A stretch of DNA of 64,000 nt, taken from an uncultured Clostridia bacterium (GTDB taxonomy: Bacteria; Bacillota; Clostridia; Christensenellales; Borkfalkiaceae). Made by a program: the position numbers and the translations under genes. Of this stretch, positions 1-64,000 are shown one piece after another. The notes below the pieces were generated by a model, which made no database searches, was not told the DNA's origin, and saw nothing but the letters and a program-made list of their open reading frames with translations. The stretch lies in the NCBI GenBank assembly GCA_934271735.1, contig CAKQSB010000005.1, positions 86,614 through 150,613 of the forward strand, given 5' to 3'. Positions within the stretch are counted from its first letter, which is position 1; the number at the start of each line of letters is the position of its first letter.

Positions 1-97
1 TCACGAAATACGCCGTAGTCGCCGATTTATGCAAAAGTATTCCCAAAGGATATCTCATACGTTTCGAAAACGTGTTTTAACGGTAATATAGTAATAT

Positions 98-150
98 TTA
101 AAACGCCGCCCGTCCCTGAAATGTAAGGACGAACGGCGTTATTTTTAATT
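98..150. terminator. Hairpin (cgccgcccgtcc / ggacgaacggcg) with A/T runs on both sides. Likely bidirectional rho-independent terminator downstream of copA.
   Basis: Inverted repeat at 102-140 flanked by tttaaa and atttttaatttt, read directly from the sequence. Confidence 0.5.
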
Positions 151-341
151 TTCCGTCGGTTTCGGAAACAACTTGTTATTGATTTTCGTCACGCCTTTCG
201 CGGCAAAATATATTGCAACCGTTCCGAGCGCGGAATTTCTGACCAAGCCGTTTTTACAACAAATCTTCGCATACACCCAAAAATCACAAAAATCGCCGAC
301 AAGCGGTAAACTGTCGGCGAAATTTGTATTTTAGTTTTGTA

Positions 342-2897
342 TTATTTTTCGATTGATTTGAAGTCGTACCCCGCAGCCTCGATAGCGGCTTTGATTTCGG
401 CTTCGTTTATATCTCCGCCGTATACAACCGCGCGCTTGTTTTCAAGCTCTACTTCCGCGTCAAGACCGAGGTTTTTAAGAATACCCTCAACAGTCTTTTT
501 GCAATGCTGACACATCATTCCGTCGATATGAATCGTCGCTTTTACTTCTTTCATTTTCTTTACTCCTTCTTTTTCGGATATTTTTGCCGCCGCTTCCGCT
601 TTTATTTCGCTTTCGGAGCGAACGGTCGGCATTTTTTCGGGATAATTCTTCCTGTCATCCGCCGTTTTTTTGAATTTTACGAGGCGCAGTCTCAAAGCGT
701 TGCCGACAACGCATACGCTTGAGAGGCTCATCGCGAGAGACGCAAACATCGGATTTAACGTTACGCCCACGGAAGTGAATGCTCCGCACGCGATCGGGAT
801 AAGTACGGCGTTATAGAAGAACGCCCAGAAAAGGTTTTCTTTTATGTTAAGCATAACTTTCGAACCAAGTTTCAAGCACTTCACGACATCGGTTAAATCA
901 TTCTTTATCAGAACGACGTCCGCACTGTCGATCGCGATATCAGTACCCGCGCCTATCGCCGCCCCGACGTCCGCTTTCGTAAGAGCGGGCGCGTCGTTCA
1001 CGCCGTCGCCGACCATCATAACTTTTTTCCCCTCGCTCTGAAGCTTGGAAACGACCTCGTATTTAGTATTCGGCAAAACCTCGGCTTTATACTCTATCCC
1101 GAGTTCGTCCGCAACCGATTGCGCCGCCGATTCGTTATCGCCCGTGAGCATAACAACCTGTTTCCCCATAGCTTTAAGCTCGCTTACCGCTTCTCTGCTC
1201 GAAGGCTTGATTTGGTCTTTAATCGACATATAGCCCGCTATTTGCGAGTTAATCGAAAGATAAAGTACCGTTGCTCCGACCTCTTTTTCGGAACGTTTCA
1301 CGATTTCGCTTTGTTCGTTCGCATTTCTTTCTCCTCTTACGAAACGAAGGTTTCCGAGAAGCAATTTCATGCCGCCGATTTCACCTTTTATGCCGAGACC
1401 TTTAACCGCCTCGAAATTCTCGACGGGTTTAAATTCTATTCCTTCCTTTTCGGCAAGCTCGATAACGGGTTTACCGAGAACGTGCGAACTCATCTTTTCA
1501 AGCGAAGCGCACATCGAAAGGAAATAATTTCTGTCGGTGCCGTCCGCCGTTTCAATGCCGCTTATTTCAGGTCTTCCGTAAGTTATCGTGCCTGTTTTAT
1601 CGAGTACGACCGCATTTATAGATTCGGTTTTCTGCAAAGCCTCGCCGCTTTTGATAAGTATACCGTACTCCGCGGCTTTGCCCGTACCCGCCATAAGCGC
1701 GGCGGGAGTTGCAAGCCCGAGCGCGCAGGGGCAGGAAACGACAAGCACGCTGACGGCGTTGTTCAAAGCTTTATCCGCGCCCGACCCGATTAAAAACCAC
1801 ACGATAAAGGTTACTATCGCAATGCCTATTACCGACGGGACGAAAATCCCCGCGACTTTATCGGCAAGTTTCGCGATAGGCACTTTCGTGGAGTTTGCGT
1901 CCTCGACGAGTTTTACTATTTTATATAACGTGGTATCTTCGCCGACCGAGACTGCTTCGGCAGTAGCGTAACCGCCCGAAAAAACCGTACCCGTTACGAG
2001 TTTTTCGCCTATGTCTTTGTAAACGGGAACGCTTTCGCCCGTTATCGCGGACTGATCCGCCCAACCGCCGCCGCTTAAGATAACGCAGTCGCACGGGATA
2101 TGCGAGCCGTCCTTTAAAACGACGATATCGCCCCTTTCAAGCTCGGCGATTTTGATTTCCTTTTCCTCGCCGCCGACCAAAACGACAGCCGTGTCGGGGG
2201 CAAGCCCGAGAAGCTTTTCGACCGAACCCATCGTTTTGTTTTTGGATTTCTCTTCGAGGTATTTGCCTACCGTTATAAGCGTTAAAATGGTAGCCGCGCC
2301 CTCGAAATAAAGATTATCCATATATCTCATCATAAGTTCGTGGTTTTCGGTAAAATGCCCGATCGCTATCATAATTATCGTATAAATACCGTATAAAAAC
2401 GATGCTGTTGCGCCAAGAGCCACGAGCGAATCCATATTGGGATGCAGTCCGAAAAGCTTTTTGAACCCGACTCTGAAATAGTCGAAATTGACTATTATAA
2501 CGGCGAGCGTCAATATCGCCTGCGCTATAGAGGCGTAAAGCTGATATTTCATTTCCATTGCGTTGAATATCGGCGGAACGGGAATACCTATCATCGGTCC
2601 CATCGATATATACATAAGGAAAATCATAAGCGGAACGGAAATTATAAGCCGCTTTTTCAAAGCGTGTTCTCTTTCTCTTCCGCGTTTAAGCGAAACGCCC
2701 TCTTTAATCTTATAACCCTCGTTCACCACGGCGGACATAATTTTTGCGGAAACGTCCTCGCTCATTTCAACCGAAAGCGCGCCCGTGATAAGGTTTACCG
2801 TGCAATCGGTCACACCCTCCACCGCTTTAACGCATCTTTCGACTCTTGCCGAACAGGCGGAACAAGTCATTCCGCCTACGGAAAACTGTTTTTTCAT
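342..2897 (-). CDS. copA: Copper-translocating P-type ATPase with N- and C-terminal HMA domains.
   Basis: 851 aa. GMTCSACSARVE and MMCQHCKKTVEG metal-binding motifs, CPC (SCPCALG), DKTGT and GDGVNDAP P-type ATPase motifs. Confidence 0.9.
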   Translation of the reverse strand: MKKQFSVGGMTCSACSARVERCVKAVEGVTDCTVNLITGALSVEMSEDVSAKIMSAVVNEGYKIKEGVSLKRGREREHALKKRLIISVPLMIFLMYISMGPMIGIPVPPIFNAMEMKYQLYASIAQAILTLAVIIVNFDYFRVGFKKLFGLHPNMDSLVALGATASFLYGIYTIIMIAIGHFTENHELMMRYMDNLYFEGAATILTLITVGKYLEEKSKNKTMGSVEKLLGLAPDTAVVLVGGEEKEIKIAELERGDIVVLKDGSHIPCDCVILSGGGWADQSAITGESVPVYKDIGEKLVTGTVFSGGYATAEAVSVGEDTTLYKIVKLVEDANSTKVPIAKLADKVAGIFVPSVIGIAIVTFIVWFLIGSGADKALNNAVSVLVVSCPCALGLATPAALMAGTGKAAEYGILIKSGEALQKTESINAVVLDKTGTITYGRPEISGIETADGTDRNYFLSMCASLEKMSSHVLGKPVIELAEKEGIEFKPVENFEAVKGLGIKGEIGGMKLLLGNLRFVRGERNANEQSEIVKRSEKEVGATVLYLSINSQIAGYMSIKDQIKPSSREAVSELKAMGKQVVMLTGDNESAAQSVADELGIEYKAEVLPNTKYEVVSKLQSEGKKVMMVGDGVNDAPALTKADVGAAIGAGTDIAIDSADVVLIKNDLTDVVKCLKLGSKVMLNIKENLFWAFFYNAVLIPIACGAFTSVGVTLNPMFASLAMSLSSVCVVGNALRLRLVKFKKTADDRKNYPEKMPTVRSESEIKAEAAAKISEKEGVKKMKEVKATIHIDGMMCQHCKKTVEGILKNLGLDAEVELENKRAVVYGGDINEAEIKAAIEAAGYDFKSIEK

Positions 2898-2950
2898 CCT
2901 TAAACTCCTTTTCAGCCCCGAAAATTACGACATTAAACTCGAAAAGTTAG

Positions 2951-2969
2951 TCTATAAGTCGATTATCGG
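2951..2969 (+). repeat. Copy of the dispersed motif CTATAAGTCGATTAT (intergenic, copA/GDPD spacer).
   Basis: tctataagtcgattatcgg. Confidence 0.7.
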
Positions 2970-3001
2970 TATATTTTTGTTTATTTTTCAAAGCCGCTTT
3001 A

Positions 3002-3781
3002 TCACGGTCTTATTATCTCGAAAATATAATTGTCGGCGAATTTTTCCGCTTTTTTTCTATCCTCGTCGTTACGGATAGTCCAGGTTATAACCCGTCTGTT
3101 TTTGCTCATTCTTTTCGAAACGGGGATATACTCCACGTTCATATTCATAAAATCGGGTCTTACGGTAAAATTAAAAAACGCCATACCGAGAAGCTTGTCC
3201 GCAAAAAAAGACAACTGTTTGTGTCTGCCTTTGTCGATAAGCTGACCTCTTATGAAATCGGGGCGTTTTTTGCGAAACTCGCGCATAATGAACGGGTCGA
3301 AGGACTGAACTACGAAATCGCCCTTATAACCGTCGAGCCTTTTTATAACCTCGTCTACGATAACGCCTTTCGTCCTCTGCGATTTAAGCTCGATAACAAC
3401 GGGCGTTCTGCCGTTCACGAATTTTAAAAAGTCGTCGAAAAGGGGGATTTTCTCCGTCGTTCCCGCAAGCGAAAGACTTTCGACCTCTTCGAGCGTTTTG
3501 TCCCATATCAGCGAATCCGCGCCCGTCATACGCTTTAAATTATCGTCGTGAAAACAAACGAGGGCGTTATCTAAGGTGAGCTGAATATCCATTTCTATCG
3601 GATAGCCGTTTTCTATCGCCGCTTCGTACGCTTTAAAACTGTTCTCGGGGATTCCGTTTTCTATGTCGTGCAAACCTCTGTGAGCAACGGGGGTTTTCAA
3701 AAGCCAGTGATTTTCGTCAATTCTTTGCGTCATTTTCCTTCTCTCCGCCGAGATTATAAACCCGATCCCGAAGTTTGTCAA
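3002..3781 (-). CDS. Glycerophosphodiester phosphodiesterase (GDPD family).
   Basis: 259 aa. VAHRGLHD...PENS...E.D N-terminal GDPD catalytic signature. Confidence 0.8.
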   Translation of the reverse strand: MTNFGIGFIISAERRKMTQRIDENHWLLKTPVAHRGLHDIENGIPENSFKAYEAAIENGYPIEMDIQLTLDNALVCFHDDNLKRMTGADSLIWDKTLEEVESLSLAGTTEKIPLFDDFLKFVNGRTPVVIELKSQRTKGVIVDEVIKRLDGYKGDFVVQSFDPFIMREFRKKRPDFIRGQLIDKGRHKQLSFFADKLLGMAFFNFTVRPDFMNMNVEYIPVSKRMSKNRRVITWTIRNDEDRKKAEKFADNYIFEIIRP

Positions 3782-3943
3782 ATCTTTTCGGGGTCGGGCT
3801 TAAAAAACTTGATTTTTTCTCCCGCTTTGTATATAATATATTCTGAGTATTTTTATAACAAAAATTAACCGCCATAGCGAAAAAACGGCGGCAAACAAAT
3901 ATTGAACTCAACCGAACTTACTTTTTTAAAGCGAGGACGATAA

Positions 3944-5764
3944 ATGGCGATAACAACCAAGAACAATATCAGAAACTTTTGCATAATAGCCCATATAGAC
4001 CACGGCAAATCTACGCTGGCGGACAGAATTATGGAGCTTACCGGTCAGGTTGCCGAGAGAGATATGGAAGATCAGCTCCTCGACTCTATGGACCTCGAAA
4101 GAGAAAGGGGCATAACCATAAAGCTCACGCCCGTCAGAATGGCGTATAAAGCCAAGGACGGACAGGATTATATTTTCAATCTTATCGACACCCCGGGACA
4201 CGTCGACTTCACATATGAAGTTTCCCGTTCTCTCGCCGCGTGCGAGGGGGCGATACTTATTGTCGACGCAACGCAGGGAATCGAGGCTCAGACCCTCGCC
4301 AACTGCTATCTTGCGCTTGATAACAATCTCGAAATCGTACCCGTAATCAATAAAATCGACCTTGCCTCCGCCGATCCGGACGAGACTGCGAAAGAAATCG
4401 AAGACGTAATCGGGCTGGACGGCTCTAACGCTCCGAGAATTTCCGCCAAAAACGGAATCAATATCGACCAGGTTCTGGAACAGATAGTAACCCTTATTCC
4501 GCCGCCGAAAGGCGACGACGACGCGCCTCTCAAAGCCCTTATTTTCGACAGTTATTACGATAATTTCAAAGGCGTTATCTGCTTTGTGAGAATTATGGAC
4601 GGTACCGTCGGCCAAGGTACGAGAATAAAGACATTTGCGGGGAGCAAGCAGTTCGACGTTACGGAAGTCGGCACGTTCAACCCCGGGCTTAAGCCGAAGA
4701 AGACGCTTTCCGCGGGCGAAGTCGGTTATATCGCCGCGAGTATCAAAAGCATAGAGGATATCGCCGTGGGCGATACGATTACGGACGCCGACAATCCCGC
4801 GCCCGTTCCCCTTCACGGCTACAAAAAAGTTCAACCCGTCGTGTTCTCGGGTATTTACCCGCTCGACGGCTCAAAATTCAACGACTTAAAAGAGGCTCTT
4901 TTAAAACTCAAATTGAACGACGCCTCTCTCACTTTCGAACCCGATAATTCCGACGCCTTAGGCTTCGGTTTCAGATGCGGATTTTTAGGACTTCTGCATA
5001 TGGAAATAATTCAGGAAAGAATCGAAAGGGAGTTCGATATCGATATAATCACGACCGCTCCGTCCGTTTCCTACCATATTTACAAGACGGACGGCGAAAT
5101 GCTTATCGTCGATAACCCGAGCAAGTTCCCCGACGTTTCGTATATCGATTACGCCGAAGAACCGATAATAACCGCGAATATTTTCACTCCGCCCGAGTAC
5201 GTGGGCGCGATTATGGAGCTTTGCCAGGACAAGCGCGGCGTTTTCACCGATATGACTTATCTCGACGCAAAGCGAGTAAGACTTAACTACACTCTCCCCT
5301 TAAACGAAATTATTTTCGACTTTTTCGACGGCTTAAAGAGCCGCACGAGGGGCTACGCTTCTTTCGACTACGAACTTTCGGGATATCAGAAAAGCGAACT
5401 CGTAAAACTCGATATGCTTTTAAACGGCGAAGTTTGCGACGCGCTTTCGATTATCGTTCACAAGGACAAGGCTTACGCCCGCGGGCGCGCGCTTGCGGAA
5501 AGACTTAAGGACGTTATTCCCCGCCAGCTTTTCGAGATACCCATTCAGGCGGCTATCGGCGGAAAAATCATCGCGAGAGAAACCGTCAAAGCTCTCAGAA
5601 AGGACGTTCTCGCCAAGTGCTACGGCGGCGACATAACGAGAAAGAAAAAGCTTCTCGAAAAACAGAAAGAGGGCAAAAAGAAAATGCGCCAGCTCGGCAG
5701 CGTGGAAGTTCCGAGCGAAGCGTTTATGTCGATTCTTAAAATCGACAGCAGCGATAACAAATAA
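3944..5764 (+). CDS. lepA: Elongation factor 4 (LepA).
   Basis: 606 aa. [10 protein letters not shown]1 motif, DTPGH, NKID, and the typical LepA C-terminal domain. Confidence 0.95.
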
Positions 5765-5765
5765 G

Positions 5766-5786
5766 CCGTTAATCGACTTATAGACG
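5766..5786 (-). repeat. Dispersed motif copy in reverse orientation, 2 bp after the lepA stop.
   Basis: ccgttaatcgacttatagacg. Confidence 0.7.
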
Positions 5787-5836
5787 AGTTTTTAAAGGTT
5801 GCAGACAAACTTTAAACAACCGCAAAGAGGATAAAA

Positions 5837-6946
5837 ATGCCCGGGATTTACGTTCACGTTCCCTTTTGCAAGAGCAAATGCGCGTATTGCGATTTCGCTT
5901 CTTACCCAAGAGAACTTTCAAAATGCGATTTATATTTCGCCTGTCTTTACAAAGAGATAAAGGGCAGGAGCGAACAGCTCAAAGACTACGTTTTCGACAC
6001 CGTTTATTTCGGTGGCGGAACGCCTTCGTTTGTCGACCCGAAATATATCGAAGGGGCGATGCGACAGATTCGCAACTACTACAAAATCGCGGACGGGGCG
6101 GAAATCACGATAGAAATGAACCCGGGAACCGTCACCGAGGAAAAAGTGCGCCGCTACGAAAAAATCGGTTTCAACCGTTTCAGCGTGGGGCTTCAGACCG
6201 CCAACGACGACCTTTTGCGGGATATAGGAAGAATACATACAAAGCAGGATTTTATCGACGCGGCTAAGCTTTTAGAGGGCAAAAATTTCAGCGCAGACAT
6301 AATGATCGGGCTTGAAAATCAGACGAAAGACGACATAAAACAGGCTATCGACCTTGCCGCAAGCTCGGGCGCGAAACATATCTCCTCTTACGCTTTGAAA
6401 GCCGAAGAGGGAACGCCGATGTACGGCAGATATTTAAACGGAGATTTACCGAGCGAGGATGATGTCGCCGATCAGTACGATTTTGCGGTACGATATCTCG
6501 CCGAAAAGGGCTATAAAAGATACGAAGTCTCGAACTTCTGCCTTGACGGCTATCGTTCGCGCCATAACCTCAACTACTGGAAGCGGGGCGAATACATAGG
6601 TTTCGGCGTTTCGGCTTCCTCGTTCATCGGCGAAAGACGGTTCACGAACACCGAAAAAATCGACGAATACGTTGCCTGCATAATGCGAAATAAAGTCGCG
6701 GAGATTTTCAGCGAAAACATCGAGGGCGACGAGCGGGAATTCGAATACATTATGCTCGCGCTTCGTACCTCCGACGGAATTTCGTTCGACGACTACACTT
6801 CCCGTTTCGGCAACGTTTTCACGGAAAAGTACGCAAAAAAGATATCGGACGTAAAAAAATATCTCGACGAGGACGAAAAAGGATTAAAAATCAAACCGGA
6901 ATATCTGTTCGTTCAGAACGAAATCATAATTCGTTTTATGGACTGA
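5837..6946 (+). CDS. hemW: Radical SAM family heme chaperone HemW (coproporphyrinogen-III oxidase-like).
   Basis: 369 aa. CKSKCAYCDF CxxxCxxC motif. Conserved position immediately downstream of lepA. Confidence 0.85.
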   Translation: MPGIYVHVPFCKSKCAYCDFASYPRELSKCDLYFACLYKEIKGRSEQLKDYVFDTVYFGGGTPSFVDPKYIEGAMRQIRNYYKIADGAEITIEMNPGTVTEEKVRRYEKIGFNRFSVGLQTANDDLLRDIGRIHTKQDFIDAAKLLEGKNFSADIMIGLENQTKDDIKQAIDLAASSGAKHISSYALKAEEGTPMYGRYLNGDLPSEDDVADQYDFAVRYLAEKGYKRYEVSNFCLDGYRSRHNLNYWKRGEYIGFGVSASSFIGERRFTNTEKIDEYVACIMRNKVAEIFSENIEGDEREFEYIMLALRTSDGISFDDYTSRFGNVFTEKYAKKISDVKKYLDEDEKGLKIKPEYLFVQNEIIIRFMD

Positions 6947-7006
6947 AAATTTTTTTCTAGACGCATCAAAAAAAGCACAATTACACCCGAAGATTAAAAG
7001 GATAAA

Positions 7007-10000
7007 ATGGGAAACTTCGTACACTTACACGTTCATACGGAATACAGCATACTCGACGGCGCGACGAAAATAGCCGTCGCGGCGAAAAAGGCTAAAGCCC
7101 TCGGTATGCCCGCGCTCGCGATAACCGACCACGGAAATATGTACGGCGCGGTAAACTTTTTCGACGCCTGCGAAAAGGAAGGCATAAAGGCTATTATCGG
7201 AACGGAATTTTACGTTTGCGACGACCTTACCTATAAAAACGGCAAATCCAAACTCAACCACCTCGTTCTGCTCTGCAAAAACGAAGAGGGTTACAAAAAC
7301 ATATCGCTTTTGAATGCGATCGCTTTCCGCGACGGGTTTTATTATAAGCCGAGAATAGACTTAAAAACGCTCGAAGCTCACCACGATGGACTTATCTGTC
7401 TTTCGGCGTGCCTTGCGGGCGATATTCCGCAAGCGATTTTAAACAGAGATTTCGAGGAAGCCGAAAGGCTCGTCGTATGGTTCAAAAACCTTTTCGGGGA
7501 AGATTTTTACCTCGAAATGCAGAACCACCTTCTCGAAGAACAGCTCGAAGTAAACAAATACCTGCGTATTTACGCTAAAAAATATAATATCAAGCTCGTA
7601 GTCACCAACGATGTGCATTATCTCGAACGCTCCGACGCCGAATCGCAAGACGTTTTAATGTGCGTTCAGATGGGCGCGGACTACGACGACCCGAAAAGAC
7701 TTCGCTTCCCCAACGACGAATTTTACCTTAAAAGTTACGACGAAATGGCAAGCCTTTTCCCGAACGATTCGGACGCTCTGGAAACCACTCTCGAGATTGC
7801 CGACAAATGCAAATTCGGGTTTGTTTACGGGCATTATATGTTCCCGCATTACTACCCCGACACGGGCGAAGACCCGAAAACCTATATCCGCAACCTCATC
7901 GACAACGGAATCAAGAAAAAATACGGCAAGGAAACGCCCGAAATCCGCGAAAGAATAGAAAGCGAACTCGCCGTTATCGAAAAGCAGGGCTTTATCGAGT
8001 ACTTCCTTATCGTATGGGACTACATAAACGCGGCGAGAAATATGGGTATTTCGGTAGGACCGGGCAGAGGCTCGGGCGCAGGCTCGATAGTAGCTTACCT
8101 CATCGGCATAACCAACATCGATCCGCTTAAATATGACCTTTATTTCGAGCGTTTCTTAAACCCCGAACGTGTTTCCGCGCCGGATTTCGACGTAGACTTC
8201 GAAGATAGCCGCCGCCAGGAGGTTATCGAATACGTCCGCAGAAAGTACGGCGAAAACAGAGTTTGTAAAATAGTAACTTTCGGAACAATGGCGGCTAAAA
8301 ACGCTATAAAAGACGTTGCGAGAGTACTTAAAGTTTCGTATTCCGAAGCCGACAGAGTTACAAAGGCGATGCCGAACAAGCTCGTCCGCAAAAACGCCAA
8401 CGGCGACGAATTCGACTTGAAACGCCCCAACATTATTTTAAAAGTCTTCGGGAAATACCACCCGAAAGAGGGCGCGAAAGACTACGGAGTCGATTTCTCC
8501 GTTCCCGAGCTCGTCAATATGTACAACGAGTCGCCCGAGATAAAAAGGGTCGTGGATATCGCCGCCAAACTCGAGGACTCCCCGAGACAGGCAAGTACTC
8601 ACGCCTGCGGCGTTATAATCGGCGCGGACATTCTCGATCAGCATATGCCGCTCGGCAGGAACGGCGAAGATATCACCAGCCAATATACCGGTGTAGAACT
8701 CGAACACCTCGGATTCCTTAAAATGGACTTTCTGGGTCTTCGAAACCTTTCCGATATTAAAATGGCGATCGATTATATAAAGCAGAACCACGGCGTGGAA
8801 ATCGATTTCGATAAATCGACTTACGACGACCCCAAGGTTTTCGAACTTCTTTCGACGGGTAACACCAAAGCCATATTCCAGATAGAATCCGCAGGCTTCC
8901 AGAAGTTCATGAAAGAACTCCGCCCCACCTCTATCGAAGATATAGTCGCGGCGGTGTCGCTTTACCGCCCCGGACCTATGGATTCCATTCCGAAGTTCGT
9001 AAAATGTAAGCACAACCCCGAACTCGTAACGTTCGCCCACCCCCTTCTCGAACCCATTTTAAAGCAGACGTACGGCTGTATCGTGTACCAGGAGCAGGTT
9101 ATGAAAATCGTTCAGGCACTCGCGGGTTACACGCTCGGACAAGCAGATATGGTCCGCCGAATGATGGGTAAAAAGAAAGTGGACGATATGATTAAGGAAG
9201 AAGTCATATTCATTCACGGCAAAGGCGAATCGGTCGATAAGCACGGAAAAGTTTCCACGGCGATCGACGGCTGCTTAAAGCGCGGAGTTCCCGAGGACGT
9301 GGCGCACGCCATATGGAACGAAATGAAGGACTTCGCGAAATACGCTTTCAACAAATCGCACGCGGCGGCATACTCGCTCGTAACTTATCAGACGGCGTTC
9401 CTTAAATGCTACTACGAAGCCGAGTTCCTGACGGCGGTTTTAAACAACCGTATCACGAACATCGACGAAATCAAAAACTATATTTCGTACGCGAAAGAGG
9501 AAGGCATAAAAGTTCTTCCGCCCGATATAAACGAAAGCGTAGGCTATTTCAGCGTTAAAAACAACTCCATCCGTTACGGCTTAGCCGCAATAAAAGGCAT
9601 AGGAATCGCGGCGATAGAATCTATCACGGCGGAACGCGAAAAGAACGGCAGATACCTTTCTTTCGAGAATTTCGTTTCGAGATGCGAAAGCAAGGTTTTA
9701 AACAAGAGACTTGTGGAAAACCTTATTTACGCGGGAGCATTCGACAGTTTCGGCAAAAATCGCGCTCAGCTCATCGCCATTTACGACGAGCTTATCGACA
9801 GGGTTATGATCATCGCCAAGCAGCGCGAAAGCGATCAGTTGAGCCTTTTCGGAGATCTTCTCACCGAGGACGACAGCTTCACGGTGACTTATCCCGATAT
9901 CCCCGAATACGACAACAAGACAAAACTTTCGCTCGAAAAGAACGTCACCGGCGTTTACGTTTCGGGGCATCCGCTCGACGGTTTCAAATCTATGTTTGCG

Positions 10001-10582
10001 GACTGCACGTTCACGACCGAAATGCTCGCGAACGTCGAGGAGGACGAGGACGGAAACAAAATTTACACCGACGTTAAAAACGATATGCCTGTTTACATAG
10101 GCGGAATTATCACCGCGTCGGACAAAATAACCACCAAATCGGGTTCGAATATGGCTTTCGTCACAATCGAAGATTCCTACGGGGCGATCGAATGTGTGTT
10201 CTTCCCCAAGACGTACGCGAAATTCAAGGACGATCTGAACGTAGAACAAGTTGTTAAGCTCCGCGGAAAATTGCAGATAAAGGACGAACGCGTAAGCATT
10301 CTCGCCGATTCCGTAGTTAAGATAAACGAAAACGAGCCGCAGGAAAACACGCCCGTCAAAAAGAAAAAAGATTATCTCGGCATTATCCTTCGCGACGACA
10401 CGAAAACCTTCAAAAACGAACTTATAGACATACTTTCCACCTATCCCGGCGACATAACCGTATGTTTTAAGATAGACGGGAAAAACTATATAATGACGCA
10501 GACCGTAAGGAACTGCAAAGGTCTTATAAACGAACTGCTCTCCATTGTGGACGAACAGGATATAAAATTCTTCTCAAACTGA
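7007..10582 (+). CDS. dnaE: DNA polymerase III alpha subunit (DnaE type).
   Basis: 1191 aa. N-terminal PHP domain (HLHVHTEYSILDG) and PolIII alpha core. Followed by pfkA as in many Clostridia. Confidence 0.95.
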   Translation: MGNFVHLHVHTEYSILDGATKIAVAAKKAKALGMPALAITDHGNMYGAVNFFDACEKEGIKAIIGTEFYVCDDLTYKNGKSKLNHLVLLCKNEEGYKNISLLNAIAFRDGFYYKPRIDLKTLEAHHDGLICLSACLAGDIPQAILNRDFEEAERLVVWFKNLFGEDFYLEMQNHLLEEQLEVNKYLRIYAKKYNIKLVVTNDVHYLERSDAESQDVLMCVQMGADYDDPKRLRFPNDEFYLKSYDEMASLFPNDSDALETTLEIADKCKFGFVYGHYMFPHYYPDTGEDPKTYIRNLIDNGIKKKYGKETPEIRERIESELAVIEKQGFIEYFLIVWDYINAARNMGISVGPGRGSGAGSIVAYLIGITNIDPLKYDLYFERFLNPERVSAPDFDVDFEDSRRQEVIEYVRRKYGENRVCKIVTFGTMAAKNAIKDVARVLKVSYSEADRVTKAMPNKLVRKNANGDEFDLKRPNIILKVFGKYHPKEGAKDYGVDFSVPELVNMYNESPEIKRVVDIAAKLEDSPRQASTHACGVIIGADILDQHMPLGRNGEDITSQYTGVELEHLGFLKMDFLGLRNLSDIKMAIDYIKQNHGVEIDFDKSTYDDPKVFELLSTGNTKAIFQIESAGFQKFMKELRPTSIEDIVAAVSLYRPGPMDSIPKFVKCKHNPELVTFAHPLLEPILKQTYGCIVYQEQVMKIVQALAGYTLGQADMVRRMMGKKKVDDMIKEEVIFIHGKGESVDKHGKVSTAIDGCLKRGVPEDVAHAIWNEMKDFAKYAFNKSHAAAYSLVTYQTAFLKCYYEAEFLTAVLNNRITNIDEIKNYISYAKEEGIKVLPPDINESVGYFSVKNNSIRYGLAAIKGIGIAAIESITAEREKNGRYLSFENFVSRCESKVLNKRLVENLIYAGAFDSFGKNRAQLIAIYDELIDRVMIIAKQRESDQLSLFGDLLTEDDSFTVTYPDIPEYDNKTKLSLEKNVTGVYVSGHPLDGFKSMFADCTFTTEMLANVEEDEDGNKIYTDVKNDMPVYIGGIITASDKITTKSGSNMAFVTIEDSYGAIECVFFPKTYAKFKDDLNVEQVVKLRGKLQIKDERVSILADSVVKINENEPQENTPVKKKKDYLGIILRDDTKTFKNELIDILSTYPGDITVCFKIDGKNYIMTQTVRNCKGLINELLSIVDEQDIKFFSN

Positions 10583-10618
10583 TAAAAAATTTACATTTAT
10601 ACCCAAGGAGGTAAACAT

Positions 10619-11578
10619 ATGAAAAAAATAGCAATACTCACAAGCGGCGGAGACGCCCCGGGAATGAACGCCTGCATAAGGGCGTGCGTAAGAAGCGCGG
10701 TCAACAGCGGACTTGAAGTTTACGGCGTTGAAAGAGGTTACTTCGGACTTGTAAACAACTGCATCTTCCCGATGACTACCCACTCCGTGTGCGATATCGT
10801 CCAGAGAGGCGGCACAATTTTAAAAACCGCAAGATGTCTCGACTTCAAACTTCCCGAAACGAGAAAGAAAGCCGCGGACAACCTTAAAGCTCTCGGTATC
10901 GAAGGTCTTGTCGTAATCGGCGGCGACGGTTCGTTCACCGGCGCAAGACTTTTGTCCGACGAAAACGGAATCAACGTCGTGGGTATTCCCGGCACAATCG
11001 ATAACGACCTTGCTTATACCGACTACACTCTCGGTTTCGACACCGCGGTAAACACCGTTCTCTGGGCAATCAACAACCTCAGAGACACCATGACCTCTCA
11101 CGACAGAGTTTCGCTCGTCAAAGTTATGGGCAGACGTTGCGGAGATATCGCGCTTTACTCGGGTATCTGCGGCGGCGCGGAATATATCCTCGTTCCCGAA
11201 ATTCCTTACGATATTCAGGCTATCGCCGAAGATATCAAAAAGAGTAAGGAAAGAGGCAAAACTTCCAACATCATCGTTTTGGCGGAAGGCGCGGGCAACG
11301 AACAGGAAATCAAAACCATCGTTTCGGTTATCAGCGGCGCGGACGTTAAAGTTACTACTCTCGGTCACATTCAGAGAGGCGGCACGCCCACTATGGCGGA
11401 CAGAATGCTCGCCGCGAGATTCGGCACGAGAGCCACCGAACTTTTAATCGAGGGCAAGACCAACAGAGTTATCGGTATCAAACACAATAAAATAGTCGAT
11501 CTCGATATAACGGAAGCACTTTCCGAAACAAAGAAAATCGACAAAAAGCTTTACGATATGGCGGCTAAACTCTGCTAA
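10619..11578 (+). CDS. pfkA: ATP-dependent 6-phosphofructokinase.
   Basis: 319 aa. TSGGDAPGMNA, GGDGS and IPGTIDND motifs. Strong RBS (aaggaggtaaacat ATG). Confidence 0.9.
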   Translation: MKKIAILTSGGDAPGMNACIRACVRSAVNSGLEVYGVERGYFGLVNNCIFPMTTHSVCDIVQRGGTILKTARCLDFKLPETRKKAADNLKALGIEGLVVIGGDGSFTGARLLSDENGINVVGIPGTIDNDLAYTDYTLGFDTAVNTVLWAINNLRDTMTSHDRVSLVKVMGRRCGDIALYSGICGGAEYILVPEIPYDIQAIAEDIKKSKERGKTSNIIVLAEGAGNEQEIKTIVSVISGADVKVTTLGHIQRGGTPTMADRMLAARFGTRATELLIEGKTNRVIGIKHNKIVDLDITEALSETKKIDKKLYDMAAKLC

Positions 11579-11605
11579 AATGTCGCTAAAAACACGAAAA
11601 AACTT

Positions 11606-12838
11606 ATGAAAAATCTTAAAGGAAGATGCGTTTTCGCTCAATCGGGCGGACCTACCACGGTTATAAACGCGAGTATTGCGGGCGGACTTCTGGAGGCTCT
11701 CGACAGCGAAAACATCACGGGCGTTTTGTGCGCTCATCACGGAATAAAAGGCGTTCTGGACGAGGACTTTTTCGATATTTCGGCGGAAGACAGAGCCGAG
11801 TTGGAAGCTCTCAAATACACGCCCGCTTCGGCGTTCGGTTCGGTCAGATATAAGCTCAAAAATCCCGCCGAGGACGATTCCGATTATCGCAGAATTTTGG
11901 AGGTTTTCAAAAAATACGACGTTCGTTATTTTTTCTATAACGGCGGCAACGACAGTATGGATACCTGCGATAAAATCTCGAAATATATGCAGAAATCGGG
12001 TTACGATATGAACGTTATCGGTATTCCGAAAACAATCGATAACGACCTTTGCGGCACAGACCACTGCCCCGGCTACGGCAGCGCGGCGAAATACATAGCC
12101 AACTCCGTTATGGAAGTGAACAGAGACGCCGAGATTTACTATTCCCCGCTTGTCATAATCGTGGAGATTATGGGCAGAAACGCGGGCTGGCTCACCGCGG
12201 CAAGCAGACTTGCTTCCGTAAACGGCGACGGCGCCGACCTTATTTATCTTCCCGAAGTTCCTTTCTGTTACGAGAAATTTTTGAGAGACGTTAAAAAGGT
12301 AGTGGACGAAAAAAATCACTGCGTCGTAGCGGTTTCCGAGGGAATACGTTTTGCGGACGGCAGATACGTCGGCGAAGACGGCAGCTCGGTGGACGATTTC
12401 GGACATTCTCAGCTCGGCGGCGTTTGTTCGGCTTTGAAAGCGCAGGTCAAAACGCTCGGAATAAAGTGCAAGGCTATCGAACTTAACATTCTGCAACGCT
12501 GCGCGGCGCACTGCGCTTCGGAAACGGACATTGAGGAGTCATTTTCGGCAGGGCGTTATGCCGTTAAAAAAGCCATAGAAGGCGAAACCGACAAGATGAT
12601 CGGTTTTAGAAGAAAGGGCGGAAACAATTACGAAATCGAATACGTTGCCGAACCGCTTTCCTCCGCGGCGAACGCCGAAAAGAAAATCCCTGCCGAATGG
12701 ATAACGGAAGACGGCACGAGCCTTACCGAAGATTTTGTTTCCTATGCTCTTCCCCTTATTTCGGGCGAACCCAAACGCAGGCTCAAAAACGGACTTCCCG
12801 AATACGCAAAGCTTAAATTCGTAAAGATTAAGCTTTAA
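11606..12838 (+). CDS. Second phosphofructokinase paralog (long-form, possibly PPi-dependent).
   Basis: 410 aa. GGPTTVINAS, GGNDS and PKTIDNDL PFK-family motifs. Longer, divergent paralog directly after pfkA. Confidence 0.7.
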   Translation: MKNLKGRCVFAQSGGPTTVINASIAGGLLEALDSENITGVLCAHHGIKGVLDEDFFDISAEDRAELEALKYTPASAFGSVRYKLKNPAEDDSDYRRILEVFKKYDVRYFFYNGGNDSMDTCDKISKYMQKSGYDMNVIGIPKTIDNDLCGTDHCPGYGSAAKYIANSVMEVNRDAEIYYSPLVIIVEIMGRNAGWLTAASRLASVNGDGADLIYLPEVPFCYEKFLRDVKKVVDEKNHCVVAVSEGIRFADGRYVGEDGSSVDDFGHSQLGGVCSALKAQVKTLGIKCKAIELNILQRCAAHCASETDIEESFSAGRYAVKKAIEGETDKMIGFRRKGGNNYEIEYVAEPLSSAANAEKKIPAEWITEDGTSLTEDFVSYALPLISGEPKRRLKNGLPEYAKLKFVKIKL

Positions 12839-12845
12839 AAACTTA

Positions 12846-12862
12846 CCTATAAGTCGATTATC
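12846..12862 (+). repeat. Dispersed motif copy immediately 5' of the PFK/aspS terminator. A degenerate inverted partner (cgattatccgatttatata) lies 3' of the hairpin at about 12909-12928.
   Basis: cctataagtcgattatc. Confidence 0.7.
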
Positions 12863-12866
12863 ATAA

Positions 12867-12908
12867 TAAAACCCCGTCAAAGAGATTTTTCTCCCGACGG
12901 GGTTTTCT
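12867..12908. terminator. Bidirectional rho-independent terminator between convergent PFK-2 and aspS.
   Basis: aaaaccccgtc...gacggggtttt hairpin with an A-run 5' and a T-run 3'. Confidence 0.65.
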
Positions 12909-12956
12909 ATTGTTTCGATTATCCGATTTATATAACAGTAATTTTTGTTAAAACAA

Positions 12957-14759
12957 TCAGTCTTTTTTGACTTCGATATAAAGTTCGTCAAGCTGTTTCT
13001 GTTCTACGGGCGCGGGCGCGCTGCTCATGAGGCACGAAGCCGTCTGAACCTTCGGGAAGGCGATAACGTCTCTTATCGAATCGTCTTTGGACAAAAGCAT
13101 TGTGAGACGGTCTAAGCCGAAAGCAAGTCCGCCGTGCGGGGGCGCGCCGTAATTGAACGCGTCCACGAAAAAGCCGAATTTCTTTTCGATATCTTCCTCG
13201 GAAAAACCGAGAATATTGAACATCTTCTTCTGAATATCTCTCGAGTGAATACGGATAGAACCGCCGCCCGATTCCTGACCGTTGATAACAAGGTCGTAAG
13301 CTTTCGCTCTCGCTTTGGACGGATCTGTTTCGCAAAGCTCGAGATCCTCGTTCATAGGAGCGGTAAACGGGTGGTGAACCGCCATATAACGATTCTCCTC
13401 TTCCGACCATTCGAACATCGGGAACTCGGTTATCCACAAAATATCGTAAACGTCCTTATCGATAAGTCCGTGTTTGTCCGCAATCATAAGACGGATTCCG
13501 CCGAGCGTGTTGAACACGACATAATCCTTATCCGCCGCAAAGAATAAAACGTCGCCCTCTTCAAAGTTCATTCTCGCCTTTATGTTTTCGATATCCGTCG
13601 GCGTGACGAATTTTGCGAACGACGATTTGATTTCGCCGCCGTTTGCCCAAGTCATCCAGCAAAGCCCTTTCGCTCCGAGCGTTTTTGCGTACTCGACGGT
13701 AGCGTCAAGCTCTTTTCTCGAGAATTTGTCGGCTAAACCTTTGGCGTTGATAGCTCTCACGCTACCTCTGATAGGTCCGATTTCGATTTTCAAAGCGTCC
13801 GCGAAAACCTTGAATTCCGATTTTGCGAACAAATCCGAGCAATTAACGATTTTCAAACCGAATCTTGTGTCGGGCTTGTCCGAACCGTAATTCTCCATAG
13901 CCTCGCGGTAAGTCATCGTTCTGAAATGTCCGTCGCCGAGATCTAAGCCTATCGCGCTTTTGAAAATGTTTTTGATAAGCCCCTCGATCGGGTACATAAC
14001 GTCTTCGATTTCCTCTACGAAGCTCATCTCGACGTCTATCTGAGTAAATTCCGGCTGACGATTGGCTCTCAAATCCTCGTCGCGGAAACATTTGGTTATC
14101 TGATAATATCTGTCGAAACCCGCAATCATTAAAAGCTGCTTATAAAGCTGGGGAGACTGCGGCAACGCGTAAAAACACCCTTCGTGAACCCTTGACGGAA
14201 CGAGATAGTCTCTCGCGCCCTCGGGGGTCGACCTTCCGAGCATAGGCGTTTCCACCTCGACAAATCCGTTGTCGTCGAAAAATCTTCTTGCGGCTTTGGT
14301 TATCTCGTTTCTCAAAAACAGGTTTTTCTGCAAAGAAGGTCTTCTTAAATCGAGATATCTGTATTTTAAGCGAAGGGTTTCGTTGACGTTGGAATCGTCC
14401 AGAATTTCGAACGGCGTGGTGTCCGCCTCGGCAAGAATTTTAAGCTCGTCGGCAAGAATTTCGATCTCGCCCGTTGCGATTTTGTTTGTTTTGCTTTCTC
14501 TTTCTCTAACTTTTCCCTTAACCGCGAGAACGTATTCCGAACGGATATTCTGCGCTTTTTCAAAAACCGCTTTATCCGTCGTATCGTCGAAAACGACCTG
14601 AACGAGACCCGTTTTATCGCGAAGATCGACGAAAATAAGCGAGCCGAGATTTCTTCTTCTCTGCGTCCAGCCCATAACCGTAACTTCTTTTCCCGCGTCC
14701 GCGCTACGAAGCGTTCCGCACATCGAAGTACGCCTTAAATCACCCATAAATTCTGACAT
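12957..14759 (-). CDS. aspS: Aspartate--tRNA ligase.
   Basis: 600 aa. Class II aaRS motifs, N-terminal OB anticodon-binding domain, and the GAD insertion typical of bacterial AspRS. Confidence 0.95.
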   Translation of the reverse strand: MSEFMGDLRRTSMCGTLRSADAGKEVTVMGWTQRRRNLGSLIFVDLRDKTGLVQVVFDDTTDKAVFEKAQNIRSEYVLAVKGKVRERESKTNKIATGEIEILADELKILAEADTTPFEILDDSNVNETLRLKYRYLDLRRPSLQKNLFLRNEITKAARRFFDDNGFVEVETPMLGRSTPEGARDYLVPSRVHEGCFYALPQSPQLYKQLLMIAGFDRYYQITKCFRDEDLRANRQPEFTQIDVEMSFVEEIEDVMYPIEGLIKNIFKSAIGLDLGDGHFRTMTYREAMENYGSDKPDTRFGLKIVNCSDLFAKSEFKVFADALKIEIGPIRGSVRAINAKGLADKFSRKELDATVEYAKTLGAKGLCWMTWANGGEIKSSFAKFVTPTDIENIKARMNFEEGDVLFFAADKDYVVFNTLGGIRLMIADKHGLIDKDVYDILWITEFPMFEWSEEENRYMAVHHPFTAPMNEDLELCETDPSKARAKAYDLVINGQESGGGSIRIHSRDIQKKMFNILGFSEEDIEKKFGFFVDAFNYGAPPHGGLAFGLDRLTMLLSKDDSIRDVIAFPKVQTASCLMSSAPAPVEQKQLDELYIEVKKD

Positions 14760-14910
14760 ATGTATTTCTCCGTTTTAAGGTCTCCGAATTTAGCTCGGCA
14801 GACCTTGCGTATACGATTATTCTAAACTTTTAGGAGAAAAATGTCAACGAATATTTTGAGATATTAGAATATATATGTAAAATTTACGCTGTCGGCGGAT
14901 ATTTTCGGAC

Positions 14911-15993
14911 CTACTCGTATACTCTTTCGAATCGTTTAAGCCCCGTAAGGATTTCGTAGGAAATCGTACCGCAGGCGTTCGCCATATCTTCGGCGGTAAG
15001 CGTTTTTCCGCCCTGACTGCCGATAAAAACCACCTCGTCGCCCGCTTTAACGCTTTTGTCAACCAACGCGAAACAATAGTCCATACAAACGCTGCCGACG
15101 ATTTTCCGTCTTTTTCCGCCGACAAGAACGTTTCCGCCGGTAAACTTACGCAAAATTCCGTCCCCGTAGCCCGCGGAAACCGTAGCTATATAACAATCTT
15201 TTTCGGCGATAAATTTTCCGCCGTAACCGACCGTCTCGCCCTTTTTAACTTTCGCCGCCCTCGAAACGTAGCTTTTCAGCGTAAGGCACGGTTTAACGCC
15301 CGCCGCGCCGTAGCCGTAAATCCCGATCCCGAAGCGCACCATATCGAAACGATATTTTTCTTCGACAAACTCCGCCGTGGAAGAAATATGTTTTATCGCG
15401 CCCGAAAAATTTTCGTCGCCGAGCTTTAAAAACGATAAGAATTTTTCATACTGCTTTTCGTTTCTCGCCTTATTCTCCCCGTCGAAAAAATGCGAATAAA
15501 CGCCCTTTATCGTCACCGTTCGGCATAAATTGACCGCGTTAATCGACTTATAGACGGCTTTTTCGGTTTTAATCCCCATTCGGTTCATACCCGTATCGAG
15601 ACATATATGCACGTATGCCGAAACGTTCATATCTTCACTTACGCGTATAATTTCGTTAAGCTCGGAAGGTGATGAAACACTGATTTCGATTTTCTTTAAA
15701 ATACATCTTCCGATTTCTTTCCCCGTAACTCTCGCAAGGCATAAAATCGGCTTAGCCGTTATTTCCCTCGCCCTTTCCGCTTCTTCGAGGGTTGCCGTAA
15801 CGAAATAATCGGCGGAACTTTCCAGAGCTTTGATAACTTCTCTTTCGCCGTGACCGTAAGCGTCGGCTTTAACGACGGCGGCAGAGAGAACGCCGCGCGG
15901 AAGTTTCGACTTCAACAAATCGAAATTATAAACAAGATTTTTTAAATTTATACAGATTTTACCCCTCATACTCTTCCCGAAAATCACATTCAA
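14911..15993 (-). CDS. alr: Alanine racemase.
   Basis: 360 aa. VVKADAYGHG PLP-lysine motif. Confidence 0.9.
   Translation of the reverse strand: MNVIFGKSMRGKICINLKNLVYNFDLLKSKLPRGVLSAAVVKADAYGHGEREVIKALESSADYFVTATLEEAERAREITAKPILCLARVTGKEIGRCILKKIEISVSSPSELNEIIRVSEDMNVSAYVHICLDTGMNRMGIKTEKAVYKSINAVNLCRTVTIKGVYSHFFDGENKARNEKQYEKFLSFLKLGDENFSGAIKHISSTAEFVEEKYRFDMVRFGIGIYGYGAAGVKPCLTLKSYVSRAAKVKKGETVGYGGKFIAEKDCYIATVSAGYGDGILRKFTGGNVLVGGKRRKIVGSVCMDYCFALVDKSVKAGDEVVFIGSQGGKTLTAEDMANACGTISYEILTGLKRFERVYE
15535..15558 (-). repeat. Dispersed motif copy inside the alr coding sequence, in-frame Y-K-S-I-N.
   Basis: Plus strand cgcgttaatcgacttatagacggc. The gene reads gcc gtc tat aag tcg att aac. Confidence 0.7.
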
Positions 15994-16104
15994 ATGCCGA
16001 ATAAATCGCTTTTAAGAACATATCTCCCGCTCTTCGCTTTACATCGGCAAAAAAATGCTATATAATAATGCTATACAATATATTTATTATCGACGAGGTG
16101 AAAT

Positions 16105-17388
16105 ATGAATTTACTTACGGAATTTCTCGATAAATCGAAAACGGCTTTCCATGCCGTGAAACTCGGCACGGAAAAACTTATAAAAGAAGGCTTTGCGGAG
16201 CTTAAAGAAAACGAAAAATGGAACGTAAAAAAAGGCGGGAAATATTTCGTCACGAGGAACGGTTCTGCTTTAATCGCGTTCGTTATCGGCGGAGAGGACT
16301 CGTTCAATATAGTAGCTTCGCACGGGGATTCGCCATGCTTTAAAATCAAAGCAAACCCCGAAATAAAAAGTGACAATTACGAAAAATTGAATGTTGAAAG
16401 ATACGGCGGCGGGATATTTTATTCCTGGCTCGATACGCCTTTAACCATTGCGGGAAGAGTTATCATTTCGCGCGATAACGAACTTATAGCGCGGGTTTTC
16501 ACTTCCGATCACAAGTTTGTTATCCCCTCTGTGGCGATACATTTCAACCGCTCCGTGAACGACGGATTAAAGCTCAATCCCCAGACGGATATGTCGCCGA
16601 TAACCGACATTTTAAACGGCGCGGTAAGCGGAAAAGAACTTCAAAATGAGCTTGAAAAGTTCGCGGGAGACGGAAAAGTCGTCGATTACGATCTTTACGT
16701 GGTGTCCGCCGAAAAACCGTTCTTTGCGGGATTTAAAGACGAGTTTTTGTGCAGCCCGAGAATAGACAACCTCACGAGCGCGTTTTCTTCTCTCGAAGCC
16801 CTTTGCAAAGCCGATCCGAAGGAAATCGCCGTTTGCTATGTAGCGGATAACGAAGAAGTCGGGAGCGGCACGAAACAAGGCGCGGCATCTAAATTTTTGT
16901 TCGACGTTTTAAAAAGAATCGCCGTTTGTCTCGGCAAAGAAAACGACATCGACGAAATGCTTGCAAGCTCCTTTGTCGTTTCCGACGACAACGCGCACGC
17001 CGTTCACCCCAACCACCCCGAATATTCCGACCCGACAAACAGAGTCAAGCTCGGCGAAGGTATAGTCGTTAAGCACCACGCAAATCAGAATTACACGACG
17101 GACGCATATTCTTCCTCGATAATAAAGCGCATTTTCGATAACGCGAACGTTAAATATCAGGATTTTTACACCCGTTCGGATATGCCCTGCGGCGGAACGC
17201 TCGGCGCGATAAGCTCCTCGCAGGTTTCGATCAAGAGCGTGGATATCGGTATTGCTCAGCTTGCCATGCACTCTTCCATAGAGACTATGGCAGCCGCAGA
17301 CTATGAAACCGCAGTCCGCGGATTAACTGCTTTTTATAACGCGAAAATAGTTTCCGACGGCGATTCTTTCGTTAAAATAATTTATTGA
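16105..17388 (+). CDS. M18/M42-type aminopeptidase (aspartyl aminopeptidase-like).
   Basis: 427 aa. Length and motif pattern of M18 aminopeptidases (HGDSPCFKIK, metal-binding His/Asp/Glu positions). Confidence 0.7.
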   Translation: MNLLTEFLDKSKTAFHAVKLGTEKLIKEGFAELKENEKWNVKKGGKYFVTRNGSALIAFVIGGEDSFNIVASHGDSPCFKIKANPEIKSDNYEKLNVERYGGGIFYSWLDTPLTIAGRVIISRDNELIARVFTSDHKFVIPSVAIHFNRSVNDGLKLNPQTDMSPITDILNGAVSGKELQNELEKFAGDGKVVDYDLYVVSAEKPFFAGFKDEFLCSPRIDNLTSAFSSLEALCKADPKEIAVCYVADNEEVGSGTKQGAASKFLFDVLKRIAVCLGKENDIDEMLASSFVVSDDNAHAVHPNHPEYSDPTNRVKLGEGIVVKHHANQNYTTDAYSSSIIKRIFDNANVKYQDFYTRSDMPCGGTLGAISSSQVSIKSVDIGIAQLAMHSSIETMAAADYETAVRGLTAFYNAKIVSDGDSFVKIIY

Positions 17389-17408
17389 GGCTTTTGATTA
17401 TAATAAAC

Positions 17409-17456
17409 ATGCGCCCGCTCCTCTCGGATTTTGCCGAAAAAGGTCGGGCGCATTTT
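17409..17456 (+). terminator. Hairpin (atgcgcccg / cgggcgcat) followed by ttttgttg. Probable terminator of the aminopeptidase gene.
   Basis: Inverted repeat plus T-run read directly. Confidence 0.45.
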
Positions 17457-17459
17457 GTT

Positions 17460-17630
17460 GTTTCTTGCCGTCGGATTATGTCGTTTTTTGTTGTCGTTAT
17501 TTGCAGATTTTTGCTGTCGCAACATGTCGCAATATACCGTCGTATTATGTCGTTTCACGCCGTCGGGATTTGCAATATTCTGCCGTCGAAGCTTGTCATA
17601 ATACGCCGTCGGGATTTGCCGTTTTCCGCC
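17460..17630. repeat. Degenerate tandem direct repeats with a 23 bp period (about 5-7 units), core (G/C)CCGTCGG(G)ATT(A/T)TG.
   Basis: Four contiguous units at 17535/17558/17581/17604 and a further unit at 17465. Lies between convergent aminopeptidase and mmcQ-like genes. ORFs crossing it are low-complexity. Confidence 0.6.
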
Positions 17631-17632
17631 GC

Positions 17633-18019
17633 TTATTCTTTCCGCCGTTTAGCCGCAGGCGTTTTTTTCGCATCGGTAAGCTCAAAACTTATATCGACGA
17701 GCATTTTTAGCTTGTTTTCGTCCGTTTTGTCGATATAAACGGACAACCAGTGGGTTTTATTCATATGATATGCCCGAAAAATCGTTTTGTTGTCTACGAT
17801 TTCGTCTATCATAAACGGTTCGCATTTAAGATTTATTATATCCACGTCCCGACCAAGCTCAAGCCCGAGTCTACCCGCAAAAACGGGCATAATGAGAGCG
17901 AACCATTTCTTGTTCGACGGGTGGCGAAAAACGGAAAAATCCGGCGAATCGAGCCACGGATTTTCCTCGGTTGTGATATAATTATTTAAAATATATTCTG
18001 TCAGCTTTGTTCTGTCCAT
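17633..18019 (-). CDS. MmcQ/YjbR family DNA-binding protein.
   Basis: 128 aa. Family-typical size and KWFAL-containing N-terminal region. Recognised from memory of the family, moderate certainty. Confidence 0.55.
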   Translation of the reverse strand: MDRTKLTEYILNNYITTEENPWLDSPDFSVFRHPSNKKWFALIMPVFAGRLGLELGRDVDIINLKCEPFMIDEIVDNKTIFRAYHMNKTHWLSVYIDKTDENKLKMLVDISFELTDAKKTPAAKRRKE

Positions 18020-18023
18020 AAAT

Positions 18024-20036
18024 TTAATTTAATGTTACGTCTTTAAGTTTTTCGTATTTTTCCATAGCGGCTTGCCGCAACGCGTTCAAGTCCTCGGGGT
18101 GAGTAAAAGCTTCGTCGCACAGTTTTTTCGCCGAGAAAATAACCGTCGGGGAATAAACGAGATCGCCTAAATCGCTTAAAAACTTTCCGCTTTGTCTCGT
18201 ACCCATAAAATCGCCGCTGCCGCGCATTTCGAAATCTTTTTCGGCAATTTTGAAACCGTCCGCGGACGAGCAAAGAACTTTCAGCCTTTCGAGAGCTTTT
18301 TCGTCGTCCGAGCGGGTGAAAAGGAAACAGTAACTCTTGTCCGAGCCTCTCCCCACTCTTCCCCTTAACTGGTGAAGCTGGGAAAGCCCGAAACGCTCGG
18401 CGTTATAAATAACCATAACCGTCGCGTCCGGAACGTCTATGCCGACTTCTACGACCGTCGTGGAAACAAGCACGTCTATATTTTTGCCTTTGAACTCTTC
18501 CATTATCCGCGTTTTTTCCGCGTCCTTCATTTTGCCGTGCAAAAGCCCGACCCGAATGCCTTTCAAAGCCGATGAAAATTCCTCGAAAAGCTCGGTTACG
18601 CTCATAAGCGTGCCTTCCTCGTCCTCGTCTATCTTCGGACAAACGCAAAACGCCTGCTTGCCCGCTTTAACCGTGTCGCGGATAAAGCCGAGCATACCCT
18701 CGTATTTACGTTCGGGAACGAGAAAAGTAGCCACGGGAAGCCGATTTTTCGGTTTGTCCTTTATCTCGGTTATGTCGAGATCACCGTAAAAAATAAGCGA
18801 AACGGTTCTTGGGATAGGCGTCGCGCTCATTACGAGAACGTCCGGGATAATGCCTTTCGCTACGAGCGCGCTTCTCTGTCCCACGCCGAAACGGTGCTGT
18901 TCGTCGCACACGCACATCGAGAGATTGTAAAACTCCACGTCGCTCTGAATAACGGCGTGCGTACCGACGACGATTTTCGCTTCGCCCGATTTTATTTTCG
19001 CCTTTATTGCTTTTTTTTCGGCAAGTTTAGTAGAACCGCTGAGAAAAACAATCTCATAATCGGGAAACAATCTCGAAATTATCCTGTAATTCTGTTCGGC
19101 GAGGATTTCCGTCGGCGCAAGCATAGTAGCTTGATAACCGCTTTTAACGGCGAAAAACAGCGCGCACAAAGCTACCGCCGTTTTACCGCTGCCGACGTCG
19201 CCCTGAAGAAGTCTGTTCATCGAACGCGGACTTGTCAGGTCTTTATAAATTTCGTTCACGGCGTTTTTCTGCCCGTCCGTGAACTCGAATCCGAAACGGG
19301 AAATAAACTCCCTTAAATCCGCTGCCGAACAGGAATATTGATTTATTCTGACCTGCTGGCGGTCGCCTTTTATAAATCTGAACGCCGAAACGAGCGTGAA
19401 ATATTCCTCTAAGGCAATTCTTTCCGCCGCCGAACGCATAATTTGCTCGTCCGAGGGGGCGTGAACGTCTATATAAGCCGTTTTGAGGTTTTCGAGGTCG
19501 TATTTTTTTGCGAGTTTCTGCGGAATCACGCTGTTTATTTCGAGAGAAAAAATCGCGCTTTTTATGGCGTCTCTCATAACTTTTTGGGAAAGATTTCCCT
19601 TAACCGTGTAAACGGGAACGATACCTTTTAAGCGCACGTTGTTATCGAGCGGCTCGAACGACGGATTTATAATCGAAACGCCGCCGAAATCGGTTTTCAC
19701 GCGCCCGTAAAAAAGGTATTCCTCGCCTATTTTCAAATGGCTCATAACGTACGGCTGATTGAACCATACGGCGGTGAAACCTCTTATGCCCTGTTCAACG
19801 GCAACCCTTACGCATTTTATTTTCCTTGCCGAAGTGAACATTTTCGGAACGGTAAGAAGTCTGCCGCAAGTAAGCACGATATCGTTATTATAGCATTTTT
19901 CGAGCGGAGTTATCTTCCTTAAATCGAGATAATTGCGCGGAAAATGCTTAATCAAATCTTCGGGCGTTAAAATATTCAGTTTTTTAAGGTCTTCGGCGCG
20001 CTTGTCGCTTATGCCTTTTATATCCGTAACTTTCAT
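18024..20036 (-). CDS. recG: ATP-dependent DNA helicase RecG.
   Basis: GDVGSGKT Walker A, DEQHRFG DEAH box, and N-terminal wedge domain. The listed ORF extends to 20081, but the internal Met (MKVTDIKG) at 20036 is the more plausible start and leaves the 31 bp repeats intergenic. Confidence 0.9.
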   Translation of the reverse strand: MKVTDIKGISDKRAEDLKKLNILTPEDLIKHFPRNYLDLRKITPLEKCYNNDIVLTCGRLLTVPKMFTSARKIKCVRVAVEQGIRGFTAVWFNQPYVMSHLKIGEEYLFYGRVKTDFGGVSIINPSFEPLDNNVRLKGIVPVYTVKGNLSQKVMRDAIKSAIFSLEINSVIPQKLAKKYDLENLKTAYIDVHAPSDEQIMRSAAERIALEEYFTLVSAFRFIKGDRQQVRINQYSCSAADLREFISRFGFEFTDGQKNAVNEIYKDLTSPRSMNRLLQGDVGSGKTAVALCALFFAVKSGYQATMLAPTEILAEQNYRIISRLFPDYEIVFLSGSTKLAEKKAIKAKIKSGEAKIVVGTHAVIQSDVEFYNLSMCVCDEQHRFGVGQRSALVAKGIIPDVLVMSATPIPRTVSLIFYGDLDITEIKDKPKNRLPVATFLVPERKYEGMLGFIRDTVKAGKQAFCVCPKIDEDEEGTLMSVTELFEEFSSALKGIRVGLLHGKMKDAEKTRIMEEFKGKNIDVLVSTTVVEVGIDVPDATVMVIYNAERFGLSQLHQLRGRVGRGSDKSYCFLFTRSDDEKALERLKVLCSSADGFKIAEKDFEMRGSGDFMGTRQSGKFLSDLGDLVYSPTVIFSAKKLCDEAFTHPEDLNALRQAAMEKYEKLKDVTLN

Positions 20037-20058
20037 TTTTTCGTCCTTTAAATTTTGC

Positions 20059-20150
20059 CCGAAAGCAGTTGCCCTCCGCAAACTTTTGTCCGAAAGCAGT
20101 TGCCCTTCGCAAACTTTTGTCCGAAAGCGATTGCTCTCCGCAAATAAAAC
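20059..20150. repeat. 3 x 31 bp tandem direct repeat (ccgaaagcagttgccctccgcaaacttttgt) in the yloV-recG spacer, in the recG leader.
   Basis: Units at 20059-20089 and 20090-20120 are near identical. The third unit (20121-20150) is degenerate. Confidence 0.7.
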
Positions 20151-20259
20151 AAAAAGCTTTCTTCGCCGAACACGGAGAAAGCCTTAATTAAACCGTAATT
20201 TAACGGCAAAATTTTCGTTGATAAAATTTTAAACTCGTTTAAGCCAAAGCAGAAAAAAT

Positions 20260-21891
20260 TTACTCGAGCGAAACGATGTAATAATAAATCGGTTGACCGC
20301 CGTAGAAAAGCTCGACATCCATATCGGGATATCTCTCGGCGATTTTGGATTGCATTTCGCCCGCTTCTTCTTCGGTAACGTCGCTGCCGTAATAAAGATT
20401 TATGAGGCTGTGACCGTTATAATGAAGCTTTTCGATAAGGTCGCCCGTAACTTTGACGAGATCCTTGCCTTTCGCGAGTATCTTTTTGTTGTCGAGCGCG
20501 ATTATATCGCCCTTCGTGAGCGAGAAACCGTCCACTTTCGCGTTTCTCACGGCGTAAGTCACCATTCCCGAAGAAACGTTATCCACGGCGTGAATCATTT
20601 CGATAAAGTTCTCGTCTGCGCTTATCTCGGGATTCATAGCGAGCGCTGCGGAAATACCCTGCGGTATGCTCTTTGTGGGAACAACGTATACTTTTTTGCC
20701 CTCGACGAGCGATTTGGACTGCTCCGCGGCAAGAATTATATTTTTATTGTTGGGGAAAACGAAAATATTTTCGGCGTTGATTTTGATTATCGCGTCGGCT
20801 ATATCCTGAGCGGACGGATTCATCGTCTGACCGCCTTCTATAACTCTGTCCACATTGATATCTTTGAAAATCGCCGCGATACCCTCGCCCGAGCAAATGG
20901 AAAGCATTCCGATTTCTTTCTTTTCCGCCTCGTACTTTTTGATAAGTTCTCTGTTTTCCTCGAGCATATTCTCGATTTTAACCTTATCGATCTCGCCGAG
21001 CTGCAAAGCTTTGGAAAGCGCCTGACCGGGGTTGTTTGTGTGAACGTGAACCTTGACGAATTCAAGGTCGCCTATAACGAGTACGCAATCGCCTATCGTC
21101 ATAAGATATTCTTTAAGTCTGTCGATATCGGCAAGCGTAGTCTTCTTTTTTAAATTTATAATGAAAAACTCCGTACAATATCCGAACTCGATAGTGCCTA
21201 AATTAAGAATGTCGGCGTGCTCCATGGAGCTGTCGGCTTTAACTTCGGGTTCTTCGACGGGCGCGCCTTCGATTTCCTCGCCGACGAGACCTTTATACAT
21301 TCCTTTATATATTGTTAAAAGTCCCGTTCCGCCGGAGTCCACGACGCCTGCCTTTTTTAAAACGGGTAAAAGCGTGGGGGTTAAATTAACCGCCTCTTCG
21401 CCTTTGGCTATTATTTCCTGAAAAAGAGTTTCGAAATCTTTGGTTTTTCCGCAAATAGACGAAACGTGTTCTGAAATCATTCTGCAAACGGTGAGAATAG
21501 TTCCTTCCTTGGGTTTCGATACCGCGCTGTACGCAACGTCCGTCGCGCTTTTTAAAGCCTTCGCGAAAATTTTGGTGTCAACTTCGTTGTAGTCTTTTAA
21601 AACCGAGCATATACCTCTGAATATCTGCGAGGTAATAACGCCCGAGTTTCCTCGCGCTCCGCGGAGCGCGCCTCTCGATACGCTGTCCGCCATATCGGAT
21701 AAATTGTTGCTTTTACAACTCTTTAATTCCTTCACGGCAGATTGCATCGTAAGGCTCATATTCGTTCCCGTATCGCCGTCCGGCACGGGGAAGACGTTCA
21801 GACTGTCTATATAGTCTCTCGAAACGTCTAAAAGCTTGGACGCGGACGTCACCATTTTGGCAAACGCTGCGCCCTTTATTGTTTTTTGCAT
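20260..21891 (-). CDS. yloV: DAK2 domain fusion protein YloV.
   Basis: 543 aa. Dak2-like N-terminal domain. Conserved recG/Asp23 neighbourhood. Confidence 0.85.
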   Translation of the reverse strand: MQKTIKGAAFAKMVTSASKLLDVSRDYIDSLNVFPVPDGDTGTNMSLTMQSAVKELKSCKSNNLSDMADSVSRGALRGARGNSGVITSQIFRGICSVLKDYNEVDTKIFAKALKSATDVAYSAVSKPKEGTILTVCRMISEHVSSICGKTKDFETLFQEIIAKGEEAVNLTPTLLPVLKKAGVVDSGGTGLLTIYKGMYKGLVGEEIEGAPVEEPEVKADSSMEHADILNLGTIEFGYCTEFFIINLKKKTTLADIDRLKEYLMTIGDCVLVIGDLEFVKVHVHTNNPGQALSKALQLGEIDKVKIENMLEENRELIKKYEAEKKEIGMLSICSGEGIAAIFKDINVDRVIEGGQTMNPSAQDIADAIIKINAENIFVFPNNKNIILAAEQSKSLVEGKKVYVVPTKSIPQGISAALAMNPEISADENFIEMIHAVDNVSSGMVTYAVRNAKVDGFSLTKGDIIALDNKKILAKGKDLVKVTGDLIEKLHYNGHSLINLYYGSDVTEEEAGEMQSKIAERYPDMDVELFYGGQPIYYYIVSLE

Positions 21892-21939
21892 TTAAAAAAT
21901 TTCCTCCGAAACAAGAAAACAGAACAAAACCCCCGGTCG

Positions 21940-22290
21940 TCAGAGTTTCACGCCGAGGATATTAACGTTGACCGTGTCCACGATCATACCCGTAAACTGT
22001 TCTACTTTGTATTTAACGGCCTTTTTAAGCGAATCCGCAACCGCGGAAATCGACACGCCGAATTTTATAATTACGAATACGTCTATATAAATTCTGTCGC
22101 CGGAAGTGGAAACCTTAACGCCCATTCCTCCCGACTCTTTTTTAAGGAGTCTGGAAAAACTGTCCATCAGCGTTCTCGGGACCATCTCCACTATACCGTA
22201 ACATTCGAGCGCGGCGTGCGCCGCAACCTTTGCTATAGCTTCGTCCGATATTGAAATTTTTCCGTAAGTGTTTGACGTTGTTACCGGCAT
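21940..22290 (-). CDS. Asp23/Gls24 family envelope stress protein (YloU-like).
   Basis: 116 aa. Asp23-family sequence (SISDEAIAKVAAHAALECYGIV...). Typical partner of yloV. Confidence 0.85.
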   Translation of the reverse strand: MPVTTSNTYGKISISDEAIAKVAAHAALECYGIVEMVPRTLMDSFSRLLKKESGGMGVKVSTSGDRIYIDVFVIIKFGVSISAVADSLKKAVKYKVEQFTGMIVDTVNVNILGVKL

Positions 22291-22481
22291 AAGTCGCTCC
22301 TTTATACCGGTATTATACTATATTTTGTTTTTTTTTACAAGGGATTTTCCGTCTCATTTGCAACTTTTACGGTTTTTTTATCTTTTTTTTGATAATCGGC
22401 GTTATTTTGTTGCATTTTATTTTTTATTGTGATATAGTATCTATGCTTTAAATTTAAACAATTCTCATTTGGAGGTGCAAT

Positions 22482-22670
22482 ATGTCGAGAGTTTGCAGCG
22501 TTTGCGGAAAAGCGAAATTATCCGGCAATAAAGTAAGCCACAGTAACCGTAAGACCCCGCGTTCTTACAATGCAAACGTTCAGAAAGTTAGAGTTGTAAA
22601 CGACGGCGTCGTTACTTCTGAATATGTTTGCGCTCGTTGCCTTAAGGGTAATAAAGTTGACAGAGCGTAA
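22482..22670 (+). CDS. rpmB: 50S ribosomal protein L28.
   Basis: 62 aa. MSRVCSVCGKAKLSGNKVSHSNRKTPRSYNANVQKVRV. GGAGG RBS and a promoter-like TTGCAT-17-TATAGT upstream. Confidence 0.95.
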   Translation: MSRVCSVCGKAKLSGNKVSHSNRKTPRSYNANVQKVRVVNDGVVTSEYVCARCLKGNKVDRA

Positions 22671-22696
22671 TTAGTTTTGTAAAACTTATTTGAACT

Positions 22697-22732
22697 CGGC
22701 GGCGTCCTTTTTTAAGGACGCCGTTTTGTCGT
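22697..22732 (+). terminator. Rho-independent terminator of rpmB.
   Basis: ggcggcgtcctttttt aaggacgccg ttttg hairpin plus T-run. Confidence 0.7.
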
Positions 22733-22936
22733 TGCCTCATATATGTCGTTGCCTCGTATATTACTATGCGAATTTAATGTAGCGGGAAAGCTTGAAAAAG
22801 CGGCTTTCAAATTCGGCAGATATCGGGATCTTATCTATCTTATAAAAGCTTTATAATCGCCGCGTTTATAAAAGCGCGATAACCGTTTTATAATCGCCGC
22901 AAAGTCCCCCGCCAAAGCGATATTTTTTAAAAATAA

Positions 22937-22994
22937 AACCCGTTTATAAATCCGATTGACCGAAAAAATCGCGGTTAATCGACTTATAGGCGGG
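22937..22994. repeat. Near inverted pair: a full dispersed-motif copy (22973-22994) facing a degenerate partner that lacks the central GTCG (22937-22960), forming a hairpin downstream of metK.
   Basis: cccgtttataaatccgattgacc … ggttaatcgacttataggcggg. Confidence 0.65.
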
Positions 22995-23064
22995 TTTTTG
23001 CTTATACATAACATTAACGCGGCGGTTTGCAAAACGCAAACCGCCGCGTTAAAATTTTTTAAGT

Positions 23065-24231
23065 TTATAAATATTTCTTTAAATCGTCTACTCTGTCAAG
23101 GCGTTCCCACGGAAATTCGGGTCTGCCGAAATGTCCGTAAGCCGCGGTGGCTTTGTAAATGGGGCGTCTTAAATCGAGCGTTTTTATTATCGACGCGGGG
23201 CGAAGATCGAACTCCTTGGAAATGATATCGGCGATTTTTTCGTCCGAAAGTTTGCCCGTTCCCTTGGTGTTCACGAAAAGCGAAACGGGGCGAGCAACGC
23301 CTATCGCATAAGCGACTTCGAGCGTACATTCGTCCGAAAGTCCCGCCGCAACGACGTTTTTGCAGATATATCTCGCCATATAAGCCGCGCTTCTGTCTAC
23401 CTTCGTGGGGTCTTTACCCGAGAACGCGCCGCCGCCGTGGGGGCAACTTCCGCCGTAAGTGTCGACGATTATTTTTCTGCCCGTAAGCCCGCTGTCTCCG
23501 TGCGGTCCGCCTATCTCGAATCTCCCCGTGGGGTTAATGTAAAACTTGGTGTTTTCGTCTAAAAGATTTGCGGGTATACTCGCTTCGATAACGTATTTTT
23601 TAATATCTCTTCTGAGTTCTTCGGTGGAAATTTTCTCGCTGTGCTGCGTGGAAACGACAACCGCCTCTACTCTTTTTACCTTGCCGTTTTCGTATTCTAC
23701 GGTAACCTGACTTTTTCCGTCCGGGCGAAGATACGGGAGCAACCCCGATTTTCTGACTTCCGCGAGCTTTCTCGTGAGCTTGTGCGCGAGCGTTAAAGCC
23801 GCGGGCATATATTCCTCGGTTTCGTTGGTCGCATAGCCGAACATCATACCCTGATCTCCCGCTCCGAATCTGTCGGCTTCGTCGCCGCCTTGGCGATGTT
23901 CGAGAGAGTTATCCACGCCGAGAGCGATATCCGCGCTCTGCTCGTGAATGGCGGTTAAAACGGCGCAGGTGTCGCAATCGAAACCGTATTTCGCTCTGTC
24001 GTAACCGATTTCGCGGATCGTATCTCTCGCAAGCTGCTGAATATCCACATAGCAATGCGTGGAAATTTCACCCATAACAAGTACGAGACCCGTGGTTACG
24101 GAAGTTTCGCAGGCCACTCTCGCCATAGGGTCTTTCGCAATAATCGCGTCTAAAACCGCGTCCGAAATCTGGTCGCAGATTTTGTCGGGATGCCCTTCGG
24201 TAACGCTTTCGCTGGTGAAAAATTTGTTCAT
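23065..24231 (-). CDS. metK: S-adenosylmethionine synthetase.
   Basis: 388 aa. GHPDK, GAGDQG and the full MAT signature. Confidence 0.95.
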
Positions 24232-24282
24232 AGTAAAAAACCTCTTTCAATGTATTTGTGGTCATTGACTGTGGTCGGAAAT

Positions 24283-24333
24283 ACTATATCACCTTTTAAA
24301 TCGTTTGTCAAATTTAATCGTATATGTTACAAT
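24283..24333. promoter_or_regulatory. Divergent overlapping sigma-A-like promoters sharing a palindromic -35 (TTTGTCAAA). Minus strand drives metK (TTGACA-17-TATAGT), plus strand drives the radical SAM gene (TTGTCA-17-TACAAT).
   Basis: Hexamers and 17 bp spacers read directly. The metK leader is only about 45 nt. Confidence 0.4.
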
Positions 24334-24381
24334 ATTTCAAGAAAAACTCACGGTAGCAAGCTTTAAAAAAACGGTAAAAAA

Positions 24382-25266
24382 ATGAACGGATTCGACGAAA
24401 AAACAAAATACTGCGGCTTATGCCCGAAAGACTGCCGCGTAACCAGGCACGAAACTTACGGCGCGTGCGGCGAAAAAAACGTTATGCGTATCGCGAAATT
24501 TTATCCGCATATGTTCGAAGAACCGCCGATAAGCGGCAAAAACGGCTCCGGAACGATTTTCTTCACGGGGTGTTCTCTGCGCTGTGTTTTCTGCCAGAAT
24601 TACTCTCTTTCCCGCTCGGAAAGGGGAAAAGAAATCACGCCCAAAGAGCTTGCGGACATTTTCAAAAAGCTCGAGAACGCAGGCGTTCACAACATAAATC
24701 TCGTTACGCCCACACATTTCGTTCCCGAAATTGCCGAGGCTTTTTCGATTTACCGCCCGAAAATTCCCGTGGTTTACAACACTCATTCTTACGAAACGAT
24801 AAAAGCGCTCGAAATTATCGATCCGTTCGTTGATATCTATCTTCCCGACCTGAAATTTTTCTCGCCCGAGCTTTCCTTGCGTTACACCGGCAGAGAAGAC
24901 TATTTCGAAGCCGCTTCGAACGCGATAAAATTTATGATGAGTTCCAAAAAAGCGAATTTTTCGGAAGACGGTATGATGAAAAGCGGGGTTATCGTGAGAC
25001 ATATGATTATGCCGCTCGGCGTGTCCGACAGCAAGAAAATCCTCAGATGGTTTGCGGAAAACAGGCGTGGCGGCGCGTATATTTCCTTAATGGCACAATA
25101 TACCCCTTTCGGAAACGTCGACAAATACCCCGAACTGAAACGCCCCATAACCGCGGGCGAATACGAACGGGTTTACGAAGAACTTTTAAACCTCGGAATA
25201 ACCGATTATTTCGCACAGGAACTCCGTTCTTCGAGCGAAAGTTTTATCCCCGACTGGGATTTTTAA
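24382..25266 (+). CDS. Radical SAM protein (glycyl-radical activase / AmmeMemoRadiSam-like family).
   Basis: 294 aa. GCSLRCVFCQN (CxxxCxxC with FCQN), plus an N-terminal extra Cys cluster. Confidence 0.7.
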   Translation: MNGFDEKTKYCGLCPKDCRVTRHETYGACGEKNVMRIAKFYPHMFEEPPISGKNGSGTIFFTGCSLRCVFCQNYSLSRSERGKEITPKELADIFKKLENAGVHNINLVTPTHFVPEIAEAFSIYRPKIPVVYNTHSYETIKALEIIDPFVDIYLPDLKFFSPELSLRYTGREDYFEAASNAIKFMMSSKKANFSEDGMMKSGVIVRHMIMPLGVSDSKKILRWFAENRRGGAYISLMAQYTPFGNVDKYPELKRPITAGEYERVYEELLNLGITDYFAQELRSSSESFIPDWDF

Positions 25267-25372
25267 CCGTTCGAAAAATTTCACCCCGCAAAACGGAAAA
25301 TTTTGTTATTTTACTTGAAATTTGACTTAAAAAAGGGTACAATATCAATATATACTTTTTTCAGGAAAACTT

Positions 25373-26296
25373 ATGAATATTTTATACTTGAAATACGCCG
25401 TAGCCGTGGCGAAAGCAGGCTCGCTCAATAAAGCCGCCGAGGAGCTTTTTATCGCTCAGCCGAACTTGTCGAGAGCCGTTAAAGAACTCGAAAAAGAACT
25501 CGGGATAGTAATTTTCGACAGAAACTCCAAGGGAATTACGCTGACTATGGACGGAGAACGGCTGATTTCTTACGGGAAAAGCCTCCTTCGCCAGATCGAC
25601 GAGATAGAAACGGAATTCAGAGAAAAAAAACACAAAACGGTTTTTTCCGTTTCCGCGCCGAGGGCGAGCTACATTTCGAGCGCGTTCGCGGAGTTCACGA
25701 AAGGGCTTTTGGAAAAGGAACGCTGCGACGCGTACTATAAGGAAACCAACAATCTCCGCGCGATAACCAACATTCTCGAAAAAGATTATAACCTCGGAAT
25801 CGTGAGATACGCTTCGGGTTACGACAAATATTTCAAACAGACGCTTGAAGAGAAAAACTTAAAACACGAGCTTATCGCGGAATTCGAGTTCTCTCTTTTA
25901 ATGAACAAAAACTGTCCGCTCGCTCAAAAAGACGAAATACGTTTTTCCGACCTTAAAGACTATATCCAGATAGCTCACGCAGATCCGTACGTTCCGTCCG
26001 TTTCTCTTTCCGAAATCAAAAAGGAAGAACTCCCCGACGACGTGGACAAACGCATTTTCGTTTTCGAAAGAGCCAGCCAGTTCGACGTTCTCGCCGAAAA
26101 TAAAGACACTTACGCCTGGGTTTCGCCCGTTCCCGAAGCCGCTCTGAAACGTTACGACTTAGTAATGAAAAAATGCGCCGATAACAACAAAGTTTATAAA
26201 GACGTGCTTATTTACAAAAAAGATTACGCTCTTTCGGGAATAGACAAAGAATTTATCACCGAGCTTTGCAACGCAAAGAGAAAATATTTCGGTTAG
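25373..26296 (+). CDS. LysR-family transcriptional regulator.
   Basis: 307 aa. N-terminal LysR HTH (LNKAAEELFIAQPNLSRAVKELE) and substrate-binding domain. Confidence 0.85.
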   Translation: MNILYLKYAVAVAKAGSLNKAAEELFIAQPNLSRAVKELEKELGIVIFDRNSKGITLTMDGERLISYGKSLLRQIDEIETEFREKKHKTVFSVSAPRASYISSAFAEFTKGLLEKERCDAYYKETNNLRAITNILEKDYNLGIVRYASGYDKYFKQTLEEKNLKHELIAEFEFSLLMNKNCPLAQKDEIRFSDLKDYIQIAHADPYVPSVSLSEIKKEELPDDVDKRIFVFERASQFDVLAENKDTYAWVSPVPEAALKRYDLVMKKCADNNKVYKDVLIYKKDYALSGIDKEFITELCNAKRKYFG

Positions 26297-26297
26297 C

Positions 26298-26569
26298 CAT
26301 AGGTGATTGCGTTCAAACCAGGTCTTGCGTTGTGTTTTTGACTAATACATCGTTGCGTTCGCGTGTTATACGCAGAGTATTAACGCGCTCACGCGCCTTG
26401 TCTTAGCCTAAAAACGCAAGGCAAGACTTGTCGGCAACCAAAACGTCGTTATTTTCGATGAATTTTGGCGAAGGCGAACGCAGATGTACTTACCGTACTT
26501 CAAGCGAGAATTTGACAAAAGGCGCGGAAATAACGGCGTTTTGGCGGGTTCTAACACAATCACCTGTGG
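26298..26569. mobile_element. MITE-like element of about 270 bp, bounded by ~23 bp imperfect terminal inverted repeats and with internal nested hairpins.
   Basis: ccataggtgattgcgttcaaacc (26298-26320) matches the reverse complement of ggttctaacacaatcacctgtgg (26547-26569) at 19 of 23 positions. Internal stem ggtcttgcgttgtgtttttg / taaaaacgcaaggcaagac. Confidence 0.35.
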
Positions 26570-26641
26570 CTAAAATCTCTGCCGATATATTTTTTAAATT
26601 CGATATATCTTTTTTCATATATCGGTATAAAAATTAAGTAT

Positions 26642-26670
26642 TTTACATAACCGATTTTAATTGATATAAT
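26642..26670 (+). promoter_or_regulatory. Candidate adhE promoter: TTTACA-17-TATAAT with a TG-extended -10.
   Basis: ttttacataaccgattttaattgatataat. Would give a 5'UTR of about 350 nt. Confidence 0.45.
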
Positions 26671-26699
26671 AGTATCGATAAAAATGTAGCTATTTAAAA

Positions 26700-26960
26700 C
26701 CCCAGCAAAACTCGCCTTGAAGCCGTCTTTTCTATGCTTTACGGCAAATTCGCCCTCGTAGTATTTGTTTACAACGTCGGTTGCCTTCGCCATAAATCAT
26801 TAGAAAATACGGCTTCAAGGTTGCCCTATATATTAAGTTATCGATACCGCAAATTTTCAGGCGTAGCTTGCGTTTAAGGCAAGGCGTTTTCGCGGGTTAG
26901 TATACAAATACAAGCCGCGAAAAGAACGATGAATTAAGCGTAAGATACGCCTGAAAATCG
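26700..26960 (+). promoter_or_regulatory. Long structured adhE 5' leader with nested long-range inverted repeats.
   Basis: cgccttgaagccgtc (26716) pairs with acggcttcaaggttg (26803). ttttcaggcgta (26857) pairs with tacgcctgaaaa (26948), with an inner ttttcgcgg / ccgcgaaaag pair. Confidence 0.35.
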
Positions 26961-27033
26961 AATTTTGTTGAGGTTTTAAATAGCTAACGATTGTTTTTCC
27001 GAGAAAAACTCTGAAAAAGACAAGGAGGCTGAA

Positions 27034-29706
27034 ATGGAATTCGATTACAAAATAACCGACAGCGTGGAAACGCTCGAACAAACTGTCGCGAGAGTGAAAA
27101 AAGCTCAGGAAGAATACTCTTCTTTTACGCAGGAACAAGTAGACAAAATCTTTTTCGCGGCGGCAATAGCCGCAAACAAGGCGCGTATTCCGCTCGCAAA
27201 AATAGCGGTAAGCGAAACGGGAATGGGCGTTATCGAAGACAAGGTGATAAAAAACCATTACGCTTCCGAATATATTTACAACGCTTACAGAGACGTTAAA
27301 ACGTGCGGCGTTATAGAGGAAGACAAAGCTTACGGCATAAAGAAAATCGCCGAGCCGATAGGGCTTATCGCGGCGGTTATCCCCACCACCAACCCGACTT
27401 CGACGGCTATTTTCAAAACTCTTCTCGCTTTGAAAACAAGAAACGGAATTATCATAAGCCCGCATCCCAGAGCCAAAAACTCCACTATCGCGGCGGCTAA
27501 AACCGTTCTGGAAGCGGCAATTTCCGCGGGCGCGCCGAAAGATATAATCGGCTGGATAGACGTTCCGTCGCTCGAAATGACAAACCTTCTGATGAAAGAA
27601 GCAGACATTATCCTCGCAACCGGGGGCCCCGGAATGGTCAAAGCCGCATATTCGAGCGGAAAACCCGCCCTCGGCGTAGGCGCGGGCAACACCCCGGCGA
27701 TTATAGACGATTCCGCGGACATAACGCTCGCGGTAAACTCGATTATCCACTCCAAAACATTCGACAACGGTATGATCTGCGCTTCCGAGCAGTCCGTTAT
27801 CGTTCTCGATAAGGTTTACGATAAAGTAAAAGCCGAATTTGCGGCGCGCGGCTGCTATTTCTTAAACGAAAGCGAAACAGAAATGGTAAGAAAAACGATA
27901 ATCATAAACGGCGCGCTCAACGCTAAAATCGTGGGACAGAAAGCCGCGACAATCGCAAAACTTGCGAACGTGAACGTTCCCGAGGGGACGAAAATTCTTA
28001 TAGGCGAAGTGGAAAGCGTTGAACTTTCCGAAGAATTCGCCCACGAAAAACTCTCCCCCGTTCTTGCGATGTACCGCGCAAAAGACATCGAAGACGCGTT
28101 TTTAAAAGCCGAAAGGCTTATCGCGGACGGCGGATTCGGACATACTTCGTCAATTTATCTCGACGTTGCCTCGCAACAAGCCAAGATAGACGAGTTCGCC
28201 GAGAGAATGAAAACCTGCAGAATACTCGTGAACACCCCCTCTTCTCAGGGCGGTATCGGAGACTTATACAACTTTAAACTCACCCCCTCTTTAACGCTCG
28301 GCTGTGGAAGCTGGGGCGGAAACAGCATTTCGGAAAACGTAGGCGTTAAGCACCTTCTTAATATCAAAACCGTTGCGGAAAGGAGAGAAAATATGTTGTG
28401 GTTTAAAGCTCCCGAAAAAATTTACATCAAAAAAGGCTGTCTGCCCGTCGCTCTTTCCGAGCTTAAAACAATGGGCAAAAAGCGTTGTTTCGTGGTTACG
28501 GACAGTTTCCTTTATCATAACGGTTACACCCGCCCGATAACCGACAGACTCGACGAAATGGGAATTTCCCACGCTACGTTTTTCGACGTTGCGCCCGACC
28601 CTACTCTCGCCTGCGCGAAAGAGGGAACGAAACAGATGACGGACTTCAAACCCGACTGCATAATCGCGCTCGGCGGCGGTTCGGCTATGGACGCGGCGAA
28701 GATTATGTGGGTTATGTACGAACACCCCGAAGTGGATTTCCTCGATATGGCGATGAGATTTATGGACATCAGAAAGAGGGTTTACACTTTCCCGAAAATG
28801 GGTGAAAAAGCTTATTTCATAGCTATCCCCACTTCTGCGGGAACGGGCTCGGAAGTTACGCCGTTCGCGGTTATAACCGACGAATCGACGGGCGTCAAAT
28901 ACCCGCTCGCGGACTACGAATTGCTTCCGAAAATGGCTATAATCGACACCGATTTTCATATGAGCGCACCCAAAGGGCTTACCGCGGCTTCGGGAATAGA
29001 CGCAGTTTCGCACGCCTTGGAGGCTTACGCTTCCATGATGGCTACCGATTATACCGACGGACTTGCGATAAAAGCTTTGCAGACTATTTTCGAATATCTT
29101 CCGAGAGCTTACGAAAACGGACAAACCGACGTTATCGCCCGCGAAAAAATGGCTAACGCAGCGACTATGGCGGGTATGGCTTTCGCGAACGCGTTCTTGG
29201 GAGTTTGCCACTCTATGGCGCACAAACTCGGAGCTTTTCACCACATTCCGCACGGCGTTGCGAACGCGCTTATGCTCGACGAAGTTATTCGCTTCAACTC
29301 CGCCGACGTACCCGCGAAAATGGGAACGTTCCCGCAGTACGACCACCCGCATACGCTCGGCAGATACGCTGAAGTTGCGGACGCGCTTAAGATAAAAGGC
29401 AAAACGGACGAAGAAAAGGTGGAAAATCTTATAAAGGCTCTGGACGAACTCAAAGCGACCGTCGGCATAAAACCGACCATAAGAGATTACGTACCCGACG
29501 AACAGGCGTTCCTCTCCTCTTTGGACGAGATGACGGAGCAGGCGTTCGACGATCAATGCACCGGCGCGAACCCGAGATATCCGCTTATGAGCGAGATAAA
29601 ACAAATGTATTTAGACGCGTATTACGGCAAAAAATTTGTCGAAGCGAAAACGCCCGGGGGCGCGAACTTAAAGCCGAAGACGAAAAAGGTTAAGGAGGAA
29701 AAGTGA
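27034..29706 (+). CDS. adhE: Bifunctional acetaldehyde-CoA / alcohol dehydrogenase.
   Basis: 890 aa. N-terminal ALDH domain and C-terminal Fe-ADH domain. RBS aaggaggctgaa ATG. Confidence 0.95.
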   Translation: MEFDYKITDSVETLEQTVARVKKAQEEYSSFTQEQVDKIFFAAAIAANKARIPLAKIAVSETGMGVIEDKVIKNHYASEYIYNAYRDVKTCGVIEEDKAYGIKKIAEPIGLIAAVIPTTNPTSTAIFKTLLALKTRNGIIISPHPRAKNSTIAAAKTVLEAAISAGAPKDIIGWIDVPSLEMTNLLMKEADIILATGGPGMVKAAYSSGKPALGVGAGNTPAIIDDSADITLAVNSIIHSKTFDNGMICASEQSVIVLDKVYDKVKAEFAARGCYFLNESETEMVRKTIIINGALNAKIVGQKAATIAKLANVNVPEGTKILIGEVESVELSEEFAHEKLSPVLAMYRAKDIEDAFLKAERLIADGGFGHTSSIYLDVASQQAKIDEFAERMKTCRILVNTPSSQGGIGDLYNFKLTPSLTLGCGSWGGNSISENVGVKHLLNIKTVAERRENMLWFKAPEKIYIKKGCLPVALSELKTMGKKRCFVVTDSFLYHNGYTRPITDRLDEMGISHATFFDVAPDPTLACAKEGTKQMTDFKPDCIIALGGGSAMDAAKIMWVMYEHPEVDFLDMAMRFMDIRKRVYTFPKMGEKAYFIAIPTSAGTGSEVTPFAVITDESTGVKYPLADYELLPKMAIIDTDFHMSAPKGLTAASGIDAVSHALEAYASMMATDYTDGLAIKALQTIFEYLPRAYENGQTDVIAREKMANAATMAGMAFANAFLGVCHSMAHKLGAFHHIPHGVANALMLDEVIRFNSADVPAKMGTFPQYDHPHTLGRYAEVADALKIKGKTDEEKVENLIKALDELKATVGIKPTIRDYVPDEQAFLSSLDEMTEQAFDDQCTGANPRYPLMSEIKQMYLDAYYGKKFVEAKTPGGANLKPKTKKVKEEK

Positions 29707-30455
29707 TGGATCTTGACAGAGTTATAGCCGTCCGAAACAACAAGACAGTTTACCGCGACGGCGAGGACTGCGTAAAGGTTTTCGAAAGCGTTTACGAAAA
29801 GGACGACGTTTTATCGGAAGCTTTAAATCAGGCGCGCGTGGAAAAAACAGGGCTTAACATACCGAAAATCAAAGCCGTTACGATGATAGACGGCAAATGG
29901 GCGATAATTTCCGACTATATCAAAGGAAAAACGCTCGACAGGCTGATAAAGGAAAACCCCGGAAAGAAAAAGGAATATATCGAAAGGCTTGTCGACCTTC
30001 AGATCGAAGTTCAGTCGAAAACCTGTCCCAAGCTTAATAAACTTAAGGACAAAATGAACGCTAAAATTTCTGAGGCCGAGCTTGACGAATCGGTTAAATA
30101 CGAATTGCACACAAGGCTTGAAAGTATGCCGAAACACGTAAAACTCTGCCACGGAGATTTTAACCCGTCGAACATTATCGTCGGCGACGACGGAAAGGAT
30201 TATATTCTGGACTGGTCTCACGCGACGATAGGAAACGCCTCGGCGGACGTTGCGAGAACTTACCTTTTGTTCTGGCTTGCGGGAGACATAAGCGGCGCGG
30301 ACTATTATCTCGACGCTTTCTGTTTAAAAAGCGGCACGAAAAAGGAATACGTTCAGAAATGGATGCCGATCGTCGCGGCTTCGCAATCGGTTAAAGGCAA
30401 CAAGGAACAACGCGAATTTTTGCTTTCGTGGGTCAACGTCGTGGACTATCAATAA
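29703..30455 (+). CDS. Phosphotransferase-family (APH / CotS / choline-kinase-like) kinase-fold protein, translationally coupled to adhE.
   Basis: 250 aa. HGDFNPSNIIV catalytic loop and ILDWSHA (DFG-equivalent). The start (GTG at 29703 or ATG at 29706) overlaps the adhE TGA stop. Confidence 0.7.
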   Translation: MMDLDRVIAVRNNKTVYRDGEDCVKVFESVYEKDDVLSEALNQARVEKTGLNIPKIKAVTMIDGKWAIISDYIKGKTLDRLIKENPGKKKEYIERLVDLQIEVQSKTCPKLNKLKDKMNAKISEAELDESVKYELHTRLESMPKHVKLCHGDFNPSNIIVGDDGKDYILDWSHATIGNASADVARTYLLFWLAGDISGADYYLDAFCLKSGTKKEYVQKWMPIVAASQSVKGNKEQREFLLSWVNVVDYQ

Positions 30456-30458
30456 GCC

Positions 30459-30525
30459 GCGGATTGTCAATAAGGATTGTCAATAAGTCCGTGATCTTTT
30501 TGTAAGACGCGGATTGTCAATTACT
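30459..30525. promoter_or_regulatory. Three direct repeats GGATTGTCAAT(A/T)A plus two copies of ATAAGCCGCG, upstream of the hfsA-hydS-PP2C operon. Candidate operator.
   Basis: gcggattgtcaataa (30461), ggattgtcaataag (30475), gcggattgtcaatta (30510). Confidence 0.5.
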
Positions 30526-30596
30526 CGCGGTTATCATCGATAAGCCGCGAACTATCGATATACCGATAAACGAAAATCCGAAACAGGAGAACAGAT

Positions 30597-30839
30597 ATGA
30601 TAAAAGTTACCGTTTGTATAGGCAGCTCCTGCCACATAAAAGGCTCGAGACAAATTGTCGAAGACCTTCAGCGTCTCGTAGCCGAAAACAAACTTGACGA
30701 AAAAGTCGAGCTGGGCGGCACGTTCTGTATGGGGAGATGCAAAGAGGGCGTTTGCGTTACCGTGGGCGACGATTTCTTCTCCGTAAGCCCCGAAAACGTC
30801 GACGATTTCTTCAAAAAAGAAATACTTCCGAGGGTTTAA
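30597..30839 (+). CDS. Small thioredoxin-like (2Fe-2S) ferredoxin, NuoE/HfsA-like.
   Basis: 80 aa. CIGSSCHIKGS ... CMGRCKEGVCV four-Cys pattern. Confidence 0.75.
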   Translation: MIKVTVCIGSSCHIKGSRQIVEDLQRLVAENKLDEKVELGGTFCMGRCKEGVCVTVGDDFFSVSPENVDDFFKKEILPRV

Positions 30840-30854
30840 AAGCAACGCAAAACC

Positions 30855-30957
30855 CGTAATGGCGAACATTGTCTGTCAGAAAAATTTACATAACAAAAAA
30901 ATAACAAACGATTCGTAACGGCGAACATTGTTCGACCGAAAAGATTCACATAAAAAC
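30855..30957. repeat. Two copies of an ~45 bp direct repeat (58 bp period) between the paralogous ferredoxin genes.
   Basis: cgtaatggcgaacattgtctgtcagaaaaatttacataacaaaaa versus cgtaacggcgaacattgttcgaccgaaaagattcacataaaaaca. Confidence 0.5.
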
Positions 30958-31000
30958 ATACGCCGGAAAATAACGGCGAAAAAAGATAAGGAAGATTATT

Positions 31001-31264
31001 ATGATAATAAGAGTATGCGTCGGCAGTTCCTGCCATATAAAAGGCGCGCCGGAAATAGTCGAACTTTTTCAGAATTACATAGCGCAGGAAAAACTCGAGG
31101 ACGATATCGTTCTTGTGGGGAGCTTCTGCGCGGGAAAATGCAACCGCGTGGGCGTAACCGTCTCCGTGAACGACGAAGTTTACACGGGCATAAATCCGCA
31201 GAATTTTCTGAGCCTTTGGAACGACAAGATAATACCGGAAATCAAAAAAGAAAAAGAGGGTTAA
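31001..31264 (+). CDS. Second small (2Fe-2S) thioredoxin-like ferredoxin, a paralog of 30597-30839.
   Basis: 87 aa. CVGSSCHIKGA ... CAGKCNRVGV. Stop is 1 bp before the hydS ATG. Confidence 0.75.
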   Translation: MIIRVCVGSSCHIKGAPEIVELFQNYIAQEKLEDDIVLVGSFCAGKCNRVGVTVSVNDEVYTGINPQNFLSLWNDKIIPEIKKEKEG

Positions 31265-31265
31265 A

Positions 31266-32942
31266 ATGATGTCGGATTTTCTCACGTTAAAAAAATCAAA
31301 CTGCAAAAACTGCTATAAATGTATACGTCACTGCCCCGTTAAATCGATAAGATTTTCGGCAAATCAGGCGCATATCATAGGCAACGAATGTATTCTTTGC
31401 GGACACTGTTTCGTAGTCTGCCCGCAGAACGCGAAAGAGATAAAGAGCGAAACCGAGTTGGCGAAAGTTCTTATCCAGTCGGGCGATCCCGTTTACGTTT
31501 CGATCGCGCCGTCGTTTATAGCAAACTACGAAAACGTAGGCATAAACGGTATGAGCGAAGCGCTCAAGAAACTCGGGTTTGCGGAAGTGGAAGAAACGGC
31601 GATAGGAGCTACGATCGTCAAAAAGGAATACGAAAGAATGTTGTCCGAGGAAAAACGGGATATCGTCATTTCCTCGTGCTGTCATTCGATAAATCTTCTC
31701 ATTCAGAAATATTTCCCCGATTCACTGAGATACCTCGCGAATATTCTCTCCCCTATGCAGGCGCACGCGAGGGATATAAAGGAAAGAGTTCCGAACGCAA
31801 AAGTCGTGTTCATAGGACCTTGCGTCGCGAAAAAGGACGAAGCGGCTTATTACGACGGGCTTGTGGACGCGGTTTTAACTTACGAGGAACTCGCGGAATG
31901 GCTCAAAGCCGAGAAAATCGAGCTTAAAAGCAATATGGACGATACCGAAAAGAGCCGCGCGAGATTTTTCCCCACGACGGGCGGAATTTTAAAAACTATG
32001 GAGCAACTCCCCGAATACACTTACCTTGCGATTGACGGCGTGGAAAACTGTATCGCCGCGCTCAAAGATATCGAAAGCGGGAAAATTCACAACTGCTTTA
32101 TCGAAATGTCCTCGTGCGTGGGAAGCTGCATAGGCGGTCCCGTTATGGAAAAATATCACCGTCTGCCCGTTAAGGACTACGCGGCGGTCGCGAAATATGC
32201 CGGCAAAAAGGATTTCGACGTGAATATGCCCGACAGAGTGTCTCTTCTCAAAAGCATGACGGCTATCGGCAGAAAATCCGTTCCGCCGACCGAACAGGAA
32301 ATCGAAGAAATACTCAAGAAAATGGGTAAATTCAAAAAGGAAGACGAGCTTAACTGCGGTTCTTGCGGCTACGATACCTGCCGCGAAAAGGCGGCGGCTA
32401 TTTTCGAAGGAAAAGCCGAAATTTCGATGTGTCTCCCGTTCCTTAAAGAAAAAGCCGAAAGTTTTTCGGACTGCATCGTTAGCAACACCCCGAACGGACT
32501 TATCGTTTTAAACGAGAGCCTCGAAGTTCAGCAGATAAACGCTTCGGCGAGAAAAATCATGAACATCCGCTCCGCAAGCGACGTTCTGGGCGAAAGCGTT
32601 ATAAGAATTCTCGACGTGGACATTTTCTCGAGAGTTTTAAAAACCAAGCGTAGCGTGAGAAACGAAAGAGCTTACCTTGCGGAATATAAAAAATACGTAG
32701 AACAGTCGGTTATTTACGACGAGAATTATCACTTGCTCGTTTGCCTTATGAGGGATATAACAGACGAAGAAACGGAGCGCGAGAAAAAAGAAAGCATTTC
32801 CCGCCAGACCATAGAGGTCGCGGACAAAGTAGTCGATAAACAGATGCGAATCGTTCAGGAAATCGCGTCGCTCCTCGGCGAAACGGCGGCGGAAACCAAA
32901 ATCGCGCTTACGAAATTGAAGGAGTCTATCGAAGATGAATGA
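31266..32942 (+). CDS. hydS: Sensory [FeFe]-hydrogenase-like protein (HydS/HfsB type): 2x[4Fe-4S] ferredoxin, H-cluster domain, C-terminal PAS.
   Basis: 558 aa. CKNCYKCIRHCP and CILCGHCFVVCP ferredoxin motifs. H-cluster L2-like IGPCVAKKDE and L3-like EMSSCVGSCIGGP. C-terminal PAS-like region. Confidence 0.85.
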   Translation: MMSDFLTLKKSNCKNCYKCIRHCPVKSIRFSANQAHIIGNECILCGHCFVVCPQNAKEIKSETELAKVLIQSGDPVYVSIAPSFIANYENVGINGMSEALKKLGFAEVEETAIGATIVKKEYERMLSEEKRDIVISSCCHSINLLIQKYFPDSLRYLANILSPMQAHARDIKERVPNAKVVFIGPCVAKKDEAAYYDGLVDAVLTYEELAEWLKAEKIELKSNMDDTEKSRARFFPTTGGILKTMEQLPEYTYLAIDGVENCIAALKDIESGKIHNCFIEMSSCVGSCIGGPVMEKYHRLPVKDYAAVAKYAGKKDFDVNMPDRVSLLKSMTAIGRKSVPPTEQEIEEILKKMGKFKKEDELNCGSCGYDTCREKAAAIFEGKAEISMCLPFLKEKAESFSDCIVSNTPNGLIVLNESLEVQQINASARKIMNIRSASDVLGESVIRILDVDIFSRVLKTKRSVRNERAYLAEYKKYVEQSVIYDENYHLLVCLMRDITDEETEREKKESISRQTIEVADKVVDKQMRIVQEIASLLGETAAETKIALTKLKESIEDE

Positions 32943-34107
32943 TCTTTGCGTGGATATCGGCTACAAAAGCATAAACCACGTCGGCGAACAGCTTTGCGGC
33001 GACCACGTCGACGTTGTGGAACAAGGCGAAAACTCGCAGGTCGTGGTTCTGGCGGACGGACTGGGGAGCGGCGTTAAGGCAAGCATACTTTCCACGCTCA
33101 CCTCGAAAATCATTTCCACGATGATGGCTGAGGGGCTTTCCCTCGAGGACTGCGTTTCCACAATTGCCGCGACGCTTCCCATCTGCTCGGTCAGAGGGGT
33201 TGCTTATTCCACTTTTACGATAGTTCATATCGTCAACAACGAGACGGCGGAAATTATGGAATTCGACAATCCGCAGGTCATCGTTTTAAGAGACGGATCG
33301 AATTATCTTTACCATAGAACGGAAATGACCATCGGCGGAAAACGCATCTATAAGTCGATTATCCCGCTGAAAGACAACGACGTGTTTATTCTGATGAGCG
33401 ACGGTTGCCCGCACGCCGGGCTGGGAACTCAGTTCAATTTCGGCTGGAAAAGAGACGAAATAATCAACTTCCTTCTCCCTAACGTTTACGTCGGTTACAC
33501 GGCAAAAACGCTCTCCACCATTCTCGTGGACGAATGTAATCGTCTTTACGGAAACAAGCCGGGCGACGATACGACGGCAGTCGTTTTAAAGGTCAGAAAG
33601 CGCGAGCCGATGAACCTTCTTTTCGGTCCGCCCTCCAACCCGGACGACGCAAACCGTATGATGTCTTTGTTCTTCTCCAAAGAGGGAAAACATATCGTAT
33701 GCGGCGGAACGACCTCGTCTATCGCCGCAAAATATCTCGGGAAAACCGTCAGACCGACTTTGAATTTCGTTCGAAGCGACGTTCCGCCGATTGCCGAAAT
33801 AGATGGCGTGGATCTTGTTACGGAAGGCGTTATAACGGTAAATAAAGTCGTGGAATATGCGAAAGACTCCTTAAGCGAAAACAAGCTTTACGAAAAATGG
33901 AGTTTCGGACAGGACGGCGCGTCGCTTATCTGCAGGCTTTTATTCGAAGAAGCGACGGATATCAACTTTTTCGTCGGCAGAGCCGTAAACCCCGCGCACC
34001 AGAACCCCGATCTTCCCATAAACTTCAACATTAAAATGAATCTTGTGGAAGAACTTTCGAAATGTCTTAAACAAATGGGTAAAAGAATAAAGGTAAGCTA
34101 TTTCTGA
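32935..34107 (+). CDS. PP2C-family (SpoIIE/RsbU-type) serine phosphatase, 8 bp overlap with hydS.
   Basis: 390 aa. GDHVDV...VVLADGLGSGVKAS PP2C metal-binding signature. ATGAATGA overlap with the hydS stop. Confidence 0.85.
   Translation: MNDLCVDIGYKSINHVGEQLCGDHVDVVEQGENSQVVVLADGLGSGVKASILSTLTSKIISTMMAEGLSLEDCVSTIAATLPICSVRGVAYSTFTIVHIVNNETAEIMEFDNPQVIVLRDGSNYLYHRTEMTIGGKRIYKSIIPLKDNDVFILMSDGCPHAGLGTQFNFGWKRDEIINFLLPNVYVGYTAKTLSTILVDECNRLYGNKPGDDTTAVVLKVRKREPMNLLFGPPSNPDDANRMMSLFFSKEGKHIVCGGTTSSIAAKYLGKTVRPTLNFVRSDVPPIAEIDGVDLVTEGVITVNKVVEYAKDSLSENKLYEKWSFGQDGASLICRLLFEEATDINFFVGRAVNPAHQNPDLPINFNIKMNLVEELSKCLKQMGKRIKVSYF
33345..33365 (+). repeat. Dispersed motif copy inside the PP2C coding sequence, in-frame I-Y-K-S-I-I.
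   Basis: catctataagtcgattatccc. Confidence 0.7.
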
Positions 34108-34120
34108 AAAACAAAAGTCA

Positions 34121-34155
34121 AAATAAAAGTCGTCCCAAAGGGGCGACTTTTTTCG
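34121..34155. terminator. Bidirectional terminator between the PP2C gene and a convergent membrane-protein gene.
   Basis: aaaagtcgtccc aaag gggcgactttttt. Confidence 0.6.
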
Positions 34156-34167
34156 TTTGTTTTTGCG

Positions 34168-35121
34168 TTAAATTTCCACGTCGTTCAAAAGCTGCTCGTC
34201 GTTTTCGCGAAGCTCCTTGGGAACGATTATGTTGTCGTAATCGATGAAATATCTTTTAACGTTTATCGTGTAATAATCGATCAGTCTCATACAAACCGTC
34301 ATAAGGGTGAAGAACGCCGCGATAAGAACCGATCCCGCGCCGAGCGTAAACACGCCCATCGATATAAACAGGTATACGTATATGAGATTTACCGACAAAT
34401 ACGCGGAGAACATTCTCCAGAAATATTTTTTGCCGGGGTGAAGTCCTTTTATAAACGCCTGCTTAACGCCGAGGCCTCCGACGATCATATTCGCCATAAC
34501 CTGACTTAAACAGGACGAATAAATACCTACCGAAAATGCCAGAATACACACGCCTAAAAACACGACGATTACCGTTAAGTAAGGGGCTAAAAATCTGAAC
34601 AAAATAAACTCCACAAAAAAGACCACGGCGTAGTAAACGATAGCCAAAACCGCGTCTATAAGTTGATAAACGACGATTTTCTTCAAATTTTCGAACATAA
34701 CTCCGAGATACCCTCTGTGCGATAAACTCGACATATATCCGTCGACTAAAATCATCAGAGTACAGTCGCTCAGCCCTGCGAAAAATCTGTAAAGATAAAC
34801 GATCAGAACGCAGATAAGCGCGGCTATGACGATACTGCCGACGTTAGCCGAAATATACGCGAGAAACTCGTTGAAATGCGCGGTGAGGTTGGACGAATTC
34901 GTCGCCGAAACTCCGCTCTGCCCTTTTAAAAGAGCTTTTATGATTTCCGCGATATCCTGCAAAACGGGTTTAAGCTGTTCGATAAACGGCGTTAAACTGA
35001 CGTTTAACGTAAACCACACCGCAGTTGCGAAAAGCGCGAAAATAATCGTTTTATAAAGAATATTTTTAAATACAAGCCCGAAGTTTCCTATGGCTATTTT
35101 AAACGCGTTGATTACCCGCAA
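34168..35121 (-). CDS. Multi-pass integral membrane protein of unknown function.
   Basis: 317 aa with several hydrophobic helices. No recognised catalytic motif. Confidence 0.55.
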   Translation of the reverse strand: MRVINAFKIAIGNFGLVFKNILYKTIIFALFATAVWFTLNVSLTPFIEQLKPVLQDIAEIIKALLKGQSGVSATNSSNLTAHFNEFLAYISANVGSIVIAALICVLIVYLYRFFAGLSDCTLMILVDGYMSSLSHRGYLGVMFENLKKIVVYQLIDAVLAIVYYAVVFFVEFILFRFLAPYLTVIVVFLGVCILAFSVGIYSSCLSQVMANMIVGGLGVKQAFIKGLHPGKKYFWRMFSAYLSVNLIYVYLFISMGVFTLGAGSVLIAAFFTLMTVCMRLIDYYTINVKRYFIDYDNIIVPKELRENDEQLLNDVEI

Positions 35122-35207
35122 AACTTCTCTCCTCCGCCGCTTTGTTTCCGACCGATAATTTAAAACGTTTTCTTCGGCTTTCTTTTTAAGCGGCTCGTTA
35201 TAACCCT

Positions 35208-35225
35208 ATATAATCGATTATATAA
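35208..35225. promoter_or_regulatory. Perfect 18 bp palindrome TATATAATCGATTATATA, about 85 bp upstream of the membrane-protein gene start.
   Basis: Read directly. Looks like a G-less symmetric variant of the dispersed TATAAGTCGATTAT motif. Confidence 0.3.
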
Positions 35226-35383
35226 TATTTTTATTTTTTTTGCAAGAAATTTATAACGATTTATTTTTTCGGCGTAATTTATAGCCTTTCGCCAGGCAAA
35301 ACGGGGCATAAAAATACGCGGATTTCGGAAAAATTTTCCGAAATCCGCGTAAAAAAATCTTATAAATCTTTTAAAAGATTAAA

Positions 35384-36385
35384 TTATTTATTCATCGCCT
35401 TTTCAACGGCAACCGCAACCGCAACGGTAGCTCCAACCATCGGGTTGTTACCCATACCGATAAGACCCATCATCTCTACGTGAGCGGGAACGGAAGAAGA
35501 ACCTGCGAACTGAGCGTCCGAATGCATTCTTCCCATAGTATCGGTCATACCGTAAGAGGAAGGACCTGCCGCCATATTGTCGGGGTGAAGCGTTCTGCCC
35601 GTGCCGCCGCCCGAAGCAACGGAAAAATATTTCTTGCCGTTTTCTACGCACCACTTTTTGTAAGTGCCTGCAACGGGGTGCTGGAATCTCGTGGGGTTCG
35701 TGGAGTTACCCGTGATGGAAACCATAACGTTTTCGAGTTTCATTATCGCAACGCCTTCGGGAACGTTATCCGCGCCATAGCATTTAACCTTAGCTCTCGG
35801 TCCGTCCGAATAAGGCTTTTCGTAAACTACGGTTACCTTTTCGGTGTAAGGATCGAAGGTGGTTTCGACGTAAGTGAAGCCGTTGATTCTCGAAATGATC
35901 ATAGCCGCGTCTTTGCCGAGACCGTTAAGAATAACTCTTAAGGGTTTGGTTCTTACGGTGTTTGCGTTAAGAGCGATTTTGATTGCGCCTTCCGCCGCCG
36001 CGAAAGATTCGTGACCAGCCAAGAAGCAGAAGCAATCGGTGTCGTCCGAAAGGAGCATCGCGCCGAGATTTCCGTGACCAAGTCCTACCTTTCTGTTATC
36101 GGCAACGGAGCCGGGAATACAGAACGACTGAAGACCGATACCGATCTTAGCCGCTGCGTCCGCAGCTTTTTTAGCTCCGCTCTTTATAGCGATAGCCGCG
36201 CCGACGGTGTAAGCCCAAACGGCGTTCTCGAAGCAAATAGGCTGAGTGCTTCTTACGATATCGTCGCAATCAACCCCTTTTGCAAGACAGATTTCCTTGC
36301 ATTCTTCAACCGAAGAAATGCCGTATTCTTTCAAAGTAGCATTGATTTTGTCAATTCTTCTTTCATATCCTTCAAATAAAGCCAT
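35384..36385 (-). CDS. GGGtGRT family protein.
   Basis: 333 aa. Literal SGGGTGRTLHP motif. Confidence 0.75.
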   Translation of the reverse strand: MALFEGYERRIDKINATLKEYGISSVEECKEICLAKGVDCDDIVRSTQPICFENAVWAYTVGAAIAIKSGAKKAADAAAKIGIGLQSFCIPGSVADNRKVGLGHGNLGAMLLSDDTDCFCFLAGHESFAAAEGAIKIALNANTVRTKPLRVILNGLGKDAAMIISRINGFTYVETTFDPYTEKVTVVYEKPYSDGPRAKVKCYGADNVPEGVAIMKLENVMVSITGNSTNPTRFQHPVAGTYKKWCVENGKKYFSVASGGGTGRTLHPDNMAAGPSSYGMTDTMGRMHSDAQFAGSSSVPAHVEMMGLIGMGNNPMVGATVAVAVAVEKAMNK

Positions 36386-36397
36386 TTCTTCTTCTCC

Positions 36398-37090
36398 TTA
36401 TTCCTTTCTCGGATCGATATATTTGTAAGCGTTCTCGAATCTGCCGTAGTGACCCTTGGCTTTCTCGTACGCCTCGTTGGGAGTGAGACCTTTTTTGATA
36501 AAATCGGTCATTTTGCCGAGCGAAACGAACTCGTAACCGATAACCTGCATATCTTCGTCGAGAGCCATTCTCGTAACGTAGCCCTCTGCCATTTCAAGAT
36601 ATCTCGTACCCTTTTCCTTAGTTCCGTACATGGTTCCGACCTGCGAACGAAGTCCTTTTCCGAGGTCCTCGAGTCCCGCGCCGATAACAAGTCCGTCGTC
36701 GGAATAAGCCGACTGAGTACGTCCGTAAACTATCTGTAAGAAAAGTTCTCTCATTGCGGTGTTGATAGCGTCGCAGACAAGGTCGGTATTAAGAGCCTCG
36801 AGAATGGTTTTTCCGGGAAGAATCTCGGAAGCCATTGCCGCGGAGTGAGTCATACCCGAACAGCCGATGGTCTCGATCAAAGCCTCTTCGATAACGCCTT
36901 TTTTAACGTTGAGCGAAAGCTTGCAGGCTCCCTGCTGAGGAGCGCACCAACCGACGCCGTGAGTAAATCCGCTGATGTCGGTTATCTGCTTAGCTTCAAC
37001 CCAAAGCCCCTCTTCGGGGATAGGCGCGGGTCCGTGCTTAGGACCTTTCGCTACGCAGACCATATCCTTTACTTCGTTTGAATATTGCAT
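36398..37090 (-). CDS. NifU/IscU-like Fe-S scaffold-like protein, operonic with the GGGtGRT gene.
   Basis: 230 aa. IETIGCSGMTHSAAMA segment. 12 bp from the downstream gene. Confidence 0.45.
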   Translation of the reverse strand: MQYSNEVKDMVCVAKGPKHGPAPIPEEGLWVEAKQITDISGFTHGVGWCAPQQGACKLSLNVKKGVIEEALIETIGCSGMTHSAAMASEILPGKTILEALNTDLVCDAINTAMRELFLQIVYGRTQSAYSDDGLVIGAGLEDLGKGLRSQVGTMYGTKEKGTRYLEMAEGYVTRMALDEDMQVIGYEFVSLGKMTDFIKKGLTPNEAYEKAKGHYGRFENAYKYIDPRKE

Positions 37091-37366
37091 AAATATTCCT
37101 CCAAATTTTTTTTCGCTTATATTCCGTGCCGAAACCCGTTCGGCTCGTCTTCCGTTAAATTATAGCATATCCCGAAAAATTTTTCAATTATTATTTAACC
37201 GTTATTTTAAGTTTTTTACGGGTTTATCCGTATACTCCGAACAAGAACAACATCAATTCGGATAATTTATAAAAAAAAACACAATTATTAGGAAATAAGG
37301 CAAGACAAGGCAGATACCTGCGATGTATAATACATATATAAAAATATAAAACTTCAGGAGGAAAAA

Positions 37367-38515
37367 ATGAAGAAAATGAGAAAGACGGCGATAATTGCCG
37401 CCATATCCCTTTTGGTTTTATCTTTCGTCACGTTCTTTTCGGGCATACAGATTATGCGTGCGGAAAAAAGCGGCGCGGAAACAAATAAAACCGGTGAAAT
37501 TACCGACGTAATCACGGTAAAAAGCCCGATTCAGGGTTCGACGGTTACTTTGGACAATGAAAAAATCGCCGATTATTTCGAGCATTACTCCAAAGGCTAC
37601 AGCGTCAAAGCGGGTTACTTCGGGCAAGGCGATATTTTTATGATGAACCCCGTTAAATTCGAGTGGGAATGCGAGGACGGTTTATATTATCAGTTATATA
37701 TCGCCGACAATCTCGGGTTTTACGACGCAGAGAAATTCTTCACGACAAAGAATTACGCGGTGATCGAAAACCTCGTTCCCGAAACAAAGTATTACTGGAA
37801 AGTTAAGGTCGCTTTAAGCGGCGGCGAAGAAAAAACTTCCAAATCCTATTGTTTTGAAACGAAAGGCAACGTAAGAACCATAACTTTGGACGGAGTTTCC
37901 AACTCAAGAGACCTGGGCGGAATAAAAACCGCCGACGGAAAAGAAATAAAATACGGAATGGTTTATCGTTCCGCAAATCTTGATTCCGTTACCGAAAAAG
38001 GCAGAGCCGAGGCAAGAAGGCTCGGAATAAAAACCGACCTCGATTTACGCGGCGGAGACGCCCCGACTGCTTCCCCTCTCGGCTCAAATGTCAATCTTAT
38101 CGCAAAAAAAGCTCCGTGCTACACCGGCGACCCCTTTGGAATCAACGGCACGGAAGAATATCGCAATGCTTTAAGAGACGAAATAAAAGTTTTTGCATAT
38201 GAAGAAAACTACCCCGTCCTTTTTCATTGTCAGATAGGCAGAGACAGAACGGGAACTCTCGCAATGTTTATCTTGGCGATTTGCGGAGTTGAAAAAGAAG
38301 AAATTCTCAAAGATTACGAGCTGACATATTTCTCTCAGAACGGTACGACGGACGGCAAAACCGAATGTCCCGATTGGATCGATTATACCTGCGATTTTCT
38401 CGGCACGCTTTCCGAAACCGGCACGACGCTGAGCGAAAAAGCAATAAATTACGCTATAAGTCTCGGCGTTACCGAAACGGAGATAGCCTCCATTAAAAGA
38501 ATTTTAACGAGGTGA
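37367..38515 (+). CDS. Secreted or membrane-anchored protein: signal/anchor, FN3-like domain, protein tyrosine/dual-specificity phosphatase domain.
   Basis: 382 aa. N-terminal hydrophobic segment. HCQIGRDRTG CX5R P-loop. RBS caggaggaaaaa ATG. Confidence 0.75.
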   Translation: MKKMRKTAIIAAISLLVLSFVTFFSGIQIMRAEKSGAETNKTGEITDVITVKSPIQGSTVTLDNEKIADYFEHYSKGYSVKAGYFGQGDIFMMNPVKFEWECEDGLYYQLYIADNLGFYDAEKFFTTKNYAVIENLVPETKYYWKVKVALSGGEEKTSKSYCFETKGNVRTITLDGVSNSRDLGGIKTADGKEIKYGMVYRSANLDSVTEKGRAEARRLGIKTDLDLRGGDAPTASPLGSNVNLIAKKAPCYTGDPFGINGTEEYRNALRDEIKVFAYEENYPVLFHCQIGRDRTGTLAMFILAICGVEKEEILKDYELTYFSQNGTTDGKTECPDWIDYTCDFLGTLSETGTTLSEKAINYAISLGVTETEIASIKRILTR

Positions 38516-40533
38516 CGAATATGAAAAAATTATTTTTAATTCTTACGATAATTTTATCTTCCGTTTTATGTCTTACCTTTACGGGCGGTTCGCAGAAAAC
38601 GCTTGCGGAAAACAGCGGCAACGTTTACGATATATCCGAAGTTTCGTCGATCGCTCCCGGCGGAGAGTTGGAATTTTACGGACAACTTCTCATGGTCGGC
38701 AACAAACAGCTCGAAAATAAGGATTCCGTCAAATTTCTTTACAAAATAGCAAACCTCGAAAAATACGTTCGTTCGGCCTTCGGAATAGGCTGTTACGGAT
38801 TCTATTTCAGTTATGACGTCGGCAAACCGATTTCCGTTAAAAAATGCGATTTTAACGGAAGCAAATGGGGGCGCGCCGAAGAAGTTTTTTCGGAAACCGA
38901 AACGACGTCATTTTCCGATTATATAGAAATGACTCTTAAAATCGAAGAAACCGCCGAAAACAAGATAACTCTTTCCCTTTCTTACGAAATCGGCGGTAAA
39001 CAAAGAAGCGTGTCGGCGGAGTTTGATAAAGCGGAATCCGATATGAAACTTCGTTTCGGTGAAAACGCCGATCAACAGTATTCCGAAGTTTACATAAAAT
39101 CTTTACTGCCCGCCGCCACTTTCGGAGACGGTTCGTTTGAGTATGTAAACTACAACAATAACGCAGGGAAAAACATTTCGGGAAAATGCATGCTCGGAAC
39201 GGTCGGAACTTCCGATGCGGAAAAATTCGGCGTTCCGTCGGGTTATAACGGAAACGTTCTCAAAATCGAAGGACTTACCCCCACCGGTTCGCTCGATATG
39301 TCGTTCGATTTTTCCGCCGCAAACATAAAGAGAGAACGCGTAAAAAGCATTTCTTTCAGAATTTACGTTACGGCTACTTCTTCCGATACGGACAAATATC
39401 CCGTTCTGCGCGTTCCGAATTACGGAAGCACGTCGGCTTTCACGGCATATCCCGTAGGAAACAATACAAACAAATGGTTAAACGTTTCTTTCAACGAAAA
39501 CCAGATCGATAACATCTGCTCCGCCGGAAAGCTCACGAAATTCACGTTATGGTTCAGAACAAACGCCAGAACGATTATTTATATCGATTCGTTTAAGGTC
39601 GATCTTATTCCTCTGGACGAAACGCCGCCCGTTATAAGCGCGCCTATTACCGAATTTAATCTGACCGCCGGAGTTTATCCTCTCGACGATTCGGTTACCG
39701 CTACCGACGATTCGGGAGAGGTGAGTTTACAAAGAATCTGGTCGGACGGAGCCTTGGATAATCGCGGAAGGCTTACGGCGGGAACGCATACCTGCAAAGT
39801 TATAGCGACGGATCCGAGCGGAAATACAAGCGAAGTCACCTTACATTATAACGTTACGACAGAAGCCGATCTCGAAAAATATTCGATTACCTTCCGTTTC
39901 GAGGGAATAGACGAAGTTACCGTCGAATATTACAAAGGCGGGGAAGATTACGTTACTATTCCTTCCGTACCCGAGAGAAAACACTACGATTTCGTCACCG
40001 ACGAGATTGTATTCAACTACACCTCTAATCAGGTCGTGAACGGATATTACGTCGCCACCGTTTATAAGGTAAATTATTATGTTGACGGCGCGCTTTACAC
40101 CTCTGTTTCTTATACCGTAGAAAATATTTACAATTTTGCAGAACCCGACGTTCCCGCAAAAAAAGGCTGTCGCGGACAATGGGAGGACTATCTGCTTAAT
40201 TATGAAAACGTGAACGTAAACGCCGTGTATACGCCTAAAGAAACTTCGTCGGAATCCGAAAAAGAAACCCCTTCGGAAAGCGAAAGCAAATCCGAAAAAG
40301 AAACCCCTTCGGAAAGCGAAAGCAAATCCGAAAACGAAACTGAAAGCAAATCCGGAATTCCGGGAACGGAATCCGCGGGAAACGCGTCGGATAATAACAC
40401 CCCGAGCGCCACGGAAAGCGGAAAAACTGAAAACAAAGGTTGCGGTTCTGCGGCAAACGCAACGCCGATTGCACTGCTTGTCGTTTTGTTCTCGTCTCTT
40501 GCGGCTGTAATGATAAAACGCAAACAAAGCTAA
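38512..40533 (+). CDS. Large secreted protein with a Ser/Glu-rich tandem repeat and a C-terminal hydrophobic helix plus KRKQS tail (no LPXTG).
   Basis: 673 aa. Signal peptide. 2 x perfect 36 bp repeat at 40255-40326 encoding SEKETPSESESK. C-terminal ...ATPIALLVVLFSSLAAVMIKRKQS. Start overlaps the upstream gene stop. Confidence 0.7.
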   Translation: MTNMKKLFLILTIILSSVLCLTFTGGSQKTLAENSGNVYDISEVSSIAPGGELEFYGQLLMVGNKQLENKDSVKFLYKIANLEKYVRSAFGIGCYGFYFSYDVGKPISVKKCDFNGSKWGRAEEVFSETETTSFSDYIEMTLKIEETAENKITLSLSYEIGGKQRSVSAEFDKAESDMKLRFGENADQQYSEVYIKSLLPAATFGDGSFEYVNYNNNAGKNISGKCMLGTVGTSDAEKFGVPSGYNGNVLKIEGLTPTGSLDMSFDFSAANIKRERVKSISFRIYVTATSSDTDKYPVLRVPNYGSTSAFTAYPVGNNTNKWLNVSFNENQIDNICSAGKLTKFTLWFRTNARTIIYIDSFKVDLIPLDETPPVISAPITEFNLTAGVYPLDDSVTATDDSGEVSLQRIWSDGALDNRGRLTAGTHTCKVIATDPSGNTSEVTLHYNVTTEADLEKYSITFRFEGIDEVTVEYYKGGEDYVTIPSVPERKHYDFVTDEIVFNYTSNQVVNGYYVATVYKVNYYVDGALYTSVSYTVENIYNFAEPDVPAKKGCRGQWEDYLLNYENVNVNAVYTPKETSSESEKETPSESESKSEKETPSESESKSENETESKSGIPGTESAGNASDNNTPSATESGKTENKGCGSAANATPIALLVVLFSSLAAVMIKRKQS

Positions 40534-40556
40534 TAGCCGATACACCTCATTAAATG

Positions 40557-40595
40557 TCGGAGCGCGATAAAAACGCTCCGATATTTTTATATTTT
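40557..40595 (+). terminator. Terminator hairpin tcggagcg...cgctccga followed by tatttttatatttt.
   Basis: Read directly. Confidence 0.5.
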
Positions 40596-40810
40596 CGGTT
40601 CACCGCCGCTTATAGCCGCATATTTACCTGTTATTTTAAGTTTTTTTGCTTGCTTTTATATTGTTTTAATGTTAGAATAGAAAAAGACGGACTTCAAACC
40701 GTCTGAACGAATATTACGCGCCGAGATAATTTTGTAGGGGCGTTTCAATCGTTCGCCCGAGAAAAATAAAATCACGACAAAACATTTTTGCTTATACGAG
40801 GTACAATTCA

Positions 40811-42016
40811 ATGAAAAACGTAATGGACGTTCTCGAAGAACGCGGATTTATAAAACAGACCGTTTACGGCGAAGACTTGAGAAAGAAACTCGAAACCGAA
40901 AGCGTTACATTTTACGTCGGCTTCGACCCGACGGCGGACAGTCTCCATATCGGACATTATATTCCCATTATGGCAATGGCTTGGATGCAGAGATACGGTC
41001 ATCGCCCCATCGCGCTTTTCGGCGGCGGCACGGGCATGATCGGCGACCCCTCGGGCAGATCGGATATGCGCCAGATGATGACGAGAGAGACTATCGACCA
41101 CAATATCGAATGCTTTAAAAAGCAAATGTCCCGTTTCATAAATTTCGATGGAGAAAACGGCGCGATAATCGCCAACAACGCGGACTGGCTTTTAGACCTT
41201 AATTATATCGAATTCCTCCGCGATATCGGCGTTTACTTCTCCGTAAACAAAATGCTCACGGCGGAATGTTTCAAACAGCGAATGGAAAAGGGGCTTACCT
41301 TCTTTGAATTTAACTATATGTTAATGCAGGGTTACGACTTTTTGCATCTCAACCAAAAATACGGCTGCTCGCTTGAGGTGGGCGGCGATGATCAGTGGTC
41401 GAATATGCTCGCGGGCGTGGACCTTATCCGCAGAAAGGAACAGAAGGACGCTTACTGCTTAACCTGCACTCTCCTTTTGAACAGCGAAGGCAAAAAAATG
41501 GGCAAAACGCAGAAAGGCGCGCTCTGGCTCGACGAAAACAAATGCTCCGTTTACGATTTCTATCAGTATTTCAGAAACGTTGAAGACTGCAAAGTTGCGG
41601 AGTGTATGCGTCTTTTAACCTTTATGGATATGGACGAAATCGCCGAACTTACCAGATATAACGACGAGAGAATGAACGCGGCTAAGGAAAGACTTGCTTA
41701 CGAAGTTACCAAGCTCGTTCACGGCGAGAAAAAAGCCGAACAGGCAAGAAAGCAGGCTAAGGCGGCATTCGGCGGCAACGCGGAAGATATGCCCTCTTAC
41801 AACGCAAACGGCGCGGATAACATTCTCGACATTATGATCGGCGCGGGCGTTGCCAAATCCAAGGGCGAAGCGAGAAGACTTATCGAGGGCGGCGGCGTTT
41901 CTATAGGCGACGTTAAGCTCACCGTGAACGATCTCGCGATCTCTCCCGAAGTCAAAGCCAAAGGCAACTTTATTCTCCACAAAGGCAAAAAAGTTCACAT
42001 CAACGTTATTTTATAA
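40811..42016 (+). CDS. tyrS: Tyrosine--tRNA ligase.
   Basis: 401 aa. HIGHY (HIGH), [19 protein letters not shown] (KMSKS), C-terminal S4 domain. Confidence 0.95.
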
Positions 42017-42028
42017 CATATTTTATTA

Positions 42029-42075
42029 AAAAAAACGTCGTTTGGCAGTACCCTGTCGGACGACGTTTTGTTTTT
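42029..42075 (+). terminator. Rho-independent terminator of tyrS.
   Basis: aaaaaaacgtcg...cgacgttttgttttt. Confidence 0.65.
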
Positions 42076-42120
42076 ACTTTTTTAAGAAATATTTTTATTA
42101 TCAAATTTAATCGATTTTAT

Positions 42121-42480
42121 TTCGACCGATTTCGCCACGACTTAATCCGACAAAATTCTCCACGACTTGATCCGACAATTTTCAACCCGGCTTAATCCGT
42201 CAGATTTCGACTTGTCTTTTTTCGACCGATTTCGACCTGTCTTAATCCGACAAGTTTCGACTTGGCTTGTTTCGACAAATTTCGATTTTGTTTTTTCGAC
42301 CGGATTCGCCCCGATTTATTCCGACAATTTTCGACTTGATTTATTCGACAAAATTCTCCCCGACTTTATCCGACGGCTTTCTCCGCTCACCGATTTCGAC
42401 GACCTTCGTTTTATTATTACACGCGTTCGATTTCGTTTCGACGGTTTTCGACGTTTGTCGACGGTTTTCGACGCAATACT
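42121..42480. repeat. Degenerate tandem array of about 12-14 units with an ~25 bp period, unit TTCGAC(N6-8)CTTAATCCGACAANT.
   Basis: Units start at about 42121, 42146, 42181, 42206, 42231, 42256, 42281 and onward. The 194 aa ORF through it (42167..42751) is low-complexity and not credible. Confidence 0.65.
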
Positions 42481-42740
42481 TTACGCCCTTAGGTGTTTAA
42501 TCTGTTTACTTCACCTTATGATTATGCTAAAATATTTTAGCCGAGTGAAGTTTTATGCGGCTAAGATTTTGGAAACGAATTTCGGTAAAAAAATGTCTGA
42601 AAATACAGGGGGTCGGCAAAAGTTTGCAAGAGAATTTTCGGCATTTTACAACAAACTAACGCTCGCACACCGACAAAGACGTAAAGATAACGCGAGTCGA
42701 AAAGCCGAACAAAAAAAACGAAAATTCACGCAGAAAAATT

Positions 42741-43190
42741 TTAAGTTCTGAAATCGGATCTGCCGAGAAGATAATCGGGCGAAACGCCGAAATAATCCGA
42801 TAAAATTTCCAAAGTGTCGATCATCGGGATAAACTTTTGTTTGAGCCAGTGCAAAATCAGGCTGTCGTCGATACCGCAATCGTGCCCGACCTTGTAAAAC
42901 GAAGTTTTCTTTTCGGCGCACAGTTCGAGAAATCGCTCGTGGAAAGTCGCGGCGGAATCGGTTTTGATAAAATCGTTCTCTTTGGTTTTTCCGAGAAGGT
43001 AATTGATTGACACTTCGAAATAATCGGCGATTTTAACGAGGATTTTCGTTGTCGGTATTATTCCGTATGCGGTTGCCGAAAAGAACGACGAATTGCTTAT
43101 GCCGATTTTCAATCTAAGTTCTGTTTTCGTCAGATACGTTTCATCCGCTAAATAATTTATTCTCTTCTTAAATGCTTCGGAAACAGGCAT
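42741..43190 (-). CDS. XRE-family regulator with two HTH_XRE domains.
   Basis: 149 aa. Two repeats each ending ...INYLLGK / ...PDYLLGRS. Confidence 0.75.
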   Translation of the reverse strand: MPVSEAFKKRINYLADETYLTKTELRLKIGISNSSFFSATAYGIIPTTKILVKIADYFEVSINYLLGKTKENDFIKTDSAATFHERFLELCAEKKTSFYKVGHDCGIDDSLILHWLKQKFIPMIDTLEILSDYFGVSPDYLLGRSDFRT

Positions 43191-43406
43191 ACAACCTCCA
43201 TTATCGACAAAGTGTATAATTCTTAATCTTCACCTATAAATAATATAATTTTGTTTACGGTTTTACTATGAACGATACGTTTAGTTTACCTAACGATAAA
43301 AGGAAATTTTAATGTAAAAACCGTCAAAAAAAAAGCATAAAACAAGAAAAAAACGGAAATGCCCGTTTTCGGATAAACAAAATAAAAAACAAAGGAGGAA
43401 TTCACA

Positions 43407-43748
43407 ATGAACATTGACTACGAAAAACTGGATTTTGTAAGCGAAACAAAGCCTATCTGCGGTTCTTTTTCCGAAAAACGCTATCAAAAAGCGTACGCCG
43501 ACACGCTGAAAAGATTTTTGAAATCGGCTGAAAAATACTACGCGCCCGGCGAATTCGACGAAAGACACGAGACCGAAATTTTCGAAAATCGTTTAAAACA
43601 ACGGTGCGCAACCCTCGCGACTTTTCCGGAAGAAGTTCTTAAAAAGCTTAAGAACTTCAGATTCCTTGTACTCGGATATTGTCACCGCGACGAAAAAACC
43701 GCTTTGGTTTCGTACTGTCTTCAGACGTGGAAAAAACGCCCCGATTGA
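43407..43748 (+). CDS. Small hypothetical protein (113 aa), divergent from the XRE gene.
   Basis: Strong RBS aaaggagga N7 ATG. No recognisable domain. Confidence 0.55.
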   Translation: MNIDYEKLDFVSETKPICGSFSEKRYQKAYADTLKRFLKSAEKYYAPGEFDERHETEIFENRLKQRCATLATFPEEVLKKLKNFRFLVLGYCHRDEKTALVSYCLQTWKKRPD

Positions 43749-43953
43749 ACCGGATTTTGTTTTTTTAGCGATATTAAAGGCAATTTCAACGCGATATCGG
43801 AGCCGCTTGCAAATGAAAAAAATTCCATAAAATGCGAATGAAAATACAAATAAAAATTTTTTCGAAAAAGGGGGCATAAACGCTTGACGGCAAAACCCGA
43901 ACGCCGCCTTTTGCCGTTTCCCTTGGCGCGACCGCGGATTTTCGACTTTTTTC

Positions 43954-44045
43954 GAATCCACACAAACATACGTTTTTGTGGATAACTGTGGATAACTTTC
44001 GGTAAAACAGGTGGGTTATCCACATTGTAGAAAAAGTTATCAACA
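43954..44045. promoter_or_regulatory. DnaA-box cluster with three perfect and two imperfect boxes.
   Basis: TGTGGATAA at 43977-43985 and 43987-43995 (reverse complement TTATCCACA). TTATCCACA at 44016-44024. TTATCAACA at 44037-44045. GAATCCACA at 43954-43962. Confidence 0.6.
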
Positions 44046-44290
44046 GAATTTGCTTGTTTACGGTGTTTTCAAGCCGAAAAAGTCTATGTGAAAATTTGTA
44101 TTAAATTTCGCATTTTTCGGCTTAGCCGAACTCGGGGTTTTTCCGGAAAAGCACGTCAAAAGCATTTACGACAAAAAATATCGGCGACTTAATCCTTAAA
44201 GAACTTAATCCTTAAAGATAAGCCGCCGACTTATATAATTTATGTTTGTTTTATTACGTTTTATATTCGTTACTTAGCGCCGTCGGAAAT

Positions 44291-45172
44291 TTATCTCGCC
44301 TTGCCTTCGAAAAACACGGCTATCGTGCCTTTTCCGCAATGGCAACCCATAACGGGTCCGATTTCCGAAACGACGCACTTTCCTTTAAGCTTCGGGAAGA
44401 CTTTTTCTATCTCCGAAACGACAATCGCGGCGTCCTCTTCAGCGTCCGCGTTCCCGACGATGCAACGCCCGTCGTAATCGTTTCCGTTCAAAGTGTCCTT
44501 AGCCATTTCCGAAACAAGCTCGGCAACCGCTCTTCTCTTTCCGATAAGTTTCTTTTTGACTTCGAGCCTGCCCTCTTTCGTTACGCCGAGCAGCGGCACG
44601 ATTTTGAGTATGTTTCCGATAAAGCCCGCCGCCGCGGAAAGTCTTCCGCCTTTTATAAACGCCGTGAGGTCGGCCGTGAAATAAAGCGCGCGAATGTTTA
44701 AACGTTTGTTTTCGATAATCTCCGTCGTTTCCGCCGCGCTTTTACCCTGATCTCTCAGATCCGCCGCGTCCTCGACGAGCATTCCGTAGCCCATAGACCC
44801 GCAAAGCGAATCGATGACGTAAATCTTTCTTTCTGGATATTTTTCTTCGAGTTCTTTTTTAGCCGAAAGGCAATAATCGTACGAACCCGAAAGCCCGGAC
44901 GACAACGTTATGTGGATAACGTCGATTCCGTCCTTAAGATAAGGCTCGAAAAATTCAACGTATTCGCCGACGTTCACGCTGCTCGTTTTTACGTTCGCGC
45001 CTTTCGAAAATCTGTCGTAAAATTCTTTGTTAGATATGTTTTTGCCGAAATCGTCGATATAATTTTCTTCGTTTATGCGAAATCTGAACGGCAAAACGGC
45101 AATTTCTCTTTCCCTTGCGCGTTCCTCCGTGAAATCGGCTGTAGAACCGCAAGTTACCACAAATTTATTCAT
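44291..45172 (-). CDS. DegV family fatty-acid-binding protein (FakB-like).
   Basis: 293 aa. DegV fold signatures (VTCGSTADF..., DSLCGSMGYG). Confidence 0.9.
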   Translation of the reverse strand: MNKFVVTCGSTADFTEERAREREIAVLPFRFRINEENYIDDFGKNISNKEFYDRFSKGANVKTSSVNVGEYVEFFEPYLKDGIDVIHITLSSGLSGSYDYCLSAKKELEEKYPERKIYVIDSLCGSMGYGMLVEDAADLRDQGKSAAETTEIIENKRLNIRALYFTADLTAFIKGGRLSAAAGFIGNILKIVPLLGVTKEGRLEVKKKLIGKRRAVAELVSEMAKDTLNGNDYDGRCIVGNADAEEDAAIVVSEIEKVFPKLKGKCVVSEIGPVMGCHCGKGTIAVFFEGKAR

Positions 45173-45194
45173 CAGTAAGTCCTTTTTATTATTT

Positions 45195-46091
45195 TTAGTT
45201 TTTCACTTCGTTTCTCGGCGTTCCGAGGAAGAATACCGCGACCGTACCCCTTCCCGTGTGACAGCCTATCGTCGCGCCGATATCGAAAATTTTGCACTTT
45301 CCTTTAAGTTTCGGGAAAGCTTTTTCGACTTCCTTAGCGGTGTAATTCGCGTCCTCTATGCACTCGGAATTGCACAAATAGCAAGGTCCGTCGTAGTTTT
45401 CGCCGTCGTCAGCGTTTTTAAGCATTTCGGAAATAAGTTCGGCAACCGCTCTTCTCTTGCCGATGAGCTTCTTTTTTATAACGAGTTTACCCTCGGGGCT
45501 GACGTGAAGAAGGGGGCAGATTTTCAGAAGCGAACCCAAAATTCCCGCCGCCGCGGAAACTCTTCCGCCGCGAACGTACGCGGACAAATCCATAGAATAG
45601 AACAAGTGATGGATTTTATACTTCACCTTTTCGAGATACTCCGCAAGTTCCGCCGCGGTTTTGCCCTCGTCGCGATAATCCGCCGCGAGATCCATAAGCA
45701 TACCGTAACCCGACGACGCGCAAAGCGAATCGACGACGTAAACCTTTCTTCCGGGGAATTTTTCCTCGAGATTCTTTTTGGCGATAAGGCAGGATTCATA
45801 CGAACCCGAAATACCCGAAGATAACGTTACATGAACGACGTCAAGTCCTTTTTCAAGAAAGGGCGTGAAAGCTTCTTCGTATTCGCCCGCGGTGGTCTGG
45901 CTCGTTTTCGCGGGTACACCCTTAGCCATTTCGGCATATAAAGTTTTGTAAGCTAAGCTTTTTCCGAAATCGTCGTCGTAATCCTTTTCGCCCAGTCTGA
46001 AATGGAAGGGCAACACTTCAATGTTTCTTTCTTTAAGATGACTTTCGTTGAGATCTACGGTCGAACCGCAACCTAAAATATAATCCGACAT
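45195..46091 (-). CDS. DegV family protein, a tandem paralog.
   Basis: 298 aa. ILGCGSTVDL..., DSLCASSGYG. Paralogous to the downstream gene. Confidence 0.9.
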   Translation of the reverse strand: MSDYILGCGSTVDLNESHLKERNIEVLPFHFRLGEKDYDDDFGKSLAYKTLYAEMAKGVPAKTSQTTAGEYEEAFTPFLEKGLDVVHVTLSSGISGSYESCLIAKKNLEEKFPGRKVYVVDSLCASSGYGMLMDLAADYRDEGKTAAELAEYLEKVKYKIHHLFYSMDLSAYVRGGRVSAAAGILGSLLKICPLLHVSPEGKLVIKKKLIGKRRAVAELISEMLKNADDGENYDGPCYLCNSECIEDANYTAKEVEKAFPKLKGKCKIFDIGATIGCHTGRGTVAVFFLGTPRNEVKN

Positions 46092-46398
46092 TTTTCTCTC
46101 CTTTTCCTTTTATATTTGAAATCTTATTTTTTCGGATATGTTTCGATTATGTTTAAACAGAGCTTTTCCGCAGCCGAGCCGCGGCGGCTTTATCCATAAA
46201 TATATTACCACCGATTGAGGATAAAGTATGTCTATTGTTGCCGTTTTTCGCTATACGATATGTTTTTAGGCGGTAGAAAGCCGATTTTACTACTCTACCC
46301 GCAGTAGAATAACCCGATTTTAAAGAAAAACAAGCATAAAAACTACTAAAACCGTTAAAAAGGTTGCGGTTTTCGGCGGTAAATGATAAAATAAAATT

Positions 46399-48999
46399 AT
46401 GTTATCGGAAATGCAGGCGAAAGCCGTAAAAGAGTTTGACAGAAACATTTTAATGCTCGCAAGAGCCGGTACGGGCAAGACGTATACCGTGGCGCAGAAA
46501 ATCGTCGAGGCGGATAAACTCGGTATAGACGCCGATAAAATTCTGTGTCTCACGTTCACCGTGAAAGCCGCCGACGAGCTTAAGGACGATATTATGAAAT
46601 CCTGTGGCGATTTCCGCCCGGAGGTCTATACGATACACGGATTTTGTTATAAACTTATGCGGGAATACGGACGGAAAACGGGAAAATTTTCCGATAAGCA
46701 GATTGCCGACGAAATCGACGAAGGCGAGATTTTAAAGGCTGTTTTAAACGATTATATCGCTTCGGGAGACTATAAAACGGCGGACGGATTCGTTCCCACG
46801 CTCACGAAAAACCTCGTTAAAGCCGTTTCCATGATAAAACACCGCCGCGCGGAATCGGGTTATAACTATTTTTCGCCGAGCGGCTACGGCGCGGCGATAA
46901 ATTCGCTCGCGGCAAGCAGCAAAGAATTCAGAGACTGTTTCGTCGTCAAAAAAGGAGCGGCGAGATACACCGACGAAAATCTTATCGGTTTTTTGAAAGC
47001 CAAGGGTTCGGAATTTATGGAGAAATACCGCTTTGTTTTAAACTCCTCCGCCCTTTGCGATTTCGACGATTTAATCTTCTCCGCAAAGGAAATAGTTTCG
47101 GACATCAACTATCAAAAGCCCGCCTATAAGTTGATTATCGTGGATGAAATGCAGGATACGAGCTTTTATGAGTACGAGATTATGAAATACTTTTTCAAAA
47201 ACGCGAACGTGCTTATGTGCGGCGACGAATACCAGACGATTTACGGCTGGAGAGGGTCGAAACCGTTCGAGATAATCGATGACTTCAAAAGAAACTATAA
47301 CCCTCTCGTTATAAATCTCGACAAAAACAGGCGTTCCGCGCCCGTTCTCTCTTATGCCGCCGCATACTATCTCAAATCGGCTTTCGGCGCAAAAACCGAA
47401 CTCCCGCCCGCGGGCGAAATCCCGGACGAAGATAAAATCGATATCGTCGGTTGCAAGGACGCGAAAGACGAAGCGAAATTCGTTTTCGAAAAGGTCGGCG
47501 CGTTTAAAGGCGAAGCTTCGGAAATCTGCGTTATGGCGCGTTCCAACAGATATATTGCCGATCTTTACAGAGAGCTTACGGAAATCAACTCCTCTTTGCC
47601 CGCCGAGAACAGACTTGCTTTTTTCACGGCCGACACTCATTTCCAATTTTACAAAAAACCGATAATCAAAGACGCGCTCGCTTTTTTAAGGCTTATTTTA
47701 AACCCCGACGACGAAGCTTCGTTTTTAAGAATAGCTCCGAAATGCGTTAAAACCGTTACCTGCGAAATGATCGCGGCTTTGAACGATTATTCCTCGTTAG
47801 GGCTTTCCGCGGGACAATTTCTGTCCGACGAAGTATATCGTTTTTCCGATTACTACGAGCCGCTTTTATACGCTTACGACAAAGGCGAAATAATCGTTTA
47901 CGACCTCGAAACGACGGGGCTCGATCTCGATAACGACGAAGCCATTCAGATTTCCGCCGTGAAAACGGGCAAAAACGGGATAAAAGAAACGTTTAACGAG
48001 TTCATTCTCCCCGAAATCGAAATAAAAAGTTCCGCCGTTTCCGTCCACGGTTACGACAAGGAATACATAAAAGCTCACGGCGGCAGGAACGCAAAAGAGG
48101 TGCTGAAAGATTTCTGCGCCTTTACGAAAGGCTGCGTTCTTATCGGGCATAACAGCTCCTCTTTCGACGATATCATTCTGGAAAGAGAGCTGAAATCGTA
48201 CTCTTTGCCCCACTCCTTTCCTTACCGCTACGACACGCTTAAAATCGCCGCTCTTTTAAAGCCGCAGACGGGCGATTATAAACTCGAAACGCTCTGCAAG
48301 GCTTTCGATATAAAGAACGTCCGCGCTCACGACGCTTTTTCGGACGTATCGGCAACCGAACAGGTTCTTAAAGTTTTTATCGAAAAATACCTTTACCCCA
48401 CAAGACAGGCGAGAAAGACCGTCACCGAACGATATGCCGACGTTTTCAAAGGTTTTTACGACCTTATATATACAATGAAAGCCTTGCTTTTGAAAAACGA
48501 TGTTTTAACGCTTATCAAAGAGATCGGCGAAACGCTCGGGCTTAACCAGCCGAAATCCGCAGCCGCGGCTATGGCGGACAAGGAATCTTTAAACGATTTA
48601 TACCGCGCGCTCAAAGGTTATATAGGAAACAACGAACCGCTCAGTTTCTTAAAATCCTTTTTGCGGGACGTTTCCCTTTCGGGAAGTCAGATGGACGTTA
48701 TCGTAAAGAAATTCAACAAAGTTCCGCTCGTCACCGTTCACCAGTCCAAAGGGTGCGAGTTCAAAGAGGTGATTCTCGTCGGTATGGGCGAAAACGAATT
48801 CCCGTCCTATAAAGCCGTGGAAACGCATAACGAAGAAGAGGAAAAGAGGGTCTTCTACGTTGCCATAACGCGCGCGAAAGAAAAGCTCGTCATAACTTAT
48901 CCGAAATACAAAACGTTTTACGACGTGAGTTACCGCCGCGCTCCCTCGCCCTTTTTATCCCTCCTGCCCGACGACGCCGTGAACGAAATCAAACGGTAA
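46399..48999 (+). CDS. UvrD/PcrA-family SF1 helicase with an embedded DnaQ-like DEDDh 3'-5' exonuclease domain.
   Basis: 866 aa. Helicase motifs: AGTGKT (I), TFTVKAADEL (Ia), IVDEMQD (II), GDEYQTIYGWRGS (III), 2B-domain DALAFLRLILNPDDEASFLRI, VHQSKGCEF (V), YVAITRAKEKL (VI). Exonuclease motifs: VYDLETTGLD (Exo I), IGHNSSSFD (Exo II), AHDAFSDVSAT (Exo III, DEDDh), inserted between the 2B region and motif V. Confidence 0.85.
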   Translation: MLSEMQAKAVKEFDRNILMLARAGTGKTYTVAQKIVEADKLGIDADKILCLTFTVKAADELKDDIMKSCGDFRPEVYTIHGFCYKLMREYGRKTGKFSDKQIADEIDEGEILKAVLNDYIASGDYKTADGFVPTLTKNLVKAVSMIKHRRAESGYNYFSPSGYGAAINSLAASSKEFRDCFVVKKGAARYTDENLIGFLKAKGSEFMEKYRFVLNSSALCDFDDLIFSAKEIVSDINYQKPAYKLIIVDEMQDTSFYEYEIMKYFFKNANVLMCGDEYQTIYGWRGSKPFEIIDDFKRNYNPLVINLDKNRRSAPVLSYAAAYYLKSAFGAKTELPPAGEIPDEDKIDIVGCKDAKDEAKFVFEKVGAFKGEASEICVMARSNRYIADLYRELTEINSSLPAENRLAFFTADTHFQFYKKPIIKDALAFLRLILNPDDEASFLRIAPKCVKTVTCEMIAALNDYSSLGLSAGQFLSDEVYRFSDYYEPLLYAYDKGEIIVYDLETTGLDLDNDEAIQISAVKTGKNGIKETFNEFILPEIEIKSSAVSVHGYDKEYIKAHGGRNAKEVLKDFCAFTKGCVLIGHNSSSFDDIILERELKSYSLPHSFPYRYDTLKIAALLKPQTGDYKLETLCKAFDIKNVRAHDAFSDVSATEQVLKVFIEKYLYPTRQARKTVTERYADVFKGFYDLIYTMKALLLKNDVLTLIKEIGETLGLNQPKSAAAAMADKESLNDLYRALKGYIGNNEPLSFLKSFLRDVSLSGSQMDVIVKKFNKVPLVTVHQSKGCEFKEVILVGMGENEFPSYKAVETHNEEEEKRVFYVAITRAKEKLVITYPKYKTFYDVSYRRAPSPFLSLLPDDAVNEIKR
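47122..47140 (+). repeat. Variant motif copy (TTG instead of TCG) inside the helicase coding sequence, in-frame Y-K-L-I-I.
   Basis: gcctataagttgattatcg. Confidence 0.4.
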
Positions 49000-49096
49000 A
49001 AAGTCAGCTTCCCGCCCGAGGCGGCGCTCGAAACCGAACGGTAAAAAAGCGATTTTACCCTTCGAAAAAAAAATGTAATTTTTTTGTTTTATACGC

Positions 49097-49125
49097 TTGA
49101 CATTTGGCGCGAACCGTAGTAATAT
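49097..49125 (+). promoter_or_regulatory. Candidate pyrG promoter TTGACA-17-TAATAT.
   Basis: ttgacatttggcgcgaaccgtagtaatat. Confidence 0.5.
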
Positions 49126-49152
49126 AAAATGCGTTTTTTGAATATAGCTTTT

Positions 49153-49213
49153 CGGGGCGTTTTTTTAGGAACTTAATCGGAGTTTCTAAAAAAAAACGCC
49201 CTTTTTCATTTTT
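49153..49213 (+). promoter_or_regulatory. Leader terminator/attenuator hairpin upstream of pyrG.
   Basis: ggggcgttttttt ... aaaaaaaaacgccc followed by tttttcattttt, about 100 nt before the pyrG ATG. Confidence 0.45.
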
Positions 49214-49319
49214 AAAGACCTCGAAAGGTATATTTACACCCGTTTTTCAGGCAAAACGGAAGAAAAAAATCCTAAAATCGCAAAGGGCAAATTCAAGGGC
49301 GGTAAGGATATGAGGCATT

Positions 49320-50927
49320 ATGACTAAATACATATTCGTTACGGGCGGAGTCGTTTCGGGACTCGGAAAAGGAATAGTCGCCGCGTCGCTCGGCAGACTT
49401 TTGAAACTGAGAGGGTATAAAGTCGCGGCGCAGAAGCTCGACCCCTATATGAACGTAGACCCCGGCACAATGAACCCCATTCAGCACGGAGAAGTTTACG
49501 TTACCGAAGACGGAGCGGAAACCGACCTCGACCTCGGACACTACGAAAGATTTATCGACGAGGATCTTAACAAGTACTCCAACTTAACTTCGGGAAGAGT
49601 ATTTTCAAAAGTTCTCGAAAAGGAAAGAAAGGGCGAATATCTCGGGCAAACCGTCCAGATAATTCCCCACGTCACCAACGAAACCAAACATTTCATAAAG
49701 AAAAACGCAGAAGTCACCAAAGCGGACGTGGTCATTACGGAAGTCGGCGGAACGATAGGCGATATCGAAAGCGCGCATTTCCTCGAAGCGATAAGACAGT
49801 ACGCTTCGGACGTCGGCAGAGCAAACTGTCTGTTCATTCACGTTTGTCTTGTTCCTTACGTTTCGGGTTCGGACGAATACAAGACCAAACCCACACAGCA
49901 CAGCGTTAAGGAACTTCAGTCGCTCGGAATCCACCCCGACGTTATCGTCACCCGTTCCGATTCCGATATCGGCGACGATTTAAGAAAGAAAATCGCGTTG
50001 TTCTGCAACGTAAAGCCCGACTGCGTAATTTCCGACGTAACGCTCGACTGCTTATACAAAACGCCCGTTATGCTCCACAAAAACGGACTTGACAAAGTGG
50101 TTTGCAGAGAACTTAAACTTAAAGGCAAACTCGATTTAACGCCCTGGAAAGAACTTATCAGACGTATCGGAAACAGAAGGAAACACGTCACCGTCGCGCT
50201 CGTCGGCAAGTACGTAAAACTTCACGACTCCTACCTTTCGGTCGTCGAAGCTCTTTACTCTGCGGGCTATGAAAACGGCTGCTACGTCGACATCGAATGG
50301 GTCGACAGCGAGGAGGTTTTCCCCGACACGGCGGACGAGATTTTCAAAGGCGTGGACGGAATTATCGTTCCCGGCGGTTTCGGCTCGAGAGGTATCGAAG
50401 GCATGATAGAGACCTGTCGCTACGCGAGAGAACACAATCTCCCATACTTCGGAATTTGTCTCGGAATGCAGGTTATGGTTATGGAATTCGCGAGAAACGT
50501 TTGCGGACTTGAAAAAGCCACTTCGGGCGAGTTCGACGAAAACGCTAAATATAAGGTTATCGACCTTATGCCGGACCAGCAGGGAAATATCCCCAAGGGC
50601 GGCACGATGAGATTGGGCGCATACCCCTGCGAAATAAAAGACGGAACGAAGCTCGCCGAATGTTACCAAGCGAAAGCAATTTCCGAACGCCACCGCCACA
50701 GATACGAATTCAACAACGAATACCGTCAGACGCTCGAAAAAGGCGGACTTGTTTTATCGGGCACTTCGCCCGACGGAAGAATAGTCGAGACGGTAGAAAT
50801 AAACGGAGACAAATTTTTCTTAGGCGCGCAGTTCCACCCCGAATTCAAATCGAGACCGAACAGAGCGCATCCCCTTTTCAAAGGATTTATAGCAAGCTGC
50901 GTTAAAACGCACGACGAAAACAAATAA
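49320..50927 (+). CDS. pyrG: CTP synthase.
   Basis: 535 aa. [11 protein letters not shown] synthetase domain and C-terminal GATase (GICLGMQ, HRHRYE). Confidence 0.95.
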
Positions 50928-50941
50928 TACGGAGGACAAAA

Positions 50942-53044
50942 ATGAAAGACACTAAGGTTGAAAAGCTTTTCGCGGAAAACGTCTTTACGGACGTTGAAAT
51001 GGAAAAGAGAATTTCCAAAGAAGCATACGACAGTTACAGAAAAACGGTCGACGAAAACGTGCCGCTCGCCAAAAAAGCCGCGGACGAAATCGCCAAAGCG
51101 ATGATGGCATGGGCAATGGAAAAAGGCGCAACGCATTACACTCACTGGTTTCAACCTATGACGGGCGTTACCGCCGAAAAACACGAAGCTTTCATCGAGC
51201 CCGACGGAAAAGGCGGCGTCGTTACCAAATTTTCAGGCAAAACGCTCGTTAAGGGCGAACCCGACGCGTCGAGTTTCCCCAGCGGCGGACTCCGCTCCAC
51301 TTTCGAAGCGAGAGGTTACACGGCTTGGGATCCTTCGTCCAAAGCGTTCGTAAGAGACGGTTCTTTGTATATCCCCACAATTTTCTGCTCCTACGGCGGC
51401 GAATCGCTCGATAAAAAAACTCCGCTTTTGAAAAGTATCGAAGCTTTGAACAAACAAGTTCTCAGAATCATGCGCCTTTTCGGCGATAAAGAAACCAAAA
51501 AGATTATTTCCACCGTCGGTGCGGAACAGGAATATTTCCTTGTCGACAAGGGAGTTTACGAAGAAAGGCTCGACCTCGCGACTTGCGGAAGAACGCTTTT
51601 CGGAGCTCACCCCCCGAAAGGTCAGGAACTTGAAGACCATTATTTCGGAAAAATCAAACAGCGCGTATGGGATTATATGAGCGATCTCGACGAAGAGCTC
51701 TGGAAACTCGGAGTTTACGCGAAAACAAAGCATAACGAAGTCGCGCCCGCTCAGCACGAACTCGCCTGCGTTTACACTCCGTCCAACGACGCGGTAGACC
51801 ACAACCAGATAGTTATGTCGGTTATGAAATCGGTTGCGAACCGCCACGGAATGGTTTGTCTGCTCCACGAAAAGCCGTTCGACGGCATCAACGGAAGCGG
51901 CAAACACAACAACTGGTCTATGGCGACCGATCGCGGCGAAAATCTACTCGATCCGACCGACCACCCCGAAAACAACCCGAGATTTCTCCTTATCCTCGTC
52001 GCGGTTATAACGGCTGTGGATAAATATCAGGATCTGCTCCGTATTTCGGTAGCTTCCGCCGGCAACGACCACAGACTCGGAGCGAACGAAGCGCCCCCGG
52101 CAATCGTTTCTATGTTTATCGGCGAGGAGCTTGAAAACATTCTCTCTTCTATCGAACGCGGCGCAAAATACAGCGAGATAAAAGCCGAAGTTTTGAAAAT
52201 CACGAGCGGACTTATCCCCAAATTCGATAAGGACAAGACAGACAGAAACAGAACCTCGCCGTTCGCGTTTACGGGCAATAAATTCGAATTCCGTATGGTC
52301 GGCTCGGACATGTCGGTTTCGGCGGCGAACGTCGTTATAAACACCATCGTTTCCGACGTTTTAAGCGATTTTGCGGACGAGCTTTCTTCCGCGAAAGATT
52401 TCGACGCGGCGGTCATCGATATTATCAGAAAGAGCTATTCCGAACATAAACGTATCGTTTTCAACGGAAACAACTACTCCGACGAATGGGTTAAAGAAGC
52501 CGAAAAACGCGGACTTTTAAATCTTAAGACGACCGTCGACGCGCTTCCTTATTATCTCAAGAAAAAGAACATCGATTTGTTCGTCCGCCACGGTGTTTTA
52601 ACCGAGACCGAAGTTAAATCGAGATACGAAATACAGCTCGACTCTTACGTTAAGATTATCGAAGTGGAAGCGAAAACAATGCTGAATATGGCAAGAAGAG
52701 AAATCCTTCCCGCCGCGATAGGTTATTCGGACGAACTCGCAAACGGACTTGCGGCTAAGGCTTCTATAGGCTTGGACATCGAAAAAACCGCCGATAAACG
52801 GCTTATAGACAGGCTTATGAAGCTTAATGATAAACTTTTGAAAGCGATAGAGAAGCTCGAAAAAGACATTAAGGCCGCCGCCACAAAGAAGGAAAGCTTA
52901 GAGATTGCCGAATATCACAGAGACGTGATTATCCCCGATATGGATAAGTTGAGAGCGATTTCGGACGAACTCGAAACGATTGTAGACAAAGCGTACTGGA
53001 ATTTCCCGACGTACACGGAAATCCTCTCAAGCGTTATGTATTAA
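50942..53044 (+). CDS. glnN: Glutamine synthetase type III.
   Basis: 700 aa, GSIII length. GS catalytic-domain signatures. 14 bp after pyrG. Confidence 0.85.
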   Translation: MKDTKVEKLFAENVFTDVEMEKRISKEAYDSYRKTVDENVPLAKKAADEIAKAMMAWAMEKGATHYTHWFQPMTGVTAEKHEAFIEPDGKGGVVTKFSGKTLVKGEPDASSFPSGGLRSTFEARGYTAWDPSSKAFVRDGSLYIPTIFCSYGGESLDKKTPLLKSIEALNKQVLRIMRLFGDKETKKIISTVGAEQEYFLVDKGVYEERLDLATCGRTLFGAHPPKGQELEDHYFGKIKQRVWDYMSDLDEELWKLGVYAKTKHNEVAPAQHELACVYTPSNDAVDHNQIVMSVMKSVANRHGMVCLLHEKPFDGINGSGKHNNWSMATDRGENLLDPTDHPENNPRFLLILVAVITAVDKYQDLLRISVASAGNDHRLGANEAPPAIVSMFIGEELENILSSIERGAKYSEIKAEVLKITSGLIPKFDKDKTDRNRTSPFAFTGNKFEFRMVGSDMSVSAANVVINTIVSDVLSDFADELSSAKDFDAAVIDIIRKSYSEHKRIVFNGNNYSDEWVKEAEKRGLLNLKTTVDALPYYLKKKNIDLFVRHGVLTETEVKSRYEIQLDSYVKIIEVEAKTMLNMARREILPAAIGYSDELANGLAAKASIGLDIEKTADKRLIDRLMKLNDKLLKAIEKLEKDIKAAATKKESLEIAEYHRDVIIPDMDKLRAISDELETIVDKAYWNFPTYTEILSSVMY

Positions 53045-53064
53045 AATTTAAAAACAACCAAAAC

Positions 53065-53106
53065 AAAACCCCCTGTCGGAAAAATCCGACAGGGGGTTTT
53101 AAAAAA
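53065..53106. terminator. Bidirectional terminator between glnN and the convergent tetR-like gene.
   Basis: aaaaccccctgtcgga aaaa tccgacagggggtttt. Confidence 0.7.
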
Positions 53107-53132
53107 TTTTAAAAGAAATATTTCACGTATTA

Positions 53133-53714
53133 TTAAGCTTTTTTGTATTTATCCATAAACAAACGAACGCCCGTTTCCAGAACTTCCATCTGCGTTCTGA
53201 GATAATACTCGTCTTCGAACATCGCATAATGAACGCACGCGCGGACAAAAACGAAAATAAGCGGGGTTATCGTCGTGTAAGGAACACCTATTTTCGGTTC
53301 GAGCTGCTTCGCATATTCGGTGTAACGCTTGTTTACGCCCTCGAAAAACTTCTTTCCTTCCTCGATATACTTCGGGTGGGTATAAACCTGATACATAAGC
53401 CGATACTTTTTACCGTGTTTTTCCTTTGTCCAGTAAGGAACTTCTTTCAGGAATCTTTCGACGTCCTTCGGATCTGTCGGTGCTTTTGCCATAAAATCGT
53501 CTTCGACTTTTTCCATACAATACGCAACCGACTGAATCAAAAGTTCGTCGACGTCATTGAAATAATTATAAAAAGCCGCTTTGGAAATACCGCAAGCTTT
53601 TGCAAGAGCGGCGATACCCGTTCCGTGCAAACCGTTATCGGCATAACAATTAAAGCAGGCTTCCATAATCTGCTCTTTTTTCTCTCTGTAAACTTCCTCG
53701 TTTCGTACTCTCAT
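53133..53714 (-). CDS. TetR/AcrR-family transcriptional regulator.
   Basis: 193 aa. N-terminal TetR HTH (GLHGTGIAALAKACGISKAAFYNYF). Confidence 0.85.
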   Translation of the reverse strand: MRVRNEEVYREKKEQIMEACFNCYADNGLHGTGIAALAKACGISKAAFYNYFNDVDELLIQSVAYCMEKVEDDFMAKAPTDPKDVERFLKEVPYWTKEKHGKKYRLMYQVYTHPKYIEEGKKFFEGVNKRYTEYAKQLEPKIGVPYTTITPLIFVFVRACVHYAMFEDEYYLRTQMEVLETGVRLFMDKYKKA

Positions 53715-53939
53715 ATTGCTACTCCTATTTTCGGCTCTATACGATTATACGTCTTTTTTGAATAAAAATCAAATAAAAAACGACATACTTCGACTTTATT
53801 TGCAAAGTTTTATAATATTCTGCTTTTTTAAAGCCTTAAATTAACTGTTTTTACAAATCCCCGAATACAAAACTTGATTTCAACCCAAATAATTAACCCG
53901 AAAAACATTTTCGGGTTAAATACGGTTTTTAAATTTATG

Positions 53940-55451
53940 TCAATCTTTTCTGTTGATAACGGAAATATCGAGTTCCATTCCGAGCTTGCCGTCGTTACCT
54001 TTTTCCACGGTAACCTTTCCGCTCGCTTCGTCCTTTATAACCTTTCTGTATTTTCCGCCGGTTATAAGTCCGCAGATATCGAAACTGTATTTTTCCCTTT
54101 CCGTAAGATACGGCATAAGCTCGTCCACGTTCTCTTTCGCAACGTAACCGACGTGATGCAAAGCCTTCATATCCCAGTCGTATATGTAAACTTTGATTTT
54201 ATCGCCGTCGACGACAAGTCCCGTACGCTTGAATTCCTGTTCCGCGTACTCGTAAACTATATCGTTTTCATACTCTTCTTTAATCTCGCTCATTTTAAGT
54301 CCGTCGTACTTATCGATATATCCGAGCTTGACGCCTTGTTTGATCTCTTCGTCGAGTATGTTCTTGACTTTTATACCCTCTTCGTTGTCCTTATCCGTTC
54401 CGATTACGTTCGCCGTGCAGTTGAACAGAATTTCGTTCGGTCTGTAAATAAGCTTTCTGCCGCGCTTAACGCAGATATTCGCGAGGATTTCCTCAAGATT
54501 TGCGGGAGCGGTAAGCTTGAACGCTTCTTTTTCGGGTTTCGCCTGCGGTTCGGATTGTTCCGCCGCTTCGGTTTCGTCCTTTTCTTCAGTCTCTTTCTCT
54601 TCGCTTTCCGCTTCTTCCGCGACTTCTTCGATTACGTCGGGAGTTTCTATCGCCGCTTCCACGATTTCTTCCGCTTCGGTCTCCTCTTCGGATTCTGTCG
54701 TTTCTTCCGCAACTTCTTCGGTCGCATCCGCTTCTTCGATAGCGTTTTCAACCGTTTCCACGGCTTCCTCCTCTTCCGTTTCGGGTTCTTCTTTAACTTC
54801 TTCCGCGGGAGCTTCTTCCTCGACTTCTTCGATTACGTCGGGGGTTTCTATCGCCGCTTCCACGGCTTCTTCCGCTTCGGTCTCCTCTTCGGATTCTGTC
54901 GTTTCTTCCGCAACTTCTTCGGTCGCGTCCGCTTCTTCGATAGCGTTTTCAACCGTTTCCACGGCTTCTTCCTCTTCCGTTTCGGGTTCTTCTTTAACTT
55001 CGTCTTCTGGAATCTCTTCAACCGATTCGGGAGATTCCTCGCCGTTTTCCGCCGCTAAATTTTCAACTTCCTCGGCAGTTCCGTCAAGACTTCCTTCCTC
55101 TTCGAGTATTTCGTCGGACTCCTCTTCGGTCGCATCCAAAGGAGTTTCGTCCAAACCTGTTTCCTCTGCCTGTTCGGTTTCCTCGCAAACAACCTCTTCC
55201 GTCTCTTTCGAAACTCCTTCCTCTTCGGGAGCAACCTCTTCTGCGGGAACTTCCGCTTCCGCGACTACTTCCTCATCAGCCGTAATCTCGTTTTCGGGTT
55301 CGATTACAGGTTCGACTACGTTTTCGGAATTATCGTTTTCGACGATTGCTTCGAGAACTTCCGTTCCCTCCGCAACCTCTTGCTCTTTACGTTCGTCGGT
55401 TACGACGCGATTTATTCTGATCGCCGACGGTCTCTTTTTCATTCTACGCAT
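53940..55451 (-). CDS. Highly acidic Glu/Thr/Ala-rich protein with a basic N-terminus, an internal ~70 aa tandem duplication and a C-terminal ~170 aa globular domain of unknown function.
   Basis: 503 aa. The opposite-strand ORFs 53874..55058 and 54517..55467 are low-complexity shadows. Confidence 0.6.
   Translation of the reverse strand: MRRMKKRPSAIRINRVVTDERKEQEVAEGTEVLEAIVENDNSENVVEPVIEPENEITADEEVVAEAEVPAEEVAPEEEGVSKETEEVVCEETEQAEETGLDETPLDATEEESDEILEEEGSLDGTAEEVENLAAENGEESPESVEEIPEDEVKEEPETEEEEAVETVENAIEEADATEEVAEETTESEEETEAEEAVEAAIETPDVIEEVEEEAPAEEVKEEPETEEEEAVETVENAIEEADATEEVAEETTESEEETEAEEIVEAAIETPDVIEEVAEEAESEEKETEEKDETEAAEQSEPQAKPEKEAFKLTAPANLEEILANICVKRGRKLIYRPNEILFNCTANVIGTDKDNEEGIKVKNILDEEIKQGVKLGYIDKYDGLKMSEIKEEYENDIVYEYAEQEFKRTGLVVDGDKIKVYIYDWDMKALHHVGYVAKENVDELMPYLTEREKYSFDICGLITGGKYRKVIKDEASGKVTVEKGNDGKLGMELDISVINRKD
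54590..55025. repeat. Near-perfect ~210 bp tandem duplication inside the acidic-protein gene.
   Basis: gacttcttcgattacgtcggg... recurs at about 54621 and 54832, with long identical runs (…ctcctcttcggattctgtcgtttcttccgcaacttcttcggtcgc…). Confidence 0.7.
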
Positions 55452-55664
55452 ACATTTTCTCCGCTGACCGAATTTTTTCGTTTCGGCTCAATAAGCCGAA
55501 CAGGGGTTGAAACCCGTTTTTCGTTATCGGCTGTATTCACAGTATAAAGAATAGAAACGAGGTTGTCAACCGATTTTTAACCAAAATAAAAGGATTTCAC
55601 ATTGTTTTTTTTGCCTGATTTTTCCGATAAAATTAGGGAAAAAGGCATTAAACGACGGAAACCC

Positions 55665-55688
55665 TCGTATAAGTCGATTAACGGGCGT
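55665..55688 (+). repeat. Dispersed motif copy, intergenic just downstream of the trpS stop.
   Basis: ctcgtataagtcgattaacgggcg. Confidence 0.7.
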
Positions 55689-55706
55689 AAGCAAATAACG
55701 CGCGCT

Positions 55707-56792
55707 TTACACCGAATACTTTTCTTTCTGAACCCTTATAAGTTCTTCGTCCGAAAAATAATTTATCTTCATCGCGGACTTGACTTCCGTCAAAGTCGCG
55801 GCGGCTGCTTTTTCGGCTTTCTCGCTGCCGCGTTTCAAAATTTCGTACACGGCGGGAATATCTTTTTCGCACTCTTTTCTTCTTGCTCTTATCGGCTCTA
55901 AGATAGACTGAACGACTTCGTTAAGGAATTTTTTCACTTTCATATCGCCCAAGCCTCCTCTCGTGTAATGAGCTTTAAGCTCGTCGAGATTAGCGTAATC
56001 GGGAAGGAAAGCTTTGAAATGCTCGTCGGTCGCGAAAGCGTCGAGATAAGTGAACACGGCGTTGCCCTCGAGTTTGCCGGGGTCGGAAACCTTGATATGA
56101 TCGGGGTCGGTGTACATACTCATTATTTTTTTCTTTACGTCGTCCGCGGTATCGGCAAGGTAAATGCAGTTGCCGAGCGATTTGCTCATTTTCGCTTTTC
56201 CGTCCGTTCCGGGAAGTCTTAAACAAGCCTTTCTCTCAGGCAGCATCGCTTCGGGTTCGACCAGAGTTTCGCCGTAAACGGAATTGAATTTTCTTACGAT
56301 TTCTTTTGTCTGCTCGATCATCGGGAGCTGATCCTCGCCTACGGGAACGATATTCGCTTTGAACGCGGTTATATCCGCCGCCTGGCTTATAGGATAAGTG
56401 AAAAATCCCACGGGTATGCTCGTTTCGAAATTACGCATCTGAATTTCGCTTTTAACCGTCGGGTTTCTCTGCAAACGCGAAACGGTAACGAGATTCATAT
56501 AATAAAACGAAAGCTCGGTAAGCTCGGGAACCTGCGACTGGATAAAGAAATTTACCTTGTCGGGAGAAAGTCCGCAGGAGAGATAATCAAGCGCGACTTC
56601 TATTATGTTCTGTCTTACCTTTTCGGGATTTTCGGCGTTATCTGTGAGAGCCTGAGCGTCGGCTATCATAATGTACATTTCGTCGTAGCCGCCCTCGTTC
56701 TGAATTTTCACTCTCTCCGCGAGAGAACCTACGTAATGTCCGACGTGAAGTCTCCCCGTCGGGCGGTCGCCCGTTAAAATTATCTTTTTCAT
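55707..56792 (-). CDS. trpS: Tryptophan--tRNA ligase.
   Basis: 361 aa. [16 protein letters not shown] (HIGH-type) and KMSKSLGN. Confidence 0.9.
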
Positions 56793-56837
56793 ATTAAACC
56801 TCGTAAAATCATTTGTATATAACGCCGTAACTTACGT

Positions 56838-57779
56838 TTAAAGATTTTCGGCGATTTCGACTATTTTTCTCAGCCTGTGATTAAGGCAGCTTTTCGACAT
56901 CCCGAGAAGCTCCGCAAGCTCGTTTAAAGTGCTTTTTTTGTTTTCGAGCCGAGCCGCGGCGACTTGCTTTAAAGGAAGCGGCAAAGAATCCAGCCCCTTT
57001 GTTTCGCTTATGCGGTTTATCGCCCTGATCTGCTTCACGGAAGCGTCCATCTGTTTTACCATATTCGACATTTCGCAGTTTATTTTTCTGTTCATATCGT
57101 TGTTTACGTCTTTTTCTACGGCGATTTCCGAAATCTCCATAACCGCCTTAGCCGCGCCCATAAGCGCCATAAGATCCGATATTTCGTCTATCGTTTTGAA
57201 ATAAACGACGTAAGTTTCCTTTCTGTCCGTAAGCCTCGGCATAAGATACGCTTCGGAAAGAATTTCGCAAAGATCGGTAGCCGTCTGATAGTTCGCGAAC
57301 ACGAACTCCAGATGATAACCCGTGGTGCTTGTCCGCTCGGCTTTGGGAACGGTTACGCTGCCCGAGCCTAAAAACAACCCTCTTACGTACGCTCCGCGCG
57401 TTTTATCGGTGACGAGCTTTTCGTCTATGCCGAGTCTGACCGCAAGCCCCTCTTCGTCTCTTTCGACTATCCCGAGATCGCAAAGAATATCTACGCTTTT
57501 TTCGCTTACGACTCTGAGCGTGGTTTTGCCTCTTTTAACCGAAGTAATCGTTTGCGGCTCTACCGAAAAAAGCGATTTGATGAGCGAAACGAGAAAAACC
57601 CGCTCGCCCTCGCCCGAGGGAGAAAGCTCGAAACCCACAAGCCCATGTTCGGAACAAATAGTTCCGGCCGACCTCACGAAAGCCGAAAGGCAAGCCTTTT
57701 TCTCGCTTTCGCCGCGGAATTTAACGCTTAAAAGCTCGGTTTTAAGCCTTTCGGAAAAATTCTTTTTTTCGTCCTTCAT
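56838..57779 (-). CDS. whiA: DNA-binding protein WhiA.
   Basis: 313 aa. Degenerate LAGLIDADG-like core and C-terminal HTH (…LNHRLRKIVEIAENL). Confidence 0.8.
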   Translation of the reverse strand: MKDEKKNFSERLKTELLSVKFRGESEKKACLSAFVRSAGTICSEHGLVGFELSPSGEGERVFLVSLIKSLFSVEPQTITSVKRGKTTLRVVSEKSVDILCDLGIVERDEEGLAVRLGIDEKLVTDKTRGAYVRGLFLGSGSVTVPKAERTSTTGYHLEFVFANYQTATDLCEILSEAYLMPRLTDRKETYVVYFKTIDEISDLMALMGAAKAVMEISEIAVEKDVNNDMNRKINCEMSNMVKQMDASVKQIRAINRISETKGLDSLPLPLKQVAAARLENKKSTLNELAELLGMSKSCLNHRLRKIVEIAENL

Positions 57780-57853
57780 AATATTTTTCGACGGATTTTT
57801 ATGCCGCCGTTCCTTTGCGGTTTTTCCGCCGTTCAGTTATCGTCTTTAACTTT

Positions 57854-58666
57854 CTAACGCCCCTCTATGCCGTGCTCTTTTTTAAAGTTACGGAAACGAA
57901 GTTCGGGAGTTCTGCCATCGATGTTCATAATTCTGTCGAGCGGAAAATCCACTCTTTTCGCCGTTTCAAGAAACAGCTTGTTGTCGCCTATTCTGTCAAC
58001 CGAGTGCGCGTCGCTGTCGACAACGAATTTCACACCCGTTTCGATAACTTTCCGCCACTGCTCGTCCGTAAGGTGAGTTTTTTTTGTATTTATCTCGATA
58101 TACGTGCCGTAATCCGCCGCGGCTTTCGCCACTTCCACAGGATCGCAGAAACACATATACCCGACGTGCGTTATAACGTCTATCGGGTTGTTTTTTATGG
58201 CGTTCACGTAGCAATTCGTGTTGAAACGAATAAGCCTGTCCGACGGTGTTTTATGAAAAACGCTGTCGAAAATATTCGCCCAAAGAAGCCACGCTAAGTC
58301 CTTGAAACTGTTGTAACGAATAAATCTATGCACGCCGGCAAGAATTACGTCCAGCTTCGCGTAGTCCGTCGGCTTGACGTCGATCGTTCCTCTTTCGCCG
58401 CGCAGATTGGATTCTATCCCCAAAAGCACCTTAACGCCGTATTTTTCCTCGGCTTCGTTGCACTCGCGTTTCATCTGATCCAGGTATTTTCGCCTCATTC
58501 CGAAGGCGGGGTGCGAAAAGCCGTGATCGGTTATCGCTATCCCTTCGAGTCCCTTTTCCGCCGCGCTCGCGGCGTTATCGAAAATACTGCCCTTACCGTG
58601 ACTGTACTTCGTGTGAGTGTGCAGATCAAAGTTGATTTTCAGTTGTTCTTCATTGTATTTCATCAA
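57854..58666 (-). CDS. PHP-domain phosphoesterase (YcdX / histidinol-phosphatase-like).
   Basis: 270 aa. HTHTKYSHG...ITDHG PHP motifs. Confidence 0.7.
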   Translation of the reverse strand: MMKYNEEQLKINFDLHTHTKYSHGKGSIFDNAASAAEKGLEGIAITDHGFSHPAFGMRRKYLDQMKRECNEAEEKYGVKVLLGIESNLRGERGTIDVKPTDYAKLDVILAGVHRFIRYNSFKDLAWLLWANIFDSVFHKTPSDRLIRFNTNCYVNAIKNNPIDVITHVGYMCFCDPVEVAKAAADYGTYIEINTKKTHLTDEQWRKVIETGVKFVVDSDAHSVDRIGDNKLFLETAKRVDFPLDRIMNIDGRTPELRFRNFKKEHGIEGR

Positions 58667-59579
58667 ATTCGCCTATGTATTCCGATTCTTCGGAAAGATC
58701 TATACCCGTTTTTTCTTTTACGACGGTTTTTATGCGCGTTATCAGTCTTTTTATATCCCCGCTCGTCGCGTTTTTGTCGGCAATAATGAAATTCGCGTGC
58801 TTTTCGGAAACCCGCGCGCCGCCTTCCGTCGCGCCTTTAAGCCCCGCTTGTTCGATAATTTTCCCCGCAAAATACCCGTCGTTTTTAAATACACTCCCGC
58901 ACGATCTGCCTTTCGGGTTTTTCTTTTGCCGAAGCTTTAAAAATTTGTCGCATTTTTCGCGCGATTCGTCGAACTCCACGTTTTCGAGGGTGAAACAAGC
59001 CGAAACGATAAATTCTTTCGTTTTCTTGAAAACGCTGTCTCTGTACTCGAAACCGCACGCTTTCCTCGGGTAAATCCCTCCCGCCGTAACAACGTAAGAT
59101 ACGTAGTCTCCTATATTTTTGCCGTAACAGCCCGCGTTCTGCGCGATCGCTCCGCCCACGGACGCAGGAATTCCGCTTAAAAACTCCACCCCTCCGAGGG
59201 ATGAATAAAGCGCGGTTTTCAGAAAATCGGCGAGCGTAACGCCCGATTCGGCAACGATCGTTCTTCCGCTCACGGAAATGTTTTTAAGCCTTTCGGAATA
59301 AATTATCGCGCCCGAAAAACCCTTGTCCGACACGAGAACGTTCGAACCTGCGCCGAAAAAAACATACGGAATACCGTTTTCTTTAAGTTTTTCGATTAAA
59401 ACTGCCGCTTTTCCCGCGTTTTCGGGGTAAAAAGCTCCCTCGGCGTTTCCGCCCGTACCGTAAGTGGTTTTACGCCCCGCGGGGCAATTTTCTTCATAAA
59501 AAACGTCGATTTTTTTCGCGATATCTTTCATCGCCGCGCAATATGACACTTTTACGTCTCCTATTTTACTATATTTCAC
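58650..59579 (-). CDS. murB: UDP-N-acetylenolpyruvoylglucosamine reductase.
   Basis: 309 aa. FAD-binding PCMH domain (GGNAEGAFYP...) and MurB C-terminal domain. Confidence 0.9.
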   Translation of the reverse strand: MKYSKIGDVKVSYCAAMKDIAKKIDVFYEENCPAGRKTTYGTGGNAEGAFYPENAGKAAVLIEKLKENGIPYVFFGAGSNVLVSDKGFSGAIIYSERLKNISVSGRTIVAESGVTLADFLKTALYSSLGGVEFLSGIPASVGGAIAQNAGCYGKNIGDYVSYVVTAGGIYPRKACGFEYRDSVFKKTKEFIVSACFTLENVEFDESREKCDKFLKLRQKKNPKGRSCGSVFKNDGYFAGKIIEQAGLKGATEGGARVSEKHANFIIADKNATSGDIKRLITRIKTVVKEKTGIDLSEESEYIGEFDEIQ

Positions 59580-59582
59580 TCA

Positions 59583-60599
59583 TTATTTCAAGCGTTTTAG
59601 ACCGCTTTTGACGTTTTCGGAAATTTTAACGTCCGTCGTCGCCTTATTTATTTCGCTTTTTGCGTCCGCGATAAGCCGTTTACTCAGAAACGGGCTTAAC
59701 GTATACTCGTTTTTCGAGAAATCGTACCCGTAAAAATCGACTTCATCACTCGTCTTTCCGTCCGTCCGCATCATACCGATTTTATAAAGTTTTTTCTGAA
59801 CGTTTTCGGACAAAAGCAGCTCGATCGCAAGCTTGCAATAGCGATATTTTTCATCGTTTTTTGTCGTTATAGCGATATATTGAACAAGGTCGGAATACCC
59901 CTCGAGCGGGTGTACGGTAAATTCGTCTTTTTTCTTTTCTATTCGCTTTATATCCCTTTGCGTACCGAGAAGAACGGCGTTTTCCTCGGAAAGAAAACGG
60001 GAATAAGCGTCTTTCGGCAGAAGATAAACGGCGTTTGCCGTTATCCCGAGATGTTTAAGCGATAAAACGGGTAGAATGTTTTCTCCGTCCGAAACGATAA
60101 GATTTTCTATCGTCTTTGCAGAATTGCTTGCAAAAAGTCCGTCTATAAGTCGATTATCTCCGCTTTTAGCGATTAAATAATAACCGCCGAAGCACCAAGG
60201 CGCGGCGACAACTCTTCCGTTTAACTCACCGCCGAAAAAGTTTTTGAAAGGCAATTCTCTCGCATACTTTAAAGTTTCATCCGCGCCGACGCCGAAAGAA
60301 ATCAGATCGGGGATTTCGCCTTTTTCAAAAGCTTTTTCCATACTTTCCGTCGTCTGAGTTTTAACGAACGTAACGACGCCGTCGTCGCTTAAAGGTTTTA
60401 ACGAGGATGAAAGAAAATCGGCCCTCGAACCCGTTCCGCCCTCAAACGTGTCTATATGCCACACGGTAAGCACGGTTTTATATTGCCCCGAAGAAAACGG
60501 GGTGTTTTTCTCTCTCGTTTTCGGCGCGGCAAAAAAAATCACGAAAACCGCCGTGAAAACGCAGAGCGCGAACGAAACCGCCCTTATTACTGTTTTCAT
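59583..60599 (-). CDS. Membrane-anchored extracytoplasmic protein, possibly solute-binding-protein-like, of unknown function.
   Basis: 338 aa. N-terminal TM/signal segment. 4 bp from murB. Confidence 0.5.
   Translation of the reverse strand: MKTVIRAVSFALCVFTAVFVIFFAAPKTREKNTPFSSGQYKTVLTVWHIDTFEGGTGSRADFLSSSLKPLSDDGVVTFVKTQTTESMEKAFEKGEIPDLISFGVGADETLKYARELPFKNFFGGELNGRVVAAPWCFGGYYLIAKSGDNRLIDGLFASNSAKTIENLIVSDGENILPVLSLKHLGITANAVYLLPKDAYSRFLSEENAVLLGTQRDIKRIEKKKDEFTVHPLEGYSDLVQYIAITTKNDEKYRYCKLAIELLLSENVQKKLYKIGMMRTDGKTSDEVDFYGYDFSKNEYTLSPFLSKRLIADAKSEINKATTDVKISENVKSGLKRLK
60139..60162 (+). repeat. Dispersed motif copy inside the 59583..60599 coding sequence. The gene strand reads G-D-N-R-L-I-D.
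   Basis: ccgtctataagtcgattatctcc. Confidence 0.7.
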
Positions 60600-60767
60600 A
60601 GTCTAATATATGATTTCTTTTCGCAAATAAAAACGGAAAAGCAAAAATAATCGCCGATAAAAAAATTTTATCGGCAGCTAATAAAAAAAACTCCGAAGCG
60701 GATAAATTTCCGCCTCGGAGAATATTTTTAAATTCGCGTTGTATGTTTGATTTCTCAATCGTTCCGT

Positions 60768-61424
60768 TTATATATTCGGATTTTCAATCGTTCCGTCTGT
60801 ACATTGCACGATGTAATTCGCGTTTTTATCTATCCATCTGTCGCCTTTTTCGATCGCGTTCCACTGCGCTTTTGTGCCTTTAAAGATTATTTTTTCTATC
60901 TTCGGGCAACCGTCAAACGCGCGTTTTCCGATAGTTTCTACGCTCGGGTACATCGTAACCGTCCGCAATTCTTTACACATTATGAACGCGTAGCGGTCTA
61001 TTTGAGCGACGGTTTCGGGCAAACTCACGCTGATAAGATTTCTGCAAGCCTTGAAAGAAAATTGACTTAAATAAGTAATTTCCGTGTTCCCTATCTTGCT
61101 CGGAATAACGAGGTTTCCGCACATTTTGTCGTTGTCGACGATAAGCATTCCCTCTTCCTCGTCCACTTTGATAAGCGAGGGATCTATAATGGCGTCGATA
61201 TACGGATTTTCGCTTTCCGTTTCCGATTCGCTTTCGCTATCCGTCTCGTTCTCGCTTTCCTTTTCAGACTCGCTCACGCTTTCAGACGCGCTCGTATTCC
61301 CCAAACTGTCGCTTCCGCCGTTTTTATTTCTCAGAACAAAAACGAGCGCAACAGCGACGGCTATAACGACCGCAACGGCTATGATTATAATTACAATCTT
61401 TTTTGTTTTATTCGCTTTTCCCAA
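60768..61424 (-). CDS. N-terminally anchored surface protein with a Ser/Glu-rich acidic linker and a BspA-type leucine-rich repeat (LRR_5) region.
   Basis: 218 aa. TM segment IVIIIIAVAVVIAVAVALVFVL. Linker SESVSESEKESENETDSESESETESEN. IP..I..IG..AF..C..L repeats. Confidence 0.6.
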   Translation of the reverse strand: MGKANKTKKIVIIIIAVAVVIAVAVALVFVLRNKNGGSDSLGNTSASESVSESEKESENETDSESESETESENPYIDAIIDPSLIKVDEEEGMLIVDNDKMCGNLVIPSKIGNTEITYLSQFSFKACRNLISVSLPETVAQIDRYAFIMCKELRTVTMYPSVETIGKRAFDGCPKIEKIIFKGTKAQWNAIEKGDRWIDKNANYIVQCTDGTIENPNI

Positions 61425-61489
61425 AATCTGCCACCGTAATTTATTTTGCCTTTTTGTTTTATGTCTCCATTGTACACCAAATCCGCCCC

Positions 61490-61632
61490 ATAGTCAAGCA
61501 GTCGCGCCGAATTACGTATTTCCCGCGATTCGCAAATTCGGCGTTTCGCGAGCAACCGTTTATCGGCGTCGCAAAATGTATGACGGAACTTTTGATTCTC
61601 TTGCCGAACGTTCATGCCGTCCGCATAATTAA
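61490..61632 (+). pseudogene. Remnant of an IS481/IS3-like transposase N-terminus (HTH segment only).
   Basis: In-frame translation …AIRKFGVSRATVYRRRKMYDGTFDSLAERSCRPHN*. It resembles the conserved FGVS..TVY.W.KRY…L.DRSRRPH.SP HTH block of IS481-family transposases and is truncated immediately after. Confidence 0.4.
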
Positions 61633-62059
61633 CTATTTTTCAGCTCGAAAATATTATTTCGAATTTCTTTAATTACTACACCCCGACAGGTGAATATCTT
61701 TGCGACAGCAAAGTATCTAAGCTCTCGCCGAAAGCTGAAAACGGCAAACAAAGAGCCTTCATAAACCGATTTAAGGCGATAGAACGTTGATTCTACCGCC
61801 CCTTTTCGTAATACTCAAAAAGCAGTTCGCGAACTCTTCGCAAACTGCCTTTTGAAAAATATATGATAAGGGGGAAAATGATGAGCTGTATAAGCTGTCA
61901 ATTGCTATCTGCTGGGGGTTTCACTCTCCGCGCTTTCGCACAAGCCCTTCGTCAATTGACACCTATATAATACTATATAGTAACACTTTTGTAAATCGAA
62001 ATCAAGATATTTTTATGATTTGTGTCTTATTTTGTAACTTATGTATCTTATTTTACATT

Positions 62060-62458
62060 TTAACGTCGATTTGAGCCGATTTTTGTCATTTTTTTGCTCT
62101 CGTCGACCGTAAATACCGACCCCGTTCTTTTTATCGGGTAAGAAAGACAAGCCTCTTCGCTTTTGCCCGAATAATATCTTACGCCGACGTAAATTTCCGA
62201 TTTCTTTTCGTAAATAGAGAAAATCCCGTCAGCGGGGAGCGGATGACCGTCGGAAAACTTTTCCAAGCCGTCTTCAAAAGCGAGAAAAGCGTCCGCACCG
62301 ACAATCGCCACGCAGTAGCCTATGAATTTTCTTAAATCCGCGTGTTTTAAACTTTCGCACGAAACGATAAAAAGCCTCGACGCGTCCGTAACGGAACGTT
62401 TATGCACGCACGCCGCGATATACTCCGCCATCTCCTCAGGACTTCTGATAATCCGCAT
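62060..62458 (-). CDS. Hypothetical protein (132 aa).
   Basis: ORF only. No recognisable motif. Confidence 0.35.
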   Translation of the reverse strand: MRIIRSPEEMAEYIAACVHKRSVTDASRLFIVSCESLKHADLRKFIGYCVAIVGADAFLAFEDGLEKFSDGHPLPADGIFSIYEKKSEIYVGVRYYSGKSEEACLSYPIKRTGSVFTVDESKKMTKIGSNRR

Positions 62459-62581
62459 ATCCGCTCTCCTTTTACATAGTATGTAAAACGGATATAAAAA
62501 GGCAACAAAAAACCGCGTCGGGCTGAGCGATTTTAATGCTCGCCGCGCGGTGACTTTATATTCATATCGGTCTTTATATAA

Positions 62582-63277
62582 TTACTGTATAATCGCGTGC
62601 TTTCTTCTCTTCAACTCGGCAACGAGTTCTTGTTCGGTTTTTACGGCGTTTTCGAGAATAACCCCCGAAACGCAGTCCTCCGTTTCGTGGAAATCGCTTC
62701 CCGCAGTCATTATAAGTCCGTTTTCTTCGGCAAATTTTTTTGCCATGTCATTACGGCTGTTCTGGCGCGGGTTGCCGTTAAGAACTTCAACGCCGTCCAA
62801 AACATCGGGATTGCGATAATTTATCATACTTCTGAACGGGTGAGCCTGAGAAACAAGATATCCGTTTTCCCTGCAATAGTTGCGCATACAGACGGTGTTT
62901 TCTTTCAAGAGCCTTTGAAAATCGCCGATTTTATCGGGCGTTACGCCGTAGATAAGAAATTCGGCATTGAAAGCGTCCTCTATATAATAGGATGTTTCGT
63001 CGGGCATAAACTCCATACCGAAAAAAACGTCTATACTTTTTTTTGCGCACTCCGTCTTTAATGTAAGGTAATGTTTTATAAAATTTTCGTTATACTCGTC
63101 GAAATCTTTAAATTTATAGTATTCGCGAAGAAACGAGTTATAGTGACTCGTGTAAACTATTCCGTTATAACCGTTTTTTGAATAAATTTCGGCTATCGTT
63201 TTTTCGTCCGTCATCGCGCAGGGAGACGTTCCCAAAACGTGCAAGTGCATTTCAAGTTTATACATATTCAGCCTCAA
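62582..63277 (-). CDS. PHP-domain-like metal-dependent phosphoesterase (putative).
   Basis: 231 aa. MHLHVLGTSPCA…YTSHYN…SDFHE His-rich PHP-like pattern. Confidence 0.5.
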   Translation of the reverse strand: MRLNMYKLEMHLHVLGTSPCAMTDEKTIAEIYSKNGYNGIVYTSHYNSFLREYYKFKDFDEYNENFIKHYLTLKTECAKKSIDVFFGMEFMPDETSYYIEDAFNAEFLIYGVTPDKIGDFQRLLKENTVCMRNYCRENGYLVSQAHPFRSMINYRNPDVLDGVEVLNGNPRQNSRNDMAKKFAEENGLIMTAGSDFHETEDCVSGVILENAVKTEQELVAELKRRKHAIIQ

Positions 63278-63285
63278 AAAACGCA

Positions 63286-63308
63286 GTTAATCGACTTATA
63301 GCCCGCCT
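63286..63308 (-). repeat. Dispersed motif copy, intergenic between the PHP-like and cupin genes.
   Basis: agttaatcgacttatagcccgcc. Confidence 0.7.
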
Positions 63309-63311
63309 TTT

Positions 63312-63644
63312 TTAAATCTGACGGGGAACGGCAGCGACAAAAACGAGATCGGTATCCCCTACGTTCATAAGCGTGTGCGAGCATCCTCTCGGGCAGAAAT
63401 GGCAGCTCCCTTCGCCGAGCATTTCCGTTTCGCCCTCGCAAATCGCCTTGCCTTTGCCCGATAAAATAAGGATTATTTCGCAGGTATCCATATGCTTGTG
63501 CATACCTACGGAAGAGCCGGGTTTAAGCCTTGCCGACAAAAATTTAACGTCGTTTCTTTCGATCATTTTAAGCAAAATCGAGCCTTTTCCGCCGTTGAAT
63601 TCCGGAATTTCCTTTTCGGTTAATCCGCTGAAATCGATTTTCAT
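63312..63644 (-). CDS. Cupin-domain protein.
   Basis: 110 aa. G(X)5HXH…E…G…H cupin motifs (GSSVGMHKHMDTCEI…CPRGCSHTLMNVG). Confidence 0.75.
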   Translation of the reverse strand: MKIDFSGLTEKEIPEFNGGKGSILLKMIERNDVKFLSARLKPGSSVGMHKHMDTCEIILILSGKGKAICEGETEMLGEGSCHFCPRGCSHTLMNVGDTDLVFVAAVPRQI

Positions 63645-63677
63645 ATTTTTACCTCAATAAATGTGTTAGCGTTGCGT

Positions 63678-64000
63678 TTATCGATTTTTCTTTTTATAAA
63701 CGCAGAATTTTATATTATAACCGTTTGTTTCGAGAGTTTCGCCCTCTTCCGAAAGCGCGAAATCATCTCTTTCGTCGAGATTTTCGAAGAAAACTTCTGC
63801 TTCGCCGTCCGCATCCACTTTGGTTACCAGAACTTCGTCGCAAAAGGGAAGCATACTTTTATAAAAATAAGCTCCGCCGATAACGTAAACCTCGCCGTCT
63901 TCTTTCGAAAGAGTTTCAAGCATATCTTCAAGCGTATGAACGCATAAAAGATCGTCGCGTTCTATCCCCTCGGGGCAAAGAACGATATTTTTTCTGTTTT
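63678..64000 (-). CDS. folA: Dihydrofolate reductase, C-terminal part. The gene continues past the window end.
   Basis: The frame stays open to position 64000 (…NRKNIVLCPEGIERDDLLCVHTLEDMLETL…VYVIGGAYFYKSMLP…). DHFR GG hinge and LP motif. Confidence 0.8.
   Translation of the reverse strand, partial: NRKNIVLCPEGIERDDLLCVHTLEDMLETLSKEDGEVYVIGGAYFYKSMLPFCDEVLVTKVDADGEAEVFFENLDERDDFALSEEGETLETNGYNIKFCVYKKKNR

Follow-up and report, generated by a model that had tools for sequence, protein, structure and literature searches.

A short word recurs throughout the 64,000-nt stretch of Clostridia DNA examined in this study (the window), and the question that it raises is whether it represents a DNA uptake signal, a binding site for a chromosome-organising protein, or a repeat that spreads or acts in some other way. 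The core, TATAAGTCGATTA, occurs exactly nine times (2953+, 5770-, 12848+, 15540-, 22976-, 33349+, 55668+, 60144+ and 63288-). This bears out the claim of the sequence-only reading that at least nine copies, far beyond chance, are present; in 100 dinucleotide-preserving shuffles of the window, matches with up to one mismatch averaged 0.19, with a maximum of 2. Two additional copies carry one mismatch (47125+, previously placed at 47122, and 1220-, previously missed), and another two carry two mismatches within family-type flanks (34657+ and 52795-). The conserved flanks noted earlier are real but extend over a longer stretch than was given, with AAAA at -11 to -8, C at -1, WCG at +13 to +15 and TTT at +21 to +23, so that the element measures 36 bp: AAAA-N7-TATAAGTCGATTA-WCG-N5-TTT.

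The 13-16-base word is nearly invariant and is spaced at approximately one per 5-7 kb in the source genome and in approximately 40 related species. Mutational decay is graded, with 146 perfect, 66 one-mismatch and approximately 44 two-mismatch copies above the null, and the information content of the element is far greater than that required for specifying approximately 400 sites. The symmetric G-less variant proposed at 35208-35225 proved to be a distinct palindrome, TATATAATCGATTATATA, and not a recurrent member of the family; palindromes of this type were found at 2 sites in 780 kb, compared to 146 canonical copies of TATAAGTCGATTA. No description of the 36-bp element was found in the literature.

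Genomic context of the copies

All six intergenic exact copies in the window abut the 3' end of a gene, as the sequence-only reading had led us to expect. The copy at 2942..2977 (+; aaaagttagtcTATAAGTCGATTAtcggtatatttt) lies in the spacer 3' of a GDPD gene and 5' of a P-type ATPase gene, tandem genes that are both on the - strand; it is also found in L022, and its orthologue in L027 is perfect (CTATAAGTCGATTATCGG) within diverged flanks (82.7% identity overall). The copy at 5758..5793 (-) begins 6 nt past the lepA stop in the lepA-hemN spacer, antisense to both genes, and the same spacer in L022 and L073 holds a copy of the same orientation at a displaced position. Between the convergent genes pfk and aspS, the copy at 12837..12872 (+) has an A-tract that overlaps the pfk TAA stop, is followed by a canonical hairpin terminator at approximately 12871-12905, and is kept in L110 (90.5% identical overall). 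The copy at 22964..22999 (-) lies 77 nt 3' of the metK stop, past metK's own hairpin terminator, with a degenerate inverted partner at approximately 22943-22960. A further copy (55657..55692, +), in which G replaces C at position -1, is located 27 nt 3' of the stop of a trpS-like gene on the - strand and is antisense to it, while that at 63276..63311 (-) fills the 34-nt spacer of two tandem - strand genes.

The coding copies claimed earlier were likewise recovered, and they sit solely in stop-free frames, as had been stated. The copy at 15528..15563 (-) is sense within alr (codon 148 of 360), where it encodes EKAVYKSINAV, and is kept in L110; because this region aligns without gaps to solved alanine racemases, the copy was made by substitution. 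In a PP2C/SpoIIE-domain phosphatase gene, the copy at 33338..33373 (+) is sense at codon 139 of 390 (GKRIYKSIIPL), and the copy at 60133..60168 (+) is antisense within 59583..60599 (-), an unannotated gene of 338 aa (GDNRLIDGLF). L042 has the identical 21-nt block, CCGTCTATAAGTCGATTATCT, at the latter, in a region that is only 65.7% identical overall. The C7T variant TATAAGTTGATTA (47114..47149, +) lies in a UvrD-like helicase gene just 5' of helicase motif II (QKPAYKLIIVDEMQD), has the family-type upstream flank aaaagcccgcc, and recurs in the helicase orthologue of L085. To these can be added the A4T variant TATATGTCGATTA (1208..1243, -) inside the P-type ATPase gene (AGYMSIKDQ); its mismatch is kept in L022 and L027, a conservation that may be due in part to protein constraint. 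Both two-mismatch copies are antisense inside genes: TATAAGTTGATAA (34646..34681, +) within 34168..35121, with flanks aaaaccgcgtc...acgacgatttt, and TATAAGCCGTTTA (52783..52818, -) within a gene for type III glutamine synthetase, where the family flanks read ...cctgtc / tcggcggttttt.

The context statistics, for which genes were called with a crude longest-ORF caller, show the same placement on a larger scale. Approximately 67% of copies are intergenic, although intergenic DNA accounts for only 12%, and these are nearly always beside a gene 3' end, with most copies 0-80 nt past a stop codon. A copy is present in 40% of convergent, 25% of tandem and 5% of divergent spacers. Approximately one third of copies are inside coding sequence, many of them mid-gene. 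The word had been called oriented, which is true of its asymmetric sequence but not of its arrangement in the genome: the window copies divide 6+/5-; of those compared with the gene upstream of them, 41 are sense and 49 antisense; and the coding copies divide 27/21 (sense/antisense). Such an absence of bias is as expected for a symmetric binder. The inverted partners reported earlier do exist (a near-pair at 22937-22994 and a degenerate partner at 12913-12935), but partners within 120 bp are no commoner than at random positions (141 copies examined); inverted pairing is therefore anecdotal, and the copies are solitary.

The suggestion that the word might be conserved in related genomes was borne out, with the same word and the same flanks found in 42 species-level MAGs of the source clade (uncultured gut Clostridia/Christensenellaceae-like). 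Loci across these species are mostly non-orthologous, and the copies are distributed across the whole genome, on many contigs in each MAG; viral contigs lack the element. Sites turn over between species, and word variants are species-enriched in two MAGs, although a T6C 'dialect' found no confirmation in metagenome contigs. Orthologous copies remain perfect where their surroundings have diverged to 66-90% overall identity, and they appear to be under purifying selection.

A phased A/T pattern centred on the element

Blocks of A/T recur around the element with a period of approximately 11 bp, in a two-fold symmetric pattern that has the element at its dyad, extends at least 60 bp to each side (approximately 120 bp) and is also present deep inside ORFs. 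A/T peaks occur at -52, -41, -30, -19 and -9.5, in the core at +2 and +11, and then at +21.5, +32, +43.5 and +55. Within the core, TATAA and ATTAW surround a 4-bp GTCG centre, and further blocks lie at approximately 16, 25, 36.5, 48 and 59.5 bp from the dyad on both sides. At distances of 26-70 bp, the flanks show spectral power at 10.5-12 bp that is higher than the null mean by a factor of 30-40, a level reached by 0 of 300 nulls; at control sites with a similar central A/T arrangement but no motif, flank phasing is much weaker. The phasing holds in the 59 copies whose whole +/-90 bp lies in one ORF (spectral power of 0.087/0.061, compared to a null maximum of 0.036/0.032). A weaker periodic signal is found at 71-125 bp, with weak phasing to approximately 140 bp, part of which may derive from the 11-bp periodicity that bacterial genomes show in general.

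The A/T profile is two-fold symmetric about +6.5 (GT|CG), with a left/right correlation of 0.825, and the arms 14-35 bp from the dyad are reverse-complement symmetric at the base level (r = 0.82); the inner flanks, however, are direct rather than inverted repeats (CGnC ... CGnC). Past approximately 40 bp, no sequence is common to the copies (column identity of 0.27-0.29, background 0.254), so the outer arms constitute a shape or composition signal and the element cannot be regarded as a long repeat. At the 13 window copies, the flanks follow the profile found at non-orthologous loci (r = 0.51, reached in 0 of 1000 nulls).

Candidate explanations

We put at roughly 40% the probability that the element serves a dimeric DNA-wrapping protein as a hard-wired wrapping site; gyrase is the leading candidate for this protein. 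That a protein wraps DNA at the element is what we infer; that this protein is gyrase is speculative. Each copy would form the centre of a docking site at which a two-fold symmetric, probably dimeric machine bends and wraps approximately 120 bp, with the sequence-specific 36-bp centre fixing the position of wrapping and the phased A/T blocks setting narrow minor grooves against the protein surface. If the machine is gyrase, each copy would serve it as a strong, hard-wired site, and an extra sequence-specific adaptor may read the asymmetric word. Such sites would lie every 5-7 kb, mainly just 3' of genes, where positive supercoils accumulate during transcription, and would be tolerated inside genes in stop-free frames.

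Like the element, the E. coli gyrase motif (130 bp) is symmetric, with a 36-bp centre (-16 to +19) and two arms of 10.75-bp periodicity, and gyrase cleaves the BIME-2/REP repeats (PMC6379681), of which BIME-2 are likewise dispersed, hard-wired, 3'-intergenic sites. In the E. coli consensus 133-mer, A/T blocks also flank a 4-bp cleavage centre (TAT-NNNN-ATA), with others at 19, 29.5, 38.5, 49.5 and 61 bp. Gyrases of three phyla have arms with 10-11-bp periodicity over approximately 120 nt and a common preference for -2A/+6T (PMC12324340); with the dyad at +6.5, the element has the gyrase-type -2A, +6T and +1G. Against gyrase, -4G/+8C and +4C are missing from the core, the inner A/T blocks lie at 16 and 25 bp and so deviate by 3-4.5 bp from the E. 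coli consensus register (19 and 29.5 bp), and the period of approximately 11-11.3 bp is slightly greater than 10.75 bp. Known gyrase sites (the E. coli Topo-seq motif, Mu SGS) are degenerate preferences, whereas the element has a near-invariant asymmetric 13-16-mer, which is not predicted by the indirect readout of a symmetric enzyme. The direct-repeat inner flanks, and weak phasing that exceeds the gyrase footprint, also count against it, and y-type REPs are palindromic hairpins whereas the element has none and places one third of its copies in genes. The earlier idea of a chromosome-organising binding-site family comes closer than the uptake analogy, but its ParB/Noc, RacA and MatP models do not fit, because their sites are short palindromes that are regionally clustered or rare, while the word here is asymmetric and its G-less palindrome is not used.

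The same wrapping evidence (phasing, symmetry and window profile) applies to an alternative that we consider unlikely, namely a site for a lineage-specific, sequence-specific architectural protein (HU/IHF-like, Lrp-like or histone-like) that nucleates a wrapped nucleoprotein particle every few kb or, as a variant, intrinsically curved DNA pinning plectoneme tips or domain boundaries. A centre that is both near-invariant and asymmetric favours a dedicated protein that reads the bases directly, and the two A/T blocks around the dyad are 9 bp apart, the same distance as between the two kinks that HU/IHF-type proteins introduce. The core, with its upstream A-tract, matches 7 of the 9 specified positions of what we take to be the IHF consensus, WATCAANNNNTTR. 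IHF sites and the RIP/BIME-1 elements of enterobacteria similarly have an asymmetric WATCAANNNNTTR-like core that is preceded by an A-tract at a distance of about one helical turn, imply sharp bending and sit at operon ends. However, in the register of this match the dyad and the observed symmetry centre are approximately 7 bp apart, IHF footprints cover approximately 35 bp and not 120 bp (a three-fold difference), known nucleoid-protein sites are far more degenerate than the element, and no candidate protein has been identified. Another comparison is HIP1 (GCGATCGC) of cyanobacteria, which is also a clade-wide over-represented word in coding and non-coding DNA, maintained by selection without a mobile element behind it and of unsettled function; unlike the element, it is an 8-bp palindrome, is much denser, and lacks extended flanks and a 3'-end preference.

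Equally doubtful is the analogy with DNA uptake-enhancing sequences (DUES; DUS/USS-like), in which a competence-pilus or DNA-receptor protein of the clade would prefer word-bearing DNA, and biased uptake with recombination would spread and maintain the word within the genome and across relatives. DUS and USS, too, are short and asymmetric words that are over-represented, occur on both strands, are conserved throughout a family or order and are absent from foreign DNA. Their coding copies are also confined to permissive frames, they hold more information than is required to specify a site, and the H. influenzae USS likewise has helically phased AT tracts. The analogy accommodates the genome-wide abundance over many contigs per MAG, the sharing by 42 species and absence from viruses, the substitution origin of the alr copy, the permissive coding frames, the surplus information with graded decay, and the site turnover with species-enriched variants. 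The enrichment at gene 3' ends, with one third of copies coding, is also in keeping with DUES, which gather in permissive regions, about half of them in terminators (10.1101/2025.10.24.684340). On the other hand, inverted pairs are not enriched, unlike in intergenic DUES, and no uptake sequence is known to have a two-fold symmetric phased pattern that spans at least 120 bp across both sides, nor would a monomeric receptor need one. The density of one per 5-7 kb is below that of classical DUES (about 1 per kb, roughly 5-fold denser), which are known in Neisseriaceae and Pasteurellaceae only, with no uptake specificity known in any Gram-positive. The lack of confirmation of the T6C 'dialect' also weighs against uptake, as does the lack of competence genes in the window or sampled DNA, a sample far too small to establish their absence.

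A role at the RNA level, as a 3'-UTR motif or as a component of an intrinsic or bidirectional terminator, would explain why most copies closely follow a stop codon, with an A-tract upstream and a T-tract downstream, but is very improbable: orientation to the gene is random (41/49), many copies are mid-gene, and an Rfam search with the element gave zero matches. Flank folding with the core unpaired averages -3.7 kcal/mol, and swapped flanks fold as well (p = 0.15); canonical terminators occur in 54% of motif-bearing versus 40% of motif-free 3' regions, and their positions are evenly divided (26 before the motif, 26 after it and 20 over it).

A non-autonomous mobile repeat spreading by copying (REP/RAYT-type or a MITE remnant) could account for the many near-identical copies, the REP/BIME-like 3' intergenic preference and the approximately 5-8% of copies whose complementary flanks form strong hairpins. 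This origin is largely refuted, as there is no general hairpin or covariation, no transposase within the window and no copy in viral contigs, one third of copies are coding, the alr copy arose without an indel, and the arms share no sequence. The sequence-only view of a free-standing, clade-wide DNA-level signal, rather than a REP or MITE, is thus upheld, with copies at non-orthologous loci and with orthologous copies that outlast their surroundings, persisting at 66-77% identity.

Abundance and distribution of the 36-bp element

The exact 13-mer TATAAGTCGATTA was found nine times in the 64-kb window (2953+, 5770-, 12848+, 15540-, 22976-, 33349+, 55668+, 60144+ and 63288-), alongside two copies with one mismatch (47125+ and 1220-) and two copies with two mismatches (34657+ and 52795-), the latter pair having the same family flanks as the exact copies. 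Dinucleotide-preserving shuffles gave a mean of 0.19 matches at up to one mismatch (maximum 2), and by our own estimate approximately 0.002 exact 13-mers would be expected on both strands (128,000/4^13). The count, coordinates and gene contexts described in the sequence-only reading were essentially right. Motif density is approximately 1 per 5-7 kb, and many contigs per MAG carry copies. The window is core chromosome, containing lepA, hemN, dnaE, pfk, aspS, alr, recG and metK as well as adhE, tyrS, pyrG, glnA-III, trpS, whiA and murB, and an identical LepA is encoded on human-gut metagenome contigs (Hadza and other), adjoining the spore-germination protease gene gpr. Among the genes of the window there was no transposase, RAYT (Y1 transposase) included, and nothing of phage origin or related to competence, such as com or pilin genes.

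An alignment of 160 unique copies lengthened the element to 36 bp and provided its consensus, with positions counted from the start of the core. An A-tract (AAAA) at -11 to -8, where A is present in 80-95% of copies, is followed by a G/C-rich stretch (RnCnGnC) and then by the core, while 3' of the core there is W, then C (92% of copies), then G, and finally TTT at +21 to +23 (T in approximately 75%). The consensus is the same for intergenic and coding copies, and the information content of the motif is far above that needed for site-finding.

An exact scan with CTATAAGTCGATTAWC of one genome per species (GTDB r232) returned at least 115 tiles. Among the matches listed, 101 of 115 came from at least 42 MAG assemblies labelled Clostridia, Clostridiales or Christensenellaceae, and the motif-bearing MAGs had GC contents of 0.34-0.50 and originated from the guts of humans, goats, deer, sheep and buffalo. 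The remaining listed matches were either single matches without family flanks, which are chance matches, or matches with family flanks in bins named Acidiphilium or Helicobacteraceae, where the GC content is wrong for the taxon. The contigs concerned (loci L008, L019, L088, L096 and L021), labelled 'Acidiphilium sp.' (GC 0.36-0.43) or 'Helicobacteraceae UBA6016', have the full flanks (aaaagt..gggc). Because of these flanks and the wrong GC, the bins are probably mislabelled or contain contaminating Clostridia contigs. A phage-borne element was rejected, since the 14 single matches in 2.9 million viral contigs were without family flanks and did not exceed a rough chance estimate.

When 162 copies were compared by all-against-all BLAST with 500-bp flanks, they formed 141 clusters, and the shared clusters consisted of orthologues only. 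The motif is a genome-wide family within each species rather than one conserved site. Conservation in related genomes, which had been raised from the sequence alone, takes the form of at least 42 species-level MAGs carrying the motif at mostly unrelated loci.

Placement relative to genes and turnover of sites

Placement was determined with a crude longest-ORF gene caller on motif-selected tiles, which inflate absolute fractions, so that relative values alone are usable; with this proviso, 98 of the 146 exact copies are intergenic, in the 12% of the DNA between genes, and the share of spacers with a copy is 40% for convergent, 25% for tandem and 5% for divergent ones. A gene 3' end adjoins 90 of the 98 intergenic copies, with a median distance from stop codon to motif of approximately 20 nt, and divergent spacers hold only 3. 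Often, the upstream gene takes its TAA stop from the A-tract of the element (at 12837-12841 in the window and at other copies), several copies overlap the upstream stop via the motif's own TAA or TAG, and for eight copies the distance to the stop is exactly 9 nt. With respect to the upstream gene, 41 copies are sense and 49 antisense; the motif had been called oriented, which holds for the word itself, as it is asymmetric, but not for its genomic orientation, which is without bias.

The other 48 exact copies, one third of the total, lie within ORFs at positions distributed along the genes, 44 of them at least 30 nt from either ORF end, and are read as YKSI (23), NRLI (17), (I)SRL (4) or IDL (4), with none in a stop-containing frame. 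The confinement of coding copies to permissive frames, previously noted for the window, therefore extends to 48 copies in four stop-free frames. The alr copy (EKAVYKSINAV), the one coding copy covered by the indel test, aligns to solved alanine racemases without a gap and therefore arose by substitution, not insertion. One NagA-like gene in a related MAG (locus L063, 459-1610) contains two coding copies, one antisense (DNRLIDGF) and one sense (DYKSIIEE).

Orthologous copies stay perfect while their surroundings diverge. The window copy at 2953 is perfect at L027, a locus of a related MAG, at 82.7% identity, and L022, another such locus, has a copy in the corresponding spacer; the orthologue of the alr copy in L110 is also perfect, and L042 shares an identical 21-nt block inside a region that is only 65.7% identical. 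Sites also turn over: three species have a copy between lepA and hemN, but at displaced positions, and between hemN and dnaE L022 has a copy and L073 a copy with one mismatch, while the window lacks the motif there. A 68-bp tandem repeat (L022 2751-2958; 3.1 copies, 90% matches) adjoins the L022 orthologue of the 2953 copy and is missing from the window and L027.

Helical phasing and candidate readers of the motif

The key new result is the helically phased, two-fold symmetric distribution of A/T around the motif. Peaks of A/T are located at -52, -41, -30, -19 and -9.5 to the left of the core, at +2 (TATAA) and +11 (ATTAW) within it, and at +21.5, +32, +43.5 and +55 to its right. For flanks 26-70 bp away, spectral power in the 10.5-12-bp band is 30- to 40-fold that of the null mean, a level that 0 of 300 nulls reach, and phasing is weaker but persistent at 71-125 bp. 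Non-motif control sites that mimic the central A/T layout have much weaker phasing, while the phasing holds in 59 copies at least 90 bp deep within ORFs, and the window's 13 copies follow the same profile as non-orthologous loci (r = 0.51, 0 of 1000 nulls). The correlation between left and right A/T peaks, at 0.825, for a dyad at +6.5 (between GT and CG), from which the A/T blocks are 16, 25, 36.5, 48 and 59.5 bp distant, with a period of approximately 11-11.3 bp. Base by base, the arms show reverse-complement symmetry at 14-35 bp from the dyad (r = 0.82), CGnC direct repeats are found in the inner flanks, and more than approximately 40 bp out the copies have no shared sequence (background identity); the outer arms conserve shape or composition, not a repeat.

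The motif may be a putative wrapping site with gyrase as the leading candidate, a reading to which we assign a probability of roughly 0.4. A dimeric protein would have DNA wrapped on it at each motif, as suggested by a footprint that is both symmetric and phased and extends over at least 120 bp about a positioned centre, and by the indifference to orientation, together with the gene-end placement, the near-invariant asymmetric core and the persistence inside genes. The Topo-seq motif of E. coli gyrase is 130 bp long and symmetric about the cleavage site; its centre measures 36 bp, and its two arms, which reach out to approximately 65 bp, have an AT/GC periodicity of 10.75 bp that has been interpreted as A/T minor grooves turned towards the C-terminal domains of GyrA. 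Gyrase also cleaves 3'-intergenic BIME-2/REP repeats (PMC6379681). Gyrases of E. coli, B. anthracis and M. tuberculosis all have 10-11-bp periodic arms over approximately 120 nt and a common -2A/+6T (PMC12324340). In the published E. coli consensus 133-mer, the cleavage centre reads TAT-NNNN-ATA and the A/T blocks lie at 19, 29.5, 38.5, 49.5 and 61 bp, compared to TATAA-GTCG-ATTAW here with the blocks at 16 to 59.5 bp. The two-fold symmetry about +6.5 and the periodic arms therefore resemble the gyrase motif. The arm period differs from 10.75 bp, and three of six cleavage-core preferences are present when the dyad is set at +6.5 (-2A, +6T and +1G), the -4G/+8C and +4C preferences being missing (A occupies -4 and +8, and G occupies +4). 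The match to the gyrase motif is therefore architectural, not exact. We know of no gyrase site with an invariant asymmetric word, which suggests an extra sequence-specific reader besides gyrase.

A more doubtful proposal is that an order of gut Clostridia possesses an undescribed system of chromosome 'punctuation'. In this scheme, a protein dedicated to reading the asymmetric 16-mer would seed a wrapped nucleoprotein particle, fixed in position and at least 120 bp in extent, either alone or by recruiting gyrase; such particles would occur approximately every 5 kb, mainly at gene ends, and their requirements on DNA shape would be so strong that even the coding sequence around the sites takes on helical A/T phasing. 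An alternative that would be as novel is that the motif represents the first DNA uptake sequence outside Proteobacteria.

It is unlikely that the motif is such a DNA uptake-enhancing sequence (DUES), despite extensive parallels: abundance, clade conservation, permissive frames, 3'-end bias, absence from viruses, excess information and site turnover. DUES and the motif alike have many copies genome-wide, hundreds to thousands in the case of DUES, on both strands and far above chance, and both have coding copies that arise in place (as tested for the alr copy) in stop-free frames only. However, the symmetric long-range phasing speaks against a DUES, and the motif density is lower than that of classical DUES, which are denser than 1 per 5-7 kb. 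In addition, the intergenic copies of DUES often pair inverted as terminator stems, whereas inverted pairs are not enriched here: an inverted or direct partner within 120 bp of the motif is no commoner than at random positions, and the motif overlaps a predicted terminator in 20 of 134 motif-bearing 3' regions. The inverted pairing described in the sequence-only reading thus occurs in single cases but is not a property of the family. Hosts of DUES are naturally competent, and a specific receptor gives DNA with the sequence preference in uptake; here, a regex scan for prepilin and T2SS-ATPase signatures gave no match in approximately 840 kb, a sample too small to be informative. A literature search for an uptake sequence in Firmicutes found none, and DUES are known only from Neisseriaceae and Pasteurellaceae (10.1101/2025.10.24.684340).

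We regard a site for a non-topoisomerase architectural protein as similarly improbable. The core matches 7 of 9 positions of the IHF consensus, but an IHF site is incompatible in register with the observed dyad. ParB/Noc, RacA and MatP sites are 13-16-bp palindromes for a symmetric dimer, present in a few to tens of regionally clustered copies, and the analogy drawn with them from the sequence alone does not fit an asymmetric core that has approximately 13 copies within 64 kb of housekeeping DNA and recurs across many contigs of the individual MAGs. Sigma-70 and sigma-28-like promoters, cre/LacI-type operators and Spo0A boxes, compared by eye, are poor consensus matches, and these readings also conflict with the 3'-end preference, random orientation and near-absence from divergent spacers.

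Mobile-repeat and RNA or terminator explanations are each very improbable. REP/BIME elements were rejected on the lack of a stable hairpin, the asymmetric core and the 48 coding copies; MITEs or IS terminal repeats on the absence of an insertion in alr, arms at background identity and the 141 clusters; and a long decayed repeat on the same arms and the restriction of flank BLAST clusters to orthologues. The motif is thus a free-standing signal rather than a REP or MITE, as had been proposed. A variable-stem hairpin is not a general feature, since flank complementarity is flat and no column pair covaries; folding with the core unpaired gave a mean of -3.7 kcal/mol compared to -3.2 kcal/mol with swapped flanks (p = 0.15), strong stems were found in only 5-8% of copies, and the best-stem length was as in swapped-flank nulls. 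Canonical terminators were found in 54% of motif-bearing 3' regions compared to 40% of motif-free ones, lying before, after or over the motif in 26, 26 and 20 cases, so that the motif is not a terminator and bears no fixed relation to the transcript. An intrinsic (Rho-independent) terminator or terminator substitute was rejected on this frequency, the missing hairpin and the random orientation, and a known structured RNA on the 0 matches to Rfam 15 in the window at the gathering threshold.

The motif fails a defining test of every family considered, and an exact-string literature search for the core found no paper in the library searched. Its general kind is that of dispersed genomic recognition words, while its architecture and clade are new. 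Dispersed words with a known reader are rare (DUS/USS, Chi, KOPS, REP and parS-like sites), and each has opened part of chromosome biology. The present word is conserved in approximately 40 uncultured species of Christensenellaceae and relatives, a clade of interest in the human-gut microbiome, and is coupled to a putative wrapping signature that covers at least 120 bp and can be seen even within genes. If it is a hard-wired gyrase site, supercoil management would be encodable by a specific sequence in Firmicutes, and a defined substrate would be available for studying how gyrase and quinolones act in gut anaerobes; if it serves as an uptake signal, the view of Gram-positive transformation as sequence-blind would be overturned. 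Either way, the motif is a practical clade marker, flagging for example the Acidiphilium and Helicobacteraceae MAG contigs as probably misassigned, and a direct handle for finding a candidate DNA-binding activity (by pull-down or DAP-seq).

Variant cores and related palindromes

Variants that keep the flanks comprise 66 one-mismatch and approximately 44 two-mismatch copies above null, compared to 146 perfect copies; approximately 100 of the latter were the ascertained ones, and the true ratio of perfect to variant copies is therefore lower. Core substitutions are mostly transitions at positions 4, 6 and 7. The T6C variant TATAAGCCGATTA was found 8 times, versus 0 non-ascertained canonical copies, in two MAGs combined (JAFQEA01, loci L040 and L078; CAAGAM01, loci L047, L076 and L094). 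At 35 T6C-ascertained metagenome loci, the extra copies were canonical in 11 cases and T6C in 0. T6C may tentatively be considered a species-specific variant, comparable to the family- or species-specific dialects of DUES.

The 'G-less symmetric variant' reported at 35208 turned out to be a separate palindrome, TATATAATCGATTATATA, a perfect 18-bp palindrome at 35205-35228 that is like the motif minus its G. Such sites number 2 in 780 kb compared to 146 canonical copies, and an ancestral or alternative form of the motif was rejected because the palindrome is not recurrent. It is placed between a strong terminator (approximately 35317-35350) and the start of a gene on the minus strand (34168..35121), and looks like an operator or promoter element. 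Another perfect palindrome, GTTAATCGACCTATAGGTCGATTAAC, at 712-737 of L045 (a motif-bearing locus of a related MAG), joins two A4G-variant motif copies head to head, with one TATA common to both, and was found once among 255 loci.

The window also encodes, at 46399-48999, a UvrD-like helicase of 866 aa in which the N- and C-terminal helicase domain matches are separated by an RNase_T-type exonuclease domain (residues 499-655). Such a helicase-exonuclease fusion is unusual, and a 1-mismatch motif lies directly ahead of its helicase motif II.

Follow-up and report, generated by a model that had tools for sequence, protein, structure and literature searches.

The window, the whole 64-kb stretch of DNA analysed here, contains a putative six-gene operon, adhE-kinase-fdx1-fdx2-hydS-PP2C, downstream of a LysR gene, and we lean towards regarding the region as the orthologue, in an uncultured gut member of the Clostridia and in reduced form, of the rex-adhE-kinase-fdx-hydS-PP2C-hydrogenase fermentation-control cluster of R. 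albus and C. thermocellum. This reading follows from protein identities of 54 to 75% and from a gene order that is the same as on pRUMAL01 of R. albus 7. All six ORFs of the original prediction were found at the coordinates it gave (Table 1); its statement that such an arrangement is not described does not hold, since the same order is present on pRUMAL01 and in C. thermocellum Cthe_0422-0431. The arrangement itself is real, well conserved and already known, and the kinase fold, the contexts of the kinase family and the promoter designs reported below do not make it new. What sets the window apart is only the lack of rex and of hydA2, a degenerate Rex box and a long structured leader.

The choice of a fermenter between H2 plus acetate and ethanol underlies interspecies hydrogen transfer in rumen and gut as well as the yields of cellulosic ethanol strains, with the HydS-PP2C-kinase cluster as the foremost candidate sensor behind that choice. 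The window shows this cluster in minimal form, with adhE as its sole visible output and with neither rex nor a catalytic hydrogenase. The APH-type fold of the kinase, the occurrence of its family alongside adhE, rex and hydrogenase genes even in loci that lack HydS-PP2C, and two promoter designs give genetic work in tractable relatives, C. thermocellum and R. albus among them, definite points of attack.

Table 1. Features of the adhE-kinase-fdx-hydS-PP2C region, in window coordinates, with protein identity to the R. albus 7 counterpart.
Feature	Position	Strand	Evidence	Identity (%)
LysR-type regulator, conserved 5' neighbour of cluster	25373..26296	+	PF00126, E = 2.2e-18	57
Putative operon promoter, best sigma-70-like site	26642..26670	+	TTTACA-17-TATAAT, extended -10 TG; consensus match	
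TATCGATA palindrome, candidate operator	26673..26680	.	directly 3' of -10 box	
Putative 5' leader of adhE, long, highly structured	26678..27033	+	MFE -137.8 kcal/mol, z = -9.0	
Degenerate Rex-box remnant, TTGTTGAGGTTTTAAATA	26965..26982	+	three mismatches to TTGTTAAN4TTAACAA	
adhE, bifunctional acetaldehyde-CoA/alcohol dehydrogenase	27034..29706	+	NF010378, 1395.7 bits vs cut-off 951	75
APH/choline-kinase-fold kinase, 249 aa, TGATG translational coupling to adhE	29706..30455	+		69
Thioredoxin-like [2Fe-2S] ferredoxin 1 (Cx4C...Cx3C)	30597..30839	+	PF01257, E = 1e-8	68 (WP_013483409)
Thioredoxin-like [2Fe-2S] ferredoxin 2	31001..31264	+	PF01257	54 (WP_013483410)
HydS, putative sensory [FeFe]-hydrogenase, phosphatase-linked type	31266..32942	+	Pfam architecture	67
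PP2C/SpoIIE-family phosphatase	32935..34107	+	8-nt overlap with hydS; PF07228, 54.5 bits	74
Intrinsic-terminator-like hairpin closing operon	34125..34151	+	12-bp stem, then T-run; best such site in region	

The gene order on pRUMAL01 is LysR-Rex-AdhE-kinase-Fdx-Fdx-HydS-PP2C-HydA2, and the genes shared with the window have the same order and orientation there. The overlap of hydS with the PP2C gene and the HydS motifs are common to both. R. albus has rex upstream and hydA2 downstream, whereas in the window neither gene, nor a remnant of either, was found. The R. albus cluster lies on a megaplasmid, while that of the window is chromosomal, with housekeeping genes on both flanks. Only the window has a structured leader of approximately 360 nt and longer internal spacers. 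At the adhE/kinase junction, a 15-nt gap in R. albus is replaced by TGATG in the window, preceded by AAGGAGG at 8 nt from the ATG; public gene calls start the kinase at this ATG (29706), and the GTG at 29703 preferred in the original prediction likewise overlaps the adhE stop. The spacing and junctions further downstream agree with what had been proposed: 141 nt separate the kinase gene from fdx1 (originally estimated at about 140 bp), fdx2 and hydS are 1 nt apart, and the 8-nt overlap at the end of hydS can be read directly.

In a comparison set of 80 related species-level genomes (with denominators that differ per feature), the arrangement is found in most, far beyond chance. AdhE precedes the kinase in 55/59 loci. 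The kinase is followed by HydS and PP2C in 60/65 loci, and the 8-nt overlap is kept in 60 of 63. As for the accompanying genes, 44/53 related loci have a LysR, 49/57 a HydA2 and 27/53 a Rex. The related MAGs carry the labels Oscillospiraceae or Acutalibacteraceae.

Other known systems share parts of this layout. By published annotation, C. thermocellum Cthe_0422-0431 reads rex-adhE-aminoglycoside phosphotransferase-hypothetical-HydS-SpoIIE-HydCBA; this co-regulated block and the window both have, after adhE, an APH-annotated gene, a gene for a small protein, a sensory hydrogenase of PAS type and a SpoIIE phosphatase, but the block, unlike the window, includes rex and a trimeric bifurcating output hydrogenase. 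The hfs operon of C. thermocellum DSM 1313 is Clo1313_1796-1793, and deletion of hfsB in C. thermocellum leads to more ethanol. In the hfsABCD locus of Thermoanaerobacterium saccharolyticum and T. thermosaccharolyticum, the PAS-bearing [FeFe] hydrogenase HfsB and the PP2C HfsC resemble the pair in the window. That locus is genetically linked to adhE expression and ethanol yield, with hfsB deletion raising adhE expression; however, it does not lie beside adhE and no APH-fold kinase has been described in it, whereas the window has both. HfsD is a HydA2-like ferredoxin hydrogenase and not a GHKL kinase (PMC11837493); the window has HfsB- and HfsC-like genes and no D-like hydrogenase. The two small [2Fe-2S] proteins of the window (80 and 87 aa, 41% identical to each other) are indeed paralogues as originally noted, while the label HfsA-like given to them is supported by gene position only; HfsA is described in the literature as aligning poorly with known proteins.

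HydS consists of 2x[4Fe-4S], an H-domain, a Cx2Cx4Cx16C motif (CGSCGYDTC...16...C by the spacing in the sequence), a PAS domain and a coiled-coil tail, with Pfam matches to Fer4, Fe_hyd_lg_C, PF04060 (E = 4.3e-11) and PF00989 PAS (23.0 bits vs a cut-off of 22.6). Alignment of its L1, L2 and L3 motifs to CpI, DdH and HydA1 shows that the H-cluster Cys residues are retained, both in L1 (SSCCH), one in L2 (GPCVAKKDE) and both in L3 (EMSSCVGSC), and these motifs are conserved across 71 orthologues. The H-cluster is therefore not degenerate, as had been suggested, and changes are limited to second-sphere residues: in CpI numbering, M353 is Gly and M497 is Ser, while the C299-equivalent Cys is kept, as it is in the R. 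albus orthologue. Four H-cluster Cys ligands, M2f architecture and a co-encoded PP2C identify HydS as a putative sensory [FeFe]-hydrogenase of group C3, which HydDB defines simply as phosphatase-linked. The biochemically characterised HydS of Thermotoga maritima (group C, M2f) has the same 2x[4Fe-4S], H-domain, Cx2Cx4Cx16C and PAS arrangement and the same Gly and Ser substitutions; at the C299 position it has Ala, whereas the protein in the window has Cys there, as does each of the 71 clade members ([ST]SCCHS).

The PP2C protein has its phosphatase domain in residues 1-225, followed by a C-terminal domain (226-390) that is conserved and Rossmann-like. The SpoIIE structures 5mqh and 3t91 can be aligned to the protein, and 33 orthologues show no variation in its metal-binding motifs CGD, DGLGSG, SDG and GDD; these Asp motifs and the PPM fold place it with the PPM/PP2C phosphatases of SpoIIE/RsbU type. 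A partner-switching module of PP2C, STAS protein and GHKL kinase was considered and rejected, since neither a STAS protein nor an RsbW/SpoIIAB-type kinase occurs in the window or the R. albus cluster. The original prediction was thus right that no GHKL kinase or STAS protein is encoded in the 64-kb window, where no rex or second hydrogenase was found either, and wrong to call the pair usual; that HfsD is a hydrogenase also argues that a GHKL/STAS pair is not part of the module. In the literature, histidine-kinase-like ATPases flank group D enzymes, which are PAS-less. No phosphorylation target is identifiable in the window: a STAS domain is absent, and the C-terminal domain of the PP2C is a generic Rossmann-like fold.

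A redox- or H2-sensing kinase/phosphatase module that would govern adhE, as originally envisaged, has already been put forward as a hypothesis for the orthologous cluster of R. albus (PMC5707799, PMC6776011). For the R. albus HydS transcription unit, HydS-to-kinase signalling was proposed (Zheng et al. 2014, as summarised in PMC5707799), and the eight-gene HydS cluster of R. albus goes down 111-fold when a syntrophic partner removes H2 (Greening et al. 2019; PMC6776011). Applied to the window, this would have HydS report H2 pressure or the redox state of ferredoxin, probably in partnership with the small [2Fe-2S] pair; HydS has a PAS domain, three accessory Fe-S sites and an H-cluster site that is complete. 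The end of HydS that carries the PAS domain and the coiled coil may control the PP2C, whose gene is translationally coupled to hydS. Through its phosphorylation state, a target, for which the LysR regulator, Rex (in relatives) and AdhE itself are candidates, would then lead to more adhE expression or activity as H2 builds up, diverting electrons to ethanol; the APH-fold kinase could supply either the phosphorylation that opposes the PP2C or an effector in phosphorylated form. The logic is analogous to that of HoxBC-HoxJ-HoxA in Ralstonia eutropha, in which a low-activity hydrogenase and a PAS-type partner act through phosphorylation of a regulator on hydrogenase genes; the Ralstonia sensor, which relies on a [NiFe] enzyme together with a histidine kinase and its response regulator, has no homology to the system in the window. 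For the window, orthology, synteny, gene coupling and the integrity of the catalytic residues are shown, and for R. albus so is co-expression in response to H2; the sensing of H2, the antagonism of kinase and phosphatase and the identity of the target are inferred. The original interpretation is partly supported: the idea of an H2 or redox switch agrees with the published hypothesis, while the claims of novelty, of a missing RsbW and of its replacement by the kinase are not supported.

The kinase matches PF01636 (APH; E = 1.3e-12); its HGDFNPSN motif spans residues 149-156, and DW follows at 169-170. Its catalytic residues K24, E38, HGD, N156 and D169 align and are intact, as expected from the original prediction of a kinase fold. 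A beta3 Lys, an alphaC Glu, an HxDxxxxN loop, a metal-binding Asp, a bilobal fold and a helical C-lobe point to an APH/choline-kinase type in the modelled structure, which is a new point of this analysis; the nearest structures are all small-molecule kinases, with APH enzymes as the best neighbours. A Hanks-type Ser/Thr protein kinase, with Pkinase domain, activation segment and substrate-binding C-lobe, was considered as well and does not describe the protein. A literature search returned no experiment addressing the kinase.

Members of the kinase family are found beside adhE alone, with neither HydS nor PP2C nearby, in Collinsella aerofaciens (43% identity), at the locus P0125 (52% identity) and in five close species (L047, L050, L067, L072 and L083). 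Likewise free of HydS and PP2C are an overlapping Rex-kinase pair (P0266), a LysR-FeADH-Rex-kinase-Fdx-HydCBA locus with a bifurcating hydrogenase, and an operon in which the kinase gene overlaps a HydA2-like gene. The kinase is therefore not simply the antagonist of the PP2C, and this, together with its fold and nearest structures, speaks against the earlier description of a eukaryotic-like kinase replacing RsbW. We tentatively suggest a family of approximately 250-aa APH-fold proteins dedicated to fermentative redox control, which here, with an H2-gated PP2C, may form a phospho-switch on AdhE, Rex or LysR. Such a family would be large, spread over Bacillota and Actinomycetota, with about a fifth probable pseudokinases (the catalytic Asp is missing from 22% of family representatives), and would have as neighbours adhE or another ADH, rex, small [2Fe-2S] proteins and [FeFe]-hydrogenases, with or without HydS-PP2C. 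If true, this would add a post-translational layer to ethanol/H2 partitioning.

More doubtful is that the APH-fold protein acts chiefly with AdhE, Rex or the hydrogenases and independently of HydS-PP2C, phosphorylating AdhE or Rex or, as a pseudokinase in some lineages, sensing nucleotides; HydS-PP2C would then be a regulatory unit of its own that does no more than lie in the same operon. The loci devoid of HydS and PP2C are as such a partnership would have them, as is the kinase gene's coupling to adhE on one side and its 141-nt distance from the fdx-hydS-PP2C block on the other. However, Fdx-HydS-PP2C follows the kinase in nearly all close-clade loci (the 60/65 given above), the kinase stays with this block in four loci from which adhE is absent (L014, L066, L075 and L081), and the order Rex-kinase-Fdx-HydS-PP2C persists at 44% identity. 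It is unlikely that the protein is a small-molecule kinase rather than a protein kinase, as its structural neighbours are, with a phosphorylated metabolite or cofactor as the product that would feed ethanol/H2 metabolism or act as LysR co-inducer. Hardly credible is a determinant of resistance to aminoglycosides or macrolides that lies beside adhE by chance: public records do annotate an "aminoglycoside phosphotransferase", in line with the APH structural neighbours, but scores against the resistance families are far under their cut-offs (e.g., APH_3p, 25.4 bits vs 205; MphL, 25.3 vs 612), translation of the gene is coupled to that of adhE, it has no mobile-element context, and conserved synteny with adhE, rex and hydrogenase genes extends over dozens of species from two phyla.

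If the region is, as we favour, a reduced form of the R. albus and C. thermocellum cluster, its regulation may differ from that in R. albus, since rex and hydA2 are missing and the Rex box is degenerate. By itself the Rex-box remnant is not above chance; its position is that at which 22/43 relatives carry a Rex box with at most two mismatches. The putative leader is lineage-specific (the intergenic regions of relatives measure 130-350 nt), contains the nested inverted repeats I1, I3, I6 and I18, and matched no family in an Rfam search. Six copies of TATCGATA occur in the window vs 1.4 expected, three of them within the non-coding DNA of the cluster (the candidate operator and copies at 26839-26846 and 30553-30560), and a motif of ATCGATA type is present in 23 of 43 related upstream regions vs a shuffle mean of 2.0. 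Relatives use one of two promoter designs, Rex box or TATCGATA palindromes. The putative promoter, an 11/12 match, is the top site within 25300-35200, and approximately 84 nt around it are 74% conserved in the related loci L004-L006 and L009. One strong promoter-like and one strong terminator-like site bracket the six genes.

ORF listing and profile searches recovered all the genes named in the original prediction (see table). On inspection, the 3' end of adhE reads AAGGAGGAAAAGTGATG, so that a perfect Shine-Dalgarno sequence lies 8 nt 5' of an ATG that has one A in common with the adhE stop. This ATG is the kinase start in public gene calls, and the adhE stop overlaps the start of an APH-family gene as predicted. 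The junctions further downstream were likewise read from the sequence: the spacer between the kinase gene and fdx1 is 141 nt (about 140 predicted), fdx2 and hydS are separated by 1 nt, and hydS runs 8 nt into the PP2C gene (ATGAATGA). Fdx1 and Fdx2 share 41% identity. The best promoter-like site (an 11/12 match with an extended -10) and the best terminator-like hairpin, both identified by consensus match only, bracket all six genes, and the flanks of the window are housekeeping (lepA, dnaE, two pfk, aspS, alr, recG, metK, tyrS, pyrG, glnA, trpS, whiA and murB). The 64-kb window encodes neither a GHKL kinase nor a STAS protein and has no rex and no second hydrogenase; tblastn detected no remnants of rex or hydA2 there. 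In the kinase-fdx1 spacer, the final 14 nt of the kinase gene (GGAyTrTCAATAAG) are repeated in tandem three more times, and the fdx1-fdx2 spacer has a 43-nt direct repeat (81% identical). Because the corresponding spacers in relatives are mostly about 10-100 nt, these repeats look like lineage-specific expansions.

Features of the adhE-kinase-hydS cluster and its surroundings (window coordinates)
Feature	Position	Size	Identification or location
Tandem phosphofructokinase-family genes	10619-12838	319 and 410 aa
Element at LysR stop codon	26293-26573	~275 bp	MITE-like (putative)
Promoter-like site	26642-26670		consensus match
Candidate TATCGATA site	26673-26680		just 3' of -10
adhE 5' leader (inferred)	26678-27045	about 360 nt
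Candidate TATCGATA site	26839-26846
Rex-box remnant	26965		3 mismatches
adhE	27034-29706	890 aa	NF010378, 1395.7 bits
Kinase gene	29706-30455 (+)	249 aa	APH-family protein
Tandem copies of kinase 3' end	30443-30524		kinase-fdx1 spacer
Candidate TATCGATA site	30553-30560		5' of fdx1
fdx1, fdx2		80 and 87 aa	PF01257 thioredoxin-like [2Fe-2S]; Cx4C...Cx3C in each
Direct repeat	30855-30956	43 nt	fdx1-fdx2 spacer
hydS		558 aa	Fer4 + Fe_hyd_lg_C + PF04060 + PAS
PP2C gene		390 aa	SpoIIE/PP2C phosphatase
Terminator-like hairpin	34125-34151		consensus match
Membrane protein gene	34168-35121	317 aa	multi-pass, no family
GGGtGRT-family gene	35384-37090 (-)		PF14057, E=1.6e-195

The arrangement had been thought undescribed. 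However, when plasmid records were searched by tblastn with the kinase as query, pRUMAL01 of Ruminococcus albus 7 proved to carry a 69% identical counterpart, around which the annotated order is LysR-Rex-adhE-phosphotransferase-(2Fe-2S)-(2Fe-2S)-[FeFe]-hydrogenase-domain protein-SpoIIE phosphatase-4Fe-4S/hydrogenase (HydA2). pRUMAL01 has an orthologue of every protein of the window cluster (54-75% identity); compared to this canonical cluster, the window lacks rex and the output hydrogenase. For the R. albus unit, Zheng et al. (2014), as summarised in PMC5707799, proposed H2 sensing by HydS and relay to the adjoining Ser/Thr kinase, and Greening et al. (2019) reported that the R. albus "eight-gene cluster" is 111-fold down when a hydrogenotroph holds H2 low (PMC6776011). 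The same gene order is found in Clostridium thermocellum, in the co-regulated block Cthe_0422-0430: rex (Cthe_0422), adhE (0423), an "aminoglycoside phosphotransferase" (0424), a hypothetical protein (0425), an Fe-S cluster domain protein that is the sensory hydrogenase (0426), SpoIIE (0427) and a bifurcating hydrogenase (0428-0430). HydDB classes such enzymes as group C3, "phosphatase-linked (putative)". Given these precedents, publications on the arrangement date back to 2012-2014. In Thermoanaerobacterium saccharolyticum, the protein encoded beside adhE (Tsac_0415) is not this kinase but an unrelated protein confined to Thermoanaerobacterium.

The second premise, that the module lacks its usual RsbW-type kinase and STAS partner, fails along with the claim of novelty. 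Thermoanaerobacterium HfsD is a ferredoxin-linked hydrogenase resembling R. albus HydA2 and not a GHKL kinase (PMC11837493), and no extra kinase or STAS gene lies between the mapped genes in either the R. albus cluster or 80 related loci (see below), so nothing that is usual for the module is missing. Histidine-kinase-like ATPases have been reported next to PAS-less group D (M2e) enzymes. The window cluster is real, strongly conserved and biologically important, yet it is the orthologue of a described one.

To define conservation, one genome per species was scanned, and kinase relatives were detected in at least 597 species. The 80 best loci, all from gut/rumen Clostridia MAGs and with kinase identities of 67-78%, were mapped by tblastn, and each feature was counted among loci with enough flanking sequence. 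The adhE-kinase linkage is kept, with AdhE immediately 5' of the kinase at 55/59 loci. HydS and PP2C are located 3' of the kinase at 60/65, and the 8-nt hydS/PP2C overlap recurs at 60/63; HydA2 follows PP2C at 49/57 loci, while LysR and Rex are present at 44/53 and 27/53, respectively. The form without rex and hydA2 is a minority among the mapped loci, and is also found in the closest GTDB relative of the window (L010), whose PP2C is 85% identical and whose metK/radical-SAM neighbours are likewise the same. At one locus (L082), a HydCBA bifurcating enzyme takes the place of HydA2. In five species of the close clade, adhE-kinase stands without any of the hydS block, and in four kinase-fdx-hydS-PP2C-hydA2 is found without adhE.

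HydS had been assigned a degenerate H-cluster, which is wrong: the cysteines of L1 (both in SSCCH), L2 (the one in GPCVAKKDE) and L3 (both in EMSSCVGSC) are all kept. The protein also has two N-terminal [4Fe-4S] motifs and a C-terminal Cx2Cx4Cx16C. The cysteine equivalent to CpI C299 ([ST]SCCHS) is retained throughout the HydS clade (71 loci, including locus L089) and is missing from TmHydS (which has Ala there) and TamHydS, both characterised sensory enzymes; what has been argued about proton transfer in those two may therefore not hold for R. albus-type sensors. The first 225 residues of the PP2C protein can be aligned to SpoIIE structures, and the metal-binding motifs are all invariant. The C-terminal domain matches no Pfam family. 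A fold search returned a generic Rossmann-like fold, which is not STAS and gives no support to a SIS-like domain, for which 3trj was the one weak sequence match (E=0.046).

The APH-like protein has the expected kinase-fold catalytic residues, i.e., K24 (beta3 Lys), E38 (alphaC Glu), HGDFNPSN with its catalytic D151 and N156, and D169-W170 for metal binding. Among 120 family representatives, K24 and N156 are each retained in 97% and D169 in 92%, but D151 in only 78%. Since the catalytic Asp is absent in about 22%, some family members are probably pseudokinases; the window kinase is not among them. Against a confident AlphaFold2 model of the kinase (pLDDT 94.6, pTM 0.90), members of this fold that act on proteins or peptides give lower scores (LxmK 15.6, YihE 13.9, CcrZ 13.5), with Bud32 and Rio at about 12-13 and PknB at 11.8 over 163 residues. 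The description as a "eukaryotic-like Ser/Thr kinase" is therefore an annotation and not a finding. The substrate may instead be a small molecule, a reading we consider improbable. The reading as a resistance gene is rejected on synteny and on profile scores against resistance families, which fall far below the cut-offs.

Orthology, synteny, gene coupling and intact catalytic sites are established here, and the literature shows that expression of the R. albus orthologues depends on H2; beyond this we infer, following the published hypothesis, that a HydS-PP2C-kinase switch is the best-supported model. HydS and the small [2Fe-2S] proteins would sense H2 or ferredoxin redox state, and the PAS and coiled-coil end of HydS would control the coupled PP2C. 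PP2C and the kinase together would determine whether a regulator, or AdhE itself, is phosphorylated, such that adhE would be expressed or active at high H2. What interest remains lies in the signalling chemistry, in the minimal form of the window with adhE as its only output, and in the family-wide association that links APH-fold kinases with adhE, rex and hydrogenase genes.

The neighbourhoods of distant family members are the main new result of the analysis. The family comprises about 8000 proteins in the scored candidates, with 291 cluster representatives at E<=1e-30. Only adhE-kinase is found for family member P0125 (52% identity to the window kinase) and in Collinsella aerofaciens (Actinomycetota; 43%). 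Other members have Zn-ADH...NfnAB-NAD kinase-Rex-kinase-Fdx-HydS-PP2C (P0133; 44%), LysR-kinase-Fdx (P0143; 44%), or LysR-FeADH-x-Rex-kinase-Fdx-x-HydCBA with no HydS/PP2C (P0198; 39%); in P0234 (36%) the kinase gene overlaps a HydA2-like gene, and in P0266 (35%) Rex-kinase genes overlap. In the neighbourhoods of distant members (loci L090, L093, L095, L097, L099, L100 and L102; 35-52% identity), HydS and PP2C are usually absent. The family as a whole thus accompanies ADH, Rex and [FeFe]-hydrogenase genes and is not bound to PP2C, which makes simple kinase/phosphatase antagonism less likely. Homologues on Clostridium estertheticum plasmids (about 28% identity) have no adhE linkage and are therefore distant paralogues; a Niallia taxi homologue (34%) is in an unannotated record.

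Promoter design was compared across 43 related upstream regions. A canonical Rex box (<=2 mismatches) is present in 22/43 (shuffle mean 0.3), mostly with adhE as the first gene, versus TATCGATA palindromes in 23/43 (shuffle mean 2.0; among them loci L004, L017, L035, L054, L059, L060 and L089), mostly with rex first. The same cluster thus occurs with two different promoter designs. The R. albus upstream region is of the TATCGATA type, and the palindrome is often doubled, with copies 14-15 nt apart. The window has six TATCGATA copies versus 1.4 expected, and its only Rex-box remnant is not above chance.

The adhE leader is predicted to adopt an exceptionally stable nested multi-hairpin fold (MFE -137.8 kcal/mol, z = -9.0). 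Conservation extends only to the same-species metagenome contig L001, upstream regions of relatives being much shorter, and the leader is lineage-specific. Rfam contains no known RNA family matching the window or the leader, with only spurious miRNA matches below gathering scores. The element located exactly at the LysR stop codon has two nested hairpins and 27-nt imperfect inverted repeats at its flanks (TTAGCCATAGGTGATTGCGTTCAAACC / GGTTCTAACACAATCACCTGTGGCTAA). It is missing from L001, which is otherwise ~99-100% identical, and represents a strain-level, MITE-like insertion/deletion polymorphism; no further copies are present in the window or the related loci examined.

Tandem phosphofructokinase-family genes lie among the housekeeping genes of the window. 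On the other side of the cluster, the membrane protein gene is located between the PP2C terminator and a conserved pair of unassigned function that adjoins the cluster, in which the GGGtGRT-family gene lies directly 3' of a gene whose 230-aa product is weakly similar to NifU at its N terminus.

Follow-up and report, generated by a model that had tools for sequence, protein, structure and literature searches.

A tandem array of phased CGAC-core boxes beside a two-HTH repressor gene in an uncultured Christensenellales bacterium: a possible regulator-box cluster

Introduction

What is a long array of degenerate direct repeats doing among the housekeeping genes of an uncultured Clostridia bacterium? 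The array lies in a stretch of 64,000 nucleotides (the whole of the DNA analysed, hereafter the window) from a member of the Borkfalkiaceae, order Christensenellales, and an original prediction had likened it to plasmid iterons or centromere-like arrays rather than to a CRISPR. We conclude that it is a regulatory oddity, and not a plasmid origin, a centromere or a CRISPR. We put about even odds (a probability of roughly 0.5) on its being an enlarged bank of about 28 short boxes of the protein-binding type, a regulator-box cluster that would belong to an adjacent module built around a gene with two helix–turn–helix (HTH) domains.

Results and Discussion

Structure and surroundings of the array

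The features at the tyrS side of the locus are the following:

40811–42016, forward strand: tyrS (tyrosine-tRNA ligase), 401 aa, with Pfam tRNA-synt_1b and SYY_C-terminal matched in the identical protein
42032–42069, no strand: intrinsic terminator of tyrS, 17 stem pairs followed by a T-tail
42102–42400, no strand: 25-bp array of 12 units, with two CGAC-core boxes per unit
42427–42472, no strand: proximal array of 4–5 boxes with a 10-bp period (TTTCGACGG, TTTCGACGT, TGTCGACGG, TTTCGACGC)

As had been predicted, the array begins downstream of tyrS, after both the gene and its terminator; the latter has a run of A before the stem and a run of T after it, so that it is able to act in both directions. 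The existence of an array at 42121–42480 was borne out by Tandem Repeats Finder, which gave overlapping periods of 25, 50, and 74 bp across 42120–42374 (scores of 103–220) and a 10-bp-period array at 42436–42473, and by the enrichment of its motifs. CGAC occurs 23 times in 42100–42472, at spacings of 10 and 15 bp, and reaches 14 and 10 per 250-bp bin in the two array bins, against no more than 6 in every other bin of the window. Similarly, TTTCGAC is found 12 times in the roughly 350 bp of the array, and 28 times on the same strand of the other 63.6 kb. The predicted coordinates and number of units (12–14) were essentially right, except that the real start lies about 19 bp earlier.

In register, the 12 units have the consensus ARATTTCGAC-nTGnC-TTAATCCGAC, and a spacer of 29 bp separates them from the 10-bp units at 42427–42472, which read GGTTTTCGAC. 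Each box reads TTTCGAC or ATCCGACAA on the forward strand, and RGTCGAA or TGTCGGA on the reverse strand, on which the whole 25-bp unit amounts to one 17-bp bipartite element (RGTCGAAAnTTGTCGGA, or AGTCGAAACTTGTCGGA) plus an 8-bp linker. Both parts together contain about 28 boxes. Degenerate forms (CGCC, CTCC, CAAC) make up half of the A-type boxes, and the units are on average only 63% identical to one another. The box cores, nevertheless, coincide with the columns that do not vary between units: TT (5–6), T20, CG (22–23), and C25 are invariant, and C7, TT (16–17), and A24 are kept in 11 of the 12. So many invariant columns would be expected under uniform substitution with P = 3e-5, a value that must be read in light of the register, since anchoring the units on CGAC biases the core columns towards invariance.

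The prediction that the array is noncoding agrees with the strain comparison, in which 25-bp and 1-bp indels shift the sole long open reading frame that runs through it (194 aa, 42167–42751); most gene callers ignore this frame, and a coding reading was rejected. The array is not a CRISPR either, as had been supposed from the lack of unique spacers. CRISPRs consist of near-identical repeats of 24–48 bp and unique spacers, whereas here no unique spacer was found in the 25-bp array, whose units abut head to tail; no cas genes lie near it, and PADLOC returned weak HTH-type matches only. The neighbours of the array are tyrS, the HTH gene, a DUF4085-like gene, two copies of degV, and a gene for a UvrD-like helicase, and the surroundings as a whole are those of chromosomal housekeeping (tyrS, degV, a pcrA-like gene, pyrG, and dnaE). 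Two other intergenic tandem arrays, of unrelated units, are also present in the window, one of 31 bp × 3 at 20053 and the other of 16 bp × 2 at 44187.

The adjacent two-HTH module and its boxes at related loci

On the other side of the array are the elements of the putative module:

42491–42516, no strand: inverted repeat AGGTG-N16-CACCT, bracketing the -35 of the convergent promoter
42505–42533, forward strand: predicted sigma-70 promoter (TTTACT, 17-bp spacer, TGcTAAAAT), a consensus prediction only
42741–43190, reverse strand: two-HTH XRE gene, 149 aa (Pfam HTH_3, HTH_19, and HTH_26)
43204–43210, no strand: single box TCGACAA (TTGTCGA on the strand of the HTH gene), directly upstream of the ribosome-binding site (RBS) of the HTH gene
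43407–43748, forward strand: 113-aa open reading frame, a short DUF4085-like relative, divergent from the HTH gene

The 149-aa protein consists of two HTH domains of the phage-repressor type (XRE) and nothing else, with no oligomerisation domain. It gave RstR-like and phrog_8 matches, each of its halves matches P22 C2, 434 Cro, ImmR, or SinR-N, and its AlphaFold model has a pLDDT of 93.5 and a pTM of 0.86; no solved two-domain structural equivalent was found. The 113-aa frame is 36% identical over 50 aa to the partner gene product at the related locus L020 (BLASTP, E = 2e-9), and the partner genes beside the HTH homologues show weak DUF4085 matches, with zero matches in the libraries of defence systems or phages. 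The predicted promoter at 42505–42533 shares its strand with the DUF4085-like frame and is directed at the 3' end of the HTH gene.

The strongest indication of what the boxes belong to came from related loci. At 10 Christensenellales loci with different neighbour genes, a TTCGACAA box is repeated 2–5 times in a 10-bp phase. All 10 of the loci of the closest HTH homologues (46%–92% identity) carry (T/A/G)(T/C)CGACAA(A/T) boxes on the opposite strand, 68–160 bp past the stop codon, and in every close relative they lie 20–35 bp ahead of a near-consensus promoter of the extended -10 type, whose predicted transcription enters the repressor gene convergently, from its 3' end. Boxes upstream of a -35, a 17-bp spacer, and TAWAAT were recovered in 8 of the 11 loci scanned, and an extended -10 of the TGnTAWAAT type is readable in about 10 of them. 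The distance from the end of the -10 to the end of the stop codon is 10–17 nt at five loci, 82 nt at L023, and 212–232 nt in the window and at the sister-species locus L015. The box beside the RBS of the HTH gene is recurrent as well (the window, L015, L018, L031, L039, and L053), and sites in or beside the control regions of the repressor gene recur across its orthologues, as expected of an autoregulatory operator of an XRE-family repressor. In the flanks of the HTH genes the top hexamers not rich in A and T are CACCTA (5.7-fold enriched) and TCGACA (3.5-fold). The first resembles one arm of the AGGTG-N16-CACCT inverted repeat, an arrangement present also at L024 and, in degenerate form, at L015 (AGGCG) and L025 (CACCG), which makes this repeat a second conserved motif and a candidate operator of the repressor.

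The 4–5 proximal boxes of the window correspond to the 2–5 boxes of the other species, and the 12 units of 25 bp come in addition. We infer from these comparisons that the array in the window is an enlarged version of the operator-like box cluster of the two-HTH/DUF4085-like module. Because the boxes go with this module and with a convergent promoter, they are better understood as a transcription-regulatory operator cluster than as an origin or a centromere. A DNA-binding protein would occupy them cooperatively along the helix, and the favoured binder is the two-HTH repressor itself, possibly with one HTH domain per box. This preference comes from its 434/P22-like domains and from the distant homologues (L035, L037, L038, and L050), whose own upstream regions contain (T/C)(A/C)GACAAT-N11-ATTGTC palindromes. 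Members of the close subfamily have a different palindrome, CACCTATA..TATAGGTG, in their own divergent promoter, and this could be the true operator of the HTH protein. The ACAA tail that is common to the palindromes of the family is missing from many boxes of the array, so that the array fits a reader of GTCGAA at least as well as a reader of GACAA.

In the proposed mechanism, the proximal boxes would determine how active the convergent promoter is, and thereby both the antisense interference with expression of the repressor and the read-through into the DUF4085-like gene. For the same protein, the 12 distal units may be a reservoir or a sink (decoy) close at hand; alternatively, they may be a roadblock. 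Their number would then tune the threshold of the switch. The more specific version of this idea, an 'operator sponge' in which about 24 decoy sites for the two-HTH repressor or for Spo0A set the threshold of the convergent-promoter switch and strains tune it by 25-bp units, seems to us rather unlikely.

Spo0A as an alternative reader of the boxes

The main competing regulator is Spo0A, and it is conceivable, with a probability well below that of the two-HTH reading, that the array is a bank of tandem 0A boxes. Spo0A~P would then switch on the convergent promoter and, as at abrB, act as a repressor of the HTH gene via the box in its 5' UTR, with the extra units serving to titrate the phosphorylated regulator or to concentrate it. 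The tandem boxes of abrB have a head-to-tail geometry of 7 + 3 bp, which the 7-bp boxes and 3-bp spacers of the related loci reproduce; in both cases, too, one box lies downstream of the promoter of the regulator gene. On the reverse complement the conserved boxes read TGTCGAA-N3-TGTCGAA, the core being that of the 0A boxes of the B. subtilis abrB promoter and of the phages phi29 and Nf. Perfect tandem cores 3 bp apart occur at L102 (TGTCGAA-CAT-TGTCGAA) and L103 (TGTCGAA-GAT-TGTCGAA), and L020, L024, and L025 are one mismatch from this arrangement.

The bases G2, C4, and G5 have been reported as Spo0A contacts (PMC3485338), and the invariant GTCG core of the array covers all three. The box also stays TTCGACAAA at L031, L039, and L053, where the HTH protein is only 32%–43% identical, and at 17.4 kb, outside the module, there is another array phased on GTCG; both observations speak for Spo0A. 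[quoted passage not shown]

Other observations weigh against Spo0A. Tandem boxes with at most one mismatch over 14 positions were found solely beside HTH genes, and at no other genes of a Spo0A regulon, in about 750 kb of Christensenellales loci, which would not be expected of a global regulator, bearing in mind that this sample is biased towards HTH-gene loci. At L102 and L018, TAGACAAT boxes, which break the G5 contact, are in phase with TCGACAAT boxes, at L102 alternating within one array. Most boxes in the window keep G2, C4, and G5 and deviate from TGTCGAA by one mismatch, at position 1 or 6; known sites have 2–4 boxes rather than about 28, and the boxes described here are confined to the neighbourhood of one gene family. 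No spo0A was found by tblastn with an approximate B. subtilis query in about 64 kb of the genome and the overlapping contigs, a small part of the genome; local tblastn detected Spo0A-like genes only at the unrelated loci L084 and L059, and no sporulation-specific gene is among the annotated genes of the window. Most metagenome-assembled genomes of the Christensenellales are also predicted to be non-sporulating (PMC12536801).

Strain variation and history of the array

The array was kept in all 27 contigs of the species, with 12 units as the usual count and none longer. Its copy number varies between strains, in agreement with the original prediction: at least three independent deletions of 25 or 50 bp are present among these contigs, and one- and two-unit deletions are seen in 5 of the 27. 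None of the 18 haplotypes differs in the four proximal CGAC boxes, the single SNP of this part (at 42434) being in the degenerate leading unit.

In the sister species the 25-bp array is absent and the proximal boxes are conserved (77% identity between 42424–42537 and L015), from which it follows that the array is dispensable for the module. At the same time, the units are only 63% identical to one another and tyrS of the two species is 94% identical, indicating that the 25-bp array is old relative to the species.

These data bear on the possibility that slippage or unequal recombination simply amplified a stretch of operator boxes into a neutral minisatellite, with extra units that have no function. 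We consider this about as probable as Spo0A binding, that is, a minority view that deserves to be kept in mind. It accounts well for the absence of the array from the sister species and for unit deletions that segregate in the population, and SNPs are not significantly depleted in the CGAC cores within the species (6 of 112 positions vs. 21 of 260; p = 0.5). In addition, the other, unrelated tandem arrays of the window (at 17464, 20053, and 44187) suggest a genome prone to minisatellites. More difficult to reconcile with neutrality are the invariant box-core columns in units that are otherwise so dissimilar, the 10/15-bp sub-spacing that is preserved along the whole array, and the fact that an array whose internal divergence far exceeds that between the species and its sister remains in every contig, usually with its 12 units. 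The invariant core columns, the identity of the proximal boxes in all haplotypes, and the retention of an old array in all contigs are signs of constraint that favour the regulator-box reading.

Replicon and RNA-level readings

The likeness to plasmid iterons and to centromeres of the parC/tubC type, noted in the original prediction, holds for the form of the array: these are also direct repeats of 10–25 bp, in helical phase and in 10 or more copies. It does not extend to the context. No rep, parA, parM, tubZ, integrase, or relaxase gene was found within 20 kb of the array, no Rep-like gene is among the annotated genes of the window (the adjoining DNA-binding gene is only the two-HTH XRE gene), and neither the window nor the syntenic contigs contain a partition NTPase (ParA, ParM, TubZ) with an operon for a centromere-binding protein. 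Synteny of the flanking housekeeping genes is kept in every strain as well as in the sister species, and the repeats go together with a promoter and a gene for a transcription factor.

An iteron or centromere-like site of a replicon, or of a degraded integrated element, would nonetheless be compatible with the low GC content (0.39) of the 2.2-kb stretch at 42.0–44.3 kb and with a cluster of DnaA boxes at 43977–44037, 1.5 kb from the array. The HTH module occurs in differing genomic contexts across species, at L020 with duplicated tRNA-3'-end-like stretches alongside, and 10-bp GTCGAA arrays occur on phage contigs as well, in one case (L134) beside DnaA boxes. However, no other locus of the HTH module has the DnaA-box cluster, and the GC skew of the window shows no inflection or origin-like switch; both points weigh against a replication origin or terminus. 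The scan of viral sequences for 10-bp GTCGAA arrays gave 10 unrelated phage intergenic arrays, often in high-GC contexts and with no link to the module. A permissive scan of metagenomes for GTCG-N6-GTCG-N9-11-GTCG-N6-GTCG-N9-11-GTCG returned, among the matches listed, nothing like the array, but rather (GTCGA)n and (GTCGT)n microsatellites and environmental contigs. Altogether, a replicon origin for these repeats is very improbable.

Just as improbable, in our estimation, is an action of the repeats as RNA, in which they would form part of a 3' UTR of about 670 nt of the HTH mRNA and offer a repeated UUGUCGGA or GUCGAAA motif to an RNA-binding protein. The scan for terminator-like sites between the stop codon of the HTH gene and tyrS found only the bidirectional one at 42032–42069, so a transcript of that length could be made, and the same box is found in the 5' UTR of the HTH gene beside the Shine–Dalgarno sequence. 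The array is also less structured than shuffled sequence (fold z-scores of +1.0 and +2.1), as expected of a single-stranded RNA bound by protein. Against this, a phasing of 10 bp and a constant location ahead of a promoter are typical of recognition at the DNA level, read-through would be opposed by the convergent promoter, no Rfam family was matched, and the module contains no candidate RNA-binding protein. A known or structured RNA was rejected, given the positive z-scores and an Rfam search with nothing at gathering thresholds (two sub-threshold matches, to eukaryotic miRNAs, were obtained at E ≤ 1).

The 23-bp array at 17.4 kb

The original prediction had also placed the array in one family with a second array of the window, on the basis of a common core:

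17464–17631, no strand: 23-bp array of 7 units (GCCGTCG-N-TGTCG), between the terminator-like hairpin of a pepV-like gene and the stop codon of yjbR

The core is literally there, in that the 9-mer GTCGGATTA occurs exactly at 17470 (forward strand) and at 42143 and 42243 (reverse strand). With one mismatch allowed, however, it is no commoner in the whole window than in shuffled sequence (24 matches vs. 21.6 expected), and what both arrays have in common is a short GTCGGAWT only, clearer in the sister species. The single family is weakly founded: the units differ in length (23 vs. 25 bp), in GTCG sub-spacing (10 + 13 vs. 10 + 15), and in the flanks of the boxes (GCCGTCG vs. TTGTCGGA and RGTCGAA), and a position weight matrix built from the 23-bp arrays placed only 2 of its 30 best window matches in the 42-kb array. 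Their histories also differ, as the sister species has the 23-bp array, with 9–10 units, and not the 25-bp one. L106 and L108 have a 46-bp deletion in the 23-bp array. Separately, no HTH gene lies near this GTCG-phased array, which may suggest a factor independent of the module.

Comparison with known systems and significance

The module resembles in several ways the operators that phage XRE repressors use (lambda OL/OR, 434, P22, TP901-1 CI, and ImmR): the adjacent protein has 434/P22/ImmR-like HTH domains, sites occur on either side of the repressor gene, and there are half-sites containing ACAA. Its arrangement also recalls the switches of coliphage 186 and of the P2 type, in which promoters are face to face (convergent). 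In contrast with phage systems, two HTH domains are here on a single chain that has no dimerisation domain, the sites are direct repeats and not palindromes, no prophage genes are nearby, and the number of sites is an order of magnitude higher than in any phage operator. Like the titration loci, such as datA of E. coli and the DnaA-box clusters of B. subtilis, the array is a noncoding cluster of many boxes outside the main site of the protein and could buffer the amount of free protein, a titration that is hypothetical here; unlike them, it is not made of DnaA boxes and is strictly tandem and phased.

In synthetic systems, arrays that titrate transcription factors or act as decoys for them have been studied thoroughly; to our knowledge, few natural bacterial ones are known beyond DnaA-box clusters. 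If the array is a neutral minisatellite, it would merely be a useful marker for strain typing. If it is a decoy, its roughly 28 strain-variable sites beside a probable regulator would constitute an experimentally tractable natural case.

Regardless of the function of the extra units, the comparison of loci points to an undescribed module that is conserved across gut Christensenellales and composed of a two-HTH XRE repressor, a DUF4085-like gene, phased TTCGACAA boxes, and a predicted antisense promoter. Since the box of this module is identical to the Spo0A consensus, the question is raised of whether the module may be wired to Spo0A in a group in which sporulation is patchy.

Structure and position of the array

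The original prediction of a tandem array downstream of tyrS was borne out. Tandem Repeats Finder reported overlapping repeats with 25-, 50-, and 74-bp periods in 42120–42374 and a 10-bp array at 42436–42473. CGAC occurs 23 times between 42123 and 42469, with spacings of nearly always 10 and 15 bp, and TTTCGAC occurs 12 times in the ~350 bp of the array versus 28 times on the same strand of the other 63.6 kb. Read in a register anchored on CGAC, the region is organized as follows:

40811–42016, tyrS, the upstream neighbor of the array
42032–42069, terminator of tyrS, preceding the array
42102–42400, 25-bp array, 12 units, consensus ARATTTCGAC-nTGnC-TTAATCCGAC
29-bp spacer between the 25-bp array and the proximal units
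Ending at 42472, proximal 10-bp units, four or five copies of GGTTTTCGAC

The other flank is formed by the stop codon of a minus-strand helix–turn–helix (HTH) gene (42741–43190).

Although a 194-aa ORF crosses the array, the period is not divisible by three, and 25-bp and 1-bp indels distinguish strains; a coding function was thus rejected, and the array is non-coding, as had been claimed. A known or structured RNA was also ruled out, since the array had no Rfam match at gathering thresholds (and just two sub-threshold matches, to eukaryotic miRNAs, at E ≤ 1) and neither strand folds as well as shuffled sequence does (fold z-scores, +1.0 and +2.1). That the array is not a CRISPR agrees with the absence of both spacers and cas genes. 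The suggested likeness to iterons or centromeres, by contrast, was not upheld: an origin, terminus, or centromere is contradicted by the surrounding housekeeping genes (tyrS, two degV genes, a UvrD-type helicase gene, pyrG, a glutamine synthetase gene, dnaE, lepA, aspS, metK, trpS, murB, and whiA), which are syntenic across strains, by the lack of rep and par genes around the array, and by a cumulative GC skew that runs smoothly through the region.

Several other features were observed nearby. The 277-bp tyrS leader (40534–40810) had no Rfam match to a T-box, even at E ≤ 1; a tyrS leader without a T-box is unusual in Firmicutes. Intragenic repeats of 18/36 bp at 40237–40381 encode SESESK-type motifs near the C terminus of a 673-aa secreted protein (38512–40533), whose gene, together with its neighbor at 37367–38515, is missing from the sister species. 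A 201-bp unit is present twice (54610–55001, 96% matches) within a 503-aa ORF on the minus strand (53940–55451). Finally, the 540-bp non-coding gap from the DUF4085-like ORF to degV holds a ~60-bp cluster of DnaA boxes (43977–44037; two tandem copies of TGTGGATAA and one each of TTATCCACA and TTATCAACA), which the sister species has conserved (L015, 8994–9054) and the other loci carrying the HTH module lack. No dnaA gene lies near this cluster, which may be DnaA-titrating or regulatory.

The two-HTH repressor module

The features of the HTH module and its flanks are:

42491–42516, AGGTG-N16-CACCT inverted repeat, on both sides of the convergent promoter's −35 element
42505–42533, plus strand, predicted convergent promoter aimed at the 3′ end of the HTH gene
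42741–43190, minus strand, HTH gene, encoding a 149-aa protein of two XRE-type HTH domains
43204–43210, single box immediately 5′ of the HTH ribosome-binding site
43231–43249, palindrome CACCTATA-N-TATAGGTG in the divergent promoter region that separates the HTH and DUF4085-like genes
43407–43748, short ORF divergent from the HTH gene, related to the DUF4085-like gene

The N-terminal half of the HTH protein resembles RstR and ImmR and the C-terminal half P22 C2; its AlphaFold model was confident (pLDDT 93.5, pTM 0.86), and solved structures matched it one half at a time only. Homologues came from Christensenellales MAGs labeled Christensenellaceae, Borkfalkiaceae, or "Clostridia." The DUF4085-like gene is a companion of the HTH gene in other species. 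Around the ten closest homologues (46–92% identity) the neighboring genes are quite different; at all ten loci, the opposite strand has (T/A/G)(T/C)CGACAA(A/T) boxes in the non-coding DNA 68–160 bp past the HTH stop codon, usually as two to five copies in 10-bp phase. Among these compared loci (L numbers), L102 reads TCGACAAT, TCGACAAA, TAGACAAT, AAGACGAA, TAGACAGG, and L103 reads TCGACAAA, AAGACCTT, TCGACAAT, TCGACAAT. The box at the ribosome-binding site is likewise found in L015, L018, L031, L039, and L053. In ~750 kb of non-redundant Christensenellales sequence, a sample biased toward HTH loci, every match to two boxes in 10-bp phase (at most one mismatch in 14 positions) adjoined an HTH gene (L020, L024, L025, L085, L102, and L103).

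Each 25-bp unit, taken on the minus strand, consists of one bipartite 17-bp two-box element, such as AGTCGAAACTTGTCGGA or AGTCGAAAATTGTCGGA, and an 8-bp linker. Because this is the bipartite element of the module, the array amounts to a twelve-fold repeat of it, with the conserved proximal boxes downstream. From these sequence comparisons, the array is most aptly viewed as an operator-like series of boxes that has expanded and varies in copy number, belonging to a two-HTH repressor module with a convergent promoter, a module that is previously undescribed.

The promoter is predicted ~20–35 bp beyond the boxes, with a near-consensus TTTACA, a 17-bp spacer, and TAAAAT, usually with a TG extension; a conserved extended −10 promoter was also predicted in L018, L022, L023, L024, L102, L103, and L015. 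From the end of the −10 element to the end of the stop codon there are 10–17 nt in L018, L022, L024, L102, and L103, 82 nt in L023, and 212–232 nt in the window and the sister species. Transcripts from this promoter would run antisense to the HTH gene and share their strand with the DUF4085-like gene. A predicted promoter directed into the HTH 3′ end, with its −10 element at 10–17 nt in five species, implies a putative convergent-transcription switch, which appears to be so far undescribed. The most enriched hexamer in the HTH gene flanks is CACCTA, inverted repeats of which also occur in the divergent promoter region, and palindromes of the CACCTATA-N-TATAGGTG type lie upstream in L020, L022–L025, L102, and L103. 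Together with the AGGTG-N16-CACCT repeat, the palindrome is a second conserved candidate motif, also operator-like, of the HTH module.

In more than one lineage, the non-coding DNA downstream of the HTH gene is prone to repeats. In another Christensenellales MAG (L018), large tandem repeats, 95–98% identical, flank the module (10742–11224, 183 bp × 2.7; 12052–12387, 102 bp × 3.3). Beside the module of a Clostridia MAG (L020, 10640–10900) are two stretches resembling tRNA 3′ ends, each followed by the same terminator hairpin, which suggests an integration-site duplication and a possibly mobile module.

Variation, age, and constraint

Human-gut metagenomes, Hadza and Nepali samples among them, yielded the contigs with the same or nearly the same neighboring proteins. 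Between fixed anchors, array length across 27 contigs was 373–374 bp in 21, 365 bp in one, 348–349 bp in four, and 323 bp in one. The short forms reflect the clean loss of one or two 25-bp units at at least three different positions, so copy number does vary between strains, as predicted; no array in these contigs exceeded 12 units. Among 18 haplotypes, SNP density was not higher in the array (7%) than in the adjacent spacer (12%), and within the species the depletion of SNPs in CGAC cores was not significant (6/112 versus 21/260 positions, p = 0.5). The four proximal CGAC boxes were the same in all 18, the sole SNP of that stretch (42434) falling in the degenerate leading unit.

In the sister species, which is 94% identical in tyrS and 88–90% in the HTH module, the proximal boxes and promoter are retained (77% identity) along with ~10 degenerate 10-bp boxes, and the 25-bp array is absent. 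The 12 units form two subfamilies and share a mean identity of just 63%, so by this divergence the array is not a recent burst. Six of the 25 columns are invariant in all 12 units (TT at 5–6, T20, CG at 22–23, and C25) and four more are kept in 11 (C7, TT at 16–17, and A24). In the CGAC-anchored register, a choice that itself biases toward unchanging cores, substitutions between units avoid the box cores (P ~ 3 × 10⁻⁵ under an even spread).

A serious alternative is that the distal units originated as a neutral minisatellite, given that the genome holds other, unrelated intergenic arrays. One of these (20053–20144; three 31-bp copies of TTTTGTCCGAAAGCAGTTGCCCTCCGCAAAC, 90% matches) lies between a fakA/yloV-like gene and recG and overlaps the start of the longest recG ORF; another is a perfect 16-bp direct repeat (44187–44218; two copies of ACTTAATCCTTAAAGA) just downstream of the degV stop codon (44291), near the DnaA boxes.

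The second array

The 23-bp array (17464–17631, seven units) is located between a terminator-like hairpin following a pepV-like gene and the yjbR stop codon. Both arrays directly follow the hairpin ending a plus-strand gene, confirming their placement at convergent gene junctions, although the hairpin at 17.4 kb was not called by the terminator scan. The 23-bp array also varies, L106 and L108 having lost 46 bp (two units); it is shared by the sister species (9–10 units), which lacks the 25-bp array. Its main box is GCCGTCGGAWTT, and its GTCG spacings are 10 and 13 bp. The proposed common core held in part: both arrays share a short GTCGGAWT core and a 10-bp sub-spacing, but they differ in unit length, box flanks, and genomic partner, and only two of the 30 top window matches to a matrix built from the 23-bp array fell inside the array at 42 kb. 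Within the window, the shared 9-mer occurred no more often than in shuffled sequence, and the case for a family of arrays defined by it was weak. One binding factor common to both is possible, not strongly supported.

Candidate readers of the boxes

Two proteins were weighed as readers of the boxes, and the sequence evidence favors the two-HTH repressor over Spo0A by roughly two to one. The Spo0A reading fits the data in that the box coincides with the 0A consensus, its reverse complement being exactly the core TGTCGAA; in both L102 and L103, two perfect cores stand 3 bp apart. The invariant GTCG of the array spans the reported base contacts G2, C4, and G5 (PMC3485338), and the box sequence does not drift even where HTH homologues are 32–43% identical. 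Sporulation is known for some Christensenellaceae (PMC12325933), but for most Christensenellales MAGs the prediction is that they do not sporulate (PMC12536801), and spo0A was not found in the small part of this species' genome searched. Moreover, in the ~750 kb searched, the boxes are confined to the neighborhood of the HTH gene family, where they occupy classic autoregulatory positions, and TAGACAAT alternates with TCGACAAT in one phased array; both observations speak for the repressor and against Spo0A. The promoters of more distant family members hold (T/C)(A/C)GACAAT-N11-ATTGTC palindromes (L035, L037, L038, and L050), and the HTH domains are 434/P22-like; ACAA half-sites are a feature of 434-type operators. 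A single chain with two HTH domains would also be a natural reader for a two-box site.

In two unrelated Clostridia MAGs, Spo0A-like genes lie within a few kilobases of an XRE-type HTH gene: a 269-aa response regulator (L084, 5488–6297), with a near-tandem pair of 0A-like boxes ~40 bp upstream, and a stand-alone 121-aa Spo0A_C-like protein (L059, 7977–8342).

A possible regulatory switch

We infer the function of the array as well as its binding protein. The convergent promoter would be under the control of a protein occupying the proximal phased boxes. Transcription from that promoter would counteract HTH expression, through either collision or antisense pairing, and might extend into the DUF4085-like gene, while the box at the HTH ribosome-binding site would permit direct autoregulation. 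The 12 distal units would offer ~24 more sites on the same DNA and might act as a local reservoir, as a sink raising the switching threshold, or as a roadblock. The loss of units in some strains would then shift the threshold at which the module switches.

Follow-up and report, generated by a model that had tools for sequence, protein, structure and literature searches.

A convergent gap in the chromosome of an uncultured Clostridia bacterium carries a dense cluster of DnaA boxes within a conserved non-coding module of about 295 bp. We consider that this element is probably a stand-alone chromosomal DnaA-box cluster, located outside the replication origin, that binds or modulates DnaA. Clusters of DnaA boxes outside the origin are already an established kind of element, and the present one is the first documented in this uncultured Clostridia lineage. 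Its true extent, which takes in conserved flanking blocks and an inverted repeat as well as the boxes, was overlooked by the earlier reader of this DNA.

The window, by which we mean the whole stretch of 64,000 nucleotides that was analysed, is ordinary chromosome of a Clostridia-class bacterium that has been met only in metagenomes of the human gut, those of the Hadza and of Nepal among them. The genes of the window comprise, among others, copA, lepA, dnaE, two pfk, aspS, alr, recG, fakA, metK, adhE and a hydrogenase, along with tyrS, two degV, a UvrD-type helicase, pyrG, a type III glutamine synthetase, trpS, whiA and murB. The 10 kb to the left of the window hold rpsT, the spore germination protease gene gpr, an EF-G gene and rpsJ-rplC, and the 10 kb to the right hold folA, thyA and pheTS; the host lineage is spore-forming. 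A Pfam search of about 33 large open reading frames (113 to 1191 aa) detected neither dnaA nor dnaN in the window, no Bac_DnaA or beta-clamp family being present among the scanned frames, and this agrees with an earlier note on the same DNA. Neither gene is among those called in the 10 kb beyond each window end, and none of the genes found in the window and its two 10-kb flanks (84 kb) is typical of an origin neighbourhood.

Some observations on the window concern genes at a distance from the element. The UvrD_C domain of the UvrD-type helicase (46399-48999, plus strand, 866 aa) is interrupted by an RNase_T/DEDD exonuclease domain (aa 499-655), and the gene with this insertion adjoins the degV pair in relatives too, a conserved arrangement. 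Aminoacyl-tRNA synthetase genes in Firmicutes often have T-box leaders; here, no T-box or other Rfam family reached the gathering score anywhere in the window, and tyrS (leader 40534-40810), trpS (55707-56792, minus strand) and aspS (12957-14759, minus strand) are all without a T-box match. At 35384-37090 on the minus strand, a GGGtGRT-family protein and the NifU-like protein next to it agree with those of the related locus L012 at every amino acid (100% identity), the neighbouring proteins being 89-97% identical.

The box cluster lies in the convergent gap 43749-44290, between orf113, which stops at 43748 on the plus strand, and degV1, which stops at 44291 on the minus strand. Its sites are the following.

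43954-43962, plus strand: DnaA box 1, GAATCCACA, with two mismatches, forming a palindrome with box 2
43977-43985, minus strand: DnaA box 2, a perfect TTATCCACA, unit 1 of the tandem TGTGGATAAC x2
43987-43995, minus strand: DnaA box 3, a perfect TTATCCACA, unit 2 of the tandem, at a 10-bp period and 1 bp past box 2
44016-44024, plus strand: DnaA box 4, a perfect TTATCCACA, in the orientation opposite to boxes 2 and 3
44026-44034, minus strand: a weak sixth site, TTTTCTACA, with two mismatches, within the conserved spacer between boxes 4 and 5
44037-44045, plus strand: DnaA box 5, TTATCAACA, with one mismatch, 21 bp start to start from box 4

The order across 43954-44045 is GAATCCACA, 14 nt, TGTGGATAA-C-TGTGGATAA, 20 nt, TTATCCACA, 12 nt and TTATCAACA, and these 92 bp contain three perfect DnaA boxes, one with a single mismatch and two with two mismatches. 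The earlier note had listed three perfect and two imperfect boxes over the same 92 bp, and all were found in their places; the two TGTGGATAA boxes 1 bp apart, the density of five boxes in 92 bp and the limits of the convergent gap were likewise confirmed. The extended form GTTATC[C/A]ACA is present at all four strong boxes.

This clustering is far above chance. Six perfect boxes occur in the 64-kb window where dinucleotide shuffles predict 0.19 +/- 0.42, and none of 100 shuffles contained six. A check of box density, which had been proposed with the first description, found no comparable 100-bp stretch elsewhere in the 64-kb window: counting boxes with at most one mismatch per 100 bp, the cluster has four and any other stretch two or fewer. 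The three further perfect TTATCCACA boxes fall within coding genes, at 13430-13438 (plus strand, aspS), 44911-44919 (minus strand, degV1) and 52015-52023 (minus strand, glnA3). These exceed the shuffle prediction. They are shared within the species and with certain relatives (L038, L035), but L012 lacks them, and they are therefore probably non-functional. A near-box, TTATCGACA, at 43201-43209 (plus strand) in the divergent region between HTH149 and orf113, persists in L035-L040 and may act as an operator for HTH149, a double-XRE regulator.

Loci of relatives were gathered with degV1, orf113 and a conserved 27-mer as probes. Ten sequences from at least five species-level lineages make up the resulting alignment, A3, the lineages being the window with L011 and L003; L012 with L038; L044; L035-L037; and L013 with L041-L043 and L045. 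The alignment is almost indel-free, has 120+ invariant columns and delimits the following features.

About 43826-44120 (~295 bp), no strand: the whole conserved non-coding module, from alignment A3
43829-43851, plus strand: block B1, AAAATGCGAATGAAAATACAAAT, which forms the left arm of the inverted repeat; an A/T tract (78-82% AT) continues from it to 43870
43866-43891, no strand: block B2, AAAAAGGnGnCATAAACGCTTGACG, with invariant columns in A3
43892-43936, no strand: spacer of variable sequence whose length is nearly constant, the L041-L043/L045 lineage having 2 nt fewer
43957-44045, no strand: box region and its spacers, conserved
44082-44117, no strand: block B7, GTCTATGTGAAAATTTGTAwTAAATTTCGCATTTT, about 70% AT
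44094-44116, minus strand: right arm of the inverted repeat, inside B7

Within the module, near-identical blocks alternate with spacers that are variable in sequence and constant in length. Module length changes in two cases only: one lineage has a 2-bp indel, and a single contig has lost a 10-bp TGTGGATAAC unit. A 23-nt inverted repeat is made up of B1 and a portion of B7; its arms are about 240 bp apart and are the only two copies in the window. The AT-rich stretch to which the left arm belongs, 43810-43870, is 78-82% AT. B1 is invariant or nearly so across all lineages of A3, and B7 is the same in every lineage at 34 of its 35 positions. Box 4 is unchanged in every aligned sequence, the truncated L013 included, and box 1 reads TTTTCCACG in the L043 lineage. 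Core identity between the window and L012, L035 and L043 is 0.89, 0.84 and 0.70 respectively, with the blocks essentially invariant, and the corresponding values for four-fold codon sites in orthologous flanking genes are 0.72, 0.62 and 0.56. Since neutral identity is only 56%, the agreement of B7 at 34 of 35 positions is not drift. The aligned lineages show the module to be under purifying selection at the DNA level, with its spacing fixed.

Beyond these lineages, the more distant relative L014, whose degV is 53% identical, has no element beside its degV; in the gap after that gene (11000-11350), several copies of a ~25-nt repeat (gcaaggagcgaacgcga... / gagattgcttcggtttttgaaaacctcgcaatgac) replace it. 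No element was seen in the 520 bp past orf113 on L039 and L040, which are short contigs. Two metagenome contigs, L005 (end 11192) and L013 (end 11064), stop within the box cluster. The tandem itself varies, L041 (~236-260) having a single TGTGGATAAC unit and L045 (10256-10274) having TGTGAATAA in the first unit, and strain-level variation of this tandem may break assemblies at the cluster.

Both flanks of the element are rearranged among lineages. Its neighbours in the window are as follows.

43407-43748, plus strand: orf113, of no known family, reading towards the element; absent from the L043 lineage, where tyrS abuts the element
44181-44231, minus strand: intrinsic terminator of degV1, outside the element, with a stem formed from the direct repeats 44187-44218 and then a U-run
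44291-45172, minus strand: degV1, of the DegV family, reading towards the element; absent from the L035 lineage, where glnA3 abuts the element

Three gene contexts were found. In the window, L012, L038 and L044, orf113 and degV1 converge on the element; in L035-L037, where the segment degV-degV-uvrD-pyrG is missing, the converging pair is orf113 and glnA3; and in L042, L043 and L045, where the orf194-HTH149-orf113 cassette is missing, it is tyrS and degV1. In each of these contexts the module lies between convergent genes that end in their own terminators. Because it persists in all three, always convergent and terminator-bounded, the module serves no neighbouring gene, and on the strength of these comparisons it is neither a promoter nor a terminator of the genes that flank it. 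The sites exist, and they exist independently of the neighbouring genes.

The terminator of degV1 has a fold energy of -30.6 kcal/mol (z-score -7.5), and a 16-nt direct repeat, ACTTAATCCTTAAAGA x2, occupies 44187-44218 within it. The short direct repeats cttaatccttaaaga x2, which the earlier note had counted as a feature of the region, are merely the stem of this terminator, and at the same position in L012 there is an unrelated hairpin and U-run. In L011, the region of the degV1 stop (~10850-10940) has three tandem copies of a ~29-nt unit (GGCAAGGCGAGATAAATTyCCGAC...), compared with one in the window. On the other side, the cassette orf194-HTH149-orf113 (42167-43748) is present in some lineages and absent from the L043 lineage. 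HTH149 is a double XRE-type regulator, with two XRE-type HTH domains, and orf113 has only five homologue clusters in 5.8 billion proteins. A link between the element and this cassette was considered and rejected, the element being intact in the L043 lineage, which is without the cassette.

Three explanations had been offered for the cluster when it was first described, and a DnaA-titrating or regulatory role fits best among them: the element is stand-alone, conserved, promoter-free and set between convergent genes, with no change of polarity. We infer that DnaA binds here and that initiation is affected. DnaA would fill four predicted high-affinity sites, a tandem head-to-tail pair facing an opposed pair, in addition to the weaker sites, and the fixed spacing would let the bound protein build a defined oligomer in the form of two opposed short oligomers. 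The conserved flanking blocks, and the B1/B7 inverted repeat above all, would bind a hypothetical accessory factor or shape the DNA, a part taken in Escherichia coli by IHF and Fis sites at datA and DARS2, and either this factor or the shape of the AT-rich arms would stabilise or loop the complex. The complex would then lower or modulate the DnaA that is free for oriC, whether by titration or by action on the nucleotide state of DnaA. Judging only from the orientation of a nearby ribosomal protein operon, the element is probably near oriC. Because it is independent of genes, bounded by terminators, kept base for base in its spacing and furnished with extra conserved motifs, it suggests that some Clostridia, at least, maintain a purpose-built locus for handling DnaA. 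A defined fragment of 295 bp and two non-box motifs (B1/B7 and B2) are now available.

The prevailing view is that Firmicutes control initiation mainly through the oligomerisation of DnaA at the origin and not through loci of this sort. The element could also be a machine like datA or DARS, in which a lineage-specific factor on B1/B7 would loop the DNA and alter the activity state of DnaA, or else a conditional second initiation site, used for example in spore outgrowth. We give these two readings together a minor chance; if true, either would be the first fixed-architecture element of its sort described in Firmicutes.

It is unlikely that the boxes control a promoter serving some unannotated gene in the gap, for a small RNA or a small peptide, in the manner of sda in Bacillus subtilis. 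DnaA does act as a transcription factor at several of the DnaA-box clusters (DBCs) of that species (PMC3245932), and to the eye B7 holds a possible extended -10 (TGTGAAAAT), with a T-rich and weakly conserved -35 position 17 bp upstream of it. However, a sigma-70-type consensus scan of both strands across 43300-44500 found no promoter (1.4 expected by chance), and motifs for sporulation sigma factors, Spo0A, CodY, cre and parS, sought by eye, gave at best partial matches. A frame of 13-15 codons across B1 and B2 is open in all lineages but has neither a ribosome-binding site nor codon periodicity, and the longer small ORFs of the gap (26-35 aa) were rejected, being interrupted in relatives. 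Since conservation ends at the outer sides of B1 (upstream) and B7 (downstream), there is no conserved transcript body.

A structured small RNA gene was also rejected. Rfam returned nothing at the gathering threshold across the window, and at a permissive threshold the gap gave only chance-level matches with E about 1 or above. RNAalifold applied to the ten-sequence alignment yielded a covariation term of +0.13 and a compensatory change in one of 51 pairs, the pairs themselves being the invariant inverted repeats. A hairpin at 43887-43917 in this species (folding z-score only -1.7) is lost in L035 and L043, and the stem around B7 is lost in L013, where the loop is invariant. The small-RNA promoter that had been suggested for the cluster thus finds no consensus promoter, no Rfam match, no covariation and no conservation beyond the blocks to sustain it.

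Decidedly unlikely, in our view, is that the locus serves chiefly as a platform for another protein that binds B1, B2 and B7, such as a nucleoid or segregation factor, with the DnaA boxes secondary, or that it is the relic of an inverted-repeat mobile element. The B1/B7 inverted repeat and B2 are conserved as strongly as the boxes, and the overall dyad symmetry recalls terminal inverted repeats. Yet the three perfect boxes and the near-perfect one are most invariant, with their number and orientation kept, and B7, by eye, amounts to only half a parS site. There is one copy per locus; B1/B7, B2 and B7 have no further copy in the window or its flanking loci (84 kb), or in the other loci fetched, and an exact scan of metagenome contigs with the B7 27-mer led to the syntenic site only. 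A mobile, plasmid or phage origin was rejected, there being no similarity in plasmid and phage collections or in viral contigs, and so was a miniature inverted-repeat mobile element, for which the inverted repeats are present but in single copy, at one syntenic site and with no target-site duplication visible in the flanks.

Most improbable of all is that the element is oriC, or one functional half of oriC, with no linkage to dnaA, as is the case in Escherichia coli. On this reading, DnaA bound to the two outward-facing pairs of boxes would open B1 and B7, the AT-rich flanks. The strong boxes recall an origin, with left and right pairs opposed like E. coli R1 and R4, as do the AT-rich conserved blocks, placed relative to each pair on the side expected of an unwinding element, three AT-rich 12-mer direct repeats at 43808-43856, the strictly kept spacing and the two contigs that stop within the cluster. 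E. coli R1 points towards the unwinding element; here, each box pair points to the AT-rich block of its own side, and because of this we keep a small probability for an origin or a conditional origin. The basal unwinding system consists of at least three DnaA-trios (NAN, ideally 3'-GAT-5') within 16 bp of a box, 5' of TGTGGATAA (PMC8287927). Against this limit of 16 bp, 37 bp separate one AT-rich conserved block, and 107 bp the other, from the strong box closest to it. No DnaA-trios beyond background stand beside the boxes: the longest runs number three (CACAAACAT, AACAAGCAA), a length equalled by 25% of random boxes with up to two mismatches in the window, there is no GAT consensus, and the right-hand run falls in a non-conserved segment.

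Strand composition also argues against an origin at this locus. Cumulative GC skew drops monotonically from one end of the window to the other and shows no minimum at 44 kb. When calculated per gene, with the effect of gene strand separated, the replication component of GC3 skew is -0.075 to the left of the element and -0.105 to the right, and over ~84 kb, on either side of the element, the third-position C-skew is greater in plus-strand than in minus-strand genes (p=0.001 to the left, p=0.0002 to the right). Because this GC3 strand difference has one direction on both sides, the minus strand appears to be leading over the whole stretch, with the origin expected to the right of the window; replication polarity does not change at the locus. 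Gene orientation agrees with the skew: the minus strand carries both the S10 ribosomal operon, some 54 kb to the left, and, to the right, about 20 genes (about 20 kb) in uninterrupted succession. Transcription from the convergent flanking genes meets at the element. The absence of dnaA, dnaN and other origin-linked genes from those found in the 84 kb counts against an origin too, although linkage of oriC to dnaA and dnaN is usual in Firmicutes and not obligatory.

The view expressed in the earlier note, that the cluster is not the canonical oriC, is therefore upheld by the skew of equal sign on both sides, the lack of DnaA-trios and the lack of a nearby dnaA or dnaN, and the skew check proposed there, run on ~84 kb, does not place the true origin at the cluster. 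Its further suggestion of a cryptic origin survives as a reading of low probability; neither DnaA-trios nor a skew signature was found to accompany it. As the densest cluster in ~84 kb of this lineage is, on this evidence, not the origin, caution is called for when origins are predicted from box density.

The reading that we prefer, a stand-alone DnaA-box cluster that acts from outside the origin, may finally be set against known systems. The element resembles an oriC of the basal-unwinding kind in its tandem boxes at a 10-bp period, its opposed groups of boxes and its AT-rich sequence on the appropriate side. It differs in that it lacks above-background trios at up to 16 bp, its AT-rich blocks stand off by 37-107 bp, polarity is unchanged, transcription is convergent and neither dnaA nor dnaN is found nearby.

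A literature search for comparable conserved clusters in Firmicutes returned the B. subtilis work only. The DBCs of that species mostly overlap promoters and usually have more boxes. Six DBCs bind DnaA stably, lie mostly near oriC and, when deleted jointly, cause early initiation; several regulate genes downstream of the boxes, namely sda, ywlC and yydA, and Bacillus species differ in the genes that lie downstream of candidate clusters (PMC3245932). Individually, their effect is weak, and it is not established that Firmicutes control DnaA through nucleotide exchange (PMC5295017). Like the DBCs, the present element is a set of intergenic consensus TTATCCACA boxes on a Firmicute chromosome, away from dnaA and probably in the origin-proximal portion of a replichore, and its expected role would be to hold DnaA and restrain initiation. 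Unlike them, it serves no gene and sits between convergent terminators, it has exact spacing, conserved non-box blocks and an inverted repeat, and it has fewer boxes (four strong and two weak). A weak individual effect, as seen for the DBCs, sits oddly with the very strong conservation of the accessory blocks here.

In E. coli, DnaA is inactivated by datA and reactivated by DARS1 and DARS2, loci with few boxes, accessory IHF or Fis sites and tuned, conserved spacing (PMC5742627); the same paper cites a cluster of comparable kind from Streptomyces. In its minimal form datA spans 183-262 bp, with its essential boxes in one orientation on the flanks of an IHF site; it stimulates hydrolysis of DnaA-ATP, working in trans on DnaA and not as an origin (PMC5742627). 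[quoted passage not shown] The core of a DARS has three boxes at fixed spacing, one opposed to the other two, and promotes release of ADP from DnaA, and the regulatory flank of DARS2, with its IHF and Fis sites, is conserved in sequence and spacing among related species (PMC5742627). While its accessory motifs are unrelated in sequence to those of DARS1 and DARS2, the present module shares with both a core of mixed orientation, in which box 4 opposes boxes 2 and 3, and with DARS2 a flanking region conserved in sequence and spacing.
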